A stretch of 64,000 bases of DNA from an uncultured Gemmatimonadaceae bacterium (GTDB lineage: Bacteria > Gemmatimonadota > Gemmatimonadetes > Gemmatimonadales > Gemmatimonadaceae), in NCBI GenBank assembly GCA_963817955.1, contig CAWFQK010000002.1, positions 864,001-928,000 of the forward strand. Reading direction: 5' to 3'. The notes beneath the pieces were generated by a model. That model had not been told where the DNA came from and did not search any database. It was given only the letters and a program-made list of their open reading frames with translations. Both the position numbers and the translations under genes were made by a program. Positions 1 through 64,000 of the stretch are shown in pieces (within the stretch, counting starts at the first letter, position 1; each line of letters begins with the position of its first letter).

Positions 1-261
1 GATCTCGACGGGCGAGATTCGGTAGAGCTGGCCGTATCGGACACGGGCTGCGGCATTCCGCGCGAGCAATTGGCGCACATCTGGGACCCGTACATGACGT
101 CGAAGCCCGGCGGCACAGGATTGGGATTGGCCATCGCTCGTCAGACGGTGCTGGCGCACGACGGACAGGTGACGGCCGAGAGTACCATTGGCGAGGGAAC
201 GGAAATTCGATTCGTGCTGCCGGTGGCTGGCAGACATAACGGGGGACAGAATGGCGATTGA
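1..261 (+). CDS. Sensor histidine kinase, C-terminal HATPase part (5' truncated by window)
   Basis: Frame open from base 1; G1/G2 boxes VSDTGCGI and KPGGTGLGLAI. Confidence 0.9.
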   Translation, partial: DLDGRDSVELAVSDTGCGIPREQLAHIWDPYMTSKPGGTGLGLAIARQTVLAHDGQVTAESTIGEGTEIRFVLPVAGRHNGGQNGD

Positions 262-529
262 TGGCGTAGCGGTTCCGATCGTGTTGTTCGTATCCGTCGC
301 GGTCACGGCGATCGGCATGCCGCTGGCGAAAGCGTACGCCAAGCGCGTCGATCGCGATCCGCGGCCGTCGGTGCCGCCAGACGTGACCGCGCGACTCGAG
401 CGCATGGAGCAGGCGCTCGACACGATTGCGGTGGAAGTCGAACGCATTTCGGAGGGGCAGCGTTTCACCACGAAACTGCTCGCCGAACGCGGGACGACGG
501 TAGACAATTCTCCGGAGCGGCGCGCATGA
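251..529 (+). CDS. Small membrane protein (TM helix + coiled coil), paralog 1
   Basis: ATG at 251 overlaps kinase end; hydrophobic N-terminus then VTARLERMEQALDTIAVEVERISEGQRF. Confidence 0.75.
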   Translation: MAIDGVAVPIVLFVSVAVTAIGMPLAKAYAKRVDRDPRPSVPPDVTARLERMEQALDTIAVEVERISEGQRFTTKLLAERGTTVDNSPERRA

Positions 530-852
530 CCGGTATTTTCTTCCTCGCAGCATTGCAGGGGCCGCCCGATATTCCCCCCGGCGCCATCGAAATCGTACAG
601 GCGTTCTGCGTCTCGATCGTGGTGATCGCCCTTGGCATTCCGATCATTCGCGCCATCACGCGTCGCTGGGAGCGGGCGCCGCTGCCGCCGGCGACCTCGG
701 CCGACGTCACGGCGCGACTCGAGCGCATCGAGCAGGCGGTGGAGTCGGTCGCGATCGAAGTCGAGCGCATCGCCGAGGCACAACGCTTCGTCGCGAAGCT
801 GATGGCGGAGCAACAGGCACAGCGCCTGACCGAGCCGGACGCTTCACCGTAA
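526..852 (+). CDS. Small membrane protein (TM helix + coiled coil), paralog 2
   Basis: ATGA overlap; VTARLERIEQAVESVAIEVERIAEAQRF matches the upstream paralog. Confidence 0.75.
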   Translation: MTGIFFLAALQGPPDIPPGAIEIVQAFCVSIVVIALGIPIIRAITRRWERAPLPPATSADVTARLERIEQAVESVAIEVERIAEAQRFVAKLMAEQQAQRLTEPDASP

Positions 853-858
853 GCGCGC

Positions 859-2241
859 ATGCCGAGCGTTCTGATCATCGACGACGAGCCGAACATCCGG
901 CGTATGGTAGGCGCGCTGCTGAGCGCTGAAGGTTACGAGGTGCGGGACGCACAGGACGGTGCCTCCGGGCTGGCGCGTGCCATGGAAGCCGAGCCCGACG
1001 TGTTGTTGCTCGATCTGATGATGCCCGGTGGGCTCGATGGAATGGCGACGCTGGCGCGGATGCGCGAATCGCACCCCGACGTGCCCGTGGTGATGATGAG
1101 CGGACGCGCGGGACTGAGCGACGCCGTGAAGGCGACCAAGCTCGGCGCGTTCAATTTTCTCGAAAAGCCGTTGAGTCCCGAGGGCGTGCTGCTCGCCTTG
1201 TCGTCGGCGATGGAGCTGCGCCTGGCGCGCCGCGAAGCGAAAGCGCTGCGCGCCGATCTCGGATTGAGCGGCGAGATGATCGGCGATAGTCCGGCGCTGA
1301 TGCAAGTGCGCGCAATGATCGACCGCGTGGCGCCCACGGACGCGCGGGTCCTGATCACGGGCGAGTCGGGAACGGGTAAGGAGTTGGTGGCCGCGGCGAT
1401 CCACGCCGGCAGTCCGCGGCGCGACCGGCCGTTCGTTCGCGTGAACTGCGCGGCGATCCCGCGCGATCTCGTGGAGAGTGAGATGTTCGGGCATGAGCGC
1501 GGCGCATTCACCGGGGCGACCGATCGCCGCATCGGACGGTTCGAGCTGGCGAACCGCGGCACGCTGCTGCTCGACGAAGTGGGCGACCTCGGCGCGGAAG
1601 CCCAGGCCAAGCTGTTGCGGGCGATCGAGGCGAAGGAAATCGAACGCGTGGGCGGTGGCAAGCCAATCCGCGTCGACGTGCGCATCATCTCGGCGACGAA
1701 CAAGGACCTGTCGCGCGCGGTGCTCGACGGCAGCTTTCGCGACGATCTGCTCTTCCGTCTCAATGTCATTCCAATTCCCCTGCCGCCGCTACGCGAGCGT
1801 CCCGGGGACATTCCAGCCCTCGTGCGCCATTTTTCGGTGCTGCACAGGATGCGCACCGGCCAACCGCTGCCGGCGTGGAGTGATGAGGCGATCAACGCCC
1901 TCACGCGCTACGGTTGGCCGGGAAATGTCCGGGAGTTGGCGAACATCGTGGAACGCCTGGCAATCCTGTACCCAGGGCGCGTCGTGACGGACGAGGATGT
2001 AGCCGCCGTCTTGCCGATCGGCAACGCTGCGCGGCCGAGTACGGTCGTGTCCCTTCCGAATCCCGAGTTGCTCGATCATTCGCTCAGTGACACACTCGAC
2101 GAGTACGAGCGTGTGCTCATATCGCGCGCGCTGTCGACGACGAGCGGCAACGTGGCTGAAGCGGCGCGTCGGCTGAAGACCGATCGACCTAACCTCTATC
2201 GCCGCATGCGGCGGCTGGGCATTCCAGTCGGCAATGACTGA
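859..2241 (+). CDS. Sigma54-dependent response regulator (NtrC/NtrX family: REC-AAA+-HTH)
   Basis: IIDDE receiver, GESGTGKE Walker A, GAFTGA loop, WPGNVREL, Fis-type HTH. Confidence 0.95.
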   Translation: MPSVLIIDDEPNIRRMVGALLSAEGYEVRDAQDGASGLARAMEAEPDVLLLDLMMPGGLDGMATLARMRESHPDVPVVMMSGRAGLSDAVKATKLGAFNFLEKPLSPEGVLLALSSAMELRLARREAKALRADLGLSGEMIGDSPALMQVRAMIDRVAPTDARVLITGESGTGKELVAAAIHAGSPRRDRPFVRVNCAAIPRDLVESEMFGHERGAFTGATDRRIGRFELANRGTLLLDEVGDLGAEAQAKLLRAIEAKEIERVGGGKPIRVDVRIISATNKDLSRAVLDGSFRDDLLFRLNVIPIPLPPLRERPGDIPALVRHFSVLHRMRTGQPLPAWSDEAINALTRYGWPGNVRELANIVERLAILYPGRVVTDEDVAAVLPIGNAARPSTVVSLPNPELLDHSLSDTLDEYERVLISRALSTTSGNVAEAARRLKTDRPNLYRRMRRLGIPVGND

Positions 2242-2267
2242 GGTTGCCCTCGACCATTCTTTAGGGA

Positions 2268-3983
2268 GTGCACATGCGTAGGATTGTGATCGCGCTGTTC
2301 CTGGCGATGTCGGCGGCGGCGGTCGGTGCGCAAGCCCAGCCGTCCGATCGGCAGCGATTGCCGCGCGAGATAGAGCAGGAAGTGGTGAGCAGGTGGAACA
2401 ACCCCGTCGCGCTCCGTGCGTCCGACCGTCTGGAGATTGCTGCGGGACGTGAGGTACGCGGCGACATCGCGGTGTTGCACGGGCCGCTGTTCATCGCCGG
2501 ACATGTCACGGGAAATGTGCTCGCGATCAACGCCGATGTGCTGCTCGAACGGAGCGCACGCATCGACGGCAATCTGCTCGTGGTTGGAGGGGAGATCGAG
2601 GGGCGTGGGATTGCGCGCGTCGATGGATCGATCCGCATCTACCGGCAGGCGCTCGCCTATCGTGAAGAGGGCGAGCAGATCGCTGCGGCAGATGATCAGG
2701 CGGAGAGCAGCGACAATTGGTGGCAACGATTCGAGCGCGAGCAGGAGCAAAGCTGGAGAGACGTGCTGCGCGTGGCGCAGGCGGGCCCGTACAATCGTGT
2801 GGAAGGTTTGCCGATCCAGATGGGACCGGCATTCTACCGCCGGACGTCGTGGGGAAGCGCGCGTTTTTCTGCGGCTGGTGTGCTGCGCACCGGCAGCAGT
2901 TTTTCCGGAGCCGGAGACATCGGTCACGACGTGAGCGCGGAGGTGCGACGCGGGCACGACAGTGGTATTGGCGTTGGCGGGCGACTGTTCAACGTCGTCC
3001 AGCCTGTGGAGCAGTGGCAGATGTCGAATCTCGAGGTGGCCCTGGCGTCCTTCCTGTTCCGACGCGATTACCGCGACTACTTCCAGCGGCACGGCGGCGA
3101 CGCGTTCGTGCGCTTGTATGGCTCGGGCGATCTCACGTTCACCGGTACGTTCGGTGAGGAGCGCTGGGCGTCGCGCAAGGCAATGAATCCGTTCACGATG
3201 TTCAATGCTGACGACCCGTGGCGCGCGAATCCGGGAGTGGACGAGGGGCTATTCCACATCGGTAGCGCGGCGCTGAACTTCGACACGCGCACGGACCCGG
3301 ACGATCCGTGGTCTGGCTGGTTCGTGAGCGCCGACGTGGAACACGGGCGTGGGACTGTGGTTCGCTCACCCATGCCCAGCGGCATCGTGTCGGCGGCAGG
3401 CGCCAGCGGCCCAACCGAGTACACGCGTGGGTTCTTTGACGTGCGCCGCTACAACCGCCTTGGCCCCGATGCGCAGTTCAACATGCGCGTGGTACTTGGC
3501 GGCTGGCTTGGCGGCGACCCGCTGCCGCTCGAGCGCCGGCTTTCCGTGGATGGACCGGGTGCATTGCCCGGCTTCGACTTCCGCAACATGGACGCACAGC
3601 CGGACGTTGCGACATGCAACACGTTTGCGTTCGGGATAGACCTCGCGACGCGCTGTGAACGTATTGCGTTGGCGCAAGTCGAGTACCGCGGCGATTTGCG
3701 CATGGACTTCACGAGTGGCTGGCGCGGCTTCCCACGCAGCTATCACACCGGACACGGTGGCGCTGCCTGGGTGTTGTTTGCCGACGCAGGCCGCGGCTGG
3801 ATCGTGGGTCCTTCCGACGGAACGCTGACATATGGGCGCAGTACGCTGCCTCCTTTGTCAAGTTATCGATCGGATATCGGTGGCGGTCTCGATTTCGGGG
3901 GGCTCGGATTCTACGCGGCCAAGGCCCTGTCCCCTGCGTCGCCGCCGGTGAATTTCTTCGTCAGACTCCGGCATCGCTTCTGA
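2268..3983 (+). CDS. Outer-membrane beta-barrel protein (BamA/TamA-like C-terminus, short beta-helix-like N-domain)
   Basis: Signal peptide, YNRVEGL motif, amphipathic strands, terminal Phe. Confidence 0.7.
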   Translation: MHMRRIVIALFLAMSAAAVGAQAQPSDRQRLPREIEQEVVSRWNNPVALRASDRLEIAAGREVRGDIAVLHGPLFIAGHVTGNVLAINADVLLERSARIDGNLLVVGGEIEGRGIARVDGSIRIYRQALAYREEGEQIAAADDQAESSDNWWQRFEREQEQSWRDVLRVAQAGPYNRVEGLPIQMGPAFYRRTSWGSARFSAAGVLRTGSSFSGAGDIGHDVSAEVRRGHDSGIGVGGRLFNVVQPVEQWQMSNLEVALASFLFRRDYRDYFQRHGGDAFVRLYGSGDLTFTGTFGEERWASRKAMNPFTMFNADDPWRANPGVDEGLFHIGSAALNFDTRTDPDDPWSGWFVSADVEHGRGTVVRSPMPSGIVSAAGASGPTEYTRGFFDVRRYNRLGPDAQFNMRVVLGGWLGGDPLPLERRLSVDGPGALPGFDFRNMDAQPDVATCNTFAFGIDLATRCERIALAQVEYRGDLRMDFTSGWRGFPRSYHTGHGGAAWVLFADAGRGWIVGPSDGTLTYGRSTLPPLSSYRSDIGGGLDFGGLGFYAAKALSPASPPVNFFVRLRHRF

Positions 3984-3985
3984 TC

Positions 3986-4612
3986 ATGCGATTCGTCTGG
4001 ACGCTCGCGGCACTATTGTGGGCAGCGCCACTCCTGGCGCAGCGCGACCGCGTGCAGCTGGACATCTCGGTCGACCCAGCCGCGGCGCTGCAGGAAGGAC
4101 CGATCATTGTGACGAGCAATCTGCTCGCCGACAGCAAGACACGGGAGCTCCTGCGCACCTTTCCCGCGCGGATTCACTATCGGGTGGAATTGTGGCGGAA
4201 GGGCGGGTGGTTCGACGAACCAAGCGGTCGCACCGAATGGGATGTGCTCGTCCAATACGATCCGACACTGCAGATCTACAACGTGATCCGGACACTGGGC
4301 GATCAGATGCTCGAGAATTTCGGCGGCTTCGCCACGCTGACCGCGGCGGAGGCGCAGTTCAGCCGCCCCTTCCGAGCGCCGCTGCACCCGAGCCGGTCGG
4401 GGCGGTATTACTACAACCTGATTGTCGACGTCCAAACATTGTCGGAGAGCGACCTCGGCGCGTTACAGGAATGGCTGCGCGGCCCTTCGGCCCCTGGAAA
4501 GAGCAACCCGCTCACCGCGCTTCGCAGCGGGCTCGGCACGTTGCTCACGCGAGTCCTGGGCGGAGACAAGCGGCATTACGAGACGCGCTCGGAGGTGTTC
4601 CGGATTCAGTGA
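3986..4612 (+). CDS. Secreted protein, DUF4390-like
   Basis: Signal peptide; 2 bp after upstream stop; FPARIHYRVELWR motif. Confidence 0.55.
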   Translation: MRFVWTLAALLWAAPLLAQRDRVQLDISVDPAAALQEGPIIVTSNLLADSKTRELLRTFPARIHYRVELWRKGGWFDEPSGRTEWDVLVQYDPTLQIYNVIRTLGDQMLENFGGFATLTAAEAQFSRPFRAPLHPSRSGRYYYNLIVDVQTLSESDLGALQEWLRGPSAPGKSNPLTALRSGLGTLLTRVLGGDKRHYETRSEVFRIQ

Positions 4613-4654
4613 GTGCGCGTGCCAGGCCTGATGCCGGCCGCGCACGTCAAAACA

Positions 4655-5263
4655 CTAGCGAGCTGTGCGGACGTTCCGATCTTCGAGCTGCTCGAGATGG
4701 TGCAGCACGTCGCTGCCGTAAAACGTCCGGATATAGCGCGCCTGCGTTGGCGTGAGACGGCGAACCGCCCAGCTCAAGTGTACGAAATGCGGCTCGACCG
4801 GATGCGTGAGTGGATGCATGCCGATCTCATCGGGCAACCGATTTCCCTTACGCGTGTTGCACGGGCTGCACGCCGCAACGACGTTCGTCCACTCGTTGCT
4901 TCCGCCACGCGACAGCGGGATGAGGTGATCGCGCGTGAGCGCCTCTCGCGGCTTGAACTCGGTCATGTGCCGACCACAGTACTGACAGCGGTACTGATCG
5001 CGCGCGAACAGGAACGTGTTCGTCACCTGGCGCCGGAAACGCCGGGGGACGTGAATGAACTTGGTGAGACGAATCACTGCCGGACGCGGCATAGTGAGAC
5101 GCTCCGAGCGCACGACCCGGTCTTGATCCGCCTCGACGATCTCGGCTTTGCCATCGATCACGAGGCGAAGGGCCCGGCGCATGGGGACCATCGTCAGCGG
5201 TTCGTAAGACGCGTTCAGTGCCAGGCAACCGAGGACCACGCACACCTCCGAGGGCCGGTACAC
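4655..5263 (-). CDS. HNH endonuclease (McrA-like); start may be ~5240
   Basis: LALNASYEPL, RDQYRCQYCG, LTRDHLIPLSRGG, ACSPCNTRKG. Confidence 0.9.
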   Translation of the reverse strand: MYRPSEVCVVLGCLALNASYEPLTMVPMRRALRLVIDGKAEIVEADQDRVVRSERLTMPRPAVIRLTKFIHVPRRFRRQVTNTFLFARDQYRCQYCGRHMTEFKPREALTRDHLIPLSRGGSNEWTNVVAACSPCNTRKGNRLPDEIGMHPLTHPVEPHFVHLSWAVRRLTPTQARYIRTFYGSDVLHHLEQLEDRNVRTAR

Positions 5264-5422
5264 AAACTCCCGCCAGAAACGTCAGGCGCGAGCAGGAACG
5301 GGCAGAGTGCGCCACGTCCCACGGCGTGCCGAAGCACGCGTCGGAAGGTTCTACACATCAAAGCTATTCCGGTGTCACGTAGGCGACAAGTTACTGTCCC
5401 CATCGAGCGCATTGCGACTGAC

Positions 5423-6179
5423 TCAAGTACTCGTCCGCGAACCGTGGCGCCGCGGATCGTAGAGCTCCTCGTCGGCCACGCCAATCGTCCGCGCCAGGGT
5501 GAGCGGGTGCGTGATGCGTGCCACCTGCTCCAGCGTGTGCCCATCCGAGCCCAGCGAGATTCGCAAGCCGCGATCGACAGCGCGACGAACGATGCGCTCG
5601 TGCGGCGGATAGCGCGAAGAGATCTCGAACGCAATTCCGGCAGCGAACAACGCGTCGATCATGCGCGCCTCGTGCTCCTCCGTCCACAACTCGTCGATCG
5701 GGCAGGCCGCGGAATGGCAGCGTGACGAGCGTGGGATGCGCCAGAATGTCCACTGGCATCTCGCGAGCAAACTGCTCGAGTGTCTCGAGGTGTGCGCGCA
5801 TGTAACGCTCCACCGTGAGTCCGCCGGGGAGATGATGTGAGAAAGCATGGACCAGCCTGTCGTCGGGCAACCGGACCGCATGGAGCGATCCGACCCGGTG
5901 CGTGAAGCGGCGCACGAGATCGTCAGGGAGCTCGCGCCAGAGTGGGTCGTGCCAGCAGAACTCGCCTCCACGCAGCACCTCGTGTCGCTCCAGCTCGTCG
6001 AGGTACGTGATGACGTCCTCAACGCTGGTGATGCTGCGAGCGACGTCGCGCGAGATGTGGTCGGCGACAGACGGGACCACACCCAATGCGGCTCCGCGCT
6101 CGACCACCTGTGCCACGGTGATCGCGCCGTCGGAAAATGTCGTATGCGCGTGGCAGTCGACGGGCTGCCAGGTGGTCAT
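5423..6179 (-). pseudogene. PHP-domain (histidinol-phosphatase-like) hydrolase, +1 frameshift at ~5700
   Basis: DCHAHTTFSDG, ADH and ILAHP in one frame; FEISSR and LGSDGH in another; switch at G-run 5700-5702 (may be a sequencing error). Confidence 0.8.
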
Positions 6180-6647
6180 TTCTATGTGCTCGGCTAACGG
6201 GTGCGAGGGGATGACCGTGCGCGTGCGACGGCGCGTGCGACGTGCAAACTATGATACCGGCCGTGCGTTGGCGATGGGAATGCGTCGGAGAGACGGAACG
6301 CGGGACGCGGGACAACGCGTTTTCGGCCAACGACCAAAGTCGAAAGACCAGCAGCCGTGGGCGATCGACCGGCCGTTGGCTGATGGCTGATGGCCTCCTG
6401 GTGATTCTTTCACTGCCTCCGCTGCTGCGGCGATCTGCATGATCAAATTGGTCGGCGGGCCGCCGTCGATCAGCACAGCCTCGTGCCACCGGACGCTTCG
6501 GCGGAGCGTCTCCAATGTCTTGCCTTCACGGTATTTCGTATGGCCTCCACCTGGCGACGGGGACGCTGAATAAGAACTACACCCCGGCGAGCGCCGCACG
6601 CGCCGGAGTGAAGAGCGAGCAACAGGCGTGCGACGTGTCGCGATTGC

Positions 6648-6752
6648 CGTCGGAAGCGACCGAATGGTCGTCGGAAGCGACCGAATGGTCGTCGGAAGCG
6701 ACCGAATGGTCGTCGGGAGTGACCGAATGGTCGTCGGAACCGACGGAGTCGT
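6648..6752. repeat. 21-bp tandem repeat CGTCGGAAGCGACCGAATGGT (3 exact + 2 degenerate copies)
   Basis: Read directly; units start at 6648, 6669, 6690, 6711, 6732. Confidence 0.95.
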
Positions 6753-7606
6753 CTTCGGAAGAGTTGGAGTCGCGTTCAGACCAGTCGGTGTCTGCGTGAG
6801 AAGCGGTGGTCTTGCCTGTCACGCGAGGAGTCCGTCCTCGACACGACGGCCTGCGAGCTTCACGATCGGGCGTGGCGCCTGCACAAGAGACGATTCCATC
6901 GGCTACGTCAGCCATCCCTGCTGTTACGTCAGCCATTCCTGCTGAACGCGAGCGACTGGGTCGTGCACGCCGATCCATTGGCTGTGGACGCGGACCCATT
7001 CCACGTTGACACGAGTCTATTCCACGTCGACACAGGTGACTCCCTCGTGGCATTGCGACAGAGAGGCCTCAACGCCGGAGAGTCTGAGGTTGACGGCGAC
7101 GACTCCTCGCGTGACTCCCGTTGATCCCTCCGGTACGGCGTGCAGTTGGTGGTGAGCACGCGGGCATCCGAGCTGAACGAGCCGCGAAGCCTCCTGCACG
7201 GCCGCGAGTCCGATGGTGACTGCGAGGGGTTCGTGCTTGCACACAAGAGATTCGTGCTTGCGCGCGAGACGTTCGTGTTTGACCGCGCGCCGTGCCATCT
7301 CACCACGGGCGAGTCACCCCTCGACGCGCGTGGGTTCCACCTCAACCGGAAGGACTCCGCCCTGACCGAGACGCACTCTCAGGTGGACGTCATGGCATCC
7401 CAGCGAACGAAGCGGACATTGCCGGTGGACGCGCGGGAGAGGCTGGTGAACGCGCGGGAGAGGCGTGTTGACGAGAAACGGTCAGGTGTGGCGCGAGCGG
7501 CATTCGGGCTCGACACCGGGGTGTTCCATCTTGACCGGAGTGACTCCGCCCTGAACAGCGGCTAGTGCGAGCTGGATGCGCGGGAGTCCCTGCTCGATCG
7601 GCGCTC

Positions 7607-7732
7607 ATTCGGTCTCGACCGCGAGGACTTCCACCTGCACACGCGTCAATTCGGTCTCGACCGCGAGGGATTCCACCTGCACACGCATCAATTCGGTCTC
7701 GACCGCGAGAGATTCCCTATGAGCGGGCGGGG
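7607..7732. repeat. 42-bp tandem repeat starting ATTCGGTCTCGACCGCGAG (3 units, last degenerate)
   Basis: Units start at 7607, 7649, 7691. Confidence 0.9.
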
Positions 7733-7786
7733 ATCCCACCTGAACACGCGGGCATCCCCTCTGCACGCCGACCGATCCCTTCTCGG

Positions 7787-7817
7787 CACAGAGATCCTTC
7801 GCTCCGCTCAGGATGAC
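7787..7817 (-). repeat. REP-like interspersed element GTCATCCTGAGCGGAGCGAAGGATCTCTGTG
   Basis: Near-identical copy at 18524-18554 on + strand; both lie just downstream of a gene 3' end. Confidence 0.8.
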
Positions 7818-7894
7818 AAAGTACTGCAGTTCTCTGCGTTTCAAAAAACGCCGCGCCATCGTCCCCCAAAATCACACGCAACCCCCCGAAGCCC

Positions 7895-10297
7895 CTAAAT
7901 CGTATCTGGCCGAACTTTGGGCGGCCGGGTGCGCGATGTGTCCGGCCGCCGGGTGCGCGATGTGTCCGGAGGCCGCAGCGTGTCTCGCGGCCGCGAGATG
8001 CGCATGGTGACGGAGTCACGCGGAGGCAGCACGAAGATCGAACTGTCGTTGAATCGGCGTGCGGAGTCGGCTTGTTGCCGCCGCGTCGGCCGGATAGGGG
8101 ACGGCAGGCCGGGGACAACGACGTTCGCGCCTGTTCCACCCGTGGTGTCGTACCGTTGAACTGGCGGCGGGTAGACACCCGATGTATCAGCGGGATACAG
8201 CGTCGCTCCGGTGTGGACGTTACACGGCTGAATGGGTTCCGTACCCGGTAGGTAGAACTCGTTGGCGACCACGTTGCGCGGGCAATACGGCGTCGCCAAC
8301 ATGTTGGTCGTGACGTCGATCTGGCGCACCACGATGTCGCCAGGCATGGGCCAATCGGCAGGCGCGGGCTTCCGCGTGTAGACCTCGTTCATGAACGCGG
8401 TCCACGCCGGCGCGGCGAGAATACCGCCTTGCGCATTCGATTTGATTTTTTGCGGCTTGTCGAAGCCCATCCACACGCCGGCGACGAGATCCGGCGTGTA
8501 GCCAATGAACCAGACGTCCGTCCCATCGTTCGTCGTTCCAGTCTTTCCGCCCGCCGGATAGTGGAACTGCGAGCCGACGCTTCCCGCCGCAGTGCCCCGT
8601 TGCACGACATCCTTCATCACGCTCACCATGAGCCAGGCTTCCTCGGGCGACAGGACGGGCGCGGTGGTCGGCTGCGGCTCCCAGAGGATGTTGCCCTTCT
8701 GATCCTCGACGCGTGTGATGGCCATCGGCTCGGCGCGGGTGCCGAGGGACGCGAAGGCCGTGTAGGCCGCCACCAGTTCCACGGGATAGACATCCGCCGC
8801 ACCGATGAAGATCGAGGGATAACCGGGAATTGGCGTGGTGAGGCCGAACGCCCGGGCCTCGTCGATCACGCTCTGCGTGCCGAGCTCGAGGCCCAATCGG
8901 ATAGTCGGCACGTTGCGCGACTGATAGAGCGCGCGCCGCATGGGGATCTTGCCAACGAAATCACCTTCGAAGTTCTGCGGGGTCCAGGTGGCGTTTCCCG
9001 CCAACTGCACGGTGAGCGGCGAATCGTCGAGCAGGTACGACAGCGGACGTCCGTTGTGAATGGCATCGGCGTAGACAATTGGCTTGAACGTCGATCCCGG
9101 CTGTCGCACCGCCTGCACGGCACGGTCGAACTTGCTGTCGTTGAAGTCACGGCCGCCGACAAGCGCGCGCACGGCACCGGTGCGCGGGTCCATGGCGATG
9201 AATGCGTCCTGGAGGTATGGAGAGTTTGGCGAATCGTTCGGCTCGGTGTCGCTCGTGCGCGCCATGTACCGCTCGTACGACATGTGCGGATACGCGCCGT
9301 AGCGGCCCGCCTCGATGGCGCGAGCTTGCCGCTCGAGACTCCGCTCGGCCGCACCTTGCAGGTCGAGGTCGAGCGTCGTGTAGACCTTCAGGCCCTGCAG
9401 GTAGAGCTGCTTGCCGAACTTTTCATCGAGTTGCTGGCGAATCCACTCCACGAAATACGGCGCCGTCTGCCCCGCGTCCACGCGCGTCGCAAGCCTGAGC
9501 GGATAGGCCTGTGCTTCCCGCGCGTCGGTGGCGCTGACGATACCGGCATCGCGCATGAGGCCGATGACGACATTCCGCCGCTGTATGGCGCGGTCGGGAA
9601 AGAGACGCGGATTGTACCGCTCGGGACCTTTCGGCAACGCGGCGAGGGTCGCCGCTTCCGCCACGTTCAGCTGCTTGAGTGATTTGCCAAAGTACCGCTG
9701 CGCCGCGGTCTCGACGCCATACGCGCCGTTGCCGAGATAGATCTGATTGAGATACAACTCGAGAATCTTGTCCTTGGAGTACTCCTGCTCGATCGCGCGC
9801 GCGACCTTCGCCTCCTTGAGCTTGCGAATGAGCGTTTTGTCGCGGGACAGGCGTTCGGGGAAGATGTTTCGTGCAAGCTGCATGGTGATCGTCGAGAACC
9901 CTTCACTGAAATTCCGGTTCTTGAGATCGGTGAGCGCTGCCCGCGGCACGCTCCGCCAGTCGACCCCGGAATGCTGGTAGAAGCGCTTGTCTTCGGTGAC
10001 GATGAAGGCGTTCCGAACGAGCGGAGGAATGTCGGCAATCTTGGCGAGCGTGCGCCGCTCGAGGCCGATTTCGGCGACGAATCGTCCGTCCGCAGCGTAG
10101 AGCTTGGACGTCTGGCGCGGCTCGTAATCCTTGAGTGCGTCTACCGCAGGACACCGGCCGGCGCGGCAGACCATGGCCCAGCTCGCGTACCCGAACCCGG
10201 CGGAGAACGCCCCGATGAAACACAACAGGAGCAGCAGTCCGCGCGACGCCCGTGGGTGTCGCTGCGTGAACTGCTTGGTAAACGGAATCGTGGGCAT
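7895..10297 (-). CDS. mrcA: Class A penicillin-binding protein (PBP1A family)
   Basis: TM anchor; EDKRF and GFSTITMQL transglycosylase motifs; STFK, SRN, KTG transpeptidase motifs. Confidence 0.92.
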   Translation of the reverse strand: MPTIPFTKQFTQRHPRASRGLLLLLCFIGAFSAGFGYASWAMVCRAGRCPAVDALKDYEPRQTSKLYAADGRFVAEIGLERRTLAKIADIPPLVRNAFIVTEDKRFYQHSGVDWRSVPRAALTDLKNRNFSEGFSTITMQLARNIFPERLSRDKTLIRKLKEAKVARAIEQEYSKDKILELYLNQIYLGNGAYGVETAAQRYFGKSLKQLNVAEAATLAALPKGPERYNPRLFPDRAIQRRNVVIGLMRDAGIVSATDAREAQAYPLRLATRVDAGQTAPYFVEWIRQQLDEKFGKQLYLQGLKVYTTLDLDLQGAAERSLERQARAIEAGRYGAYPHMSYERYMARTSDTEPNDSPNSPYLQDAFIAMDPRTGAVRALVGGRDFNDSKFDRAVQAVRQPGSTFKPIVYADAIHNGRPLSYLLDDSPLTVQLAGNATWTPQNFEGDFVGKIPMRRALYQSRNVPTIRLGLELGTQSVIDEARAFGLTTPIPGYPSIFIGAADVYPVELVAAYTAFASLGTRAEPMAITRVEDQKGNILWEPQPTTAPVLSPEEAWLMVSVMKDVVQRGTAAGSVGSQFHYPAGGKTGTTNDGTDVWFIGYTPDLVAGVWMGFDKPQKIKSNAQGGILAAPAWTAFMNEVYTRKPAPADWPMPGDIVVRQIDVTTNMLATPYCPRNVVANEFYLPGTEPIQPCNVHTGATLYPADTSGVYPPPVQRYDTTGGTGANVVVPGLPSPIRPTRRQQADSARRFNDSSIFVLPPRDSVTMRISRPRDTLRPPDTSRTRRPDTSRTRPPKVRPDTI

Positions 10298-10331
10298 ATG
10301 AGTTCATTCCCCTGTCGTCTAATTTTGTGCC

Positions 10332-11621
10332 ATGCGATCTCATGCACTGCTCGACGAGCTCCGGTGGCGTGGCCTGCTGCACCAGCACACTGACCAGGTC
10401 GCGGAAATTCTCAGCAGCGGCCCGGTGTCAGGATACATCGGATTCGATCCCACCGCTCCCAGCTTGCACATCGGGAGCCTGCTCGTCGTCATGCTGCTCG
10501 TCCGCCTGCAGCGGCACGGGCATCGGCCGGTCGCCCTCGTCGGCGGAGGCACGGGGCTCATTGGCGATCCAAGCGGCAAGGCGAGCGAGCGACCACTCGC
10601 CGATTCGGCGCAAGTCGCCGAGAATGCGGACAAGATCCGGAGACAGCTCGAGCGATTCCTGGATTTCACCGGTCCGAATGCCGCGCGCATGATCAACAAT
10701 GCAGACTGGCTGGTCGAGCTGCGCGCCGTGGAATTCATGCGGGACGTCGGCAAGCACTTCACGATCAACTACATGCTCCAGAAGGACTCGGTGCAGAGCC
10801 GGATGGACACCGGCATCTCGTTCACCGAGTTCTCCTACATGCTGCTGCAGGCCTACGATTTCCTGGAGTTGCGGCGCCGGCACGACGTGCGCCTGCAACT
10901 GGGCGGCAGCGATCAATGGGGTAATATCACGGCCGGTATCGAGCTCATTCGCCGCACGCTCGGCACCGACGCACACGCCATCACGTCGCCACTCGTGACG
11001 ACGTCGGCGGGAACGAAGTTCGGCAAGACAGAGGCAGGCGCCGTGTGGTTGGACGCGTCGCTCACGTCGCCGTACAAGTTCTATCAGTTCTGGGTCAACG
11101 TGGACGATCGCGACGTGGGGCGGTACCTGCGCTTCTTCACGCTGCTGGATCGACCGGCAATCGAATTGCTCGATCAACTGGTGGCCGATAAGCCGGAGCA
11201 GCGCGAGGCGCAGCAAACGCTGGCCCGCGAAGTGACGCGCATGGTGCATGGCGAGAAGGCGCTGGCCGCGGCGGAAGAAGTATCGTCGCTGCTCTTTGGC
11301 GGCGCCGACCCCAAGACGCTTTCTGCGGACGCACTCGTGGCACTCAAGCTCGAGATTCCGGTATTCAGTGTCGAGCCTGATGCGGAGCGGGTCGCCCTGA
11401 CCACGTACGACGTGCTGGAAGCGGTGTGCGTCGGCAACGATGCGCTGTTCAAGAGCAAGGGTGATTCGCGGCGCATGGTGCAGCAGGGTGGCGTGTACCT
11501 CAACGGCCAGCGCATGGAGGCGGAACGCAAGGCCATTCCCGCCGAGGAGTTGCTCGGCGGCAGGTACGTGCTCGTTCGGAAGGGCGCGCGCAGCTACGGC
11601 TTGGTGGAAGTAGGCGGGTAG
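10332..11621 (+). CDS. tyrS: Tyrosine--tRNA ligase
   Basis: GFDPTAPSLHIG, QLGGSDQWGNI, KFGKT, S4-like tail. Confidence 0.97.
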   Translation: MRSHALLDELRWRGLLHQHTDQVAEILSSGPVSGYIGFDPTAPSLHIGSLLVVMLLVRLQRHGHRPVALVGGGTGLIGDPSGKASERPLADSAQVAENADKIRRQLERFLDFTGPNAARMINNADWLVELRAVEFMRDVGKHFTINYMLQKDSVQSRMDTGISFTEFSYMLLQAYDFLELRRRHDVRLQLGGSDQWGNITAGIELIRRTLGTDAHAITSPLVTTSAGTKFGKTEAGAVWLDASLTSPYKFYQFWVNVDDRDVGRYLRFFTLLDRPAIELLDQLVADKPEQREAQQTLAREVTRMVHGEKALAAAEEVSSLLFGGADPKTLSADALVALKLEIPVFSVEPDAERVALTTYDVLEAVCVGNDALFKSKGDSRRMVQQGGVYLNGQRMEAERKAIPAEELLGGRYVLVRKGARSYGLVEVGG

Positions 11622-11622
11622 C

Positions 11623-12780
11623 TCACCCTCCGAGCAGCTCCAGCACACGCGCGATTTCAGATTCAGTGTTGTAGGCGTGCGGCGACAGCCTCACCGATCC
11701 TTCGCGGAGTGAGTGCGAGACGCCCGCCTCTCGCAGCCGCTGGCTGGTGGCGAGCGAATCGCGCAGCTTGAGCGACACGATCCCGGCGTGGCTTGAGTGC
11801 TCGGGCGGGGTGACGAGGGTAACGTCGTCATGCGATTGCGCCCATGTCACTATTCGGTCAGTCAGGCCCGCGATATGGCAGGCAACCGCGGCCGGCCCCA
11901 GCTCGTGAAAGAGTTCCAGGCTAGCGTTCATGCCGACGAAATCCTGGAAGGGCAATGTGATGAACTCGAACCGGCGTGCGTCGTCGCGCCAGGTGAGATC
12001 GTAATCGAGCAGGCGCGTGAAATCGTCGGACCCGCGCACATCCATCCAGCTCACGTCGTGGGGTTCTATACGTTGCACGAGCTCGTCCCGAACGTACACG
12101 AATCCGGAACCCCAGGGCGACAGCAGCCACTTCTGCGCGCCGCACGCGAGAATGTCCACGTGGACTTCCGACAGATTCAGCGTCAGCGCGCCAAGCCCCT
12201 GGATGGCGTCGACCACGAAGAAGATGCCGCGTTCACGGCATGCCCGGCCAATCGCGGCAATGTCGAGCCTGGCCCCGGAGGCAAAGCCCACCCACGAGAG
12301 CGCCAGCACACGCGGCTCGATCGCGTCGAGGGCAGCGAACACGGTTTCATCATCGATCACTCCGCCGGCCGCCTGAATGCGCCTGTGCTCGATGCCGCGA
12401 CGGCGCTCGGCTTCCATCCAGGGATAGATGTTTGCCGGGAATTCGAGGTCCGGCGTCAACACGATGTCACCCGGCTCGAGCGGCAGCGAGAACGCCGCGA
12501 GGTTGATGCCGTAACTCGTGTTCGTGGCCAGCGCGATCTCGCGTGGACTGGCGCCGACCAACCGGGCGATGAGCTCGCGCGATCGCGCCAGCGCATCGAA
12601 CTGCAGGCGATCGGACAAGCGATACGGTGCGCCGCGCACTGCATTGAACTCGGCGGTCGCCCGCAGCGCGCGCTGCGGGAGCGCACCGGTGGAGGCGTGG
12701 TTCATGTAGACCGCTTCACCGGCCGCGGCCCACGGAAACTCGGAGGCGCGCAGCGCCTCAACGTTATAGGTGGTCGTCAC
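11623..12780 (-). CDS. Aminotransferase class V (cysteine desulfurase/isopenicillin N epimerase-like)
   Basis: YMNHAS, VDAIQG, GAQKWLLSP (PLP Lys), RLSPHAYN. Confidence 0.9.
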   Translation of the reverse strand: MTTTYNVEALRASEFPWAAAGEAVYMNHASTGALPQRALRATAEFNAVRGAPYRLSDRLQFDALARSRELIARLVGASPREIALATNTSYGINLAAFSLPLEPGDIVLTPDLEFPANIYPWMEAERRRGIEHRRIQAAGGVIDDETVFAALDAIEPRVLALSWVGFASGARLDIAAIGRACRERGIFFVVDAIQGLGALTLNLSEVHVDILACGAQKWLLSPWGSGFVYVRDELVQRIEPHDVSWMDVRGSDDFTRLLDYDLTWRDDARRFEFITLPFQDFVGMNASLELFHELGPAAVACHIAGLTDRIVTWAQSHDDVTLVTPPEHSSHAGIVSLKLRDSLATSQRLREAGVSHSLREGSVRLSPHAYNTESEIARVLELLGG

Positions 12781-13658
12781 GGCCGCGCGATGTCCGGGAG
12801 ACCAGCGCCGCGCGGAATGGCCGCCCGCAACGCTCGTGGATCGAGCGCGTCGCGCAGGGCATCACCGAGCAGGTTGAAGCCGAGCACGGCGGACCCGATC
12901 GCGAGGCCGGGGAACACCGACGTCCACGGCGCATGGCGAAGCTGGTACAGGTCGCGCCCGTCGGCGATCATCGACCCCCAACTCGGCGTGGGCGGCTGGA
13001 CTCCCAGCCCGAGGAACGACAGCGACGACTCGGCCATGATGGCTCCGGCAACGCCGAGCGTCCCGGCGATCACGACGGGCGCCACGACACTCGGCAATAT
13101 GTGTTGAATGAGTATTCTCGTATCACGCGCACCCAGCGCCCGTACGGCCTGCACGAACTCCATCTCACGCACGACGAGCACCTGCCCGCGAACCAGGCGG
13201 GCCATGCCCGCCCAGCCCACCACTCCGATCGTGATGAACACAACAGTGAGCGACGGTTGGAGCGCCGCCACGAGGGCGATCAACAACAGCAGCGTCGGAA
13301 AGGCGAGCGTGACGTCTGCCAGACGCATGACCAGCTCATCGACCCAGCGGCCGTAGTAGCCGGCAAGCAGCCCGAGGACGACACCAAGCGACAGCGCGAT
13401 CCCTTGCGAGACGATGCCGACCGACAACGAGACGCGCGCGCCATACACCAAGCGAGCCCACACGTCCCGGCCCTGGATGTCAGTGCCGAACCAGTGATGA
13501 AATGACGGCGGCTGGAGCGAATTGATGAGATCCACGCCAAAGGGATCGTGGAACGCAAACAACGGCGCCGCCACGGCCATCACAGCCAGCAGCACGATGA
13601 CGCCCCCGCCGAACCAAACGCGCTTGTCCGTCTTCAAGCGATCCGTCGAACGACTCAT
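12777..13658 (-). CDS. ABC peptide transporter permease (DppC/OppC family)
   Basis: FGTDIQGRD, EAA-like FVQAVRALGA, LSFLGLGVQPPTPSWG, NLLGDALRDALDP; ATG at 13658 overlaps upstream stop. Confidence 0.92.
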   Translation of the reverse strand: MSRSTDRLKTDKRVWFGGGVIVLLAVMAVAAPLFAFHDPFGVDLINSLQPPSFHHWFGTDIQGRDVWARLVYGARVSLSVGIVSQGIALSLGVVLGLLAGYYGRWVDELVMRLADVTLAFPTLLLLIALVAALQPSLTVVFITIGVVGWAGMARLVRGQVLVVREMEFVQAVRALGARDTRILIQHILPSVVAPVVIAGTLGVAGAIMAESSLSFLGLGVQPPTPSWGSMIADGRDLYQLRHAPWTSVFPGLAIGSAVLGFNLLGDALRDALDPRALRAAIPRGAGLPDIARP

Positions 13659-14602
13659 AGCGGATCTCCGAGCTCCGGTGGTGTGCCCGGCCGCTGATGC
13701 TTCCAGCGGCGATGATGCCAGAGATATTGCTCGGGCGCACGACGCACCCACCGTTCCAGCATGGTCGTATAGGCAGCAACAATCCGGTCGACGTCGGCGT
13801 CGCGGTCGCCAGTGTCGGTCGCGTCGATGGGCTCGAAGGTGAGGTGATACCGCCCGGACGGCTGGCGCAGCGCCACGCCAAAAATGATCGGAGTGTCCAG
13901 ACGCAGCGAGAACACGGCCGGTCCGCGCGGTGTCTTCGCATAGCGCCCAAAGAACGGCACCCACGCGGACGCCAACCCAACAGCCCCCTGATCGACGAGA
14001 AACGCCACGGCACGGCCGCCACGCAACGACCGCGGTACGCGACGCACCGCTTGTTCGTCGGGCACTACCGTCATGCCTATCCGCTGCCGAGTGCTGGTGA
14101 GATACCGGTCCACCAACGGGTTCGCCATGTGGCGCGCGACCACGTCTATGGGGGTTCCCCGGGCTGCGATATAGGCCCCGCCAAGCTCCCAATTGCCCAG
14201 GTGGCCCGTGACCAAGATCAATCCCTTCCCACGGGCGAGCCGCTCTTCGACGAGGTCCCAGCCGTTGACCTCTTCGAACAACGCGATGATGTCCGACTGG
14301 CTGTACGACGGCAGGACGACGGTCTCGATGGTCGTCCTGCCGAGGTGCGCGTACGCGGCGCGCGCAATGCGCTCGATGTCCGGCGCAGTGCGTTCGGGAA
14401 ATGCCGCCGTGAGCTGGCGCAGAACGACTTCGCGGCGAATGCCGACCGGGCTGTACCCGAAACTCCCGATGTGCTCGCCGAACTTGGCGGCGTTGAAGAA
14501 GCCAAGGCGCCCGATCGCGGCCACCACGCTGCGTAGCGCGACGTATTCGACGCGATGCGTGAATGTGGGGCGGTGCGCGCCGGCGGCGGCTACGTCGTCC
14601 AT
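13655..14602 (-). CDS. Lipid A lauroyl/myristoyl acyltransferase (LpxL/HtrB family)
   Basis: GHLGNWE, LVDQ, PEQYLWHHRRWK. Confidence 0.9.
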   Translation of the reverse strand: MDDVAAAGAHRPTFTHRVEYVALRSVVAAIGRLGFFNAAKFGEHIGSFGYSPVGIRREVVLRQLTAAFPERTAPDIERIARAAYAHLGRTTIETVVLPSYSQSDIIALFEEVNGWDLVEERLARGKGLILVTGHLGNWELGGAYIAARGTPIDVVARHMANPLVDRYLTSTRQRIGMTVVPDEQAVRRVPRSLRGGRAVAFLVDQGAVGLASAWVPFFGRYAKTPRGPAVFSLRLDTPIIFGVALRQPSGRYHLTFEPIDATDTGDRDADVDRIVAAYTTMLERWVRRAPEQYLWHHRRWKHQRPGTPPELGDPL

Positions 14603-15684
14603 TTGGTCCGATCTCCAGCGGTGTTGACGGCGCGCTCGTACCCGTCGATCATGGCCGATTCCGAGAAGTCGCGCTGTACGCGCGTGCGCGCGGCGACTCC
14701 CATTGCGGATAGCTTCTCGGCGCCGGTGAGGAACGCGGTCACGCCTGACGCGGTGTACGACGGGGCAGCCGCGGCAAGCAGCAATCCGGTAATTCCGTCC
14801 GCTACGTAGTGCTGCGTCAGTGGGGAGCGCTCGGCGATCACGGGCACGCGCAGAGCCATGAAATCGAGACAGCAAAACGCGCCGTCATCGCTCGCCGAAA
14901 CGGACCAGCCCACATCCGCGGCGCGCATGATGGCGTGTGCGTCGTCGCGCTCGCCGAGAAAGCTCACGATGCGGTTGACGCCCACAGCCGACGCATGCAT
15001 ACGCAACTCGTCCGAGCGCGAGCCCGTCCCGAACAGGGCGACATGGAGTGTAGGATGGCGCGGCGCGAGGATCGCGACGGTGCGGAAGAGCGCGCCAACG
15101 CGGTTACGGCCCGAGGGATCGTAATGACACGCGATGAGCAGGCCGGACGCTGGAGCCTCAAGGGATTCGCGCGATGCAGGCTCGACGCCATCATACGCAT
15201 TCACGTCGACACCGAGCGGTGCGACCATCGTGGAAATGGGCCAACCATGCGTGTCGAGACTCTTGAGCTCCCGCTCCGTGGTAACGACTACGCCGGCAGC
15301 GGCCAGCTTCAGTGCGAGCTTGCCGCTCCGTTGGTGATCCGGCGGCTCGAACGGCGCAATTCGTCGAAGCACGCTGCCGCGCCTTGCAAAGCGCATGGCC
15401 GAGGCGACGATGAAGTGGTCCCGTGCGGTACCGACGAGGGCCACCTCTATGAAGCGCGTCTGCAGCACTCTGCGCAGGTCCCAGGCATTGCTGGCGATTG
15501 ATGCCAGGGGGTCGATGAGCGTCGTGTCGAGCCCTGCATCACGTGCATGCCGCTCGAGGCGGCTCTCGCCGCAGCAGGCGACGGTTACCTGATGGCCGCG
15601 CGCCGCGAGCCCGCGCGCGGCAACGAAGATCGCGCGCGCACTTCCCGTCCACTGCATGTCTGTCAGATAGAACAGGACGCGCAT
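14590..15684 (-). CDS. Glycosyltransferase family 4 (GT-B)
   Basis: LAARGHQV, SFLGERDD, MALRVPVIA, DGITGLL. Confidence 0.85.
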   Translation of the reverse strand: MRVLFYLTDMQWTGSARAIFVAARGLAARGHQVTVACCGESRLERHARDAGLDTTLIDPLASIASNAWDLRRVLQTRFIEVALVGTARDHFIVASAMRFARRGSVLRRIAPFEPPDHQRSGKLALKLAAAGVVVTTERELKSLDTHGWPISTMVAPLGVDVNAYDGVEPASRESLEAPASGLLIACHYDPSGRNRVGALFRTVAILAPRHPTLHVALFGTGSRSDELRMHASAVGVNRIVSFLGERDDAHAIMRAADVGWSVSASDDGAFCCLDFMALRVPVIAERSPLTQHYVADGITGLLLAAAAPSYTASGVTAFLTGAEKLSAMGVAARTRVQRDFSESAMIDGYERAVNTAGDRTKWTT

Positions 15685-15685
15685 A

Positions 15686-17548
15686 TCAGACGTTGGCGGT
15701 CACTCGTTCGTCGCGGAACTGCAGGGAGTGGAGACGGAAATACGTTCCACGTTCGGCGAGCAGTTCGGCGTGCGTCCCCCGTTCCACCACGCGTCCGTGA
15801 TCGAGCACCAGGATCACGTCAGCATGAATGATGGTGGACAAACGGTGCGCGATGACGAACACCGTGCGGCCGGCGAGCAATCGGTCCACGGCTTCCTGGA
15901 CGAGTCGTTCCGACTCGGTGTCGAGCGCCGACGTGGCCTCGTCGAGGATGAGGATTGGTGGATCGACGAGAAGAGCGCGGGCGATCGCGAGCCGCTGGCG
16001 CTGCCCGCCGGACAGACGCGTGCCGCGTTCGCCGAGGACCGTCTCGTAACCGTCAGGCAACGCAACGATGAAGTCGTGGGCGTTCGCGGCTCGGGCGGCG
16101 CGCTCCACCTGCTCCTGCGTGAACCGCTCGGCGGCACCGTAGGCGATGTTATTGCGGACCGTGTCGTTGAACAGCACCGTGTCCTGGCTCACGATGCCGG
16201 TGAGCGCGCGAAGGGACGACAGTTTGATCTCGCGGGCGTCCACGCCGTCGAACAACACGCGGCCCGCGGTGGGTTCGTAGAAACGTGGAATGAGATCGAC
16301 GAGTGTGCTCTTCCCCGCCCCGCTCGCTCCAACGAGCGCCATCACCGATCCGCGCCGCGCCACGAAGCTGATGTCGCTGAGCACGGGCTCGGTGTCATAG
16401 GCGAATGACACTTCGTTGAATTCAATGCCCCGTTCGAGGCGCTCGATCACCTTGGTGCCGCGGTCGCTCTGTTGCTCGGTGGGCCGATCCAACACGTCGA
16501 ACAATCGCTCGGCGGCGGCCAGCGACTGCTGCGCCGTGGTGGGCGCCTGCGAAAGCTGTTTGAGCGGCGGCAGGAGCTGCATCACGAGCGTCATGAAGAC
16601 GATCAGACTACCAGCATCCATTCCTTTGCCACTCAACACATCGATAGCGCCAATCCAGAGAATCAGCACGGCGATGGACATGCCGATCACTTCCGTCAGT
16701 GGCTGCGATAGCGCGGCGACGCGATTGATGCGAACCATGCCTTCCGAGTACCGGCTGCTCGCCGAGCCAAACCGTTCATCCTCGTACGGTTCTCCGCCGA
16801 ACGACTTCACCATGCGTACGCCGCTCACCACTTCCTGCAATACGCTGGTGGCCTCGCCGAAGTCGTTCCGACTGCGGCGGTACCCCTTACGAAGTCTTCG
16901 CAGCACCGGCTGCAGCGCCAGCGTGAGCAGTGGCGCGACGATGAGCGACAGCAGGGTGAGCTTGACATTCATCGCGAGTAGCACCGCGATGGTCGTGACG
17001 ATCGTCGCCGCGTTCTGTACGGTCCGGGTCACCAACTCGGTGATCAGCACCTTCGTCTGATCGGTATCAGACAGGATCTTGGAGATGATCTGGCCGACTT
17101 TCGTCTGCTGGAAGTACCCGAGCGGCAGTCGCTGCATGTGTTCGAAGACCCGGTCGCGCAGGTCACGGGTGACGTATTCCTGCAGTGACGCAGCGAACTG
17201 ACCGGCCAGCCAGACGAAGACGTTCTTCACCGCAACGACAGCAACCATCACGAGGATGACGACCGCGAGCGAGCCCTTGGGATTGCGCGGATCGAGGAAG
17301 GCCCCGATGGTGACGTTCTGGAGCCGCGTGATCCAGCCAGAGTCCTTGGAGAGCAGACTGTCTTTTTGCTGGAACAGCGCGTTCAAGAACGGAATGAGCA
17401 GCGTATACGAAAACGCGCCGAGCGCGGCGGCGAGTGTGCTGCACACCACATTGCCCGTCATCCGCCACCAGTGGGGGCGCAGGAAGGGCAGCAGCCGTCT
17501 ATACGTGGAACTCGAAACGCGCAGGTTCTCTGGCCGGGATGGCGTCAT
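15686..17548 (-). CDS. msbA: Lipid A export ABC transporter ATP-binding/permease
   Basis: TM domain plus GASGAGKS, LSGGQRQR, LDEATSALD; adjacent to LpxL-like gene. Confidence 0.85.
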   Translation of the reverse strand: MTPSRPENLRVSSSTYRRLLPFLRPHWWRMTGNVVCSTLAAALGAFSYTLLIPFLNALFQQKDSLLSKDSGWITRLQNVTIGAFLDPRNPKGSLAVVILVMVAVVAVKNVFVWLAGQFAASLQEYVTRDLRDRVFEHMQRLPLGYFQQTKVGQIISKILSDTDQTKVLITELVTRTVQNAATIVTTIAVLLAMNVKLTLLSLIVAPLLTLALQPVLRRLRKGYRRSRNDFGEATSVLQEVVSGVRMVKSFGGEPYEDERFGSASSRYSEGMVRINRVAALSQPLTEVIGMSIAVLILWIGAIDVLSGKGMDAGSLIVFMTLVMQLLPPLKQLSQAPTTAQQSLAAAERLFDVLDRPTEQQSDRGTKVIERLERGIEFNEVSFAYDTEPVLSDISFVARRGSVMALVGASGAGKSTLVDLIPRFYEPTAGRVLFDGVDAREIKLSSLRALTGIVSQDTVLFNDTVRNNIAYGAAERFTQEQVERAARAANAHDFIVALPDGYETVLGERGTRLSGGQRQRLAIARALLVDPPILILDEATSALDTESERLVQEAVDRLLAGRTVFVIAHRLSTIIHADVILVLDHGRVVERGTHAELLAERGTYFRLHSLQFRDERVTANV

Positions 17549-17551
17549 GCG

Positions 17552-17695
17552 TCAGCGCCGAGGGGTGAGCAGCGATTCGCCGGCATTGGATGCCATTTCG
17601 ACCTCGAACCCATTGTCCCGCAAAAAGATGCGGTGAGGTTCGAGGAGCTCCGCCTCGTCATCTACCCAGAGGACGGATTTCGCCGATTGCGCCAT
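17552..17695 (-). pseudogene. Truncated response-regulator receiver N-terminus (47 aa)
   Basis: MAQSAKSVLWVDDEAELLEPHRIFLRDNGFEVEMASNA, then stop before the phospho-Asp strand. Confidence 0.7.
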
Positions 17696-17774
17696 GCGCA
17701 AAATATAGCGGGCGGGGACGATGGCAGATGGCGGACGGGTAGCGGAGGGACGCGTGATAGGGCCAGATTGCGCT

Positions 17775-18170
17775 GTGCTCGTGAATTCCCCGCCATACGC
17801 TCTGGCACCAGCCAATTTTCGCTTCGCGGCGCTCGCCGCGTTGGCAGGGCGTGCGCCGCTCGGCGGCCAGCGGGAGGTGGCGCTGGCCACTTACCTCGCC
17901 GCCAGGCTGTCACATGACTGCCTCCCCGAGCGCGGATTGGCGCCGGCAATTCGCGCCGAACGAGCTTCGGCCGCCAAGGCTTGGCTGGCGGCGCTCACCC
18001 TGCCGGCACCGGTTCGGCCGGCGCTGGTGAGGCTGGTTGACGCGACCTCGGGTGAGGCGGGTGGCGCCGTGGGAGCGCTACGAGCTGTGATCACGGTCAC
18101 AGCGGGGCTGGTCGATCCGGCGTCGAGGCTGGAGCTGGAGCAGCTTGCGGCGGGGCTGGAGCGGGGGTGA
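17775..18170 (+). CDS. Conserved hypothetical protein (start uncertain)
   Basis: Ala/Leu-rich helical ORF with normal codon usage, divergent from the receiver fragment. Confidence 0.6.
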   Translation: MLVNSPPYALAPANFRFAALAALAGRAPLGGQREVALATYLAARLSHDCLPERGLAPAIRAERASAAKAWLAALTLPAPVRPALVRLVDATSGEAGGAVGALRAVITVTAGLVDPASRLELEQLAAGLERG

Positions 18171-18495
18171 GAGACGGGACACGGGACACGGGCGCGGCTT
18201 CGGGTTGTCGAGCATGCGTGCCTTCTCGCACCGGGCGGCGCAGCGTGGATTGGGCTCCGGGTCGTTGACCAGCTGGATGTCGCTGGCTGCTCCGTAGCGG
18301 TCGGCCCACCGGTCGGCGAGTTCCGAGTTTCCAGTGATGAGTGATGCGTTGCGCGTTGTTACAAACTCACAACTCACGACTCACAACTGGACACCCGAAC
18401 CTCGCCGACCGGCGATAGTGGCCTGCGAGCCAGGCGCCCTGGTGCGCACGACCCGTACACTCACAACTGACAACTGATCACTGACCACGGTACGC

Positions 18496-18554
18496 GCAAA
18501 GCCTGTCATCCTGAGCAAAGCCTGTCATCCTGAGCAAAGCGAAGGATCTCTGTG
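18496..18554 (+). repeat. REP-like element with a 19-bp tandem duplication (GCAAAGCCTGTCATCCTGA x2)
   Basis: Read directly; matches the reverse complement of 7787-7817. Confidence 0.85.
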
Positions 18555-18578
18555 ACCGGCGGGCCATGGAACAGCTAC

Positions 18579-18941
18579 CTACCGCGGAGCGCGCAGAGGG
18601 ACGCGGGGCAGCGGGGCAAGCTTGGCGATCTGCTTGGCATCCTTTGACCGTAGCGCGTGCCAGAGATCCCAGTCGGACTGGAGCCCGAGCCAAAAATCGG
18701 CACTCATCCCGGTGACTTGGGCCAGGCGAAGCGCCGTGTCTGGAGTGACGGCGCGTTTGCCGCGAATGACCTCCTTCAGCCGGGGAAACGACACGCCCAA
18801 TCGGATCGCGAACGCCGATTGCGAGATGCCGAGCGGCTTGAGGAACTCCTCGAGCAGCATTTCGCCGGGCGCGGTTGGCGGACGCTCGGTCGGGAGTCGC
18901 CGCCGGACCAGGGAGCGCGAGGCGACGCGTTTCTCCGTCAA
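18579..18941 (-). CDS. higA: HigA-family antitoxin (Xre HTH)
   Basis: PGEMLLEEFLKPLGISQ, AVTPDTALRLA, SADFWLGLQ. Confidence 0.9.
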   Translation of the reverse strand: MTEKRVASRSLVRRRLPTERPPTAPGEMLLEEFLKPLGISQSAFAIRLGVSFPRLKEVIRGKRAVTPDTALRLAQVTGMSADFWLGLQSDWDLWHALRSKDAKQIAKLAPLPRVPLRAPR

Positions 18942-18957
18942 TGAGAAAACCGAGATG

Positions 18958-19473
18958 TCAGCCTACGCCTGCCGACTCTGCTTTCCAGCCGGTCCTTTCA
19001 TTTTGAACAGTGACGTTGACCGCCTTCGCCCTCGGAGCGCTCAATGTGTCCGGCAGATCACGCAGTAGATCGTCCACGGCGTAATTGTCCGTCGGCTCGT
19101 GCGACTTCACTAGGGCGCGGAGCAGGTGATCGGTCGGTTCGCCCATGCGCTCCTTGTCGTTTTCCCAGCGGGAAACCGTCTCACGGGTGACGCCCATGCG
19201 GTGGGCGAAATCCTCCGACGACAATCCGAGATGCGTTCGCAGAAAGCGGACTTCGACGCCAAGCAGCAGACGTGGTTGCCGGACGAGATAGTCAGCCAAC
19301 ACGCGATGCAGCTGACCGATGCGGGGGATCTTGACGCTCTCGTCGCCGCATGCTCCACAACGCCGTATCTCGACGCCTTGAAGCGTCGCGTGATGCAATC
19401 CCCCCATGTCGTACCGGATTACCGCCTTGCGCTCGACTGTCACCCGATCGCTGCCACACTCAGCGCAATTCAT
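18958..19473 (-). CDS. MqsA-like antitoxin (zinc ribbon + Xre HTH)
   Basis: CAEC...CGACG zinc ligands; EVRFLRTHLGLSSEDFAHRMGVTRETVSRWE HTH. Confidence 0.85.
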   Translation of the reverse strand: MNCAECGSDRVTVERKAVIRYDMGGLHHATLQGVEIRRCGACGDESVKIPRIGQLHRVLADYLVRQPRLLLGVEVRFLRTHLGLSSEDFAHRMGVTRETVSRWENDKERMGEPTDHLLRALVKSHEPTDNYAVDDLLRDLPDTLSAPRAKAVNVTVQNERTGWKAESAGVG

Positions 19474-19817
19474 TTTCCTCGTTTCTCCATGCGGCGATCA
19501 CACAGGGTTCCGTTTGCGCAACCGCCGTGAGCCTGCGGCATGAGACATCATATAATAGTGTGAGGTAACCGCAAACCCCCGACCAGGCTAACACGCGGAA
19601 GCGGACACAGCGCAAGTGATCCTACTCTTGGGCAAGCGATACCTCGCATTGTGCGGCGCGATCCCGCATGCGGGGAATGGTAGTATTGGTCCAGATGAGA
19701 CGGTACGAGACAACAGACGTGTGACCATCCGCGCAAATAGACTATATTTCGTACGTCGCGAAAGACGTGTACTGGAACGGCGACAACCACGGCGTGCCGC
19801 GCTCGCTCATCCGTCCA

Positions 19818-21377
19818 ATGCCAGCCCCAAAGACCACTCCCGCTCAACGACAGCTGGCCAAGACGCTCAGGCGTCTCAAGGCGCTGCAAGACGGTGGGGC
19901 GGCCGTCTTCCAGGCTCGCGATTTCAGGCCCAGGGAAACGGCGTCGCTCGAGAAGGCGGGATTTCTCCGGCGCGTCGTGAAGGGGTGGTACGTCCCCTCG
20001 CGCCCGTCAGACGCCGCGGGTGACAGCACGCCCTGGTTCGCGGCGATGCTTGATTTTGTCGCCGGGTATTGCGACACGCGCTTTGGCGCGCGCTGGCATC
20101 TGTCGCCGCTGCATTCACTGCTCGTCCACACGGGCGCCACGAGCCTGCCGCGGCACATCGTCGTGCACGCGCCCGAAGGCGCAAACAATTCGATCGAGCT
20201 CCCTGAAGGGAGTTCGCTCATGCTGTACGCGAGCCCGAGCTTTCCGCCCGTGCGCGAGATCGCGCAGTCTGGAGCGTTGCGTGTACTCCCGGTGCCGGCG
20301 GCGCTCATAGCCGTTTCCGAGCATTTCTTCCAGAGTTGGCCCGTCGAAGCGCAGGTTGCGCTGGCGCAAGTGCGGGACGCTTCCGACCTCAGTCGTCCGC
20401 TCCTCGAGGGAGGCCGACCGGTGGTCTCCGGACGACTCGCTGGCGCGCTCCGGGCGGCCGGCCGGGCCGCGATGGCGGACGAGATCCTCGAAACCATGCG
20501 CGACGCCGGCTACGACGTGCGCGAGTCGAATCCGTTCGACGCACCGCTGCCCGTCCTTGGCCGGACGAGGGCCGAGTCGCCACACGTGCTGCGCATGCAC
20601 CTTCTCTGGCAGCAGATGCGCGACGTCGTGCTGGGGGCGATGCCGCCCGAGCCGGGACCGCCGCCATCACCAGAAGCGACCGAGGCCTATCTTGCGGATG
20701 TGCAGGCGATCTACGAGACGGATGCCTATCACTCGCTCTCCATCGAGGGCTACCGCGTGACTGAGGCCTTGATCGAGCGCGTCGCCACGGGCAACTGGAA
20801 TCCCCTCGACGGCGCCGGCGATGCGGCGCAGGACGCGTGGGCGGCGCTCGGGTATCACCGCGCGTTCCAGGCGGTGATGGGATCGGTCGGCCGCATGCTC
20901 AGCGGCGAGTCGGCCGCCGACGTCGTGGCCGATGACCATGCCCGCTGGTATCGGCAGCTCTTCAGTGCGAGCGTGGACGCCGGCGTACTCGAAGCATCCG
21001 ATCTGGCAGGCTACCGAAACGGGCCCGCCTACATCAAGAACGCCACCCACGTCCCGCCGTCGCCCGAGGCTGTGCGCGACATGATGCCGGCGTTTTTCGA
21101 GCTTCTTGCCGGCGAACCGAGCGCCGGCGTGCGCGCCGTCCTCGGTCACTTCTTCTTCGTCTTCATCCATCCGTACATGGACGGCAACGGCCGCATGGCG
21201 CGCTTCGTCATGAATGCGATGCTGGCCTCTGGCGGATACCCATGGACCGTCATCCGGCACGAGCAACGCGCCACCTACTTTGCCGCGCTCGATGCCGCCA
21301 GCGCCCGGTCGGATATCGCGCCGTTCGCGCGGTTCATCGCTCTTGCGGTGGCGGCACCAATGCCGCCGGCCAAGTAG
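19818..21377 (+). CDS. Fic-domain protein
   Basis: HPYMDGNGRMARF Fic motif; YHSLSIEGY (inhibitory-motif-like). Confidence 0.92.
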   Translation: MPAPKTTPAQRQLAKTLRRLKALQDGGAAVFQARDFRPRETASLEKAGFLRRVVKGWYVPSRPSDAAGDSTPWFAAMLDFVAGYCDTRFGARWHLSPLHSLLVHTGATSLPRHIVVHAPEGANNSIELPEGSSLMLYASPSFPPVREIAQSGALRVLPVPAALIAVSEHFFQSWPVEAQVALAQVRDASDLSRPLLEGGRPVVSGRLAGALRAAGRAAMADEILETMRDAGYDVRESNPFDAPLPVLGRTRAESPHVLRMHLLWQQMRDVVLGAMPPEPGPPPSPEATEAYLADVQAIYETDAYHSLSIEGYRVTEALIERVATGNWNPLDGAGDAAQDAWAALGYHRAFQAVMGSVGRMLSGESAADVVADDHARWYRQLFSASVDAGVLEASDLAGYRNGPAYIKNATHVPPSPEAVRDMMPAFFELLAGEPSAGVRAVLGHFFFVFIHPYMDGNGRMARFVMNAMLASGGYPWTVIRHEQRATYFAALDAASARSDIAPFARFIALAVAAPMPPAK

Positions 21378-21816
21378 GCCGAGGCTGAATGGTGACGCGT
21401 CTCAACGCCGCACGGAATGTGACCGCTTCGGCCGGAATACGCACTGGTGAGGGAATGGCACATGCGGCCGCGCCGCCTCGACTCGTCATCATGTCGGGCC
21501 GGATCTTGAAGATGAGTCCTGGCGCGGGAGAACGATCCACTCTACACGCAGCTTTGGAACGAGTTCTCGTCGGCGCGGCAGCGGGCTTTACTCGCCGTTC
21601 GTCGCGAGAACGGGCAAGGCTTGAAGTCGAGCGAATTCGTGGCTCGCTACTCGATGCCCGTCCCCACGATGTTGAGGACCCGTTGTTTGGAAAGTGGCTC
21701 GACGCCCCCGAGCGACCCGACCTCAAAGCGCAGGGCCGGATCGCTCACGTCGAGGGTAGCCTGCCCACGAAGGACCATGTTGCATGGCTCGGAGCAGGCT
21801 GCAGAGATCTGCGTAT

Positions 21817-23157
21817 CTATCGCGGTGGGACTCGCGGCTTGCGCGAGGTAGCGATTGGGGCCGCCACGTCAGCGCGCGGTGCGAACTCCACCGTATACTT
21901 CGCGTCGCCAGCCTCTTGCATGTCGGTTGCCGAAACTGGCATCAACTCAACGATCCACGTTCCCGCCTGCGACAACGCAACCGGCAGTGGCATCGGCCCG
22001 GTGACCACGGTCGGCTTCAGCGCCAGCTCCTCGCTCTCTTCATTATAGATGCGCACGCGGATCTGGAGACCCGCGAGTTGAGACGGCCGGACGGTCACGG
22101 TGAGGTTCTCCGGTTTCTCCGCCTTGTAGATCAGGCGACTCGTCTCGCTCGTCGACACCTTCGCGTTCGATCGTGCGTCGAAGTTTGCCGGCAACTTGAA
22201 GGCGCTTGACACTTTGCTCGTTGCCGTCACCGCCTCGCCGGTCGCTTTGTCGTCGACCACAGAGAACTCGAGGCCGACCGACTGCGTTGCACCCCACGGC
22301 TGAACCTCGACGCGAAACATCTCGTCCGACTTGGGCGTGAACGCGCTCGATTCGTAGTAGCCCGTCGGGGTGTCGTTGCGGTACAGCTCTTCGCCCGTCC
22401 CGCGCATGACCTTTACGAGGAAGTCGCCGGTGCCCATGCTCGCGAACCGGAAACGAACCTTCGTGCCGCCTTTGACGGCGACGTGGCGAATGAACGGCTG
22501 CACCCTCGTCACCGTCGCATTCAATTTGGCGCCCGAGACGAGCGGGGCGACCGATGCGTCACTGCGAAAACCGACCCGAAAATGGCGGGGATAATTCGTG
22601 GAATATCGAATTGATCCGTCCCGCTGGCGCGATTCGGTCGTTTTCGCCGCTGCCGTTGTGCGCGTTTTGAGGGTGTAGTAGCCCGTCTCTGGTAGCGATA
22701 CGCTCTCACCCAGAATCTTGTCGCCTGACCATGTGCTGAAGGCCTTGCGCGCCACAGTGACGTTCGACGGCGCGATCAACTCGTACTCGAACGTCGAAAC
22801 GTTCCCCGGTACGAGCTCGAGGTTGACGGTCTCGCCTTGGCAGCCCCGCAACGAGTCCACGGTCACGACACGCGCCGAGTCGTCGAGCGATGTGAAGAAG
22901 AACTTATCCGAATCGTACTCCAGGCCGTCGTTGAAGCCGCGCGACATGCGCTCGAACGCGAACGTTTTGCGGGTGTTGTTACCGACGCATCCTGTGCTGG
23001 TGACCTGCTGAAACATGCCTTTGATGCCGCCCGAACATTTGTCGAGGATCGGCCGTTCGAGCTTCGGCAAACCGGCACAATCCTGCGCATCCACGGATCC
23101 GGCAAACAGTGTCAACGCAACCAGCACGACTTGGCAGCGAAATCGATGTACCGACAT
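21817..23157 (-). CDS. Secreted protein with repeated beta-sandwich (PPC-like) domains
   Basis: Signal peptide (VDA-Q); beta-rich repeats such as LPETGYYTL and LSQAGTWIV. Confidence 0.65.
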   Translation of the reverse strand: MSVHRFRCQVVLVALTLFAGSVDAQDCAGLPKLERPILDKCSGGIKGMFQQVTSTGCVGNNTRKTFAFERMSRGFNDGLEYDSDKFFFTSLDDSARVVTVDSLRGCQGETVNLELVPGNVSTFEYELIAPSNVTVARKAFSTWSGDKILGESVSLPETGYYTLKTRTTAAAKTTESRQRDGSIRYSTNYPRHFRVGFRSDASVAPLVSGAKLNATVTRVQPFIRHVAVKGGTKVRFRFASMGTGDFLVKVMRGTGEELYRNDTPTGYYESSAFTPKSDEMFRVEVQPWGATQSVGLEFSVVDDKATGEAVTATSKVSSAFKLPANFDARSNAKVSTSETSRLIYKAEKPENLTVTVRPSQLAGLQIRVRIYNEESEELALKPTVVTGPMPLPVALSQAGTWIVELMPVSATDMQEAGDAKYTVEFAPRADVAAPIATSRKPRVPPR

Positions 23158-23406
23158 GGCTCTCCGTTCTAAATGGTGTGCGGGACGTCCGGCGATTGGC
23201 GCATCATGAAACCGGCATTGCTGCTAGGCGATCCAGTGGGTCCGAATAGCAGCAATGCGCATGGTGCGGAATCGTGCGTGCAAGTCGGACCCGATCGCCT
23301 CCACGTATCGAGGGCACGAATGGGGTACCAGCTGGCACCAGACCGGCGGCCACACCGCAAGCATCGGTCGGGACGTGCGCGAACTTGACTTGAAGTTCGT
23401 GGGTCA

Positions 23407-23597
23407 TCCGACTCTATAATAGTGGGCGGGAAAGATTAGAAGGTTGGGGTTTTCCGGCCTCATAATGGGTGGAATAGATTAGACGGTTCTCATCATCGGG
23501 GATCGAGGTCCCGCCCACCGCACTGGCCGTGACCCCCAGGATCGTCGCGTATGTCGTCCGGTCCGCCATCGCTGGTACTCTAATGAGAATACCATAC
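23407..23597 (+). repeat. Junction repeat X, copy A (5' half locally duplicated)
   Basis: GGAAAGATTA...TCTCATCATCGGGGATCGAGGTC...CCCACCGCA...CCATCGCTGGTACTCTAATGAGAATACC, aligns with 48710-48856. Confidence 0.9.
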
Positions 23598-23671
23598 TAT
23601 GCTGGGCGACCCACTCAAATCCCGGAGAGGGCTCACGTTCACGCCCGTCCGGTCGATACTTCCACGTCGGC

Positions 23672-24094
23672 ATGCTCGAAAAGTGGTTCCAGACGGTACG
23701 TAACCGTTGCCCATTTCAGCATGCCGTCGCCATCACGATCATCTCATCCGACACAATGCCCTCCTCCCTCGCTCGCACCTTCGCACAGAGTGACGTGCTC
23801 GGCAATCTTAGGGTGGTGGCAGGCGGTGACATCATCCCGGCGAGAGCCTCCGTGCGGCCATCCGAAGACGCTTCGGAACCAGAGGCCGGAATCACATCAC
23901 TCGAAATGACCCCGTGCCCATACTGCTCCGCCGAGGTTGCGTGCAGGCCTCACGTGATCAAACTGGGCGTTGATCCGCGGATTCAGATGTTCGCAAAGGC
24001 GGGTTACTGCCAGTGCGGCTTCGCCGTTCTGACGCCGTACGCACTGACCGCAATCGACGACATCGCGCGTGCGACGACATTGCGCGTGCGCTGA
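23672..24094 (+). CDS. Small zinc-ribbon protein (CPYC...YCQCG), copy 1; real start may be ~23906
   Basis: Duplicated at 47192-47437; a 17-bp duplication near 24055-24090 alters its C-terminus. Confidence 0.45.
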   Translation: MLEKWFQTVRNRCPFQHAVAITIISSDTMPSSLARTFAQSDVLGNLRVVAGGDIIPARASVRPSEDASEPEAGITSLEMTPCPYCSAEVACRPHVIKLGVDPRIQMFAKAGYCQCGFAVLTPYALTAIDDIARATTLRVR

Positions 24095-24183
24095 TGGCTT
24101 GCGACGGAGTCAGCGGGTGCACGCCTTGAAGGCGCTGGTGTCAAACGCGCCGGCCGTCCAGTGGCCCTGATGCTGTCCCCGGC

Positions 24184-24440
24184 GCGCTGATCGACCGTCT
24201 CCACCATGCGTCGGACCTCGTCCCAGGTGATCGCGCGTGGCACGTCCGCCAAGCGAGAGCGCTGCGGCATTTCCAGGATCCGACTCAGATCACGGCCGAG
24301 GATCCCTTCGCGATGGAGATTGGGTCGCGCCCTGCGCCTGCGCGAAGGGACCGAACTGCATCAACGAGGGCACACGGCGATAGACATTTCGGGTCGCGTA
24401 GCCGCGCTCCGTCATCCATGTGACGTAGCGCTCAGTTGGC
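24184..24440 (-). pseudogene. Tyrosine recombinase relic (RIT-element RitA-like), internally deleted
   Basis: ERYVTWMTERGYATRNVYRRVP joined to LHREGILGRDLSRILEMPQRSRLADVPRAITWDEVRRMVETVD. Confidence 0.7.
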
Positions 24441-24442
24441 AG

Positions 24443-24805
24443 TCACCGTAGCTTCCAGCTTCTCTGCCACACTCCGAAACCAGATTTCGACACGGTCGAA
24501 CGCGGTGTGGTGAGCGAGCTGAAATCGGGAACAGCCAGCAGTCGATGCTTCGCGATCGCCGCGATGGAATCCATATGGTGGATCCGCAGCGCAAGGCGCA
24601 GCGCGCGTAGTTTCGACGTCTCCTTTCTGCTGGCGCGGCCACCAACCTCCTGAGCGGTGGAGGATGCGCTGATTTGATCGATGGTGGCGGTGAGCTCCTG
24701 CCGAGCGAAAGAACGCATGAGCGGGGCGAACGCCGTGGGTTGGGCATCGAGAAACGCGTCGATGCGGCGGAGCGCTTGCCGCATACTGCCTTCGTGGTAT
24801 TTCAT
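24443..24805 (-). pseudogene. Fragment of a helical hypothetical protein fused downstream of the hsdM relic
   Basis: MKYHEGSMRQALRRIDAFLD...LRALRLALRIHHMDSIAAIA; begins where hsdM homology ends. Confidence 0.45.
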
Positions 24806-24806
24806 G

Positions 24807-25261
24807 TGGGGTCCGACGACTTCGACCATTGCCGCGATGAGCGCTCGCGGTGTGAAGTACTGTCCCGCGCCGCTCTTCACATCCTCGGCGTTCTTCTGGA
24901 GCAGGCCTTCGTAGGCGTCGCCCTTTACGTCGACGCCGAGGCTAGTCCATTGCTCCTTGCCAATGAGGTCGACGATGAGGCGGCGGAGCTTGGCCGGGTC
25001 CTGGATCTTGTTCTGTGCCTTCCGGAAGATGAGGCCCAGCAGGCCGGACTTCTTGCCGAGTTCTTCGAGAGTGCGTCGGTAGTGCACCTCGAGTTCGTCG
25101 CCTTCGACTTTCAGCAACGCGCTCCAGTCGAATCCCTTCGGGATGCGTGACGGTTTGTTGAAAGGTGGCCTGGACTGTTCATCCGCCATCTTGAGGAACA
25201 GCAGGAACGTCAACTGCTCGACGTAGTCGCCATAGGACAGGCCGTCGTCGCGGAGAATGTT
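24807..25261 (-). pseudogene. hsdM: Type I R-M hsdM N-terminal fragment
   Basis: Near-identical DNA to ~51670-52124 (NILRDDGLSY...AMVEVVGP). Confidence 0.92.
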
Positions 25262-25533
25262 ACGGATGTCGCGGATCCGCTCGAGCAGCTCATCGAAGTA
25301 GTCCGTCTGCCCTTTGCCGGGCGGATTCTTGAGCCGTTCGTCGTCCATGGTGAAGCCTTTCACCAGGAACTCGCTCAAGTGCGCGGTAGCCCACGGCGAG
25401 TATGGCTTGGAGGTTGTAGTGCTCCACCTCGCGGGTGACCTGCCGAGTGCCTTCCTGCCGAACTATCCGGAATTTCCGGATGGTTGGGCCCCGGGGCAAC
25501 TCGCCTTCGTCGAAGATGTTGACGAGGTGCTCG
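25262..25533 (-). pseudogene. RhuM-family (virulence/DNA-binding protein) relic with internal deletion
   Basis: HLVNIFDEGEL..TIRKFRIVRQEG..HYNLQAILAVGYR, then shifted frame LSEFLVKGFTMDDERLK..DYFDELLERIRDIR. Confidence 0.8.
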
Positions 25534-25782
25534 TCGCGGCGCGCCCAGCGGTCTGTCTCATTCAGCGGTGGCATTTCAGCGATATATTGATGTTTGCTCC
25601 GGCGGGACATCATTCAGTTGGGCGTGCCTCTCGCTATCTGGCGCGGCGGGCAGGTGGTCGAGGTCTCGCCGACAGTGTCGAGTTGCCCGTCGACGCCGGC
25701 GGCGCCATGGCTGACGACCGCTGACTCCGAACGGGAGCGACGAGGAGCGATAGATCGACGCAATACTACTTGCCGTGCCACA

Positions 25783-26331
25783 ATGACAAAACCGCGGATC
25801 AAGAGAATGAAGTCGCCGGCGAAGAGGCGGACTACGACGGCGTCATCAGGGGAGAAGCGGGTATTTTCGCTCGATGTATCCATCCTCAGCGGTCCGATGA
25901 GCAAACGCTTCGTCCGGAAGAATCCGAAGGTCTCGCGGACGATCGCGATCCGTGGCGACCACACGCTCGCGCAGCTCCACAGTGCGATCTTCCATGCCTT
26001 CGGCCGCGAAGAAGAGCACTTGTACGAGTTCCAGATTGGCGGCACGGGGCCGATGGACCCCAGCGCGCGGCGCTACGGGCTATCCATGGTCATCGATGAT
26101 CTCTTCGATGAACCAAAGAGCCACGGAAGCGTGGAGCGCACGACCGTCGACTCCCTCGGCCTCGCGATCGGCGACAGTTTCGGCTACTGGTTCGACTTCG
26201 GCGACGATTGGTGGCATCAGATTACCGTGCTCGCGATCACCGCAAAAGCGCCGCGCGGAAAGCTCCCCATAGTGACGCAGCGCGTCGGGCAGAACCCGCC
26301 GCAGTACGTGGACTGGGACGAAGAAGAATGA
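25783..26331 (+). CDS. Plasmid pRiA4b ORF-3 family protein
   Basis: RTIAIRGDHTLAQLHSAIFHAFGREEEHLYEF and YWFDFGDDWWHQI. Confidence 0.85.
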   Translation: MTKPRIKRMKSPAKRRTTTASSGEKRVFSLDVSILSGPMSKRFVRKNPKVSRTIAIRGDHTLAQLHSAIFHAFGREEEHLYEFQIGGTGPMDPSARRYGLSMVIDDLFDEPKSHGSVERTTVDSLGLAIGDSFGYWFDFGDDWWHQITVLAITAKAPRGKLPIVTQRVGQNPPQYVDWDEEE

Positions 26332-27062
26332 GGAAGCAGCCGGAGAAGTCCAAGATCAACGGCGTGCTCGAAGAGTTCCTCAAAGAGCAACGCTCGAGGC
26401 TCGCGCCCAGAACCCTGGCGAAGTACGACACTGTGCTCGATCTCCTGCAGACTCACTTGAACGGCTACGCCTCCGAGAGCTTGTCCGCATCGGAGGCGGC
26501 TCTCTTCGAGCGGTGCTACAACGCCAAAGGTGAGGAACACCGCGAGTTCTGCGAACTCTTCGGCCCGGAGAAGATCGTCGAGCATCTCGACAGCTTCCTC
26601 GGCTACTTCATGATTCGCAAGGTGATCGCCGGGGAGGACCTCCTGCGGTCGGCAGGCACCGTGACGAAGAAGCTCTCGCAGTGGCTCGGCGAGAATGGCT
26701 ACGTCTCACTCGAAGCCGGCGATGAAGCGATGGAGAGGAGCGCCGCCTCCGCCCGGGATTTGCCCAAGGCCGAGCGCGCTGCGCAGATTCTCCGCAACGT
26801 CACCGATCGGCTTTCGATCGATGCGTCGAAGCTCGCCGACGACGATTACCTGGAGTTTGATCACTACACGATCGCCAAGGTGGAGTCCGGTCAGCTTTGG
26901 CTTGCGGTCTGGCAGGATCAAAGGTTGCGCAAGGTTGGGCCGATCCCGGCTCCCGAATCCGCGACCCGATGGCTGCGTCCCGGCTGGTCCATCAGTTGTG
27001 CCTTGGGCCGAATTCGCAAGTCGTGGCGTCTTCTCGACGTGGCGAACGTATACCCTGGGTGA
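26328..27062 (+). CDS. Hypothetical protein with integrase SAM-like N-terminal helices
   Basis: ATGA overlap with upstream gene; LEEFLKEQRSRLAPRTLAKY. Confidence 0.7.
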   Translation: MRKQPEKSKINGVLEEFLKEQRSRLAPRTLAKYDTVLDLLQTHLNGYASESLSASEAALFERCYNAKGEEHREFCELFGPEKIVEHLDSFLGYFMIRKVIAGEDLLRSAGTVTKKLSQWLGENGYVSLEAGDEAMERSAASARDLPKAERAAQILRNVTDRLSIDASKLADDDYLEFDHYTIAKVESGQLWLAVWQDQRLRKVGPIPAPESATRWLRPGWSISCALGRIRKSWRLLDVANVYPG

Positions 27063-27598
27063 GCGCGGTCTGGCCGACAGCGCTTGGGCAGTGAAACCGA
27101 TGGCTCGACGCAATGGAACCGAGGAGAGCGGACGAAACTGCCGTCCGCGTTAGGCTCTCGGAAACCCGTGGGGATCGATGTTTACGTGTTCGCCGCTTTG
27201 CGCGGCATGAGTCCGACCGGTTGCATCCCCAAGCCGAAAAGCGCCCGCTCGGGCATCGGTCACGTCATAGTGAATCCGGAAGGTATCCGATACGAAAACT
27301 TCCATCCGCGTGGGAACGGCGCATCTGCGTGCGCCGGACCCCGGTAGTCCCAGTCGAGAACGGCATTGAGTTGCTCCACAGCACCTATCGCAGTGGGATA
27401 GAGCTGTTGGAGGATCGTCGCACTGAGGCGTCGGCATCGGAAGTACTGTCGGATTCTGTCTCCGAAGAAAGCGATCCGTCGCCACAGCCGGTGATGTCAC
27501 GGTGCTTCGGCTGGCTCCTCACTCATACGAGATCGCGGCGAGGGCGACAGCTTCCGTATGTGACCATTTGCAGCGAACGGCTATGCCACGAAGTTCGC

Positions 27599-27835
27599 TC
27601 AGCGGTCGCTCCCCTGGTCCTCCTGGTATAGCGGTTCGAGGTCGATGAGTTCGACGTCGGACCGCCCCCGAGCGACCGTTCGCACCTCGGTCGTGAAGGT
27701 CCCCGCGAAGGCGAGGAGCTTGGCGTTGGCCGCCCGCGGGCCCAGCGCGGCCCGCGCGGCTGTGAGCCGCGCGAGATGGCGGGCGTCGAAGCGCCGCCCA
27801 GCCTTTGCCTCGCCGAGTGCGAGGATCGTCCGGCC
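27599..27835 (-). pseudogene. C-terminal PD-(D/E)XK fragment of an ATPase/DUF234-type protein
   Basis: LALGEAK...RLTAARAAL...VELIDLEPLY, with no upstream ATPase. Confidence 0.5.
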
Positions 27836-27914
27836 GATCATGGCCTTGGGGACGGGTAGCATGATGACGGCTCCGGAAAGACCAGTATGCTATAGACTAC
27901 TCTACTAGTCTTTC

Positions 27915-29744
27915 TTACGCCAGGCCGATCCTACCGTCAGCTGCGGGACATGGACTGTGCAGAACTCGGCTCGACACGACGCGGTTTCTACCCTCGTCCT
28001 TGGCGCGGTAGAGCTCCGCATCGGCCGCCCTGAGCGCCTCATCGTGACTCACCGCGTTGTCGTTGCTCGCGAGACCGACGCTGATCGTGACCCTCAGGCC
28101 GCCAGCGACAGACTCCCAGTCGAACTGCTCGACTGCGCTTCGAATAGACTCGCACACACGATGCGCGTCTGCGAGCGAGGTCTCCACGAACACCATCGCG
28201 ATCTCGTCCCCACCATAGCGGGCGACCACGTCGACTCGGCGGGAATGCGTTCGGATGATGTGCGCGACGGCTCGCAACACCGCATCGCCTGTCGCATGCG
28301 AGAAGGTGTCGTTGACGCGCTTGAAATAGTCGATGTCGACCAGCGCGACGGCGAGCGGATGGGCGTACCGGCGAGCGCGTTCCCACTCGACCGGTAGCTG
28401 CAGATCGAGGTCGCGTCGATTGCAAAGCCCGGTGAGTCCGTCCTCGCGACCTAATCGATCCAGTTCCACGGCCTGCGCTTCGAGTTGCGTCAAGAGCCGA
28501 GCCTTCTCCTGGTTCGCAGCATCGAGCGCCGCGTTGCGCTCACGGAGCAGGTTTGCCTCTCGTTCCTTTTCGCGAACCTCGGACTGGATCATTACGCTGA
28601 GCACGCGGCGCTCGGCGTCCGCCCCGCGCAGTTCCTCGCGCACATCGTAATACAGCTTGAAATGGCGCAATGCGAGCGTCGGCTCGCCACGGGCTTCGTG
28701 CACTGCCACGAGCGCGTGGTGAATGTCCCCCAGTTGCTGCCGTACGTTCGTTTCGCCATTCAGGTCGAGCGCGGCGTTCAAGGCGATCAGCGCGGAGTCA
28801 TACTGCCCGACGCGCACCAACAGCTCACCCGTGCGCAGTTTGGCTTCGGCTTGGTGAACCCGGAGACGGCTCTCAGCGCTCATGTCGGCTACTTGACGAA
28901 ATATCGCGAGCGCGCCTTCAATGTCCCCGGCGTCCGATTTCAGAAGCCCCATGTTCTCGAGAACCTGAACCTCCGAACCGACGTTGCCGGCGGAGCGTGC
29001 GAGCGCGAGCCCTGCCTGATAGTGCATGAGCGCGGTCTCTCGTTGACCAAGCCTGGCGTGCCCATACCCGATGTTGTTGTGTGCGGTAGCGGCCTGCTCG
29101 GCATCCGAGCAATGGAGGGCGTAGTCCAGGGCGCGCTCGTGAAACGCGAGACTCTCGTGAAACTGTCCGACCGATCCGAGAGCGCACCCAATGTTCATCG
29201 CGGCCATCATGACGCCACGGGTATCGCCGAGCGCCTCGCATAAATCCTGGCTCGCCCGAAACTGGTCGATCGCGGGTGCGATTTCGCCAGCGGCTAAATG
29301 AACCGCGCCGTACGCGCGCCGAGTCTCGGCCTCGCCGGCGGTGTCGAGTAGTTGACGTTGAAGCTCGAGGGCGTCGACGTGGAAGCGAGCGGCTTCCACG
29401 CAATCACCCCGCTGCAGGTGCAGTCGGCCGATCGCGGTGAGTGTCGCGGCGCGCTCCCGACCCTCGCCGAGTTGGGTAAAGATGGTCTCGGCTGTCGTTG
29501 CTTGTTCCAGAGCGCGCTCGACATCCAGGAGACGCGACCGGCATGCCGCTCCGGCGCGCAAGGCGCGCGCCTCACCAAGGCGATAGCCGTGGGCCCGAGC
29601 GAGTACGGCCGTCTCGTCCGCGACGGTCGACCCTGCGCGTGCATCGGTGAATCGCATGGCGTCGGCGCGAGCGGTCGCGGCGTCGACCTGCGCGTTGAAG
29701 TCGCCAGAGGTGACGGCGTCTGATTCGGTGACGACGAGGTTCAA
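27915..29744 (-). CDS. TPR-repeat diguanylate cyclase
   Basis: TPR helices; DGLTGLCNRR, DIDYFKRVND, RYGGDEI (GGDEF variant). Confidence 0.9.
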   Translation of the reverse strand: MNLVVTESDAVTSGDFNAQVDAATARADAMRFTDARAGSTVADETAVLARAHGYRLGEARALRAGAACRSRLLDVERALEQATTAETIFTQLGEGRERAATLTAIGRLHLQRGDCVEAARFHVDALELQRQLLDTAGEAETRRAYGAVHLAAGEIAPAIDQFRASQDLCEALGDTRGVMMAAMNIGCALGSVGQFHESLAFHERALDYALHCSDAEQAATAHNNIGYGHARLGQRETALMHYQAGLALARSAGNVGSEVQVLENMGLLKSDAGDIEGALAIFRQVADMSAESRLRVHQAEAKLRTGELLVRVGQYDSALIALNAALDLNGETNVRQQLGDIHHALVAVHEARGEPTLALRHFKLYYDVREELRGADAERRVLSVMIQSEVREKEREANLLRERNAALDAANQEKARLLTQLEAQAVELDRLGREDGLTGLCNRRDLDLQLPVEWERARRYAHPLAVALVDIDYFKRVNDTFSHATGDAVLRAVAHIIRTHSRRVDVVARYGGDEIAMVFVETSLADAHRVCESIRSAVEQFDWESVAGGLRVTISVGLASNDNAVSHDEALRAADAELYRAKDEGRNRVVSSRVLHSPCPAADGRIGLA

Positions 29745-29746
29745 CT

Positions 29747-29889
29747 GAGCTACTGTCGAAACGTGTGAAAACAGACGAAGACGGTGACCCCTTCTCCGGG
29801 GAGACCAATCACCCCCGGGAGAATCCCGGCAACGAAAAGGAGTTGCCGCCCATGAAGAAGGAAGGTTGAGCCAGCCACGTCAAGCGCGA
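29747..29889 (+). mobile_element. IS256-family left-end relic plus first codons of transposase
   Basis: Aligns with the reverse complement of ~38476-38620 (ATCACCCCCGGGAGAATCCCGGCAACGAAAAGGAG...ATGAAGAAG). Confidence 0.85.
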
Positions 29890-29892
29890 GCT

Positions 29893-29933
29893 GGAAAGAT
29901 TAGAAGGCTCTCATTATCGGGGGAGCGCAGGTC
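29893..29933 (+). repeat. Junction repeat X, copy B (partial)
   Basis: GGAAAGATTAGAAGGCTCTCATTATCGGGG. Confidence 0.8.
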
Positions 29934-29954
29934 ATCCGGGCTAGGGCACGCGCG

Positions 29955-30494
29955 CTACAGCCTCAATGTGAGACGGCGCTTCCCTGGGGTCGTCGGATCC
30001 AAGCGACGAAATCCGAAGTCGAGACGCTCGTACCACGCGAGGAGCTTGTCGTTCTTCGGATCGACGGCGAGGAAGGCCCCGCCTGTTTCGTCGCGAGCCT
30101 GCGTCGCGATCTTGATGGCGGCGGCGACCAGGAGCGACCCAAGTTCTTGACCCTGGAGGTGCGATGCCACACCGAGCCTTCCGAGCAGGTAGCCCCCGAC
30201 GGCGCGATATGGGACAGATTGCAGACCGAGCTGGCTGAGAACGGCCGGAGTTACCGGCACCGAAAGCGGCGACAGCGTGAAATATCCGGCGACCTGTGCG
30301 CCGGGATCACTCGCCTGAGAGTCGATCGCGATCCACACGCTGCTGAGACCAGCGGACTGCTCCGGGAGCGCACTGGATCTCAGGTAGTCGTCGATTTCCT
30401 GCGCGCCGGGATGATCGCCGCTGCTGAACTGTTGAACTTCGTGGTGCGCTGCGAGCTGGACGAGCGGGAAGCGCGGTCCAGAGTGAGAAGACAT
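29955..30494 (-). CDS. GNAT acetyltransferase toxin (AtaT/TacT-like)
   Basis: FSSG..EIDDYL, VAGYFTLS, LLGRLGVASHLQGQELG, VDPKN...WYERLDF. Confidence 0.85.
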   Translation of the reverse strand: MSSHSGPRFPLVQLAAHHEVQQFSSGDHPGAQEIDDYLRSSALPEQSAGLSSVWIAIDSQASDPGAQVAGYFTLSPLSVPVTPAVLSQLGLQSVPYRAVGGYLLGRLGVASHLQGQELGSLLVAAAIKIATQARDETGGAFLAVDPKNDKLLAWYERLDFGFRRLDPTTPGKRRLTLRL

Positions 30495-30521
30495 CGTCGA
30501 TTGCGTATCCGGCCAACCGGA

Positions 30522-30824
30522 TCAGATGCCGAACAGGGACTCGGCGCGCCGGGTCGCCGCTTGCAGCGCGGCGGTCGTGGGCACCGGAGCAGCGAGGATG
30601 CGCAGCAACTCGGCCTGCTCGGTGGCGGTGAGTCGCCATTCTTGCGTGCTGCCGATCTCGTTGGCAACTCGCTCGGCGAGCACCTCGACCACGTATTCCG
30701 ACAACGACTCCCCTCGGGACTTGGCGACGGTTTCGGCGTGTCGCTTCAGGACCTTCGGAAGCCGAGTCTCGAGCCGATCGTCCGCTGGCAAATCGAGATA
30801 AGCCTGAGCCGCGTTGGCTGGCAT
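30522..30824 (-). CDS. DUF1778 (RHH) antitoxin
   Basis: DRLETRL..GESLSEYV..WRLT..LLRILAAP; directly upstream of the GNAT gene. Confidence 0.85.
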   Translation of the reverse strand: MPANAAQAYLDLPADDRLETRLPKVLKRHAETVAKSRGESLSEYVVEVLAERVANEIGSTQEWRLTATEQAELLRILAAPVPTTAALQAATRRAESLFGI

Positions 30825-30937
30825 CGTAAACTCCTGCGAAAACCACGTACGGACAATGTACTACACTGTGTCTGTGCCGGCAAGCCTGGGACCGCTATCG
30901 CACACCCAGCTCGACACGACGTGGTTTCATCATCGGG

Positions 30938-31455
30938 ATCGCAAGTCTTCCGAAATCGCGGCGAACTGCTCCAACGCAGCTTCGAGATCAGCGGCGATAT
31001 CGGCCGCAATGACCTCGGGCGCCGGCAGGTTGGAGGATTCCTCCAGCGCTTCGTCCTTCAACCAGAAGATGTCCAGGTTGAGCTTGTCGCGCTTTGCGAG
31101 TTCCTCGTACGTGAAGCACTTGAAGCGCTCGCTCTCCTTCCGGCTGTTTCTGTTCTTCCGATTGTAGCACGCCGCGAAATCAACGAGGTCGCTCGGTTTG
31201 AGCGTGTTCTCCTTGAGCGTGAAGTGCATGTTGGTGCGCAGGTCGTAGATCCAGAGCTTCTGCGTCCACGGCTTTTCCTGCGCCGGCTTGCGGTCGAAGA
31301 AGAGCACGTTCGCCTTCACACCCTGGGCGTAGAAGATCCCGGTGGGGAGACGCAGCAGGGTGTGCACGTCCGCCTGCTTGAGCAGCTCTCGGCGAACGGT
31401 TTCGCCGGCGCCACCTTCGAACAGCACGTTGTCAGGCAGCACGACGGCCGCGCGA
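30938..31455 (-). pseudogene. hsdM: Type I R-M hsdM C-terminal fragment
   Basis: Near-identical DNA to ~50714-51231 (RAAVVLPDNVLF...AISEDLR). Confidence 0.92.
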
Positions 31456-31727
31456 ATCGCCACTCCCAAGTATTGCACCGGCGATCCGGCAATCCACGGT
31501 GCGGCAATCTGAGCCGTCTGCGCACCAGGCTTCGATCCGAGAACCCAATATACCTGGGCATACCCTTGGCCGTCCGTCACCATCGGGTTTCCGGCCGCGG
31601 CCGATGCCGACGTCTGGCCCACTACGAAGCGGCCTCCATCCGGCGTGCTGAAATAGACACTGATCCCTGGCTCGGCGGCGCTTGTGATGGGGTCGATGAC
31701 CAGTACCCGGCCAAAGGCTGACGTCAA
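31456..31727 (-). pseudogene. Ig-like (Big_1-type) domain fragment fused in frame to the hsdM relic
   Basis: VTDGQGYAQVYWVLGSKPGAQTAQI..GSPVQY. Confidence 0.6.
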
Positions 31728-31734
31728 CCTTCAT

Positions 31735-31776
31735 TATATAGATCCAGAATGTCGATATATAGATCCAGAATGTCGA
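31735..31776. repeat. Perfect 21-bp tandem duplication TATATAGATCCAGAATGTCGA x2
   Basis: Read directly. Confidence 0.95.
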
Positions 31777-31794
31777 TCCAGAGAGCGCTGATCG

Positions 31795-34278
31795 TCACCG
31801 ACTCGTTCCGACGCACGCTCCTGCGGTCGTCAGCCCCACCGATGCGCGCAGTACGATGAGCGCATCGGCCGCGTCAACCCGGCCGTCACAGTTGGCGTCT
31901 CCGTGCGGCATGATCGTGAGTCCGGACGGCATCTGCATTCCGACCAGCGCTTGCTGCACCAACAGCGCGTCGAACGCGTTCACCGCGCCGTCGCGGTTGA
32001 CGTCGCCCCGTAGTACCGCCGACGGGTTTGCCAGCGAATACTTGAAGAGGCCGCGCCCATAGGTCGCGGCCACCAGTTGCTTGCTGGTCGGGTTGTACGA
32101 CAAGTCGTTCACGACGACGTTGGGAAGTCCAGAAGGCGAATTGGTCCATGTCAAGCCGGCATCCGTGGTCTCGAACACCCCGACGTCGGTGCCGATGAAG
32201 AAATGGTTCGTCCCGTCGTCGACCATCACCGCCGCGTTCACCGGCATGTCGAGCAGGTTCCCGCTGACGTTCGTCCAGCTTTGACCGGCATTGGTGGTGA
32301 GAAACACGTGTGAACCGAGCCCCCCGCTCAGCGTCACCAGCGCCCGCGCCGGATTCGCGCGGTGGATTGCGAAATCAGTGATCGCATAATTCGGGAGTCC
32401 CGACGTGCTCAGCGTCCACGTGGTGCCGCCGTCACGCGACACCTGGACGTTTCCATCCATCGTGCCGACGTAAATCGTCTGCGGATCCGATTGTGCGACC
32501 GCGATCGCCATGATGGGCCCGTACCCCTTCGTCAGATCATTCGAAATTGCAGTCCACAGCGCACCGTCGTTGACGGTGCGGTACAGTTTCATCGTGCCGA
32601 AATAGAGCGTGGTGGGCGTCACCGGGTCCATCACGAGGGGCGGGATGAACATTGCGCGATCAGTGCCGTCGATGCCGGTCGTGACATTGAAGGACGAGAA
32701 ACTCGTGCCGACCTGAACACGACGCTGGATGCACGGGCCCGGCAGCCACTGGCAGGTAAACCAAATTGTCCCCGGCGACGAGTAGTTGATCGCGGCAAAT
32801 CCACCGTCGCCGCCCATGACGGAGTTGAAGAGCTGAGTCCCGTTCGACAACAGCGTGCCGTTGTCCTGGAGGCCTCCGAGTACGATGGTCGGATCTGTCG
32901 GGTGTTGCGAGATGCCGGGGTAGTACATCGAGATGGCGAGCCCCGAATTACGACTCGTCCAGCTGTCGCCGCCGTCCGTGGAGGAGAACACGCCGCCGTC
33001 CGTGCCGGCGTAGAGCAGGCGCGGGTTGCGCGGGTCAATCACGAGGGCGTGCCAGTCGCAGTGAATCTCTGTACCCATCGGGGCGAACGTTGCGCCGCCG
33101 TCTGTGCTCCGGAATGCTCGCACGCCCGCGATATAAATGCGGCTCGCGTTTGTTGGATCGACAGCGATCGCGAGGTCATATGTGGCCTGAAGGCCGAACC
33201 ACGTGCGCCCACTGAAGCCGATTCCTGCCGCCGCCAGCGCCGTGAGTCTGTTGGTATCGTCATCCCACCTGATGACCGACTGAAAGGCCGAGTTCTGACC
33301 GCCGGCAAGGATCCACACCGAGTTCGGCTGCGCGGCCGACACCGCGAGCTGCATTCGTCCGGTATTCGTAAAGTCGATGGCACCACTCGAAAGCTGCGTC
33401 CACGTTGCGCCGTTGTCCGAAGAGCGATACAGTCCGCTGCGCCCCGAATAGTCCACCAGGCCGGCGAATACGACACCGCGGCGACCCGGGAGCGCCACGA
33501 TCGACTTCACGCAGCCGAAGGCCAGCGTGCTCGTCCAGCTGATGCCGCTATTGGTGGACCGATAGATGCCGTTGCCGGTGCGGGTGAACATCAGCGTCGT
33601 GCCCGTCGCGCTCCCAGCCGATGCCGGATCGATGAAGAAGTCGTCGATGTATCCGCCATTGTACGGGCCGATGCTCAAGCCGCCGTTCCAGTTGGCCCAG
33701 CTCGAGCCGCCGTCGGTGGACCGGAACAGCGCGCACCCCGCGGCACTACTCGCACGCGACGCTGCCGCATACATGATGCTCGGGTTCACCGGGTCGACCT
33801 TCACCGTGGACATCTGCAGCGAGCATTGCGTGTCGAAGAGCGGATTCCAGCTCGCCCCGTCAGTCGTGGTGCCCCAGATGCCGCCATTGGGCGATGCAAT
33901 GAACATTGTGCCGGTGGCAGTCGGGTGCAGCGCGATCGCATCAACGCGCCCTGCATCCACCTGCGGTTGGGAATCCCAATAGCCAACCCCAAAGAACCCG
34001 TCAGGACCCATCGGAATCCAGCTACCGCCCGGGATGTTTACGGCCGACAATAAGCTGCTGAATCCGGAACGGGCCATGAGTGCCTGCCGCGCGCGAGCAA
34101 TCAACTCCCAGTTCACTTCTCGATTGGGATACGCGCGCTGTTCCTCAAACCAGGCTTGGCGCCTCAGCTGGAACTCGGCGCCTTCGTACCCATTTTGCGC
34201 CGACAACCTGGTGACCGCCGCCATCGCGCAAACAACACCGAGCGCGAATCTAGGGGCTACTGTCCTGAACCGAATCAT
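31795..34278 (-). CDS. Secreted BNR/Asp-box beta-propeller protein (VPS10/GH74-like) with C-terminal dockerin
   Basis: Signal peptide; many S/TxDGGxS/TW Asp boxes; GDVNRDGAVNAFD...GDANCDGRVDAAD duplicated Ca-binding loops. Confidence 0.85.
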   Translation of the reverse strand: MIRFRTVAPRFALGVVCAMAAVTRLSAQNGYEGAEFQLRRQAWFEEQRAYPNREVNWELIARARQALMARSGFSSLLSAVNIPGGSWIPMGPDGFFGVGYWDSQPQVDAGRVDAIALHPTATGTMFIASPNGGIWGTTTDGASWNPLFDTQCSLQMSTVKVDPVNPSIMYAAASRASSAAGCALFRSTDGGSSWANWNGGLSIGPYNGGYIDDFFIDPASAGSATGTTLMFTRTGNGIYRSTNSGISWTSTLAFGCVKSIVALPGRRGVVFAGLVDYSGRSGLYRSSDNGATWTQLSSGAIDFTNTGRMQLAVSAAQPNSVWILAGGQNSAFQSVIRWDDDTNRLTALAAAGIGFSGRTWFGLQATYDLAIAVDPTNASRIYIAGVRAFRSTDGGATFAPMGTEIHCDWHALVIDPRNPRLLYAGTDGGVFSSTDGGDSWTSRNSGLAISMYYPGISQHPTDPTIVLGGLQDNGTLLSNGTQLFNSVMGGDGGFAAINYSSPGTIWFTCQWLPGPCIQRRVQVGTSFSSFNVTTGIDGTDRAMFIPPLVMDPVTPTTLYFGTMKLYRTVNDGALWTAISNDLTKGYGPIMAIAVAQSDPQTIYVGTMDGNVQVSRDGGTTWTLSTSGLPNYAITDFAIHRANPARALVTLSGGLGSHVFLTTNAGQSWTNVSGNLLDMPVNAAVMVDDGTNHFFIGTDVGVFETTDAGLTWTNSPSGLPNVVVNDLSYNPTSKQLVAATYGRGLFKYSLANPSAVLRGDVNRDGAVNAFDALLVQQALVGMQMPSGLTIMPHGDANCDGRVDAADALIVLRASVGLTTAGACVGTSR

Positions 34279-34300
34279 GGACGCACCCTGAGCATGGGGC

Positions 34301-34798
34301 TCATGGGAACAGCCGCGGTGCCGGTGATCTCTGCACGCTCGCGTGCGTGTCTGCACGCGTCAGCTCGTGAATTTCTTCGAGGTCGAATCGTACGCCCTGC
34401 AGCGCTGCCGCATTCTTCACGGTGAATCGAAACTTGGCGAGCGCGGCGATCTCGACCCCAGCGGCCGACGCACCCGCAAACCGTATCTCACCCACGCCAG
34501 GGTTCGAGGCGCGCAGCGTGCCATCACTGAGCACGACTTCGTCGTCGTACGCGAGTCCCGCCGGATCGAAGTGGAGTCTCCCGGTGAAGCTCCCGATCTT
34601 ACCCACATCGCCCTGCACATCGAGTGCGAGAGTGATGACGGCGCTCGTTCCGCTCGACGTCACGTCGATGCGAGGCGTGATGGAACGCGACGCCGGTTGA
34701 TCTACCGTCGGCACGACGCTGCGGTATTCATGGCACCCGCTCGCGGCGATCGCCAACGCAATGGCTACGCACGGGAGAAGACGAATCGACGATTTCAC
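34301..34798 (-). CDS. Lipoprotein consisting of one cohesin-like domain
   Basis: Lipobox ASGC; IGSFTGRLHFDPAGLAY, GEIRFAGASAAG, LAKFRFTVK cohesin pattern. Confidence 0.7.
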   Translation of the reverse strand: MKSSIRLLPCVAIALAIAASGCHEYRSVVPTVDQPASRSITPRIDVTSSGTSAVITLALDVQGDVGKIGSFTGRLHFDPAGLAYDDEVVLSDGTLRASNPGVGEIRFAGASAAGVEIAALAKFRFTVKNAAALQGVRFDLEEIHELTRADTHASVQRSPAPRLFP

Positions 34799-37020
34799 GG
34801 AACGATGACCGGGTATTGAGTGAAGGTCGCGCTGGGAAGGAGATTGGAAAAATCCGGTCCGAGCAGTTCGGTTGCATTCAAGAAGATTCCGGTAGTGCCG
34901 GGGCTTTTTACGATGAAGCGCAACACCGCCAGCTGTACGATGCCGGTCACGCCCGCTGCCGATTCGCCGTTGATCCGAATGACATTCAAGGTCTGGTCGA
35001 TCGTTGTGACAGGCGCCATCGGGCTGCCGGTGGTGCTGATGTCGAGGAACTCCAAGGCGTTGAAATACGTGTCTGTCGATCCAGTGTAGACCGGCCAGGC
35101 CACGGTCGCAGTCACCGCACCGAGGGTCGCACCGCGCGTGTCCACCTGTACGCGGGCGGTGACCGTATCGCCGATGCGGAAGGCGAACCTGGTGAGGTCC
35201 GTGCGCAGGATCGGCCCAGAACTGCGCGGCACGATGATCAGCACCGAGTCGGAATTACTCAGAGTGCTCGTCGCCGCGACCCACGCCTGTCCTGGTGCGA
35301 CGGCCGTTATGCGACCTGCGCCGTCGACTGATGCGATGGCGGGGCTCCGCGCGACGAAGGTGATCGTCGGGTCGGTGGTCAGGACGATGCCGGTGCCTCC
35401 TGCGGCTGTGACCAAAGCCGGCGTGATTGCAGAACCGATGGCGACGATGCTGACCTTGTTCGCCGTGGTGCCGAATGTGTTGATGGTCGCCGGGTACACC
35501 ACCGTTGTCGTCCTCAACGGCTGGCCAAGCTGCCGGCTGGGGACGTAGAAGGAGAACGTTTGCCCAGCGGTGTAATTGAAGACCTCCAACTGGTTGAACA
35601 GTGTGCCGGTAGTTGACGGTGCAGGAGCCGACCACGCATACCTGACCCTCGTCGGGCTTGGGTTTGTCGGCGTGCATTGTTGTGCGCGGGAGGCGCCATT
35701 CCCATCCGTCGCCCACGATGCAGTGCCGAAGTAGAAAATCGCGCATAACGGCGCCGAGAGCACCTGGCTCGGATCCGTGAGCGTCAGATCAATCGGCACC
35801 GCCCTGTCCACGAACACCGTATCAGGTATCGTGACCACGGCAGAGAGCGCAGTCGCGGCAATCGACTGCGGCGTCACGGAACCAAAGAACACGCTCACCC
35901 CTGATATACGCCCGCCGGAAGTAACCAGAGGCAAATTATCGGGATCTGTCGATGCCGAATCCGCCACCTCGAGCCGCATGCGATACCCTGATCCTGCCGA
36001 GAGCGGCACCAGCAGAGTGTCCACACGGCGGTTGTTTCCGGGGAACTTGGTCATCTGCGGCGAAGTGAGCGTCCCCGAGTCCACTACCACATACCATCGG
36101 CTCGCAGGCCGAGGCGACGTCACCGCAAGCCGCACACCTGAGGCTGAGGCTGGTGCGACCGTGATGACGCTCGCCCCAGTCACACCGCCCGCACTCGCCG
36201 TGATCGTGGCCGAGCCAACGGCGACCGCGGTCACCAAGCCAGTCGAACTCACCGTCGCCTTTGTCGCGTCCGACGTGGTCCAGCTGACGGTGCGGCCGGT
36301 GAGCGTATTGCCACTGGCATCCTTGAGCATGGCGGTCAGCTGCTGCGTGCCGCCTACGCCCACGGACAGCGCGGCCGGTGCCACCGCGACCGTCGCGACG
36401 GGAACCGGAAGAATGGTGACGGCGGACGGGCCCGCCATTCCTTCGCTCGTCGCCGTGATCGTGGCCGAGCCAACGGCGACCGCAGTCACCAAGCCAGTCG
36501 AGCTCACCGTCGCCTTTGTCGCGTCCGACGTGGTCCAGCTGACGGTGCGGTCGGTGAGCGTATTGCCACTGGCATCCTTGAGCGTGGCGGTCAGCTGCTG
36601 CGTGCCGCCTACGACCACCGACGGTGAGGCTGGTGCCACCGTGACCGTCGCGACCGGCACAGGAAGAACCGTAATGGATTGCTGTCCCTGCTTTCCACCA
36701 CTCGACGCGATGATCACCGTCTGGCCGGGTGCGACGCCCGTCACGACGCCTGCCGTCGTAATGGTTGCAACCGACGCTAAAGTTGTGGACCACGTGACTG
36801 CGCCAACGGCGATGGGCGCCCCGTTTTGATCCAGGCCGGCAGCCGTTGCAGACGCCGATTGCGCGACCTGAATCGTCGGCGCCGAGAGCGTGACTGTGAC
36901 GGTCGTGAGAACTCGTACGACGGGTGCGATCGGTTCCGTTGCACCGCTGCACGACAGCGTCGCGATTGCGAGGACGGCGAGCCCGGCTCGACCGAATGAC
37001 GATATTTGAGGACAGGGCAC
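34795..37020 (-). CDS. Lipoprotein scaffold: Big_2 Ig repeats + C-terminal cohesin-like domain
   Basis: Likely GTG start at 37020; lipobox TLSC; VSWTTSDATKATVSSTGLVTAVAVG repeats (255-bp DNA duplication at 36197/36452); GDTVTARVQV...IRINGESAAGVTGIVQLAVLRFIVK. Confidence 0.8.
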   Translation of the reverse strand: MPCPQISSFGRAGLAVLAIATLSCSGATEPIAPVVRVLTTVTVTLSAPTIQVAQSASATAAGLDQNGAPIAVGAVTWSTTLASVATITTAGVVTGVAPGQTVIIASSGGKQGQQSITVLPVPVATVTVAPASPSVVVGGTQQLTATLKDASGNTLTDRTVSWTTSDATKATVSSTGLVTAVAVGSATITATSEGMAGPSAVTILPVPVATVAVAPAALSVGVGGTQQLTAMLKDASGNTLTGRTVSWTTSDATKATVSSTGLVTAVAVGSATITASAGGVTGASVITVAPASASGVRLAVTSPRPASRWYVVVDSGTLTSPQMTKFPGNNRRVDTLLVPLSAGSGYRMRLEVADSASTDPDNLPLVTSGGRISGVSVFFGSVTPQSIAATALSAVVTIPDTVFVDRAVPIDLTLTDPSQVLSAPLCAIFYFGTASWATDGNGASRAQQCTPTNPSPTRVRYAWSAPAPSTTGTLFNQLEVFNYTAGQTFSFYVPSRQLGQPLRTTTVVYPATINTFGTTANKVSIVAIGSAITPALVTAAGGTGIVLTTDPTITFVARSPAIASVDGAGRITAVAPGQAWVAATSTLSNSDSVLIIVPRSSGPILRTDLTRFAFRIGDTVTARVQVDTRGATLGAVTATVAWPVYTGSTDTYFNALEFLDISTTGSPMAPVTTIDQTLNVIRINGESAAGVTGIVQLAVLRFIVKSPGTTGIFLNATELLGPDFSNLLPSATFTQYPVIVP

Positions 37021-37058
37021 TGCGACCCCTGTTAAGAGAGGAAGGTTCGATTCTAGCC

Positions 37059-37158
37059 GAGCTAATCTTAAGAGGAGTGGAAATAGACAGCGGGGCGGTG
37101 ACGCTTTCTCGGGTGAGACCAATCACTCACGGGAGAATCCCGGCAACGAAAAAGGAGC
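37059..37158 (+). mobile_element. IS256-family left-end relic (second copy)
   Basis: GAGCTAATCTTAAGAGGAGTGGAAATAGAC...GGGAGAATCCCGGCAACGAAAAAGGAGC aligns with the intact IS left end. Confidence 0.85.
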
Positions 37159-37166
37159 TAACGCGC

Positions 37167-37195
37167 TATCGGGGATCGAGGTTCAGCCCACCGCA
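37167..37195 (+). repeat. Junction repeat X, copy C (partial)
   Basis: TATCGGGGATCGAGGTTCAGCCCACCGCA. Confidence 0.8.
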
Positions 37196-37242
37196 CCAAT
37201 TCTATCTGCGCGGCCCGTGACTGAATTGGCGTCACTCCTTCG

Positions 37243-38620
37243 GAGCTCTTGTCAATTGGTGTGTAAATAGGCGTCAGGCGGCGATCCGTTCTCGAGTCGG
37301 GGTCATGGTGCAGATGCCGTCGTGAAACACGGCGCCATCGTACACGTCGGTGCAGCGGTGCGGGGCGTTCAGTTTGCGGAAATGTTGTTCGACGACGAGT
37401 AAGGTTTTCCAGATCAACGTTGTCGCATTGTCGACTTTCTTGAAACGCTTCGCCGCGGTCGTGCGGAGCCGCACCGCGGCAAACGGAGACTCGATCACGT
37501 TCGTCGTGCGCAGATGCTTCCAGTGCTCCTGCGGAAAGGCGTAGTACGCGACCAGGCGGTCCCAATCCCGCTCGAGGCACTCGACGGCTTTGGGCACCAC
37601 GCGACGGTACGTGCGGGCAAACGCGTCGCGCAGCCGCTCCGCCGCCCGCTGTGTCTCCGCCGCGGCGATCTGCTGGAGCTGCACGGTGACTTCGGCTTGG
37701 CGTTTCGTCGGCACCAGGTCGAGCACGTTCCGCAGCTTGTGATTCCAACACCGCTGCTCGGCACTCGTCGGATAGATTGCCGCGAGAGCGCCCCAGAGGC
37801 CGAGATGCCCATCGGCGATCGTGAGCTTGGGGGCGCAGAGCCCGCGCGCCTTCAGGTCGCGGAGCACGGCGGTCCAGCTCACCACCGATTCCCGCTCGCC
37901 ACTGGTCACCGCGAGGACGTGTTTCCGCCCCTCCGCGTCGGCGCCGATCAACACCAGGAGCGCCGCCTTGCTATGCTCAAGCCCCGCTTTCACATACACG
38001 CCGTCCGCCCAGAGATACACCAGCTTGAGGGCGCTCAGGTCGCGCCGCTGCCACACCGCATACTCCGCCTGCCACGTCGCCTTGAGGCGCACAAGCGAGC
38101 TCGCACTCAGCGGCGCCCCATCGCCCAACAGGCCGCGAAGCGCGAGTTCGAAATCCCCGAGCGCGAGGCCATGCAAATACAGCTCGGGCAACAGCGTGCT
38201 CAGTTCCTTGGTGCGCCGCTGAAAGAGCGGCAGCAGGCGGCTCACGAACAGCTCATCCAGGTCGCGCACCCGTGGCCGGCGCACCACGATGGTCCCATTC
38301 ATGAGCGCGAGGTTCCGAGGCTTCCCGTGCCCGTTGCGCGCTCCGGTCGGCGCATCCACCGCGCTACGACGCGCGGACTTCGGTCGCCCGAGCAGCTCGG
38401 TCACCTCCTCTTCCAACAGCTGCTGAATGAATCCTTGGACATGCATCCGGGCAAAGGATTCCAATGTGTCCCACGTCGCGCTTGACGTGGCTGGCTCAGC
38501 GTTCATCTTCTTCATGGGCGGTGGCTCCTTTTCGTTGCCGGGATTCTCCCGGGGGTGATGGACTCACCCGAGAAGGTGTCACCGCCTTCCGTCTATTTCC
38601 ACACCTTTTGACATTAGCTC
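37243..38620 (-). mobile_element. Intact IS256-family insertion sequence (1378 bp) with 8-bp TSD CTCCTTCG
   Basis: Imperfect terminal IRs GAGCTCTTGTCAATTGGTGTGTAAATA / TATTTCCACACCTTTTGACATTAGCTC; TSD at 37235-37242 and 38621-38628. Confidence 0.95.
37274..38515 (-). CDS. IS256-family (Mutator-type) DDE transposase
   Basis: YLWADG, IADG, QRCWNHK, RTTNVIES. Confidence 0.95.
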   Translation of the reverse strand: MKKMNAEPATSSATWDTLESFARMHVQGFIQQLLEEEVTELLGRPKSARRSAVDAPTGARNGHGKPRNLALMNGTIVVRRPRVRDLDELFVSRLLPLFQRRTKELSTLLPELYLHGLALGDFELALRGLLGDGAPLSASSLVRLKATWQAEYAVWQRRDLSALKLVYLWADGVYVKAGLEHSKAALLVLIGADAEGRKHVLAVTSGERESVVSWTAVLRDLKARGLCAPKLTIADGHLGLWGALAAIYPTSAEQRCWNHKLRNVLDLVPTKRQAEVTVQLQQIAAAETQRAAERLRDAFARTYRRVVPKAVECLERDWDRLVAYYAFPQEHWKHLRTTNVIESPFAAVRLRTTAAKRFKKVDNATTLIWKTLLVVEQHFRKLNAPHRCTDVYDGAVFHDGICTMTPTRERIAA

Positions 38621-39670
38621 CTCCTTCGCAGGATGATCCTTTCGATAGTCGGCCCATGACCCATAGGCAATCAACGTATCTGAGAGCGCGCCATGCTCTA
38701 AGATTGCGCAATTGAGCGCTGCGTGGAACAACTCCGGTCTACGCAGAAGAGCCACATGCTCTCCATCGAACTCGTTGAAATCGACTGAGCCTGTCATCAC
38801 CGCCGTCATCCCAACCTGGAGCGGAGTCGACGAGTAAAGCGCCACGCTGTAGGACTTCTTCCCCGAAGGACCGGTGACTCTCGCCGCCGCCCAAGTGACT
38901 GGACCGGATCCCTGATTCTTCACGGAAACCGAGATGTCCAGACGAGATCTGAAGAACCCATTCCGAAGCGACGTCGTTACATTGCCCACGGCAATCGCGC
39001 GCGCCATCTTCTCACGAATCGGTGCGACAACATGCTCGAGACGTAGCGCCTCTACGGAGTCGACGTCGACCAGCAATCTCCCCACATTTCTGATGCCCAC
39101 AACGCGCCAGTGGTCGTCAGCCCGTGCAAGCGCAGCAACGACGGTAAACGTCGTATCGAGATCCGCATCGCGCAGGCGAATATCGACCGATGCGGAATCG
39201 CCCGAGACTACCGACGCACCGAATCCCTGGAACAGCTGAGATTTCGTATTCCTGAGCTGGGATGCGATGCCGCGTAGTATCGCCGGACCGCCGGCAGTCG
39301 ATGCGCTGTCGAGGACGCCGGTCGTGAGTGCCTTTCGCATCTCCTTCTCGACCATCGCGGCGAGCATCGGTTTCATGTTGTCAACGATCGCTGACCCGAG
39401 CGCATAATTGGCGACAGAGATTCCATCCGCCTTGCCTTGCGACTCCGCCACAACTTCCGCTTTCGCGGCCGTGAGAAACCCATCCACGAGCTGCATCGAC
39501 GACGCCGTCACATCCAGGTAGCTCTCGATCTTCGCCTGATCCTTCGCCCTGACGGCCAGTGCAAGCTGCTCGAGCGAGTAGACCGGACGACGCGTGTAGT
39601 AACGCGCACCGGAGAATCCTGAGACGGTAACAATGAGTGTAAGCAGAAGAGCCACGCGACCTTTCGGCAC
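38579..39670 (-). CDS. Membrane-anchored DUF2939-like protein; last 13 aa supplied by IS256
   Basis: N-terminal TM, PVYSLEQLALAVRAKD..YLD, HWRVVGI; start uncertain. Confidence 0.6.
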   Translation of the reverse strand: MPKGRVALLLTLIVTVSGFSGARYYTRRPVYSLEQLALAVRAKDQAKIESYLDVTASSMQLVDGFLTAAKAEVVAESQGKADGISVANYALGSAIVDNMKPMLAAMVEKEMRKALTTGVLDSASTAGGPAILRGIASQLRNTKSQLFQGFGASVVSGDSASVDIRLRDADLDTTFTVVAALARADDHWRVVGIRNVGRLLVDVDSVEALRLEHVVAPIREKMARAIAVGNVTTSLRNGFFRSRLDISVSVKNQGSGPVTWAAARVTGPSGKKSYSVALYSSTPLQVGMTAVMTGSVDFNEFDGEHVALLRRPELFHAALNCAILEHGALSDTLIAYGSWADYRKDHPAKEELMSKGVEIDGRR

Positions 39671-39723
39671 AATGATTCCGTTAATTGAGGTTGGAGGTGT
39701 GTGAACGAACGCTTCGTGCCTTG

Positions 39724-40722
39724 CTAGTCGCAGCTCGCCAAATGACGTCGCGGAGGGAGCTTCCACCGGTGGCCATCCCACCGGATGATGCCTGTTTCTG
39801 TCACGATCTCATCGATCCCGTCTCCATCGACGTCGGAAATTCCGTACACGGTGTACGTGTCGGCGCTTCGCACGAGGATAGTTCCCTGGAGTGACGCGAG
39901 CATGGAGAACTGCGTAGTCTGCCCGTGATCGCTCGGGTCATCGTTGAGGCTTACGCTGAAGAAGGCCAGCGCAACTCCGCCGGGGCCACGGAGTGAATAG
40001 ATCGGCGAGTTCGAGCCGCCAAATGTGCCGAGCCCGTCCGCACCGCTCACGTTCAGTCGAATTTGGGCCGCTGTGCCATACCCGTTTCCGCCGAACGCGG
40101 CCGCCGCCTTGCTTGCCGCCGCGGATACGATGGGTCGTACGATGCGCGCGAGCGCTCCACGTTGCGCTGGGGTAAAGGTTGCAGACGTGCGCTCCGGCAG
40201 GCGCCACGGCGTCACGATTCCTGACTTCAGCGACGCCGCGCCAGGCGTCATAGGCGCGAGAGCGTATGCCCAGCCAGGATACGTCACTCCATCCCCACCG
40301 CACGACGCAAGCTCCTCGACTACCCTGTAGCGTGATCGTGCGACCACGACGAGGGGAACCGTGGCCGGCTTGCCGAGACTCCGCGCGAACACCGTATCGC
40401 CAAGATTTGCCATCGGAAACCCGGCTGTGTCGAACTGCGTTGCGAACAGAACGCGCGCTTGACGGTCTGCCGCCGGTCCGAGCATCGCGGTGAGGTACGG
40501 CGAGTCATCCAGCTTGGCGCGTGAGGTCGGCGGGTTATCCGGCACCGAGGGATTCGCCTTGCCGAGCATGGCTGTCAGCGCGGACGCGGCCTCGCGGGGA
40601 GATACCGGCTTCGGCTGCGCACCCTGCGCTCCCGTGCGCGGCGCAAGCGAAAGAGCCAGGAGGGCCGCGATGGCGAATCCGCCGATGATACGCTTCTGAC
40701 CCTTGAGTCGCATGAGAAACAT
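39724..40722 (-). CDS. Secreted hypothetical protein with a C-terminal FG-GAP-like DVDGDGIDEIV motif
   Basis: Signal peptide; long ORF co-oriented with neighbours. Confidence 0.65.
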   Translation of the reverse strand: MFLMRLKGQKRIIGGFAIAALLALSLAPRTGAQGAQPKPVSPREAASALTAMLGKANPSVPDNPPTSRAKLDDSPYLTAMLGPAADRQARVLFATQFDTAGFPMANLGDTVFARSLGKPATVPLVVVARSRYRVVEELASCGGDGVTYPGWAYALAPMTPGAASLKSGIVTPWRLPERTSATFTPAQRGALARIVRPIVSAAASKAAAAFGGNGYGTAAQIRLNVSGADGLGTFGGSNSPIYSLRGPGGVALAFFSVSLNDDPSDHGQTTQFSMLASLQGTILVRSADTYTVYGISDVDGDGIDEIVTETGIIRWDGHRWKLPPRRHLASCD

Positions 40723-40912
40723 CGATATTGGGATTGGAGAGTCCGACTGTTACCGATTGCGGCCGGAGAGAGGTGCAAGCCGACGGCAAGTCGTGACTTG
40801 GATTCCACGATGGCGCTCACGCGATTTGCACAGGAATGCGTGCGCCACAGGCGAAAACCAATCTGCGTCATTCCGTCGAGGCGCCTGACGGCGCCCCAAC
40901 GGCGCGCTCTAC

Positions 40913-41896
40913 CTAACGCAGCCTCGCCTTCATCTCATTGTCGAAAAATGGCCGAATGAGGTCTGCCCACGGCGACGCTCCATTCTCGGCTTTGAGATTA
41001 ATCGTCCGGCCAACGTTACTATGATTGGGCGGCCACATACATCCCGCCCACACCGGCGGCGTTACGAGAGTGAGCGTCACGACGGCGTGTGGCGGGATTG
41101 CCGGGGCTGGGACCCGGAGCGCCCTCCGGCTGCACCCATAATCCTCCGGGAGCGTCAGCAAGATCGTCGAGCTTCCACCGATAGCAAGCGACGCAGGGTT
41201 ACGAACCCTCCACATGAACGTGCCGACGGCGCGCGGGTCGAATCGCACTGCGGCACTGCTCGGCTTGCTGCTGTCCATCAGTTCGAACTTCGCCACGTCC
41301 ACACGCGTAGGCGACGTCGCGGTCACCGCGTTATTCGCGCGTTGTTTCTCCCCCAGCATGTTCTCCGGATCCACGACGGCGCCAATTTGTAGATCGCGAT
41401 CGCCCACGTCGTGGAGCAGCACTGGTTGCGTAATGGTCGCCGTCTGTCCCGGAGCGAGCGACGGGAGGTTCACCACCACCATTGGGCCATTGCCCGCGCA
41501 TTCCTTCCCATAGCCATTCATCTCGCGGCAGATCGCGATTTCCGCCGCTGGCGATGCGACTTTGCCTGCATTCTCCACAACGACCACCACCGGCACAGCG
41601 ACGTCGTTGGCGATCATAGCGGGCGCGGTGATGCTCCTGGCTCGCAAATCGAAGCCGGGGCCACACGCGCGCTTCGTCGAGCACGGGGCATCGGTGAACG
41701 TGATGCCTGCCTTGACGACAGGGATCACGGTGCCTGGTGTTTCGATATTCACGGTCAGTGTGATACCGTCGCCGGTCAATACGCCGCTCTTGAGGCCGGC
41801 GGCGACAGGATCGTTCGCGTCCTGAGCCCGTGACATGCTTGGCGTGATCGTGCTGAAAGCGAAGAGGGCTAGGGATGATACCAGTCGAATTTTCAT
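40913..41896 (-). CDS. Secreted protein with CARDB-like Ig domain
   Basis: Signal peptide; VENAG, LPSLAPGQT, VDPENMLGEKQRANN. Confidence 0.7.
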   Translation of the reverse strand: MKIRLVSSLALFAFSTITPSMSRAQDANDPVAAGLKSGVLTGDGITLTVNIETPGTVIPVVKAGITFTDAPCSTKRACGPGFDLRARSITAPAMIANDVAVPVVVVVENAGKVASPAAEIAICREMNGYGKECAGNGPMVVVNLPSLAPGQTATITQPVLLHDVGDRDLQIGAVVDPENMLGEKQRANNAVTATSPTRVDVAKFELMDSSKPSSAAVRFDPRAVGTFMWRVRNPASLAIGGSSTILLTLPEDYGCSRRALRVPAPAIPPHAVVTLTLVTPPVWAGCMWPPNHSNVGRTINLKAENGASPWADLIRPFFDNEMKARLR

Positions 41897-42219
41897 CGGA
41901 GCTCTGTCTTGGTGGTTATTGGAGGTAATGCATTGGTGCCAAACCGGTGAGTCTTGTCTGCGTAACTCGCCCGTTGCTTCTTGACCGCGACGGCGACACA
42001 AGCAACTACGGCGGGCGCATTCTTAGAACCCCATGCTGGTCCTGAAAAGCAGTGAGACGTGCCCTGGGAACTACACGTCCCGGTTGTAGAGACTTGCACA
42101 GCGGTCCGCACGGTCGGCACCTATGCTGTATTGCCGCCAAAGCGGTACATACTTTATCATGCGACATCACGAACGCCAAAATGGCAATTCCAACAGTATC
42201 GGCTCTCCCCATTCAAACA

Positions 42220-45200
42220 ATGAATCGTTTTGCAGATCTCGTACTGCTGGTTGCCGTGGCATCCATACCCTCCTTCGGACTGGCGACACGATCTGAGGCT
42301 CAGCATCCGCCAGGTATGCCTGCCGCTGACCGCCGCCGCGCGCTTGCAGACGCGCACACGGCGGTTGATGCCGGCGAACACGGCGCATCCGCGTCTCTCA
42401 ACTCAATGCGCCTGGCCGCACTCGAGCGATTGGGCAATGCCTATCTTCGCACCTGTCATCCGGACTCCGCGCGCACCATCGCCGCGTCGTTGCTGCGCGA
42501 AGTGCCGGCATCCGACGTGTCGAATGCGCGCTTCCGCCTGTTGGCGGGGCGAGCCCTTGGCGCCTGCTCAACCGGCAATCTCTATCCACAGTTCGAGCGC
42601 ACACAGATGGAACGGGACAGCGCCCTTACTCTGTTCACCCATGCTGCAGAGGAAGCGAAACGCGGCGGTGATGCGGAGACCGCCTTTGCTGCGCTCATTG
42701 AGGCCGTTCCCTTGATCGCACTACGCCGTGCAACGGACACGCTCGCACCGGTCGCACTGGCACAAGTCGCTCTATCTCACGCACGCGTCCTCACGTTGAA
42801 CCCCTCGATGGGTGCGGCGCCCGGAGCGATCGCGCGACGCGAGGCGTTTCTCTCGGTAGCGGCGGCGCGGATCGAGATGGTGAGGAGCTCGACCATGAGC
42901 GACGCCAGCGCTGCGGCATACCAGGATGCACTTGCGCGCACCAATGCGGCAGGTGACACGACGCTCCTCGAGGATCTCCTCGCCGAACGGGCAACGCACT
43001 ACCGTAATGCTCTGATGGATGAGGAAGGCCCGGCGCGGTTCGATTCCGCGCGCGTCCTGTTGACGCGCGACCGCGACGTGGCACTCGCGGCGCACGACAC
43101 ATTGGAGCTCATTCGCGCACACAACCGCCTCATCGAACTCACCGGCCTTGGTGACCAATCGGGTCTCCGTGGCGGCGACCACGAGATGAGCGTTGAACTA
43201 CGAGAGGTACGCGCGCTTGCCAGGGCAACTGGGGAACGACGCTTCACCTCTCCCTATTTGTTGTCGATTGTCGCGTTGAGGGAGCTCGAAGCGGGGCGAG
43301 TCGACACTGCGGAGGTGGTAGCCGCAGAGGCGCGCGCGTTGGTGTCCGCGAGCGGTGACAGCACGGCGCTCGTGACCGTCACTACCGTCCAGCAGCTGAT
43401 CCGTCAGAAGGTCGGTCGGGCTTCCAGCGTGGGTAACGCAGACGGCGACAGAGTCATTCAAGTCGAAGGGAAAGTCGATAGCCCGGCCTGCCTTGCCGTA
43501 GAATGCAAAGCCAAAGCGGCGACGGCAGAGCAGCCTCCCGCCACCACCGATGACGCGCCTGTCAGAGCGGCGATCGCACACGCACGCGCCCTGCCTCCTG
43601 ATGGCTCCGCTGCGAGCGACACTGATCGCCTGCGAGCGAGACTCGATGCCGCTCGCCTACAGAACGAGTGGACTCGCCGATTCCCGACCAACGAAATTCC
43701 AGCCGACGCGAGCTTGGCCAAGCGTAGCTATGCCGACACGCTGCTCGCCGCTTGCGCCTCACTGCTGCGCTGGGGAAAGGAGCCAAGTGCGGCGTCATTC
43801 GCCGCCGCGGTGGAGGCGCGCCACGCCGCCGCACGCGGTGATTCGTTGGGTGCGATCGCGATGTATCGTCGGGCCGGGGTGCTTGCTGACGACGCCGATC
43901 CCGTGACATCTGCATTACAACATGGCATCATCGCTGGCCAACTCATGCATCTCCGCTCTCCCGCCGCATTTGCCGAGGCCTCGGCGCAACTCGCGGCAGC
44001 AGCCGATGCGGTGGCACGAGCGCGGCGTCATGCTGGCGGTGATGCAAATCGCGTTGCCCTTGCCGACGCAGCATGGTCGGCCAACATCTTCAGGTTGTGG
44101 GCAGCAGTCGAATTCGCCCGCGAACGTCCGCTTGCCATGCTTGCCATCGCAGAGCGGGGACGCGCGCAGGCACTCGCGGACCTCCGCGACTCAGGGCGAC
44201 AGACGCGCGAGGAGATACCGCTCGACTCCGCGCAATCCGCCGCCGTCGTCGAAGGGCTCGATCGTGAGGCGAGCGCACTCGTGAGGCGCGCCTTGCGACA
44301 CGCGCGTGCCGTGCTCGTACATCGCTTCATGGCGGGCGGGCTTGTTACCTGGCTTTTCACCGATGCCGGCTTCAAGATCGATTTGGCCTCGGGCGTGTCA
44401 CCGCAATCGCTCGCCGATCTGTCGCCCTCCGGCATCCCATTTGGAGCGGACACATTGCTAACCCGCCAGCTCGCGAGGTATCTGCTTCCGCCAGGTATGA
44501 GAGACCTGCTGCCAGGCGCTGGTGAACTGCTTGTCGTGACCGATGGCACACTCAATCTCGTGCCGTTCGCCGCGCTACCACTCGATGGCAGGCACCTGCT
44601 GGGCGACGAGCATGCTGTGCGCGTTGCTCCGTCACTTGCGCTCGTAGGCGAGCCTGCAGCGCGCCCAACCAGCCCCAGTGAAGTACTCGTCGTCGGCAAC
44701 CCAACAATGCCTCGCGTGGCAACAACTGACGGCAAGAATCGCCAACTTCCGTCACTACCGGGCAGTGAAGCGGAGGCACGTGCGGTCGCGGGGCTATTCG
44801 GCGCGACGCCGCTCCTTGGGGCGGCCGCCACGGAGACTGCGGTACGTCTTCGCTTGCCGCACGCGGCGCTGATTCACATCGCATCGCATGGGCGCGCCTT
44901 CGCCAATCCAGAGACGGCGCGAAACTCGTTCGTTGCGCTCGCGCCCGATTCGACGAATGACGGCTTTCTCACCGTCGGAGAACTTCTCGATCCGGGTGGT
45001 CCGACGCTCATCGCAGGTCTTGTCGTACTGAGCGCATGCGAGACGGCTCTGGGTGACCCGACGCGTTCCGAAGGCGTCGTTGGACTTCAACGTGCCTTCC
45101 TGGCCAGCGGAGCACGCACGTTGCTCGTGACGCTCTGGCCGGTGAGCGACCGCGCCGCAGCGCTGATCGTGCGTCGCTTCTATGCTCATTGGCAGGGCGA

Positions 45201-45321
45201 TTCCGATAAACCGAGCGCCGCCGAGGCATTGCATCGTGCGCAACGGGAACTGCGAGTAGGGGTGCCGGGGATGGAGTCGCCTGCGCAGTGGGCGGGATTT
45301 CAGGTGGTTGGTGCTGGCTAA
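42220..45321 (+). CDS. CHAT-domain (caspase-like, clan CD) protease with TPR-like N-terminus and signal peptide
   Basis: AERGRAQAL, LNLVPFAAL, IHIASHG (His), VVLSACET (Cys), WAGFQVVG. Confidence 0.9.
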   Translation: MNRFADLVLLVAVASIPSFGLATRSEAQHPPGMPAADRRRALADAHTAVDAGEHGASASLNSMRLAALERLGNAYLRTCHPDSARTIAASLLREVPASDVSNARFRLLAGRALGACSTGNLYPQFERTQMERDSALTLFTHAAEEAKRGGDAETAFAALIEAVPLIALRRATDTLAPVALAQVALSHARVLTLNPSMGAAPGAIARREAFLSVAAARIEMVRSSTMSDASAAAYQDALARTNAAGDTTLLEDLLAERATHYRNALMDEEGPARFDSARVLLTRDRDVALAAHDTLELIRAHNRLIELTGLGDQSGLRGGDHEMSVELREVRALARATGERRFTSPYLLSIVALRELEAGRVDTAEVVAAEARALVSASGDSTALVTVTTVQQLIRQKVGRASSVGNADGDRVIQVEGKVDSPACLAVECKAKAATAEQPPATTDDAPVRAAIAHARALPPDGSAASDTDRLRARLDAARLQNEWTRRFPTNEIPADASLAKRSYADTLLAACASLLRWGKEPSAASFAAAVEARHAAARGDSLGAIAMYRRAGVLADDADPVTSALQHGIIAGQLMHLRSPAAFAEASAQLAAAADAVARARRHAGGDANRVALADAAWSANIFRLWAAVEFARERPLAMLAIAERGRAQALADLRDSGRQTREEIPLDSAQSAAVVEGLDREASALVRRALRHARAVLVHRFMAGGLVTWLFTDAGFKIDLASGVSPQSLADLSPSGIPFGADTLLTRQLARYLLPPGMRDLLPGAGELLVVTDGTLNLVPFAALPLDGRHLLGDEHAVRVAPSLALVGEPAARPTSPSEVLVVGNPTMPRVATTDGKNRQLPSLPGSEAEARAVAGLFGATPLLGAAATETAVRLRLPHAALIHIASHGRAFANPETARNSFVALAPDSTNDGFLTVGELLDPGGPTLIAGLVVLSACETALGDPTRSEGVVGLQRAFLASGARTLLVTLWPVSDRAAALIVRRFYAHWQGDSDKPSAAEALHRAQRELRVGVPGMESPAQWAGFQVVGAG

Positions 45322-45509
45322 CCAATCGGGCGAATGAGAATCAGGATGGCGAGAGTGCGGACCGCAGCAGGCCAGACGCCTTTACAGCGATCCGGGAGCC
45401 CCGTACGCTTCGCCTGCTCCCCGCTGGCTGTCGAAATCCGTCGGCCCGACACGTGGATGATACAGAGCACGGCACGGTCGCCGTGGCCTAATCGAGGACA
45501 CCAAGACCT

Positions 45510-46118
45510 TTGTCGCCAACGGCCGATGCTGCTTTTTCACGGATCTATGAATCGCAGTACGCGCTACTCGTTCGCCAGATGCGCCGGCAGTATCGAGCGC
45601 AGAGCGATGCTGTCGAGGACGTGGTCCAGGATGCGTTTCGCAAGCTCTGGGAGCGCCTGGCCAATGCGACGGCGGAGGAGTGGAGGCAAGAGTGGGGTGG
45701 GTGGATCTTTCGCGTCGCGAACAATGCGATGCTTGATCGTACCCGTACCGCACGTCGCCACGCCTCGGAGCCGATCGACGACATGGAACGCACCGCCGGC
45801 GCGGTGGACCGTGCCGCGTTACAGGAGGGTCTTCGCGGCGCGATGGATGGTTGGCAGGGGAACGGGTTTCTCGGGAGCGACGAGGATGGCGCGATGGGTG
45901 AAGGCACGGAGGAGCGACTGGATGCAATGCGCGCGGTGCTGCGGGAGCTTCCCGACCGCGACCGCGTCTTACTGACGCTCAAGTACATGGATGGCCTATC
46001 GTACGAGCAGATCGCCGAGCGCACCGGGTATGCGCGCGGCGCACTCGGAACGCTGTTGCTTCGCGCTCGGCGCGCTGCGGAGGCAGGTATTCGACGCGTC
46101 CAGAGGGCCCCATGCTGA
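45510..46118 (+). CDS. ECF sigma-70 factor
   Basis: EDVVQDAF..W, WIFRVANN (region 2); LPDRDRVLLTLKYMDGLSYEQIA (region 4). Confidence 0.9.
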   Translation: MSPTADAAFSRIYESQYALLVRQMRRQYRAQSDAVEDVVQDAFRKLWERLANATAEEWRQEWGGWIFRVANNAMLDRTRTARRHASEPIDDMERTAGAVDRAALQEGLRGAMDGWQGNGFLGSDEDGAMGEGTEERLDAMRAVLRELPDRDRVLLTLKYMDGLSYEQIAERTGYARGALGTLLLRARRAAEAGIRRVQRAPC

Positions 46119-46948
46119 CCGAACGGGACGAGGAGCTGCTGCAGGCCTATCTCGATGGCGAAGCCACCGCCGAGCAGGAACGGGTCGTGGAGCTTCGACT
46201 CGCGAACTCCCGGGAATGGGGCGAGGCAGAAGCACGACTTCGCGAGACGATGGCCGCGTGCGCAGAGCTGTTCGCGCCCCTCGCCGAAGATGATACCGTG
46301 CTGCTCCGGTCGATACCGAAGGCCACCCTCGCCGCGACGCCGTTGGGGCAGAAACGCGCGCACCGCATGGTGCCAATCTGGGCTGGAGGTCTTGCCGCCG
46401 CCGCTGCGATCGTCGGGATCGCGTTCATGCTGCGAGACGGCGTGGTCCTGCACCGCGCCACGGCGCCAGCGCACGTCGCCTCTGCTGAGCGGGAGAAAGT
46501 TCCCGGCGCTGTCCCGGCCGCGCCGGCGTTGCGGGACGCCATATCGGGTGCAATCGCTTCGCCTCGCGCCCCGATCGACCGGCGGGCTGCGCATACCCAG
46601 AGTGAGTCCGGCGTCGAGCTCGCGGGTTACGTGCCCTCTCGAGTCGTGACAGACTCCACGCTCGGCGTGCCGGTGACTCACGTCGATTACGCGCTGGCTG
46701 GTGGCAGCACGCTGACCCTCGAGCTCAGCGATGCCATCGGCGGGGATACACGGAGCATCCCGGGCGCGCCGCTGTCGGTCGCGGACACGACGCACGGAGC
46801 GACGTTCGTGCGGGGAGACGCCACGAATTCACTTACCTGGCGATTACCGGATGGTCGTGTCGCGCGGCTGTCGGCATCGCTTCCCGAAACGAAGCTTCGG
46901 CAACTGCAGCGACGCGTACGGGCCGTAACGTTGCCTGCTCATCGGTGA
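46112..46948 (+). CDS. Transmembrane anti-sigma factor (zf-HC2-like N-terminus lacking zinc ligands)
   Basis: LLQAYLDGE...; TM WAGGLAAAAAIVGIAFML; overlaps sigma gene stop. Confidence 0.8.
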   Translation: MLTERDEELLQAYLDGEATAEQERVVELRLANSREWGEAEARLRETMAACAELFAPLAEDDTVLLRSIPKATLAATPLGQKRAHRMVPIWAGGLAAAAAIVGIAFMLRDGVVLHRATAPAHVASAEREKVPGAVPAAPALRDAISGAIASPRAPIDRRAAHTQSESGVELAGYVPSRVVTDSTLGVPVTHVDYALAGGSTLTLELSDAIGGDTRSIPGAPLSVADTTHGATFVRGDATNSLTWRLPDGRVARLSASLPETKLRQLQRRVRAVTLPAHR

Positions 46949-47191
46949 ATTTCGAGTAGGCCCCGTGCGTCTGGCGGGGCGCTGTCACATCCTGTGGCTC
47001 CAGGACGGGTGGCTCATGTGCACGCCCGTTCCGGTCGACACCTCCACGGTCAATATGATCGAGAGGCGGTTCCAGGCGGCGCGCACCCGTTGTCCATTTC
47101 AGCATTCCGTCGCCGAGTGTGCAAATACTCGCGGGCGCGTCGTGAAGAGAATACGCTCGTTATATGATCCTTCACGTGCGTCGCGTTTGCG

Positions 47192-47437
47192 GTGGCTGAC
47201 ATGACTTCGCGTATAATGACATCACTCGACATGACCCCGTGCCCGTACTGCTCTGCCGACGTTGCGTGCAGGCCTCACGTGATCAGGCTGGGCGTTGATC
47301 CCCGGATTCAGGTGTTCGCAAACGCGAGTTACTGTCGGTGCGGCTTCGCCGTGCTCACGCCGTACGCACTGACCGCGATCGACGACATCGCGCGTGCGCT
47401 GATGGCTCGCGACGGAGTCAGCGGGCGCACGTCTTGA
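47192..47437 (+). CDS. Small zinc-ribbon protein, copy 2
   Basis: MTPCPYC...YCRCG; 47021-47449 is homologous to 23640-24140. Confidence 0.5.
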   Translation: MADMTSRIMTSLDMTPCPYCSADVACRPHVIRLGVDPRIQVFANASYCRCGFAVLTPYALTAIDDIARALMARDGVSGRTS

Positions 47438-47488
47438 AGGTGCTGGTGGGCAGGCGCGTCGGAGAGCCGGCGCCAAACTATCGCGTTC

Positions 47489-47872
47489 TCAACTCGCCGA
47501 CAGCAGTCGCACCTTCTCAGCTTCGAACTGCACATCGGTGAGCATGCCAGCCTGTTTCAACTCGTGCAGTTCCTTCAGCTTGCCGATACGATCCGTCCCG
47601 CCCGCCCCAGTCGCGTTCGCCGTATTGGCGACGTTGACGATGATGTTCTGCGGCTGCGCGGTCGCGAATCCGACATTGTACTTCGCATTGAACGCGGCGT
47701 CGCTCATGATCAGCAGCAGAATGCACTCGACCAATGCGACGATGGCGGGAATGAACGTCCAGCAGAACAAGAGATACAGAATACCCTGGCCGCCCCGGTC
47801 GAGATAGAACTTATGCGCGCCAAAGCCGCCCAAGAAGAACGCCAGTACGGCGGCGGTGCCTTTGCTCTTCAT
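47489..47872 (-). CDS. TM2/NINE-domain membrane protein with C-terminal SHOCT
   Basis: LAFFLGGFGAHKFYL, LYLLFCWT; LKELHELKQAGMLTDVQFEAEK. Confidence 0.88.
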   Translation of the reverse strand: MKSKGTAAVLAFFLGGFGAHKFYLDRGGQGILYLLFCWTFIPAIVALVECILLLIMSDAAFNAKYNVGFATAQPQNIIVNVANTANATGAGGTDRIGKLKELHELKQAGMLTDVQFEAEKVRLLSAS

Positions 47873-47906
47873 CGTCAGTACTCCACGGGTTTGATGTGAA
47901 CTGCTG

Positions 47907-48494
47907 TCACGCGTCGTCTCGGATCCTGGACGTGAGATCGCGCGGTGCTTTGAGGAATGCGTAGTAGTAGTCGCCGGTTTCCACGTCGACGTCTTCGACG
48001 AGCTCGCCGCGCCGTCGGAGCCATCCGAGCGCGCGCACGACGTCCCCCTCGCTCCAACCGAGTTGTGCGCGAATCCAGTCAACTGTTTGGAACGAATGCG
48101 ACCGCGCAATCAACGCACTGACGGCAGCGACCGCCTCACGCGTTGAAGGATCCGGTGCGGGTGTGCCGCGGATTGGCAACCCGTAGTGTCGCATTACGCC
48201 CAACACCACTGTTCCAATACCAACGGGAATCAGAATCGCGCCGTCGCGTAGAAACTCCAATGCGGATTCGGGGAAACCACCGTGGACGAGAACGGCGCCC
48301 ACGCCGAATAGCGCGATCGCGGTCCCGAGTACGAGGTAGGTCGGAGTGGAGAGGGGAATCCATTGAAGAAATGCGAGTCCCACCTCGGGCGGCGGCGATA
48401 CACGAACGCCGCTCATCGCGGACAGCGGATCATTCCCGCCGATTCTGATCTGCGAGCCTTTCACACTCACATCGCCAACTCGAATCTCATCCAT
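47907..48494 (-). CDS. Two-TM membrane protein with winged-helix-like C-terminus
   Basis: Two hydrophobic helices; TVDWIRAQLGWSEGDVVRALGWLRRRGEL. Confidence 0.6.
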   Translation of the reverse strand: MDEIRVGDVSVKGSQIRIGGNDPLSAMSGVRVSPPPEVGLAFLQWIPLSTPTYLVLGTAIALFGVGAVLVHGGFPESALEFLRDGAILIPVGIGTVVLGVMRHYGLPIRGTPAPDPSTREAVAAVSALIARSHSFQTVDWIRAQLGWSEGDVVRALGWLRRRGELVEDVDVETGDYYYAFLKAPRDLTSRIRDDA

Positions 48495-48681
48495 CGGCTC
48501 TCCCGCCGTCGATCGCCAAGGTGCAAAGTGGCGAAAAGCTTATCCCTACCGCAGCGCCAGCAATGACGAAGTTGGCGGCGCTCTGTTGGCGGTGAACGAC
48601 CCGGCGCGGAAGTCGTTCCGTCGCGGGCGTTGCATTCGGTAGGCGACTGTGCTCCATGCTTCGTACAATTTCGCGCCCGAT

Positions 48682-48707
48682 GATCTCTTGTCAATTGGTG
48701 TATGAAT
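48682..48707 (+). mobile_element. IS256 right-end IR relic
   Basis: GATCTCTTGTCAATTGGTGT matches 37243-37262 with one mismatch. Confidence 0.7.
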
Positions 48708-48709
48708 CT

Positions 48710-48856
48710 TCCGGCTTTATAGTGGATGGGAAAGATTAAAGCGGCTCTCATAATTGGGGATCGAGGTCCAGCCCACCGCAGTGGAAGTAGATCGCCAGGA
48801 TGGTCGCACATAGCGTCCGGCTATCCATCGCTGGTCCTCTAATGAGAATACCCTAC
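48710..48856 (+). repeat. Junction repeat X, copy D (full length)
   Basis: Aligns along its length with ~23452-23597. Confidence 0.9.
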
Positions 48857-48964
48857 GTTGTTGGAGGAGCATCAGGCGAGGTGAAGCGCGGACCTATAGG
48901 ACAGCAACTCCTCGCCTATCGGCTGACGGCGATAGTTCCCACGCGTCGCACCCAGTCTCTAACG

Positions 48965-49215
48965 CGCTCAGCTCGGCGCGGGTCGAGAGCGAATCGGCGC
49001 ACTCGGCCGCGGCGATCGGCCGCTCGCTGGCGAGATGCTCGAAGAAGCCCACCATCAGCATCTTGCACGAGACCTTCCGGATCGATCCAGCCGCCCTGCC
49101 GTGCCGTCATGTCTAATCAAGGGGGCGCAGGGCTGGCGAGCATGCCCTCGAGCTTCTGATAGCGCGAGGTGGCGGGAGGCGTCTGGATGTCGCTGGTCGC
49201 GATCCAGAGCGAGGG
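48965..49215 (-). pseudogene. IS1182/IS5-type transposase N-terminal relic (DUF772-like)
   Basis: LWIATSDIQTPPATSRYQKLE, then IDP and KMLMVGFFEHLASERPIA..CADSLS across frameshifts. Confidence 0.65.
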
Positions 49216-49253
49216 TGCAGTGTGCTACCGACCTCGCGATCAGATGCGATCCG

Positions 49254-50294
49254 TTACGGCATCGGGAATGTCATCGGGCATTTCACCGTGACGAACGACT
49301 TCAGCCACACGAGCGTTGGCCGGTAGGCGAGACCGAGCGCATCATACGACGCGGTGATACGGACGCTGATCATCTGCTCCGTCTGAGTAAGCGCCGGCGA
49401 GAACTGCAACAGTACCGCGCGCGGGCCGTTATCGTGCGGCACGACGCCGAGCGTGAGTTTAGCCTTCGTCGTGTCATCAACGGACCACGAGGTCGGATAC
49501 AAGGCCAATGTATCCCCTGTCACGGGATCGAGCGCGATCGGCTTGAGAGTCGGTTCGCCAGTCAAGAACGTCGAATCCATTGTAAGACATTCGAGGGGCG
49601 TCCGAGCCTTGAGCATTGCGTGGCTGCCAACCGTGAACTGCACTGTATCAGCGACCGGTCCGAGCGACAGGATCGTAAACACGGACCGCGAGGGCACGCC
49701 AACTTGGTAGTACCCGTTCACCACGGTCGTTGTTGACGCACCGCCAGTCGCCGGCGGCGAATAGCGGCCCGCTGGCGTGATGGTTCCAACCGTGTCACTC
49801 GACAAACGCCACGTGGCGCGCGGATGCGACAGCGGCAACACGACGGTCGGATCGCCGTAATACAGCGCTTGAGAGCGTGCTGCGTTTGACAGCAATGGGG
49901 CAACCGTGATTGACGTCTGCGCAGACACCGAAGCGTCTGCTCCCGTCCCGGGAACCGGCTGTACCGTGACGGTCGTGTGTCCGGGCGCGATGGCGACGAT
50001 CGTATTCGTTGGGGTCGTGGAGTTGGGATGGTCGATCCTCAGACTCCCCGCGTTGTCAGCCGTCCACAGGAGCTGCGGATTCGCGATGATCTGTTCCTTC
50101 GTGTCGTACGCGGTGACGGTGAGCTGCGTATCGACGCCAGCGATCAGCGACGCCGAGCTCCCGATCACGATGCGAGCAACGAGCGTTGGGCCGGGCTTCG
50201 TGCCGGTCGTATCCGGCGGATTGACCGGGTTCGTGGGGTGACTGCCGCCGCAGGCCGCAGCCGCGCAGAGAGCGGCGATGACTGAAACGCGCAT
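49254..50294 (-). CDS. Ig-like domain lipoprotein
   Basis: Lipobox AAAC; QLTVTAYD, WRLSSDTVGTITPAG, WSVDDTTKAKL Big_2-like strands. Confidence 0.7.
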   Translation of the reverse strand: MRVSVIAALCAAAACGGSHPTNPVNPPDTTGTKPGPTLVARIVIGSSASLIAGVDTQLTVTAYDTKEQIIANPQLLWTADNAGSLRIDHPNSTTPTNTIVAIAPGHTTVTVQPVPGTGADASVSAQTSITVAPLLSNAARSQALYYGDPTVVLPLSHPRATWRLSSDTVGTITPAGRYSPPATGGASTTTVVNGYYQVGVPSRSVFTILSLGPVADTVQFTVGSHAMLKARTPLECLTMDSTFLTGEPTLKPIALDPVTGDTLALYPTSWSVDDTTKAKLTLGVVPHDNGPRAVLLQFSPALTQTEQMISVRITASYDALGLAYRPTLVWLKSFVTVKCPMTFPMP

Positions 50295-50690
50295 CGATCT
50301 GGTCCAGTAAGGATGAACGGTGAAAGGGAGGCTGCACCGAGCGGATGCACCTGCGGGACCGCGGAACGCAGGTACTGGGCTGAGGTGCCGTGACCCGAGC
50401 TGCGCCGCTCCAACATCGGAGTATCGGGCCGCTGCATCGGGCCTTCGGGCTCACCGTCGAAGGACGAAGAGTGCTGAAATCAGGAACCACCGGGAGGGCG
50501 GAGTGCCGCCGCCTCGCGTCACGGGCACTTCCCGGATGAGTTCCCCACAATAATACCCTGATGTGTTTGCGGGACTCGAGATGCTTCTCCGCGTGACCGA
50601 ATTGCCGGATCAGCCCCTGGATCTACCTCGAGCAATATTGCGAGGAGCAACGCTCAGAGGAGTTGAAGCGCGGAGCTATGGGACAGCTCC

Positions 50691-52166
50691 CTATGATGCC
50701 TGTCCCGTCGACAATCGCAAGTCTTCCGAAATCGCGGCGAACTGCTCCAACGCAGCCTCCAGATCAGCGGCGATATCAGCCGCAATGACCTCGGGTGCCG
50801 GCAGGTTGGAAGATTCCTCCAGCGCTTCGTCCTTCAACCAGAAGATGTCCAGGTTGAGCTTGTCGCGCTTTACGAGTTCCTCGTACGTGAAACACTTGAA
50901 CCGCTCGCTCTCCTTCCGGTTGTTTCTGTTCTTCCGATTGTAGCACGCCACGAAATCATCGAGGTCGCTCGGTTGGAGCGTGTTCTCCTTGAGCGTGAAG
51001 TGCATGTTGGTGCGCAGGTCGTAGATCCAGAGCTTCTGCGTCCACGGCTTTTCCTGCGCGGGCTTGCGATCGAAGAAGAGCACGTTCGCCTTCACACCCT
51101 GGGCGTAGAAGATCCCGGTGGGGAGACGCAGCAAGGTGTGCACGTCCGCCTGCTTGAGCAGTTCACGGCGAATGGTTTCGCCGGCGCCACCTTCGAACAG
51201 CACGTTGTCCGGCAGCACGACGGCCGCGCGACCGTGCTGCTTGAGGATGGTGAAGATGTGCTGAAGAAAGTTGAGCTGCTTGTTGCTCGTCGTCGCCCAG
51301 AAGTCGTCGCGGTTGATGGTGAGCGACTCCTTCGACGTTTCGCCAGCCTGGTTGACGATGGTGACGCTGCTCTTCTTGCCGAACGGCGGATTGGCCAGCA
51401 CGATGTCGTACTCGCCGTGCTTGCCGGCCAGCGCGTCCTTCGTGACGACGGGAAGGTCTTCCTCGGAATCGCCGCCGATGCCGTGGAGCAGCAGATTCAT
51501 CGCGCAGAGGCGCGTGACGCTGTCCACCAGTTCGATGCCGAAGAAGGTGCCGCTCTTGAGCTTCTTCTTCTGCGCGCGATCGAGCTCGCCGTGCTTGACG
51601 AGATAGTCATGCGCGGCGAGGAGAAAGCCGCCGGTGCCGCACGCCGGATCGCAGATGGTCTGGCCCGGCTGGGGTCCGACGACTTCGACCATCGCCGCGA
51701 TGAGCGCCCGCGGCGTGAAGTACTGTCCCGCGCCGCCCTTCACATCCTCGGCGTTCTTCTGCAGCAGGCCTTCGTAGGCGTCGCCCTTCACGTCGACGCC
51801 GAGGCTGGTCCATTGCTCCTTGTCGATGAGGTCGACGATGAGGCGGCGGAGCTTGGCCGGGTCCTGGATCTTGTTCTGAGCCTTCCGGAAGATGAGGCCC
51901 AGCAGGCCGGACTTCTTGCCGAGTTCTTCGAGAGTGCGGCGGTAGTGCGCTTCGAGTTCGTCGCCTTCGACTTTCAGCAACGCGCTCCAGTCGAATCCCT
52001 TCGGAATGCGTGACGGTTTGTTGAAGGGCGGTTTCGATTGCTCGTCCGCCATTTTCAGGAACAGCAGGAACGTCAACTGCTCGACGTAGTCGCCGTAGGA
52101 CAGGCCGTCGTCGCGGAGGATGTTGCAGTAGTTCCAGAGTTTCTGAACGAGTTGGTGCGGACTCAT
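50691..52166 (-). CDS. hsdM: Type I R-M methyltransferase subunit (intact)
   Basis: GQYFTPR, DPACGTGGF (motif I), ANPPF (motif IV). Confidence 0.95.
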   Translation of the reverse strand: MSPHQLVQKLWNYCNILRDDGLSYGDYVEQLTFLLFLKMADEQSKPPFNKPSRIPKGFDWSALLKVEGDELEAHYRRTLEELGKKSGLLGLIFRKAQNKIQDPAKLRRLIVDLIDKEQWTSLGVDVKGDAYEGLLQKNAEDVKGGAGQYFTPRALIAAMVEVVGPQPGQTICDPACGTGGFLLAAHDYLVKHGELDRAQKKKLKSGTFFGIELVDSVTRLCAMNLLLHGIGGDSEEDLPVVTKDALAGKHGEYDIVLANPPFGKKSSVTIVNQAGETSKESLTINRDDFWATTSNKQLNFLQHIFTILKQHGRAAVVLPDNVLFEGGAGETIRRELLKQADVHTLLRLPTGIFYAQGVKANVLFFDRKPAQEKPWTQKLWIYDLRTNMHFTLKENTLQPSDLDDFVACYNRKNRNNRKESERFKCFTYEELVKRDKLNLDIFWLKDEALEESSNLPAPEVIAADIAADLEAALEQFAAISEDLRLSTGQAS

Positions 52167-52230
52167 GACTTCTTCTTCGGGCTGGGCGTGGGCAATTCGC
52201 CAGGCGCTGGCGAGGTCGGAACCGAGGCGC

Positions 52231-53712
52231 TCATACGAGCGTTCCGGCGAACGCCTTCTGGAGGATGGATTGGCGAAGGCGGGTGGCGCGTTGGAGGTTG
52301 GAGGCGAGCACCCCTTCCAACTCATCAACGACGCTCAGTCGGCGTTCGACTTCCGCAACGATTCGCACCTGCTCAGCGAGAGGCGGCAAGGGAACGGCCA
52401 GAGCAGCCACAGATTTTGTGTTGAAATGAGTGAGCGCTACTCCGACTTTACCTGCTGCGACATGTCGCTTAGCGAGCGAGTTCATGTAGTAAGCGCCGTA
52501 CTGGGGCACGAACCCGAGTGGCCGTTGAATCAGCACAAGATCCGAGCAGTTCGCGTCAGGCAGCGAATCGGGAATTACGCAGGTCACCCCGACCGCACCA
52601 GAGCGAACGACAGCCAAGTCACCGGGCCGAAGTGCAGACTTGGAGAGTTGTTGGTGGAAGCTCCGGCCCACGTAAAGCATACCGTCCGGGTCGAATCGAT
52701 TCTCTCGCACATTCTGGCCGCGCAGGAATGGCACGCCGCTCTCGACGTATTCGTGTTTCATCGACCCGACAAAACCGACTGTCACCCGTTCCGCAAGCTG
52801 TTCAAACGTCGCCCAGGCCCAGCCTTCTGGCAGAGTGCCGAGCTTCGTTGAATCGGCGGCGACCGGCTCTTTGTACGCACCGCGACCTTGCCAGTTCCTA
52901 CGACGTTCGGCAATGACTCGCGCAAGCAGTGCTGTACCGGTTTCAAGTGTCGCCGTTCGCTCTCCGGACTTGACGAGGGTGGCCTCCCTGCAAACGAGGC
53001 GCCCTTCGCAGGCGGCCTTCAGGACGGCCGCGCGATAGCGCTTGAGGTTGGCCTGCGCTCGCCGCAAGGCAGCCACACCCGCATCCAGTCGAGTGAATTG
53101 TTTCTCAATCTCCGCCACTATCCGCCGCTGTTCTGCGATCGGCAGCATTGGAACAGGCAGTTGAACGAATGCCTCGCGGGTGAAATGCTTGATCGTACTC
53201 CCGGTGAAACGGCGCTCCAAGTTGCCATTTTTCGCAAGGAAATCCAGCAGATACACGAGAAGGCGCGGTTCGTATGGAACCTTGAATCGCACGCGATGAA
53301 GAGCCTTCTGAAACTTCACATCGGGAAGGTGCCCATTCCACACCGAAGCGCGTCCCGGTTCGCCACCCTCGCAGACCAGCACGTCGTTTGACCTGAGACC
53401 GAAACGCTCGACTTGCTCGTCCTCGAAGTGCATTTCGAGCAGATCGTCGGTTTCGATGGTACCCCATCGCACGTTGACGTTTCGGAGGTATGGCAGTCGC
53501 CTGCCCGTCTGATGCTTCGCCTTATCAAGCATCTTGCCGAGTTTGACGTCGGCAATCTCGCCGAGTGGAACAACAGGCCCGCCACTTTGGCTCGCTCGAT
53601 CAGTGCCCAACGCAATCGAGGTTGTCTGATGCGGCGGGGCGTCGCTACGTCCCTGACCCAGACTTGGCGTCTTGCGCGCTGCCGCGGCTACCGTCTCGCG
53701 CTTCACGCTCAC
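52231..53712 (-). CDS. hsdS: Type I R-M specificity subunit (two TRDs)
   Basis: Two conserved regions PIAEQRRIVAEIE and PPLAEQVRIVAEVE..LRQSILQKAFAG. Confidence 0.92.
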   Translation of the reverse strand: MSVKRETVAAAARKTPSLGQGRSDAPPHQTTSIALGTDRASQSGGPVVPLGEIADVKLGKMLDKAKHQTGRRLPYLRNVNVRWGTIETDDLLEMHFEDEQVERFGLRSNDVLVCEGGEPGRASVWNGHLPDVKFQKALHRVRFKVPYEPRLLVYLLDFLAKNGNLERRFTGSTIKHFTREAFVQLPVPMLPIAEQRRIVAEIEKQFTRLDAGVAALRRAQANLKRYRAAVLKAACEGRLVCREATLVKSGERTATLETGTALLARVIAERRRNWQGRGAYKEPVAADSTKLGTLPEGWAWATFEQLAERVTVGFVGSMKHEYVESGVPFLRGQNVRENRFDPDGMLYVGRSFHQQLSKSALRPGDLAVVRSGAVGVTCVIPDSLPDANCSDLVLIQRPLGFVPQYGAYYMNSLAKRHVAAGKVGVALTHFNTKSVAALAVPLPPLAEQVRIVAEVERRLSVVDELEGVLASNLQRATRLRQSILQKAFAGTLV

Positions 53713-54023
53713 CTTGGCTTGAAGACAAAGAACTCAGTCGAGCCGTAGCCGATGCCGTTTGTGAGTCCTTCGACGACTGCGGCTTTTCCATTCTCCATAC
53801 AGGGCGTGACCTTGGCGAACAGTACGTCGCCGTCACGGAACGATGTGTAGGCCTTTCGCAGCTCTGAAACTCTACGATCGCCGAGCGGTTCGAAGCGGCC
53901 AGTGCGCGCCTCGACACATTTCATCGGAATGAACGAGGCTAGTGACTCACCATCAGGCTCAATTCCCCCAAGCCGCTGGTTGATCTCGACGACGGAGCCA
54001 AGTGGAACGGTGGCCATGGTCAT
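53709..54023 (-). pseudogene. Stand-alone partial HsdS TRD (104 aa)
   Basis: SFIPM..YTSFRDGDVLFAKVTPCMENGK..GYGSTEFFV; stop overlaps hsdS start (GTGA). Confidence 0.8.
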
Positions 54024-54045
54024 CGCGTGTCGCTCAGACAGGCGA

Positions 54046-55347
54046 TCATCTCCGCGCCTCCAGCTTCCTGCGCGTTTCTTCCAGTTCGCCGGCGAGGATC
54101 CTCTCATCCGGCAGGGCGGTCAGGTATTCACGAACGAGCAGCTTGTTAAACAGGGCGTCGGTGGCGTAGTGGACGAGAGCCGCGCTTTTCGCGGAGCAGA
54201 GAATGATCCCGACCGGCGGGTTTTCGCCGGGCTGTACCCAGTGTTCACGGGCATAGTTCAGATAGAGATGCATCTGACCGGAATCGGCGTGAGTGAACCG
54301 GCCAAGCTTCAGGTCGACGATCACGAGACAGCGGAGGCGGCGATGGAAGAAGAGCAGGTCCACGCGATACCACTCGTCGTCAACGCGCAGGCGACGCTGA
54401 CGACCGACGAAGGCGAAGTCGTTGCCCAGCTCCAGCAGGAACGTCTCGAGGTGCCGGATGAGCGCGTCCTCGAGGTCGGATTCGGAGTATTCATCCCGCA
54501 AGCCGAGGAATTCGAGGACGAGCGGGTGCCGGATTTCCTCATCGGCGCTGACGGCGTCGCTGGGATGGGGCTTCGCACCCTCGGTGAGCATGGCGACCTT
54601 GTTGCGCGAAAGGCCAGTGCGTTCGTAGAACTGGCTGTCCATCTGACGCTGGAGCTGACGCACGGACCAACCTCCGCGCAGGGCCTCGGTGTGATAAAAG
54701 GCAAAGGCTTCCGGGGAGCGGGAGCGACGAATCAACAGGACATAGTGTGACCATGGCAGTGGGAACACTCGGGCAACGTCGACCAGGGCGAAAGGCAAGG
54801 CGGGTGTTTCGGCAGACGATGTCCGCGAAATCCGAGACAGTGTCTCGGATTTTGGAGCTGCTTCCGACGCAACCTGAGACACCAGTCCCAATTTCCGAGA
54901 CAGTGTCTCGGAAATCATGCTCGTACTACAAACGCCATAGAAGAGACGCATGTTCTCGAGGTTATCGACAGAAAAGCCTCGTCCGTAGCGTACGGTCAGG
55001 TCCGCGGCCAGGCGCTTCAACAACTCCTTGCCGTATGCCGCTCGCTCCTCGCCGCGCTGTTGGAACTCCACAGTCCGTCGCCCAATCTCCCAATACGTCG
55101 CCGTCATGAACGCGTTGACGGTGCGGGCGCTTGCACGCCGCGCCGCTTCCAGCAGATCACTGACGCCTCTCAGCAGGCCAAAGTAGCCGTCAGCGGTGAC
55201 GAGTGAAGTGGTCTTCTTCCTGGCAGTGGGTTTCTTCGTGACTACGACTCTCTTCTTCGCAGTCGGCTTCTTCCTAACCGTCGATGTCCTCTTCGCGGCG
55301 GGCCTCTTCCTCGCAACGGGTTTCTTCTTTGCGATGCGCTTCTTCAT
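54046..55347 (-). CDS. YhcG/DUF1016 PD-(D/E)XK nuclease family protein with Lys-rich N-tail
   Basis: YWEIGR, LPWSHY, GWSVRQL, FLLELGNDFAFVGRQ, GQMHLYL. Confidence 0.92.
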   Translation of the reverse strand: MKKRIAKKKPVARKRPAAKRTSTVRKKPTAKKRVVVTKKPTARKKTTSLVTADGYFGLLRGVSDLLEAARRASARTVNAFMTATYWEIGRRTVEFQQRGEERAAYGKELLKRLAADLTVRYGRGFSVDNLENMRLFYGVCSTSMISETLSRKLGLVSQVASEAAPKSETLSRISRTSSAETPALPFALVDVARVFPLPWSHYVLLIRRSRSPEAFAFYHTEALRGGWSVRQLQRQMDSQFYERTGLSRNKVAMLTEGAKPHPSDAVSADEEIRHPLVLEFLGLRDEYSESDLEDALIRHLETFLLELGNDFAFVGRQRRLRVDDEWYRVDLLFFHRRLRCLVIVDLKLGRFTHADSGQMHLYLNYAREHWVQPGENPPVGIILCSAKSAALVHYATDALFNKLLVREYLTALPDERILAGELEETRRKLEARR

Positions 55348-58149
55348 GCGACCAGAGCGACGTTGAGCTCCTCGAGGATGCGGCTGAACTCACCGCCGAA
55401 CAACTGGTGCACCTTCCCCAATCCGCCCTGCTGGCTGAACGGCGCATACTCGAAGTCATCCGGCTCGATGCTCAGACTCGTCGCGATGTGATCGCGAATG
55501 AGATTCAGCCACGCCAGCTGCTCCGGCGTGAACACCGCACCAGCATCCGCCTTGTCCACCAGCCATTCACTGAATCGCTGCCCTACCGAATCCGCGAACG
55601 GCGCGAGCACCGGCTGCTGCTCCAGCGCAAACCGTACGAGCGACACGAGGTCCGCAAACCGCCCCGCCCGCGAGCGGCCCTTTACCTTGGCCGGCGTCGT
55701 CACGGCATACGCATCCCACAGCCGGTCCTCGGTCCACGAGGCGTGGTTGTCCCGCAGCTTCTTCTCCAGCTCCTTGAGCATCGCCTCGGTGAGCCGCTGC
55801 GTGAACGGCACACTATAAAGGATCTGAAGCGCGTCGATCTCCGTCTGGTGCGACGCGAGATAGCCCCGAAACTCCTGCACGAGCCCCGCCGCCCTCGCCT
55901 TCGCGTCGGCGTCGAATCCCTGACTCAATACTTCGTCCGGAGTGTAGATGTCGAGCGCCTGCTCGGTCTCCCTCTTCACGATATCGAGCCGCTCACGGAG
56001 CGCCGGCTTGTCGAAGGGCGCGCATGCCTCCTCGATGAGCTGCTTCCGCGTCACCTCGTATTGGTCCGGCGGAATATTCTCCGACACGGCACCGTGCTGA
56101 CCAGTCGCGCGCTCGGCGATGGCATCCGGGTCGTACGCGCGGAGCAATGCACCCGCGAGCGTGGCCGGCGTCTGGCCGCCCGACGCCTCGGCGATCTGTT
56201 GACGCTGCTCAGGCTCGAGCTCACGGTCCAGCCGAGCAAGTCGCGCGGCGAGCGTGGTGAGCGTGTCTTCGTCGCGGCCGCCGGGAAAGAGCACCCGATG
56301 CAGCAACGCCTTGAGCGGCATGCTCGGCTTGCGGTCCAGCGGACGCGAATCGGTCTTGTCGCTCTCGCACACACCCACCGCATCGATGATGACGAAACGC
56401 GTCTTCGTGCGCGCGTCTTCGCCTGACACCGACTGGAGTTCGGTCGGCGACAGCACACGGGTTCCGCGGCCTTTCATCTGCTCGAAGTACACGCGGCTCC
56501 TGACATCGCGCAGGAAGATCAGCGCCTCGAGCGGCTTGATGTCCGTGCCGGTGGCAATCATGTCTACGGTCACCGCAATGCGCAGCGATGGCGACAGCCG
56601 GAACTCGCTGATCAGTTCCCGAGACTTCGCGGGCCTGCCCGTCGTCTCCTGCTTCGACTGATAGGTGATCTTCTTGCAGAAATCATTGCCCTTCCCGAAC
56701 ACCTCGCGGCAGATATGGACGATGTCCTCCGCATGGGAGTCGTCTTTCGCGAAGATGAGCGTCTTGGGGACGAGCGTGCGGCCGGGAAAGAGCTCGGTGA
56801 ACACGACGTCCCGATACGCCTTCAATATGGTGCGGATCTGATCCGGCACCACGACTGACCGGTCCAGGTCCGCCGGTGTGTAGTCGAGATCCTCGTCCAG
56901 CACCGCCTGACGTGCCGCGCGCGACGCCTTGCTCCGATGGTCGACGAGAAAACCCTTCTCCACCTTGCCGCCCTGATCGGTGACGCGCGTCTTGATGCGA
57001 TACACGTCGTAGCCGACGTTGACGCCGTCCACCACGGCACGCTCGTGGTTGTACTCAGCGACGCGGTTCTGGTGGAAGTACGCAATGGTCTGGGGCGCAG
57101 GCGTCGCGGTGAGACCCACGAGAAACGCGTCGAAGTACTCGAGCACCTGCCGCCAGAGATTGTAGATCGAGCGGTGACACTCATCTGTCACGATGAAATC
57201 GAACTTCTCGATCGGTACCGCAGGATTGTACGCCACATCTCGCGTGCGCGTAGTCCCGAGAGCCGCCGCCAGTTCGGCGCCGCTCAGTTCGTCCGCATCT
57301 TCGGGAAGGTCCTCACCGCGCAGGATCGAATAGAGTCGCTGAATGGTACAGATCGTGACCTTGCACACGTCGTCGATATTGGGCGACGTGAGGTGCTGCA
57401 CGTTGTACAGATCCGTGAACAGCCTGTCCGTGTCCGGTGTGCGGAACGCGTGGAACTCGTCGTTGGCCTGCTTGCCGAGGTTCGAACGGTCAACGAGAAA
57501 GAGAATGCGGCGAGCACCGGCGTGCTTGATCAGGCGATACGTGAACGCACATGCGGTGTACGTCTTTCCCGCGCCGGTGGCCATATGAATGAGAGCGCGG
57601 GGCTTGCTCTCGGCAAACGACTTTTCGAGTCCGGTAATGGCTTCGATCTGGCAATCGCGCATGCCATTCGTCAGCAGAGGAAACGCTTCCGGCATGCCCG
57701 ACAACCGTGTGCGCAGCGTGTCGGGTTCGGCAAACCACGACGAGAGCGTCTCCGGCCGGTGAAACGAGAAGACACGACGAGAGCGCGGGTCAGGATCGCG
57801 CGAGTCGCGGAAGAACGTCTCCACGCCGGTCGATTCGTAGACGAAGGGCAGCGGCCCGGTGAGTCCAGGCGCGAGCAGCTCCGGGAGGTTTGTCGCGTAA
57901 CGCTGCGACTGCTCGGCCACGACGGACAACTTCACCCCTGCCTTTTTTGCCTCGATCACGCCAAGGGCGATGCGGTCAACCAGAAGGAGATAGTCGCACG
58001 GCCCCGTCTTTGTGCGGCACTTCTCTGAGAGCGACGCCACGCCCGGCGGCAAAATCGAGCGACCTGTAGTCCTGAATCACCCAACCCGACGCGACGAGTT
58101 GGGCATCGATCTGCTGACGTGCGCGTTTTTCCGGGGTCAGCTCGGACAC
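55344..58149 (-). pseudogene. hsdR: Type I R-M restriction subunit (EcoEI/EcoKI-like) with +1 frameshift near 58010
   Basis: N-terminus VSELTPEKRARQQID..GW..ALREVP is out of frame with KTGPCDYLL..IEAK, MATGAGKT, DECHR, QMKGRGTR. Confidence 0.85.
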
Positions 58150-58431
58150 TGAGGCTGGTCTTGCGTCACGGAGATCACTCGGCGGGGAACCGGCGACTGG
58201 CGGACGGCGGTGATGGACAACGCAGCAAGTGATTCATTATAGCCTGCGGCGCAATGCCGTGGTGACAGCAGTATGGTCCGGAGATACTGCAGGGCATCCA
58301 GGCTCTGGATATTGCACCGCGATGCATCGATCTGCCAGAGAGCCACCTGCGCCTCCTGAATCGAACCCGCCCGCTCGTCCGCTGGAATTCTTTGGCGGCG
58401 TGACCGCGTTATCACGTGCTGATGAATATTC

Positions 58432-58620
58432 CTGCGCGCAGAACTGTGTGTACTGATAGCCATCGGCGTGTTGCCGCTTGTATTCGACCCAAAAGAGTTG
58501 CGGCGTCGCCTTTGCCGGCACCGCCGCGTCGATCTCGGCGGGAAGTGGCCACGGGAGTCCCGTCGCCCGAAAGCGCACGACATAGTCGTACACCGTGATT
58601 TGCGACAACGCATTGGCCTC
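58432..58620 (-). pseudogene. IS21-family IstA N-terminal relic, internally deleted
   Basis: TVYDYVVRFRATGLPWPLP joined to TPQLFWVEYKRQHADGYQYTQFC. Confidence 0.7.
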
Positions 58621-58774
58621 GAGCGCAGAGGGCGGCGGGGTCCGGCGTCTTCTTGCGGAACATGCAGGGGCCAACGTAGCGAGGAGGACGTGGGCCATCG
58701 ACGGTCGCCCCAATTTACAATATGCTCATCCTTCTGTCCGCCGCGTTTTCAACAACCTGCCAAAGGCGCCCTCC

Positions 58775-59911
58775 CTACGCCATTTCTCCCATCCATGCCG
58801 AGAGCGAGCGCACCGACTTGCTCACAAATGCCGACCAATCCTGGACCGGAGAGTGCACACTCCAGAGGGCCACTAGGTCCTGTTCGAAGGCACGGCGATG
58901 ATGCTCGAGGAGGTCCCGCCCATGCGCACCGAACGCGTACTCGCTCATCGGCCGGGCACGAGCTGCTTCCGACCAGTGGAGGAAGGCGGCGGCGAATACG
59001 AAGCGCTCGTGCCACGCAGCCCAGCGTGGGGGGCGATCCTTGATGCCCAGGAGTGGCGCCCAGTAGCCATAGATGATGCGGTAGCTCAACGGCTGACCAT
59101 CGAGGGACTCGATCAGGCGTGCGGCCGCTAGATCCTCTGCTGCGCGTCGTACCGCGGCTGCCGTGTAGCCGGTGGCATCAACGGCCTCGCGCACGGTTGC
59201 CCAGTCTTCAGCACGGGCGAGGAGAAAGGCAACAAGGTCGGCTTTGATGCCGACGCCTAAGCCGAGTCGAAGACGAAGGAGGAGTGTCGCATCTGCCAGT
59301 AGGCGCGTCCGTGCAGCGCGCATCTTTACGCGCGCGCCACTCGGCGCGTGCGCATGCGCGGTGCGTGCGAGAGCTTCGTGGACCGATTCGTCGCTTGAAG
59401 CGTGCACTCCTCGTCTGCCTTCTCCACTCACGGATGAGCGGTGTGCCAAGGGGCGCCACCGGAGATCCTTTCCCTCATCGCTCGCTGCCGTGGCGAACAG
59501 CGCCAGCTGGTGCGTGAGTTCATCCTGCATCGGCGCGGGATAGTCCGCCTTGAGATTCTTGATTCGCTGGACGCTCAGCAAATCGGAATTGAGGACCGCC
59601 CAATCGTGCAGCATGTCTCCCATGCGTTGCTCATCGCGGAGAAGGGTGAGTGAGATGAGCACGAGCGCCTCCGGGTCGATCAGCGCTTCAACGTGACGTG
59701 TCTCTTCGTCCGTCGCGCGTGATCGCGATGCATGGCGACCGACGGCGGCAGCGCCGAGCGTCCGCCACTGGCGCCACACAACGCGCAGAACTGCATCGCG
59801 CAGTTCGTCGGCGAGTTGCGCAAGCTCAGCGTGAGCATCGGGGTCCGAATGACGAGAACTCTGCACTCGGTCGGCGTTGGCGCCGGCCTTCGGATCGGTG
59901 TGCTCGGTCAT
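58775..59911 (-). CDS. Hypothetical protein with winged-helix segment; partner of the DUF6036 gene
   Basis: VWRQWRTLG, IDPEALV, LRLRLGLGVGIKADL, ATVREAVDATGYT HTH; 4 bp after upstream stop. Confidence 0.7.
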   Translation of the reverse strand: MTEHTDPKAGANADRVQSSRHSDPDAHAELAQLADELRDAVLRVVWRQWRTLGAAAVGRHASRSRATDEETRHVEALIDPEALVLISLTLLRDEQRMGDMLHDWAVLNSDLLSVQRIKNLKADYPAPMQDELTHQLALFATAASDEGKDLRWRPLAHRSSVSGEGRRGVHASSDESVHEALARTAHAHAPSGARVKMRAARTRLLADATLLLRLRLGLGVGIKADLVAFLLARAEDWATVREAVDATGYTAAAVRRAAEDLAAARLIESLDGQPLSYRIIYGYWAPLLGIKDRPPRWAAWHERFVFAAAFLHWSEAARARPMSEYAFGAHGRDLLEHHRRAFEQDLVALWSVHSPVQDWSAFVSKSVRSLSAWMGEMA

Positions 59912-59915
59912 GTGC

Positions 59916-60524
59916 CTAGGTGAGGCTGAGGTCCTGACGAACGTGATTCACAACACGATCGAGAACGACGGCGAATTCGGGTGACGCATCCTGGGTTCGA
60001 ACCCAGGCCGCGGCGGCATCGAGTTCCGCAGTCGAGGGACGAAGAGCCAAGAGATCTTGGTAGTGAACGCTTCGGGGACCAATCGAGTCAGCCGCCGCAA
60101 ATAGCTTGAAGAAGATGAGATCGTACCGGGCGACGACACCGACCCAGAGCGCCGAGTATTGGCGCCATTCGACGCGTTGCTGAAGGCCCGGGGGAAGGCC
60201 GGTTCGCCACTGAGGGGCAGGACCGGCGTTCAGCCACTCGGGATCCAGCTCAAGGTCGCGCGCGACGGTGCGAGCCGCCAGAACAAGAGGCTCAGGCAGC
60301 GGTGTGGGGGGTTCGTGCAGCGAGTCATTGCCGGGGGCACCATCGATCCTCGGGACACCGAACGCCAAGATGTCGACGTCGCCGGTCGTTCGCTCCACGA
60401 TGCCGAGCAGGTTGAGTGCGGCACCGCCCACGATGGTGATGGCGTAGCCGAAGCCGGCCGCGGCCAAGACCTGCCCCGTGAGGGAGAGAGCCTCATCAAT
60501 ATCACTCGCGCCGCCTAGCTCCAT
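59916..60524 (-). CDS. DUF6036-family nucleotidyltransferase-fold protein
   Basis: IVGGAALNL..RTTGDVD (GG..DxD), WLNAGP, DLIFFKL. Confidence 0.8.
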   Translation of the reverse strand: MELGGASDIDEALSLTGQVLAAAGFGYAITIVGGAALNLLGIVERTTGDVDILAFGVPRIDGAPGNDSLHEPPTPLPEPLVLAARTVARDLELDPEWLNAGPAPQWRTGLPPGLQQRVEWRQYSALWVGVVARYDLIFFKLFAAADSIGPRSVHYQDLLALRPSTAELDAAAAWVRTQDASPEFAVVLDRVVNHVRQDLSLT

Positions 60525-60776
60525 TATAGCTCCTAAAACGATACATAATAGTTCTTGTGGAGAAGCGTAATAGATCCATTCCTGCCCGGCAAGCGACGCT
60601 AGCGCGCTCAGAGACCGACTCTATTGGGTCGACGAAGCGGAACGCCAACTGCCACATCTCGGTCGACGGCCCATTCTATAAGAGTGCCATTCCAACTCAC
60701 CGGAAATCAGCATGGTAGTGCGCCACAAGCCGCCCAAGTGCTTGCTGACCCCAGTCCACCACCCATATTCCGCCCC

Positions 60777-61631
60777 ATGCCCCGCCCCGCCGACATCTCC
60801 CCCCTTTCCGTACTACTGTCGCGCGTAGACGCCGTAACCGATGGCTCCCCCCCTCGCGACGCCTTCCGATCCGGCTTCCCCAGCCTCGACAAGTTTCTCG
60901 CCGGCGGATTCCGCCGCGGTGATCTCATCGTCCTTGGCGGCGACGCCGGAAGCGGCAAATCGGCCTTAGCTCTGGCCTTCACCGTCCGCGCCTCCCTGCT
61001 CCGTGCGCGGGTCGCGTTCCTCACCGCCGAAATGGCGGTTGAACGCGTACTGGAACGCATCCTTGCGATCGAAGCGCGCACGCGGGTCGATGATCTCCGT
61101 CAAGGCACGCTCAGTGACGCGGCGCGCGCCAGTGCCGGAGCGGTAGCGCTCGGGCTTCGAGAGCATTTGCCGCTCATCGAGCGTTTGCCGGCAGCCGCTG
61201 GCGTCGCGGCGGTGGCGGGGGTGCTGGATCAGTTGCCCGATCTCGACCTGGTGGTCATCGATTCCATCGCCGCGCTGCCGCAGGGTACTCGGCCCATGGA
61301 CGAGGAGTTGGCCACCGCAGTTCGCGAGCTCAAGGCTCTGGCGCTCGACCGGGACATTGCCATATTGATCACGGCGCCGCTCCCGCTGCTCCAAGCACGG
61401 CCGGATCGTCGCCCCACCCTCGACGATTTTGGCGCATTGGGAAGCATCAAACACAGTGCCGACGTCGTCCTCGGCATCTTCCGCCAAGACATGTATGAGC
61501 CGTCACGCGATATCGAGGGCGCGACGGAATTGTTGATCCGCAAAAACAGAAATGGGCCCATTGGGTACGTGGATCTGTATTTCTACGCCCAGTGGATGCG
61601 CTTTGAGGACATGCTCGACCCTGATCGGTAG
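60777..61631 (+). CDS. DnaB-like helicase, C-terminal RecA domain only
   Basis: SGFPSLD..GGFRRGDL, GDAGSGKS, SIKHSADVV, KNRNGP; no N-terminal domain. Confidence 0.85.
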   Translation: MPRPADISPLSVLLSRVDAVTDGSPPRDAFRSGFPSLDKFLAGGFRRGDLIVLGGDAGSGKSALALAFTVRASLLRARVAFLTAEMAVERVLERILAIEARTRVDDLRQGTLSDAARASAGAVALGLREHLPLIERLPAAAGVAAVAGVLDQLPDLDLVVIDSIAALPQGTRPMDEELATAVRELKALALDRDIAILITAPLPLLQARPDRRPTLDDFGALGSIKHSADVVLGIFRQDMYEPSRDIEGATELLIRKNRNGPIGYVDLYFYAQWMRFEDMLDPDR

Positions 61632-61642
61632 GAGGTAACGCA

Positions 61643-62968
61643 ATGCGGGTGGTCCATGCAGTAGGTCTCGTCGGCGCCTTGTTCGTAGGCGGGTGCGCCA
61701 CTGCCATCTCCGGCAGCGCTGACAACATCACGCGGCTCGAGAAGGCGCGTACCGCAAATCCGACATCGGAACAGGCGGCGCGCTCTCTGGGAATCGTCTA
61801 CTTCAAGGCGAACCGCTTCGATGACGCACGCGGCGTGCTGCAGCAGGCCGTAGCCATGGCGCCAAACGACGGCATGGCCGCGCTCTACCTCGGCCTCACG
61901 GCCGAAGCGCAGAACGACAACTCGTCGGCGCGCGTCGCATACGAGTCATATATGAAGGTCGGTCAGACGCCAAAGGTGCGCGCGTTGATCGGCGATCGCC
62001 TTCAGGCGCTCAGGCTGAAGGACATTCGCGCCGCCGCCAAGCAGGCACTGGCCCGCGAGTCGCAGCTATCCGCCACGCCCGGCGCGCCAAACACGGTCGC
62101 CGTGATGCCGTTCTCGTTCACGGGCGCGGACTCGTCCCTCAAGCCTTTGGAGCGCGGCTTTGCCGAGCTGGTAACCACGGACCTCAGCCGCTCGTCGAGC
62201 CTCACGGTGCTCGATCGCATGCGCCTTCAGTCGCTGCTCGATGAAATCGCCCTGCAGCAGAACGGCACTCAGGAGGGCACCGGCGTCCGCGCCGGCAAAA
62301 TGCTCCAAGCAGGCAAGATGGTCGGCGGCACCATTCAACAGCAGGGCGAGCGGCTCCAGGCAAGCGCGATCGTCACAGACGTCGCTTCCACTCAATTGGC
62401 CGCCCCCACGACGGACAACCAGACGCTCGACCAGCTATTCACGCTCGAGAAGAACATCGCGCTCGGACTGTTCAATAACCTCGGCATCACGCTCACGACC
62501 GCCGAGCGCAATGCGATCGAACAACGGCCCACGCGCTCACTGGCTGCCTTTCTCGCGTACAGCCACGGCTTGGAGCTCGAGGATCAGGGCAAGTATGACG
62601 ACGCACGCCGATCGTTCGACGACGCGGTGCGCGTCGATCCGCGTTTTGGCGCGGCTGCGCAGAAGAGCCAGGAGGTAAAGAGCGTTTCCGCCGGCAACGC
62701 AGTGACGGCCAATGTCGTGGAGGGGAGCCTACGCGGATCGGTCGAGGGGGCGATGATGAACGACGCGACTGGCGCGTCGAACACGAACGGGACGGTGGTC
62801 GAGACCGTTGAAGGGCTGAATCCGTCCACCGCGGGCGCTGCCACGGGTGGCAGTGGCAAAGCGAGCACGCAGCCGGCAAAGGACGCCGCATCGGGAACCG
62901 GCGGCGATAACGTGACGAAGCAGACGGCGAAGTTCGGGGTTGTCATTCATCAGCCAGGGAAACCGTGA
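61643..62968 (+). CDS. TPR + CsgG/HfaB-like lipoprotein
   Basis: Lipobox VGGC; TPRs; VAVMPF, LTVLDRMRLQSLLDE, AGKMLQA. Confidence 0.8.
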   Translation: MRVVHAVGLVGALFVGGCATAISGSADNITRLEKARTANPTSEQAARSLGIVYFKANRFDDARGVLQQAVAMAPNDGMAALYLGLTAEAQNDNSSARVAYESYMKVGQTPKVRALIGDRLQALRLKDIRAAAKQALARESQLSATPGAPNTVAVMPFSFTGADSSLKPLERGFAELVTTDLSRSSSLTVLDRMRLQSLLDEIALQQNGTQEGTGVRAGKMLQAGKMVGGTIQQQGERLQASAIVTDVASTQLAAPTTDNQTLDQLFTLEKNIALGLFNNLGITLTTAERNAIEQRPTRSLAAFLAYSHGLELEDQGKYDDARRSFDDAVRVDPRFGAAAQKSQEVKSVSAGNAVTANVVEGSLRGSVEGAMMNDATGASNTNGTVVETVEGLNPSTAGAATGGSGKASTQPAKDAASGTGGDNVTKQTAKFGVVIHQPGKP

Positions 62969-62969
62969 G

Positions 62970-64000
62970 ATGAAGATGCGCCGACTGGTTCCTCTCGTCC
63001 TCGCCTGCGCCTGCGTCGTTCCGTCGCTGCACGCGCAATCGCCATTCGACATCGGCGCGCGGATCGCGCCGCAGTTTCACTCGTACACGCTCGACTCGCC
63101 ATCGAACACGAAGATCAGCGAGCTCGCAGTACCGCTGTTCGTACTCGTTCCCATCTCATCATCGCTGAGCTTTGACATCGGCTCGTCCTACGTGCAGTCG
63201 CGAGTGGAGGCGACGTCACTGGGGAAGACGACGACGAGCAACATCTCGGGACTCACCGATACGCAGATCCGCGCGAACTATGTGCTCGGAACCGATTTCC
63301 TGGTTCTAACCGGGGGCGTGAACCTTCCCACGGGTCAGTCTACCGTCACCGCGGCGCAGCAGCCCGCGGCAGGCCTCATTGGCAATGACTTCCTGGCCTT
63401 TCCCATCTCGAACATGGGGACGGGGTTTGGCGGAACCGGCGGCGTTGCCATCGCTCGACCGGTGGGGGATTGGAACGTCGGCGGCGGCATCAGCCTGCGC
63501 CACTCGGCGCAATATGACCCATTTGACGCCGCCGGCGGCGCTGCCCTGCACTACCAGCCGGGCGACGAGTATCGGGCGCGCATCGGCGTGGATCGCGGTG
63601 TCGGAACGGGACACGTGATGCTTGGCGTCACCTACTCCACGTTTGGCAACGATAATCTGGCCGGCTCCATCTATAACACGGGCAATCGGTATCTGACGCA
63701 GTTCGGATACAACAACACTGTGGGCGTTGGCCAGTTGTCGATTGCCGGTTGGAACATGTACCGGACCGCGGGTACGCTCGCCGACAGCTCGTACCTCGGC
63801 CACGAGAACATTGCCGATGCGGCGGTTGCCTACGGTATTCCCGTCGGCTCGGCCACCATCGAGCCAAATGTCGAGGCGAGATACTGGACGCAGCCGGGTG
63901 CGATGGCGAGTTCGCTGGGCACGGTTGGCATTCGGATGCAGCTCAAGGTCGCTGGATTGTCGATGCTGCCGAGCGTCGGCTATTCACTGGGGCGTGTCGC
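62970..64000 (+). CDS. Outer-membrane beta-barrel-like protein (3' truncated by window)
   Basis: ATG 1 bp after upstream stop; signal peptide MKMRRLVPLVLACACVVPSLHAQ; GLTDTQIR..GVNLPTG. Confidence 0.7.
   Translation, partial: MKMRRLVPLVLACACVVPSLHAQSPFDIGARIAPQFHSYTLDSPSNTKISELAVPLFVLVPISSSLSFDIGSSYVQSRVEATSLGKTTTSNISGLTDTQIRANYVLGTDFLVLTGGVNLPTGQSTVTAAQQPAAGLIGNDFLAFPISNMGTGFGGTGGVAIARPVGDWNVGGGISLRHSAQYDPFDAAGGAALHYQPGDEYRARIGVDRGVGTGHVMLGVTYSTFGNDNLAGSIYNTGNRYLTQFGYNNTVGVGQLSIAGWNMYRTAGTLADSSYLGHENIADAAVAYGIPVGSATIEPNVEARYWTQPGAMASSLGTVGIRMQLKVAGLSMLPSVGYSLGRV

Follow-up and report, generated by a model that had tools for sequence, protein, structure and literature searches.

A low-copy repeat in two strain-specific islands of a soil bacterium: possible terminal segment of a decayed mobile unit

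Organisation of the locus

The window (the whole 64-kb stretch of DNA analysed) carries a short repeat, X, at four sites in one orientation, at the coordinates given by an earlier reading made from the sequence alone (Table 1). The intervals between these copies measure 6.5, 7.3 and 11.5 kb and contain genes on both strands, one IS256, a TacA/GNAT toxin-antitoxin pair and hsdM fragments. The gene layout described in the sequence-only reading was borne out, with a minus-strand gene start to the left of each copy and with X2, X3 and X4 placed shortly downstream of minus-strand stops. The GGAAAGATTA box was found at X1 (twice, the second copy being GGAATAGATTA), X2 and X4. Two of the four sites, X2 and X3, are fragments of 33-44 nt. 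The window also holds a true high-copy repeat (18160-18610), which occurs at 173 loci.

Table 1. Coordinates of repeat X and of associated features in the window.
Feature	Position	Strand	Remarks
Left flank common to X1 and X5 only	23318-23398	+	Marks segmental duplication; outside X proper
X1, longest copy	23399-23609	+	Two tandem left-end units, then core and right arm
X1 left-end units	23399-23441 and 23442-23484		Tandem, ~43 nt each
R-proximal block	23610-23731	+	Conserved spacer after X in X1 and X5; recurs at 46999-47164
Small-ORF block	23890-24140	+	Zinc-ribbon ORF 23906-24094 (P0001)
Relic of ~424-aa tyrosine recombinase	24004-24442	-	Internal deletion; truncated after ~aa 258
IS256-family 5' end fragment	29747-29889	+	IR and ~143 nt; outer end abuts TPR-GGDEF gene start
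X2, partial copy	29890-29933	+	X6-like; ~45-nt deletion at left, cut at right
IS256-family 5' end fragment	37059-37164	+	~105 nt
X3, X core fragment only	37165-37199	+
Complete IS256-family insertion sequence	37242-38620	-	413-aa Transposase_mut gene
R4, R-proximal block	46999-47164	+	No X on left
Small-ORF block, second copy	47215-47448	+	ORF 47231-47437 (P0002)
IS256-type terminal inverted repeat	48682-48707	+	26 nt; inner side toward X4
X4, full single-unit copy	48708-48868	+	Lacks first 4 nt of common left end

X1 (23407-23610) and X4 (48709-48864) were aligned with 79.5% identity over 156 nt (E 3e-31), and X3 (37168-37196) with 93% over 29 nt (E 3e-5). A nhmmer profile of the four full copies (E < 0.01) detected X at seven places in the 4.53-Mb genome, including the fragments X2 (29893-29930, E 1.4e-4) and X3 (E 1.8e-3). 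Outside the window, two further full copies lie on contig C4 (X5, C4:173962-174165; X6, C4:175168-175332) and a distant seventh copy, X7 (C2:289782-289911), lies 570 kb from the window copies. X5, like X1, has two ~43-nt direct units. In all seven cases a minus-strand gene starts 0-260 nt to the left.

Boundaries and flanks of the repeat

The left end of X is sharp. X4, X6, X7 and X1a/X5a start at most 4 nt from GGGTCTTCCGGC with unrelated left flanks, and identity between copies is 48-58% over 50 nt leftward vs. 64-80% over 95 nt rightward. The metagenome contig L024 terminates exactly at this common boundary. There are few independent junctions (~4 or 5), so that the sharp end is defined by few events. 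The right ends vary: X6 extends ~20 nt deeper into R, and in X7 and L024 the divergence begins ~60 nt sooner. In genome G013 a dsbA-like gene is intact (274 aa); here X7 has taken the place of its 5' two-thirds, at the point where similarity to G013 ends. On its right, X1-R1 runs into a truncated recombinase gene. A second end was found in neither inverted nor direct form; the genome contains no inverted copy of the left end at up to 4 mismatches, and no inverted partner of GGGTCTTCCGGC was seen by eye at the right ends. Neither a transposase nor an intact recombinase was associated with X at any copy.

The flanks of X1/X5 and X2/X6 are paralogous (84-88% identity). Window 23318-23731, comprising X1 and its flanks, matched C4:174254-173839 at the X5 locus with 84% identity over 414 nt; for the TPR gene, IS fragment and X2, identity to the X6 locus was 88% (86% between the TPR proteins). 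IS256-family end fragments directly adjoin X2, X3, X4 and X6. One composite of gene start, IS256 5' fragment and X is common to X2, X3 and X6, which are set apart by deletions. The proposal that repeated insertions had stacked cargo here therefore fails: X2, X3 and X6 are one duplicated composite with deletions, and X1/X5 and X2/X6 have paralogous flanks. The IS256-type repeat next to X4 shares 88% identity with the IS end at 37243-37268; an IS256 extending rightward past X4 was rejected, as no IS256 continuation was present there.

The stretch 46999-48868 (1.87 kb) consists of R4, a zinc-ribbon ORF, two TM2-type membrane genes and X4. Its layout looks like a circular permutation of X1-R1, and the end of X4 and the start of R4 fall within ~7 nt of one point of X1-R1 (window 23602-23609). 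Contigs from three metagenome runs of one study (region share 0.30, 0.09 and 0.00), too thin to weigh for or against, showed neither a 48868-46999 joint nor an empty site; the four joints listed had sides of only 21 nt. None of the RNA runs listed contained the region. The C-terminus of the P0001 ORF is frame-shifted by a 17-nt tandem duplication. The predicted fold of the zinc-ribbon ORF was confident (pLDDT 88.5), and its best PDB matches were weak (the N-terminal zinc domain of MqsA, E 0.25, TM 0.47; ZifS). No homologues of the protein were found in collections of genome contigs and viral contigs, and no X-like sequence was found upstream of a third zinc-ribbon ORF on contig C4.

The tyrosine-recombinase relic

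Two parts of the relic survive, ~50 aa at the N-terminus (24293-24442) and, at about 24185-24270, a segment around LADVPRAITWDEVRRM. The relic matched seven tyrosine recombinases with 76-89% identity over about 30 aa, and within the genome it is most closely related to the leading gene of a RIT-like cluster of three recombinases. The sequence-only reading had tentatively assigned X to this RIT-type recombinase. The relic is real, but none of the seven PF00589 genes of the genome lies on contig C2, near C4:174 kb or near any X. The intact trio (C4:1708587-1711899) is not flanked by X copies, as no X-like sequence was found in the 8 kb around it, where the best matches were at chance level (12-17 nt). 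The truncated side of the relic, not its upstream side, faces X1-R1, which indicates that the adjacency is a rearrangement junction. A search for P0011/P0013-type recombinases yielded only 36%-identical homologues in 150 relatives and none in 400 phylum genomes or in viral contigs.

Folding and coding potential

Both the inverted ends (TCTCAT/ATGAGA) and the inner stem (GGGGATC/GGTCCTC) described earlier exist, but the outer helix of X6 is broken (3 of 6 pairs). The right arm of the hairpin is missing in X7 and L024, where divergence sets in before it. The stem comprises 13 pairs, and when G-U counts as a pair, 90% of cells are paired. For the stem as originally proposed, a two-sided change was observed in none of the 13 pairs, which was equalled in 500 of 500 shuffles. 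Folding z-scores were -0.2 to -2.0 (DNA-fold, +0.8 to -2.2), and the RNAalifold covariation term was a penalty of +1.75, with 1 of 40 pairs compensatory. X thus has no conserved hairpin: covariation support is lacking, and stability is no better than that of shuffled sequence. At gathering scores, Rfam gave no matches across the window, and the best E-value around X1 was 3. A structured small RNA or cis-regulatory RNA, which had been offered as the alternative, is very improbable on these values and with relatives lacking X, even though in X1, X4 and X5 the terminal inverted repeat is able to enclose a domain of ~100 nt.

Divergence of X is of a non-coding kind. Between X1 and X5, 61 substitutions in 414 nt were distributed 20/17/24 over codon phases, together with 6 single-base gaps, and X was conserved no better than its flanks. 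X was rejected as coding sequence on the missing frame signal, loss of the minus-strand start codon in X5 and lack of similarity to IS256 transposase; nor did it resemble the IS256-family IS itself. As part of a dsbA-like gene it was rejected because its translation is unlike the intact G013 protein (by eye).

Several other identities were discarded. For a tRNA-derived att site, the window contains no tRNA, and X is unlike the tRNA-Gly and tRNA-Leu of the C4 island (by eye). For a dif/Xer-type site, the X units are unlike the single site of the genome that we take to be dif-like (C4:390911-390938, by consensus; comparison by eye). The left end presumably resembles Tn3- or ISL3-type inverted repeats. 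The genome has no DDE_Tnp_Tn3 gene and X no inverted partner, which speaks against a Tn3-family end. Alignment of X to the only ISL3-type end of the genome was equalled by 810-1963 of 2000 shuffles; ISL3 is represented by a single 46-aa transposase fragment (C1:533614-533751).

Distribution

The genome-wide scatter of an ordinary REP was not observed, as all seven places are in variable DNA. Same-genus genomes in which the island flanks are ~300 bp apart lack window ~18.1-60.8 kb, and the X locus of C4 is a ~15-kb island adjoining tRNA-Gly and tRNA-Leu. Searches gave no convincing match to X in 60 relatives (4 borderline, 22-85 nt, E about 1e-3), none in 300 family genomes and none in plasmids (blastn). 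The X core pattern had no match in collections of genome contigs and metagenome contigs, and a second X pattern none in viral contigs. One metagenome contig, L024, matched X, and in one study two soil-metagenome runs contained X-like variants as loose ends.

Interpretation

X has a defined copy set with a common left and a variable right boundary, paralogous flanks and IS256 junctions. In our view the odds are about even that X formed one end (~100-190 bp) of a mobile unit, about 0.75 kb long, that is restricted to its lineage and has since decayed. The longest surviving form of this unit would extend from 23399 to ~24140 and comprise X, the R spacer (130-190 nt) and the 62-68-aa zinc-ribbon ORF. 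Copies of X would first have inserted at unrelated places, and such early landing would explain the sharp common left end and the truncated neighbour genes. Later, segmental duplication between the two strain-specific islands may have multiplied X passively along with its flanks, and deletions beside IS256 fragments may afterwards have eroded the copies. The mobility of the ancestor of X, and the kind of enzyme behind it, we infer. X had earlier been called a recombinase site or element end; an element end fits the sharp left boundary, but no link of X to a recombinase was found. The present copies are most likely inert debris, although they may still serve the gene on the left as portable upstream DNA. 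A minus-strand gene start left of every copy is unpredicted by an inert relic, and passive decay explains only awkwardly the R4/X4 permutation of X-R with its matching break points. X shows the exchange and reshuffling of segments between two such islands in a single soil bacterium, in which IS256 did most of the eroding.

It is fairly unlikely that X was never mobile and is plain intergenic DNA, copied by segmental duplications and rearrangements in plastic islands. The alike flanks of X1/X5 and X2/X6, the even divergence over X and flanks and the failure to find an enzyme or second end would agree with this, but X4, X6, X7 and L024 have the same start point despite unrelated left flanks, X7 lies far off at a gene truncation, and one copy is on the contig of another organism, yet 30 same-genus genomes lack X. 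The constant position beside minus-strand gene starts would suit a portable promoter or leader that reads leftward from the element end and was kept because it drives the adjacent gene. This putative function, which we regard as unlikely, is also consistent with X7 standing where a dsbA'-macB pair has lost its native upstream part and with A+T-rich TATAAT/TATAGT-like boxes inside the left-end unit. However, a consensus scan detected no sigma-70-type promoter at X1 or X4 on either strand, and with ~4-5 independent copies the one-sided layout has, by our estimate, a roughly 3-6% chance.

The permutation of X1-R1 in R4...X4, the genuine relic beside R1 and the two direct units of X1 and X5, as candidate arm-type binding sites, could point to X or the X/R junction as a site-specific recombinase site, with R-to-X units as cassettes that move in and out as circles. 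We hold this to be quite unlikely: the break points differ in X6 and in X7/L024, no intact recombinase lies near any copy, the hairpin has neither stability nor covariation in its favour, X2 and X3 are deletion products, and between copies there are numerous genes on both strands besides the IS, toxin-antitoxin pair and hsdM fragments. It is a long shot that crossover takes place at the X/R junction (~23602-23609) in a site-specific recombination system not described before, for which a RIT-like tyrosine recombinase might act in trans. The stretch 46999-48868 would then be an integrated circle, and X1-R1 and X5-R5 unsplit sites. If true, a soil bacterial lineage would carry small cassettes of a new kind, with a composite site as long as ~300 nt, which would suggest a new cassette-like system with ties to RIT-type recombinases.

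Comparison with known systems

In integron arrays, an IntI-type tyrosine recombinase adjoins the array, and each cassette has one or few promoterless, co-oriented ORFs with complete sites at both sides. The attC sites have RYYYAAC/GTTRRRY cores and an imperfect hairpin (R''/L'' with L'/R') that is kept across sites despite sequence divergence. The sequence-only reading had reported that X lacks these cores. X copies likewise lie in the same orientation between gene units and have imperfect inverted ends. In contrast to integrons, X has no integrase nearby, no conserved bottom-strand hairpin, a spacing of 6-11 kb across which numerous genes lie on both strands, variable right boundaries and partial copies that are deletion products. 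The cassette-array architecture suggested by the sequence-only reading thus gives way to an eroded, duplicated composite with variable right ends and no intact recombinase nearby; repeats in the same orientation between cargo genes need not mean a cassette array.

MITEs are recognised by terminal inverted repeats at both extremities and a target-site duplication, and REP/BIME-like repeats occur in tens to hundreds of copies across the chromosome. Like MITE, REP and ERIC repeats, X is a short intergenic sequence that does not code for protein and has some inverted symmetry. Unlike in MITEs, its extremities form no terminal inverted repeat (by eye), and, unlike REP and ERIC repeats, X has only 7 copies and is not genome-wide.

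The RIT literature (PMC10214605) describes RIT elements as three recombinase genes with 34-bp terminal inverted repeats and states that their transposition has not been reproduced in the laboratory. A relic resembling the first RIT gene adjoins X1-R1, and the genome also has an intact trio; X differs in having no inverted-repeat pairing, in being absent at the trio, in facing the truncated C-side of the relic and in having one broken relic at X1 instead of three adjacent recombinase genes. Solo IS or transposon ends in islands differ from X in that, for X, no parent element, transposase or second end was found, and its left end is no more similar to an IS end of this genome than chance would give. 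With such ends X shares a low copy number, a location in strain-specific DNA, one sharp end with unrelated flanks, truncation of neighbouring genes, differing copy lengths and a lack of coding signal.

Copies of repeat X and their distribution

The whole assembly, 9 contigs with 4.53 Mb in total, was searched for repeat X with blastn, using X1 (window 23407-23610) and X4 (48700-48870) as queries. X1 and X4 aligned over 156 nt with 79.5% identity (E 3e-31), the core of X3 was matched over 29 nt (93%), and two more full copies, X5 (84%) and X6 (78%), were found on contig C4. A nhmmer profile was made from the four full copies and run genome-wide. It recovered these four with E 5e-57 to 3e-49, X2 with E 1.4e-4 and X3 with E 1.8e-3, and added the distant copy X7 on contig C2 (E 7.7e-7); below E 0.03, no further X was present besides an extra left-end unit of X1. 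X is thus real and sits where the sequence-only reading had put it. In total X occupies seven places, compared with 173 loci for a true high-copy repeat, and is therefore no genome-wide REP.

BLAST against 60 relatives did not find X, giving just four borderline matches (22-85 nt, E ~1e-3), and the left-end pattern with up to 3 mismatches occurred in 0/300 family genomes. Pattern searches of genome_contigs and of viral_contigs were likewise empty, as was a blastn search of plasmids. Among metagenome contigs, a first X pattern gave no match and a second one hit a single contig, L024. Two runs of a single soil-metagenome study also contain X-like variants, as loose ends.

Coordinates of features (window positions unless a contig is named)
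Feature	Location	Remarks
X1	23399-23609	
X2	29890-29933	
X3	37165-37199	
X4	48708-48868	
X5	C4:173962-174165	
X6	C4:175168-175332	
X7	C2:289782-289911	
R4, second occurrence of spacer block R	46999-47164	no X on left
Blocks with Cys-rich ORF	23890-24140; 47215-47448	250 nt
Zinc-ribbon ORF P0001	23906-24094	
Zinc-ribbon ORF P0002	47231-47437	
17-nt tandem duplication	23980-24010	GCGCGTGCGACGACATT-type
Recombinase relic ORF	24004-24270	minus strand, 88 aa
Complete IS256-family element	37242-38620	Transposase_mut, 413 aa
hsdM	50691-52328	type I restriction-modification
hsdS	52231-53712	type I restriction-modification
DUF1016/YhcG	54046-55347	type I restriction-modification
hsdR	55344-58052	type I restriction-modification
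hsdM fragment	24443-25378	N-terminal part, fused to RhuM-like piece
hsdM fragment	30930-31727	C-terminal part
GNAT acetyltransferase, TacA-like antitoxin	29955-30824	minus strand
Tandem duplication in Big_2 gene	36195-36704	255 bp, 88-94% identical
High-copy composite repeat	18160-18610	
RIT-like trio	C4:1708587-1711899	
dif-like site	C4:390911-390938	

Anatomy of the unit

The copies of X are nested pieces of one longer unit. X1 and X5 have a stretch of 414 nt in common (84%, window 23318-23731), which takes in ~80 nt left of X and the conserved block R on the right. A separate block, present twice in the window, carries a Cys-rich ORF of 62-68 aa, and a third, diverged copy of the ORF lies within the C4 island. 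Its predicted structure is confident (zinc ribbon plus helix, pLDDT 88.5), and the best PDB matches are weak (MqsA N-terminal domain and ZifS, E 0.25-0.4). A search of 1.84 billion representatives gave 7 matches at E <= 1e-3, which makes this a very rare protein family. The 17-nt tandem duplication shifts the C-terminal frame of P0001 relative to P0002.

X has a sharply defined left end. X6, X7, L024 and the left-end units X1a and X5a start with GGGTC(T/A)TC; X4 starts 4 nt further in than other copies. Identity between copies is 48-58% in the 50 nt left of the start, the level of unrelated G+C-rich DNA, versus 64-80% in the 95 nt to its right, and L024 ends at the exact base of the boundary. 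The earlier suggestion of an element end is upheld by this common boundary against unrelated left flanks. Right ends vary: X4 ends at ~48868, X6 extends ~20 nt beyond this into R, both X1 and X5 run through R, and X7 and L024 diverge ~100-130 nt into X.

Island setting

Genomes of the same genus lack window ~18.1-60.8 kb and have its two flanks ~300 bp apart (for example in G005, at C3:521048 and 521366). X5 and X6 lie on C4 within ~15 kb of DNA that comes after tRNA-Gly and tRNA-Leu; five relatives lack this stretch. X7 sits at the exact point where similarity to genome G013 ends. It has taken the place of the 5' two-thirds of a dsbA-like gene, of which G013 has an intact copy (274 aa).

All of window ~18.1-60.8 kb is a strain-specific island of ~42.6 kb. 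Its exact left edge is marked by the high-copy composite repeat (292 BLAST pieces, 173 loci, all 9 contigs), in which motifs of ACTCACAAC type stand in tandem and a GCAAAGCCTGTCATCCTGAGC unit occurs twice. The island encodes a Fic protein, a CHAT-domain protein, an anti-sigma-like gene, secreted Big_2, BNR and dockerin proteins and a type I restriction-modification system. The gene of the 775-aa Big_2 protein contains a perfect-register tandem duplication. A second hsdM gene survives as two fragments, 94-96% identical to the intact copy, whose order a single insertion cannot account for. The acetyltransferase-antitoxin pair lies directly right of the truncated X2. On G013 contig C39 (L019, 377-816), the intact dsbA-like and macB-like genes have upstream of them coding sequences for two small Cys-rich secreted peptides of 60 aa each, ending ...CC..S..GWFNCSA, an arrangement that resembles a bacteriocin- or RiPP-type cluster. 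In the genome studied here, X7 and other DNA stand in place of these genes.

Junctions

A 5' fragment of the IS256-family element found complete at 37242-38620 precedes each of X2, X3 and X6. The fragment's outer inverted repeat adjoins the start of a minus-strand gene, and X follows on its truncated inner side. In front of X4 stands a 26-nt inverted repeat of IS256 type, and IS sequence does not resume on the right of this copy. TPR gene, IS fragment and X form a paralogous set in two islands (88% DNA and 86% protein identity over 432 aa), X2 differing from X6 by a deletion of ~45 nt. Neither the repeated stacking of cargo proposed earlier nor a cassette array is borne out. X1 and X5 have unrelated proteins on their left, so that the flank shared by these copies must be a piece of duplicated DNA rather than a gene's conserved upstream region.

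Recombinase relic

The relic ORF matches seven tyrosine recombinases of 198-425 aa with 76-89% identity over ~30 residues; PF00589 is present in 7/7 of them and PF02899 in 6/7. By eye, the neighbouring frame 24293-24442 resembles their N-terminus. The relic gene is missing residues ~68-205 and all beyond ~258. On these sequence matches the relic near X1, already noticed earlier, is real.

No support was found for the proposed tie between X and this recombinase. Contigs of up to 14.6 kb carry recombinases of the P0011/P0013 type. In this genome, the gene closest to P0011, a full-length recombinase matched by the relic, is the first of a three-recombinase cluster (36% identity, E 5e-51). No X was found near this RIT-like trio, and 0/7 PF00589 genes of the genome lie near any X copy. 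The side of the relic toward R1 is the truncated one, and the adjacency therefore seems another rearrangement junction, not a site-enzyme pair. The genome's single dif-like site has 3 mismatches to the dif consensus. The trio itself consists of adjacent, partly overlapping genes at the very end of C4, followed by a palindrome with a 15-bp stem (CGTAATGTGGAGTCG...CGACTCCACATTACG). As described in PMC10214605, RIT elements comprise three recombinase genes plus terminal inverted repeats of 34 bp, and movement of these elements is untested.

Interpretation

Plus-strand RNA folding of four X copies gave z-scores of -0.17 to -1.34, minus-strand folding of two copies +0.12 and -1.99, and DNA folding +0.81 to -2.22. 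RNAalifold on the four full copies returned a covariation term of +1.75, a penalty, with 1/40 compensatory pairs, and a search of Rfam found nothing; that X is an RNA gene, the structured ncRNA offered earlier as an alternative, is highly improbable. The earlier hairpin site fared no better: its stem of 13 pairs is paired in 90% of cells with 0 two-sided changes, and its score was reached by 500/500 shuffles. R4...X4 (46999-48868) amounts to X1-R1 circularly permuted, with both break points no more than ~7 nt from a single position (window 23602-23609); for this reason a recombination site survives as a minority reading, if an improbable one. X1 and X5 differ by 61 substitutions (codon phases 20/17/24) and six single-base gaps, and X is no more conserved than its flanks. 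A minus-strand gene start lies to the left of every copy, and X could be a portable leftward promoter; no sigma-70-type promoter was called on either strand at X1 or X4, and this role is rather unlikely. Plain duplication without any mobile origin would leave duplicated DNA such as that at X1 and X5, and is unlikely beside the boundary common to unrelated places.

A two-step history fits the data and is given an even chance. Several unrelated places would first have received a small unit of at least 0.75 kb, made up of X, R and the zinc-ribbon ORF and having a defined terminus on its left. Its copies, flanks included, would then have been duplicated between two plastic islands, and erosion would have followed, for the most part next to IS256 remnants. 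On this reading X is of an already known kind, the relic ends that mobile DNA leaves in genomic islands.
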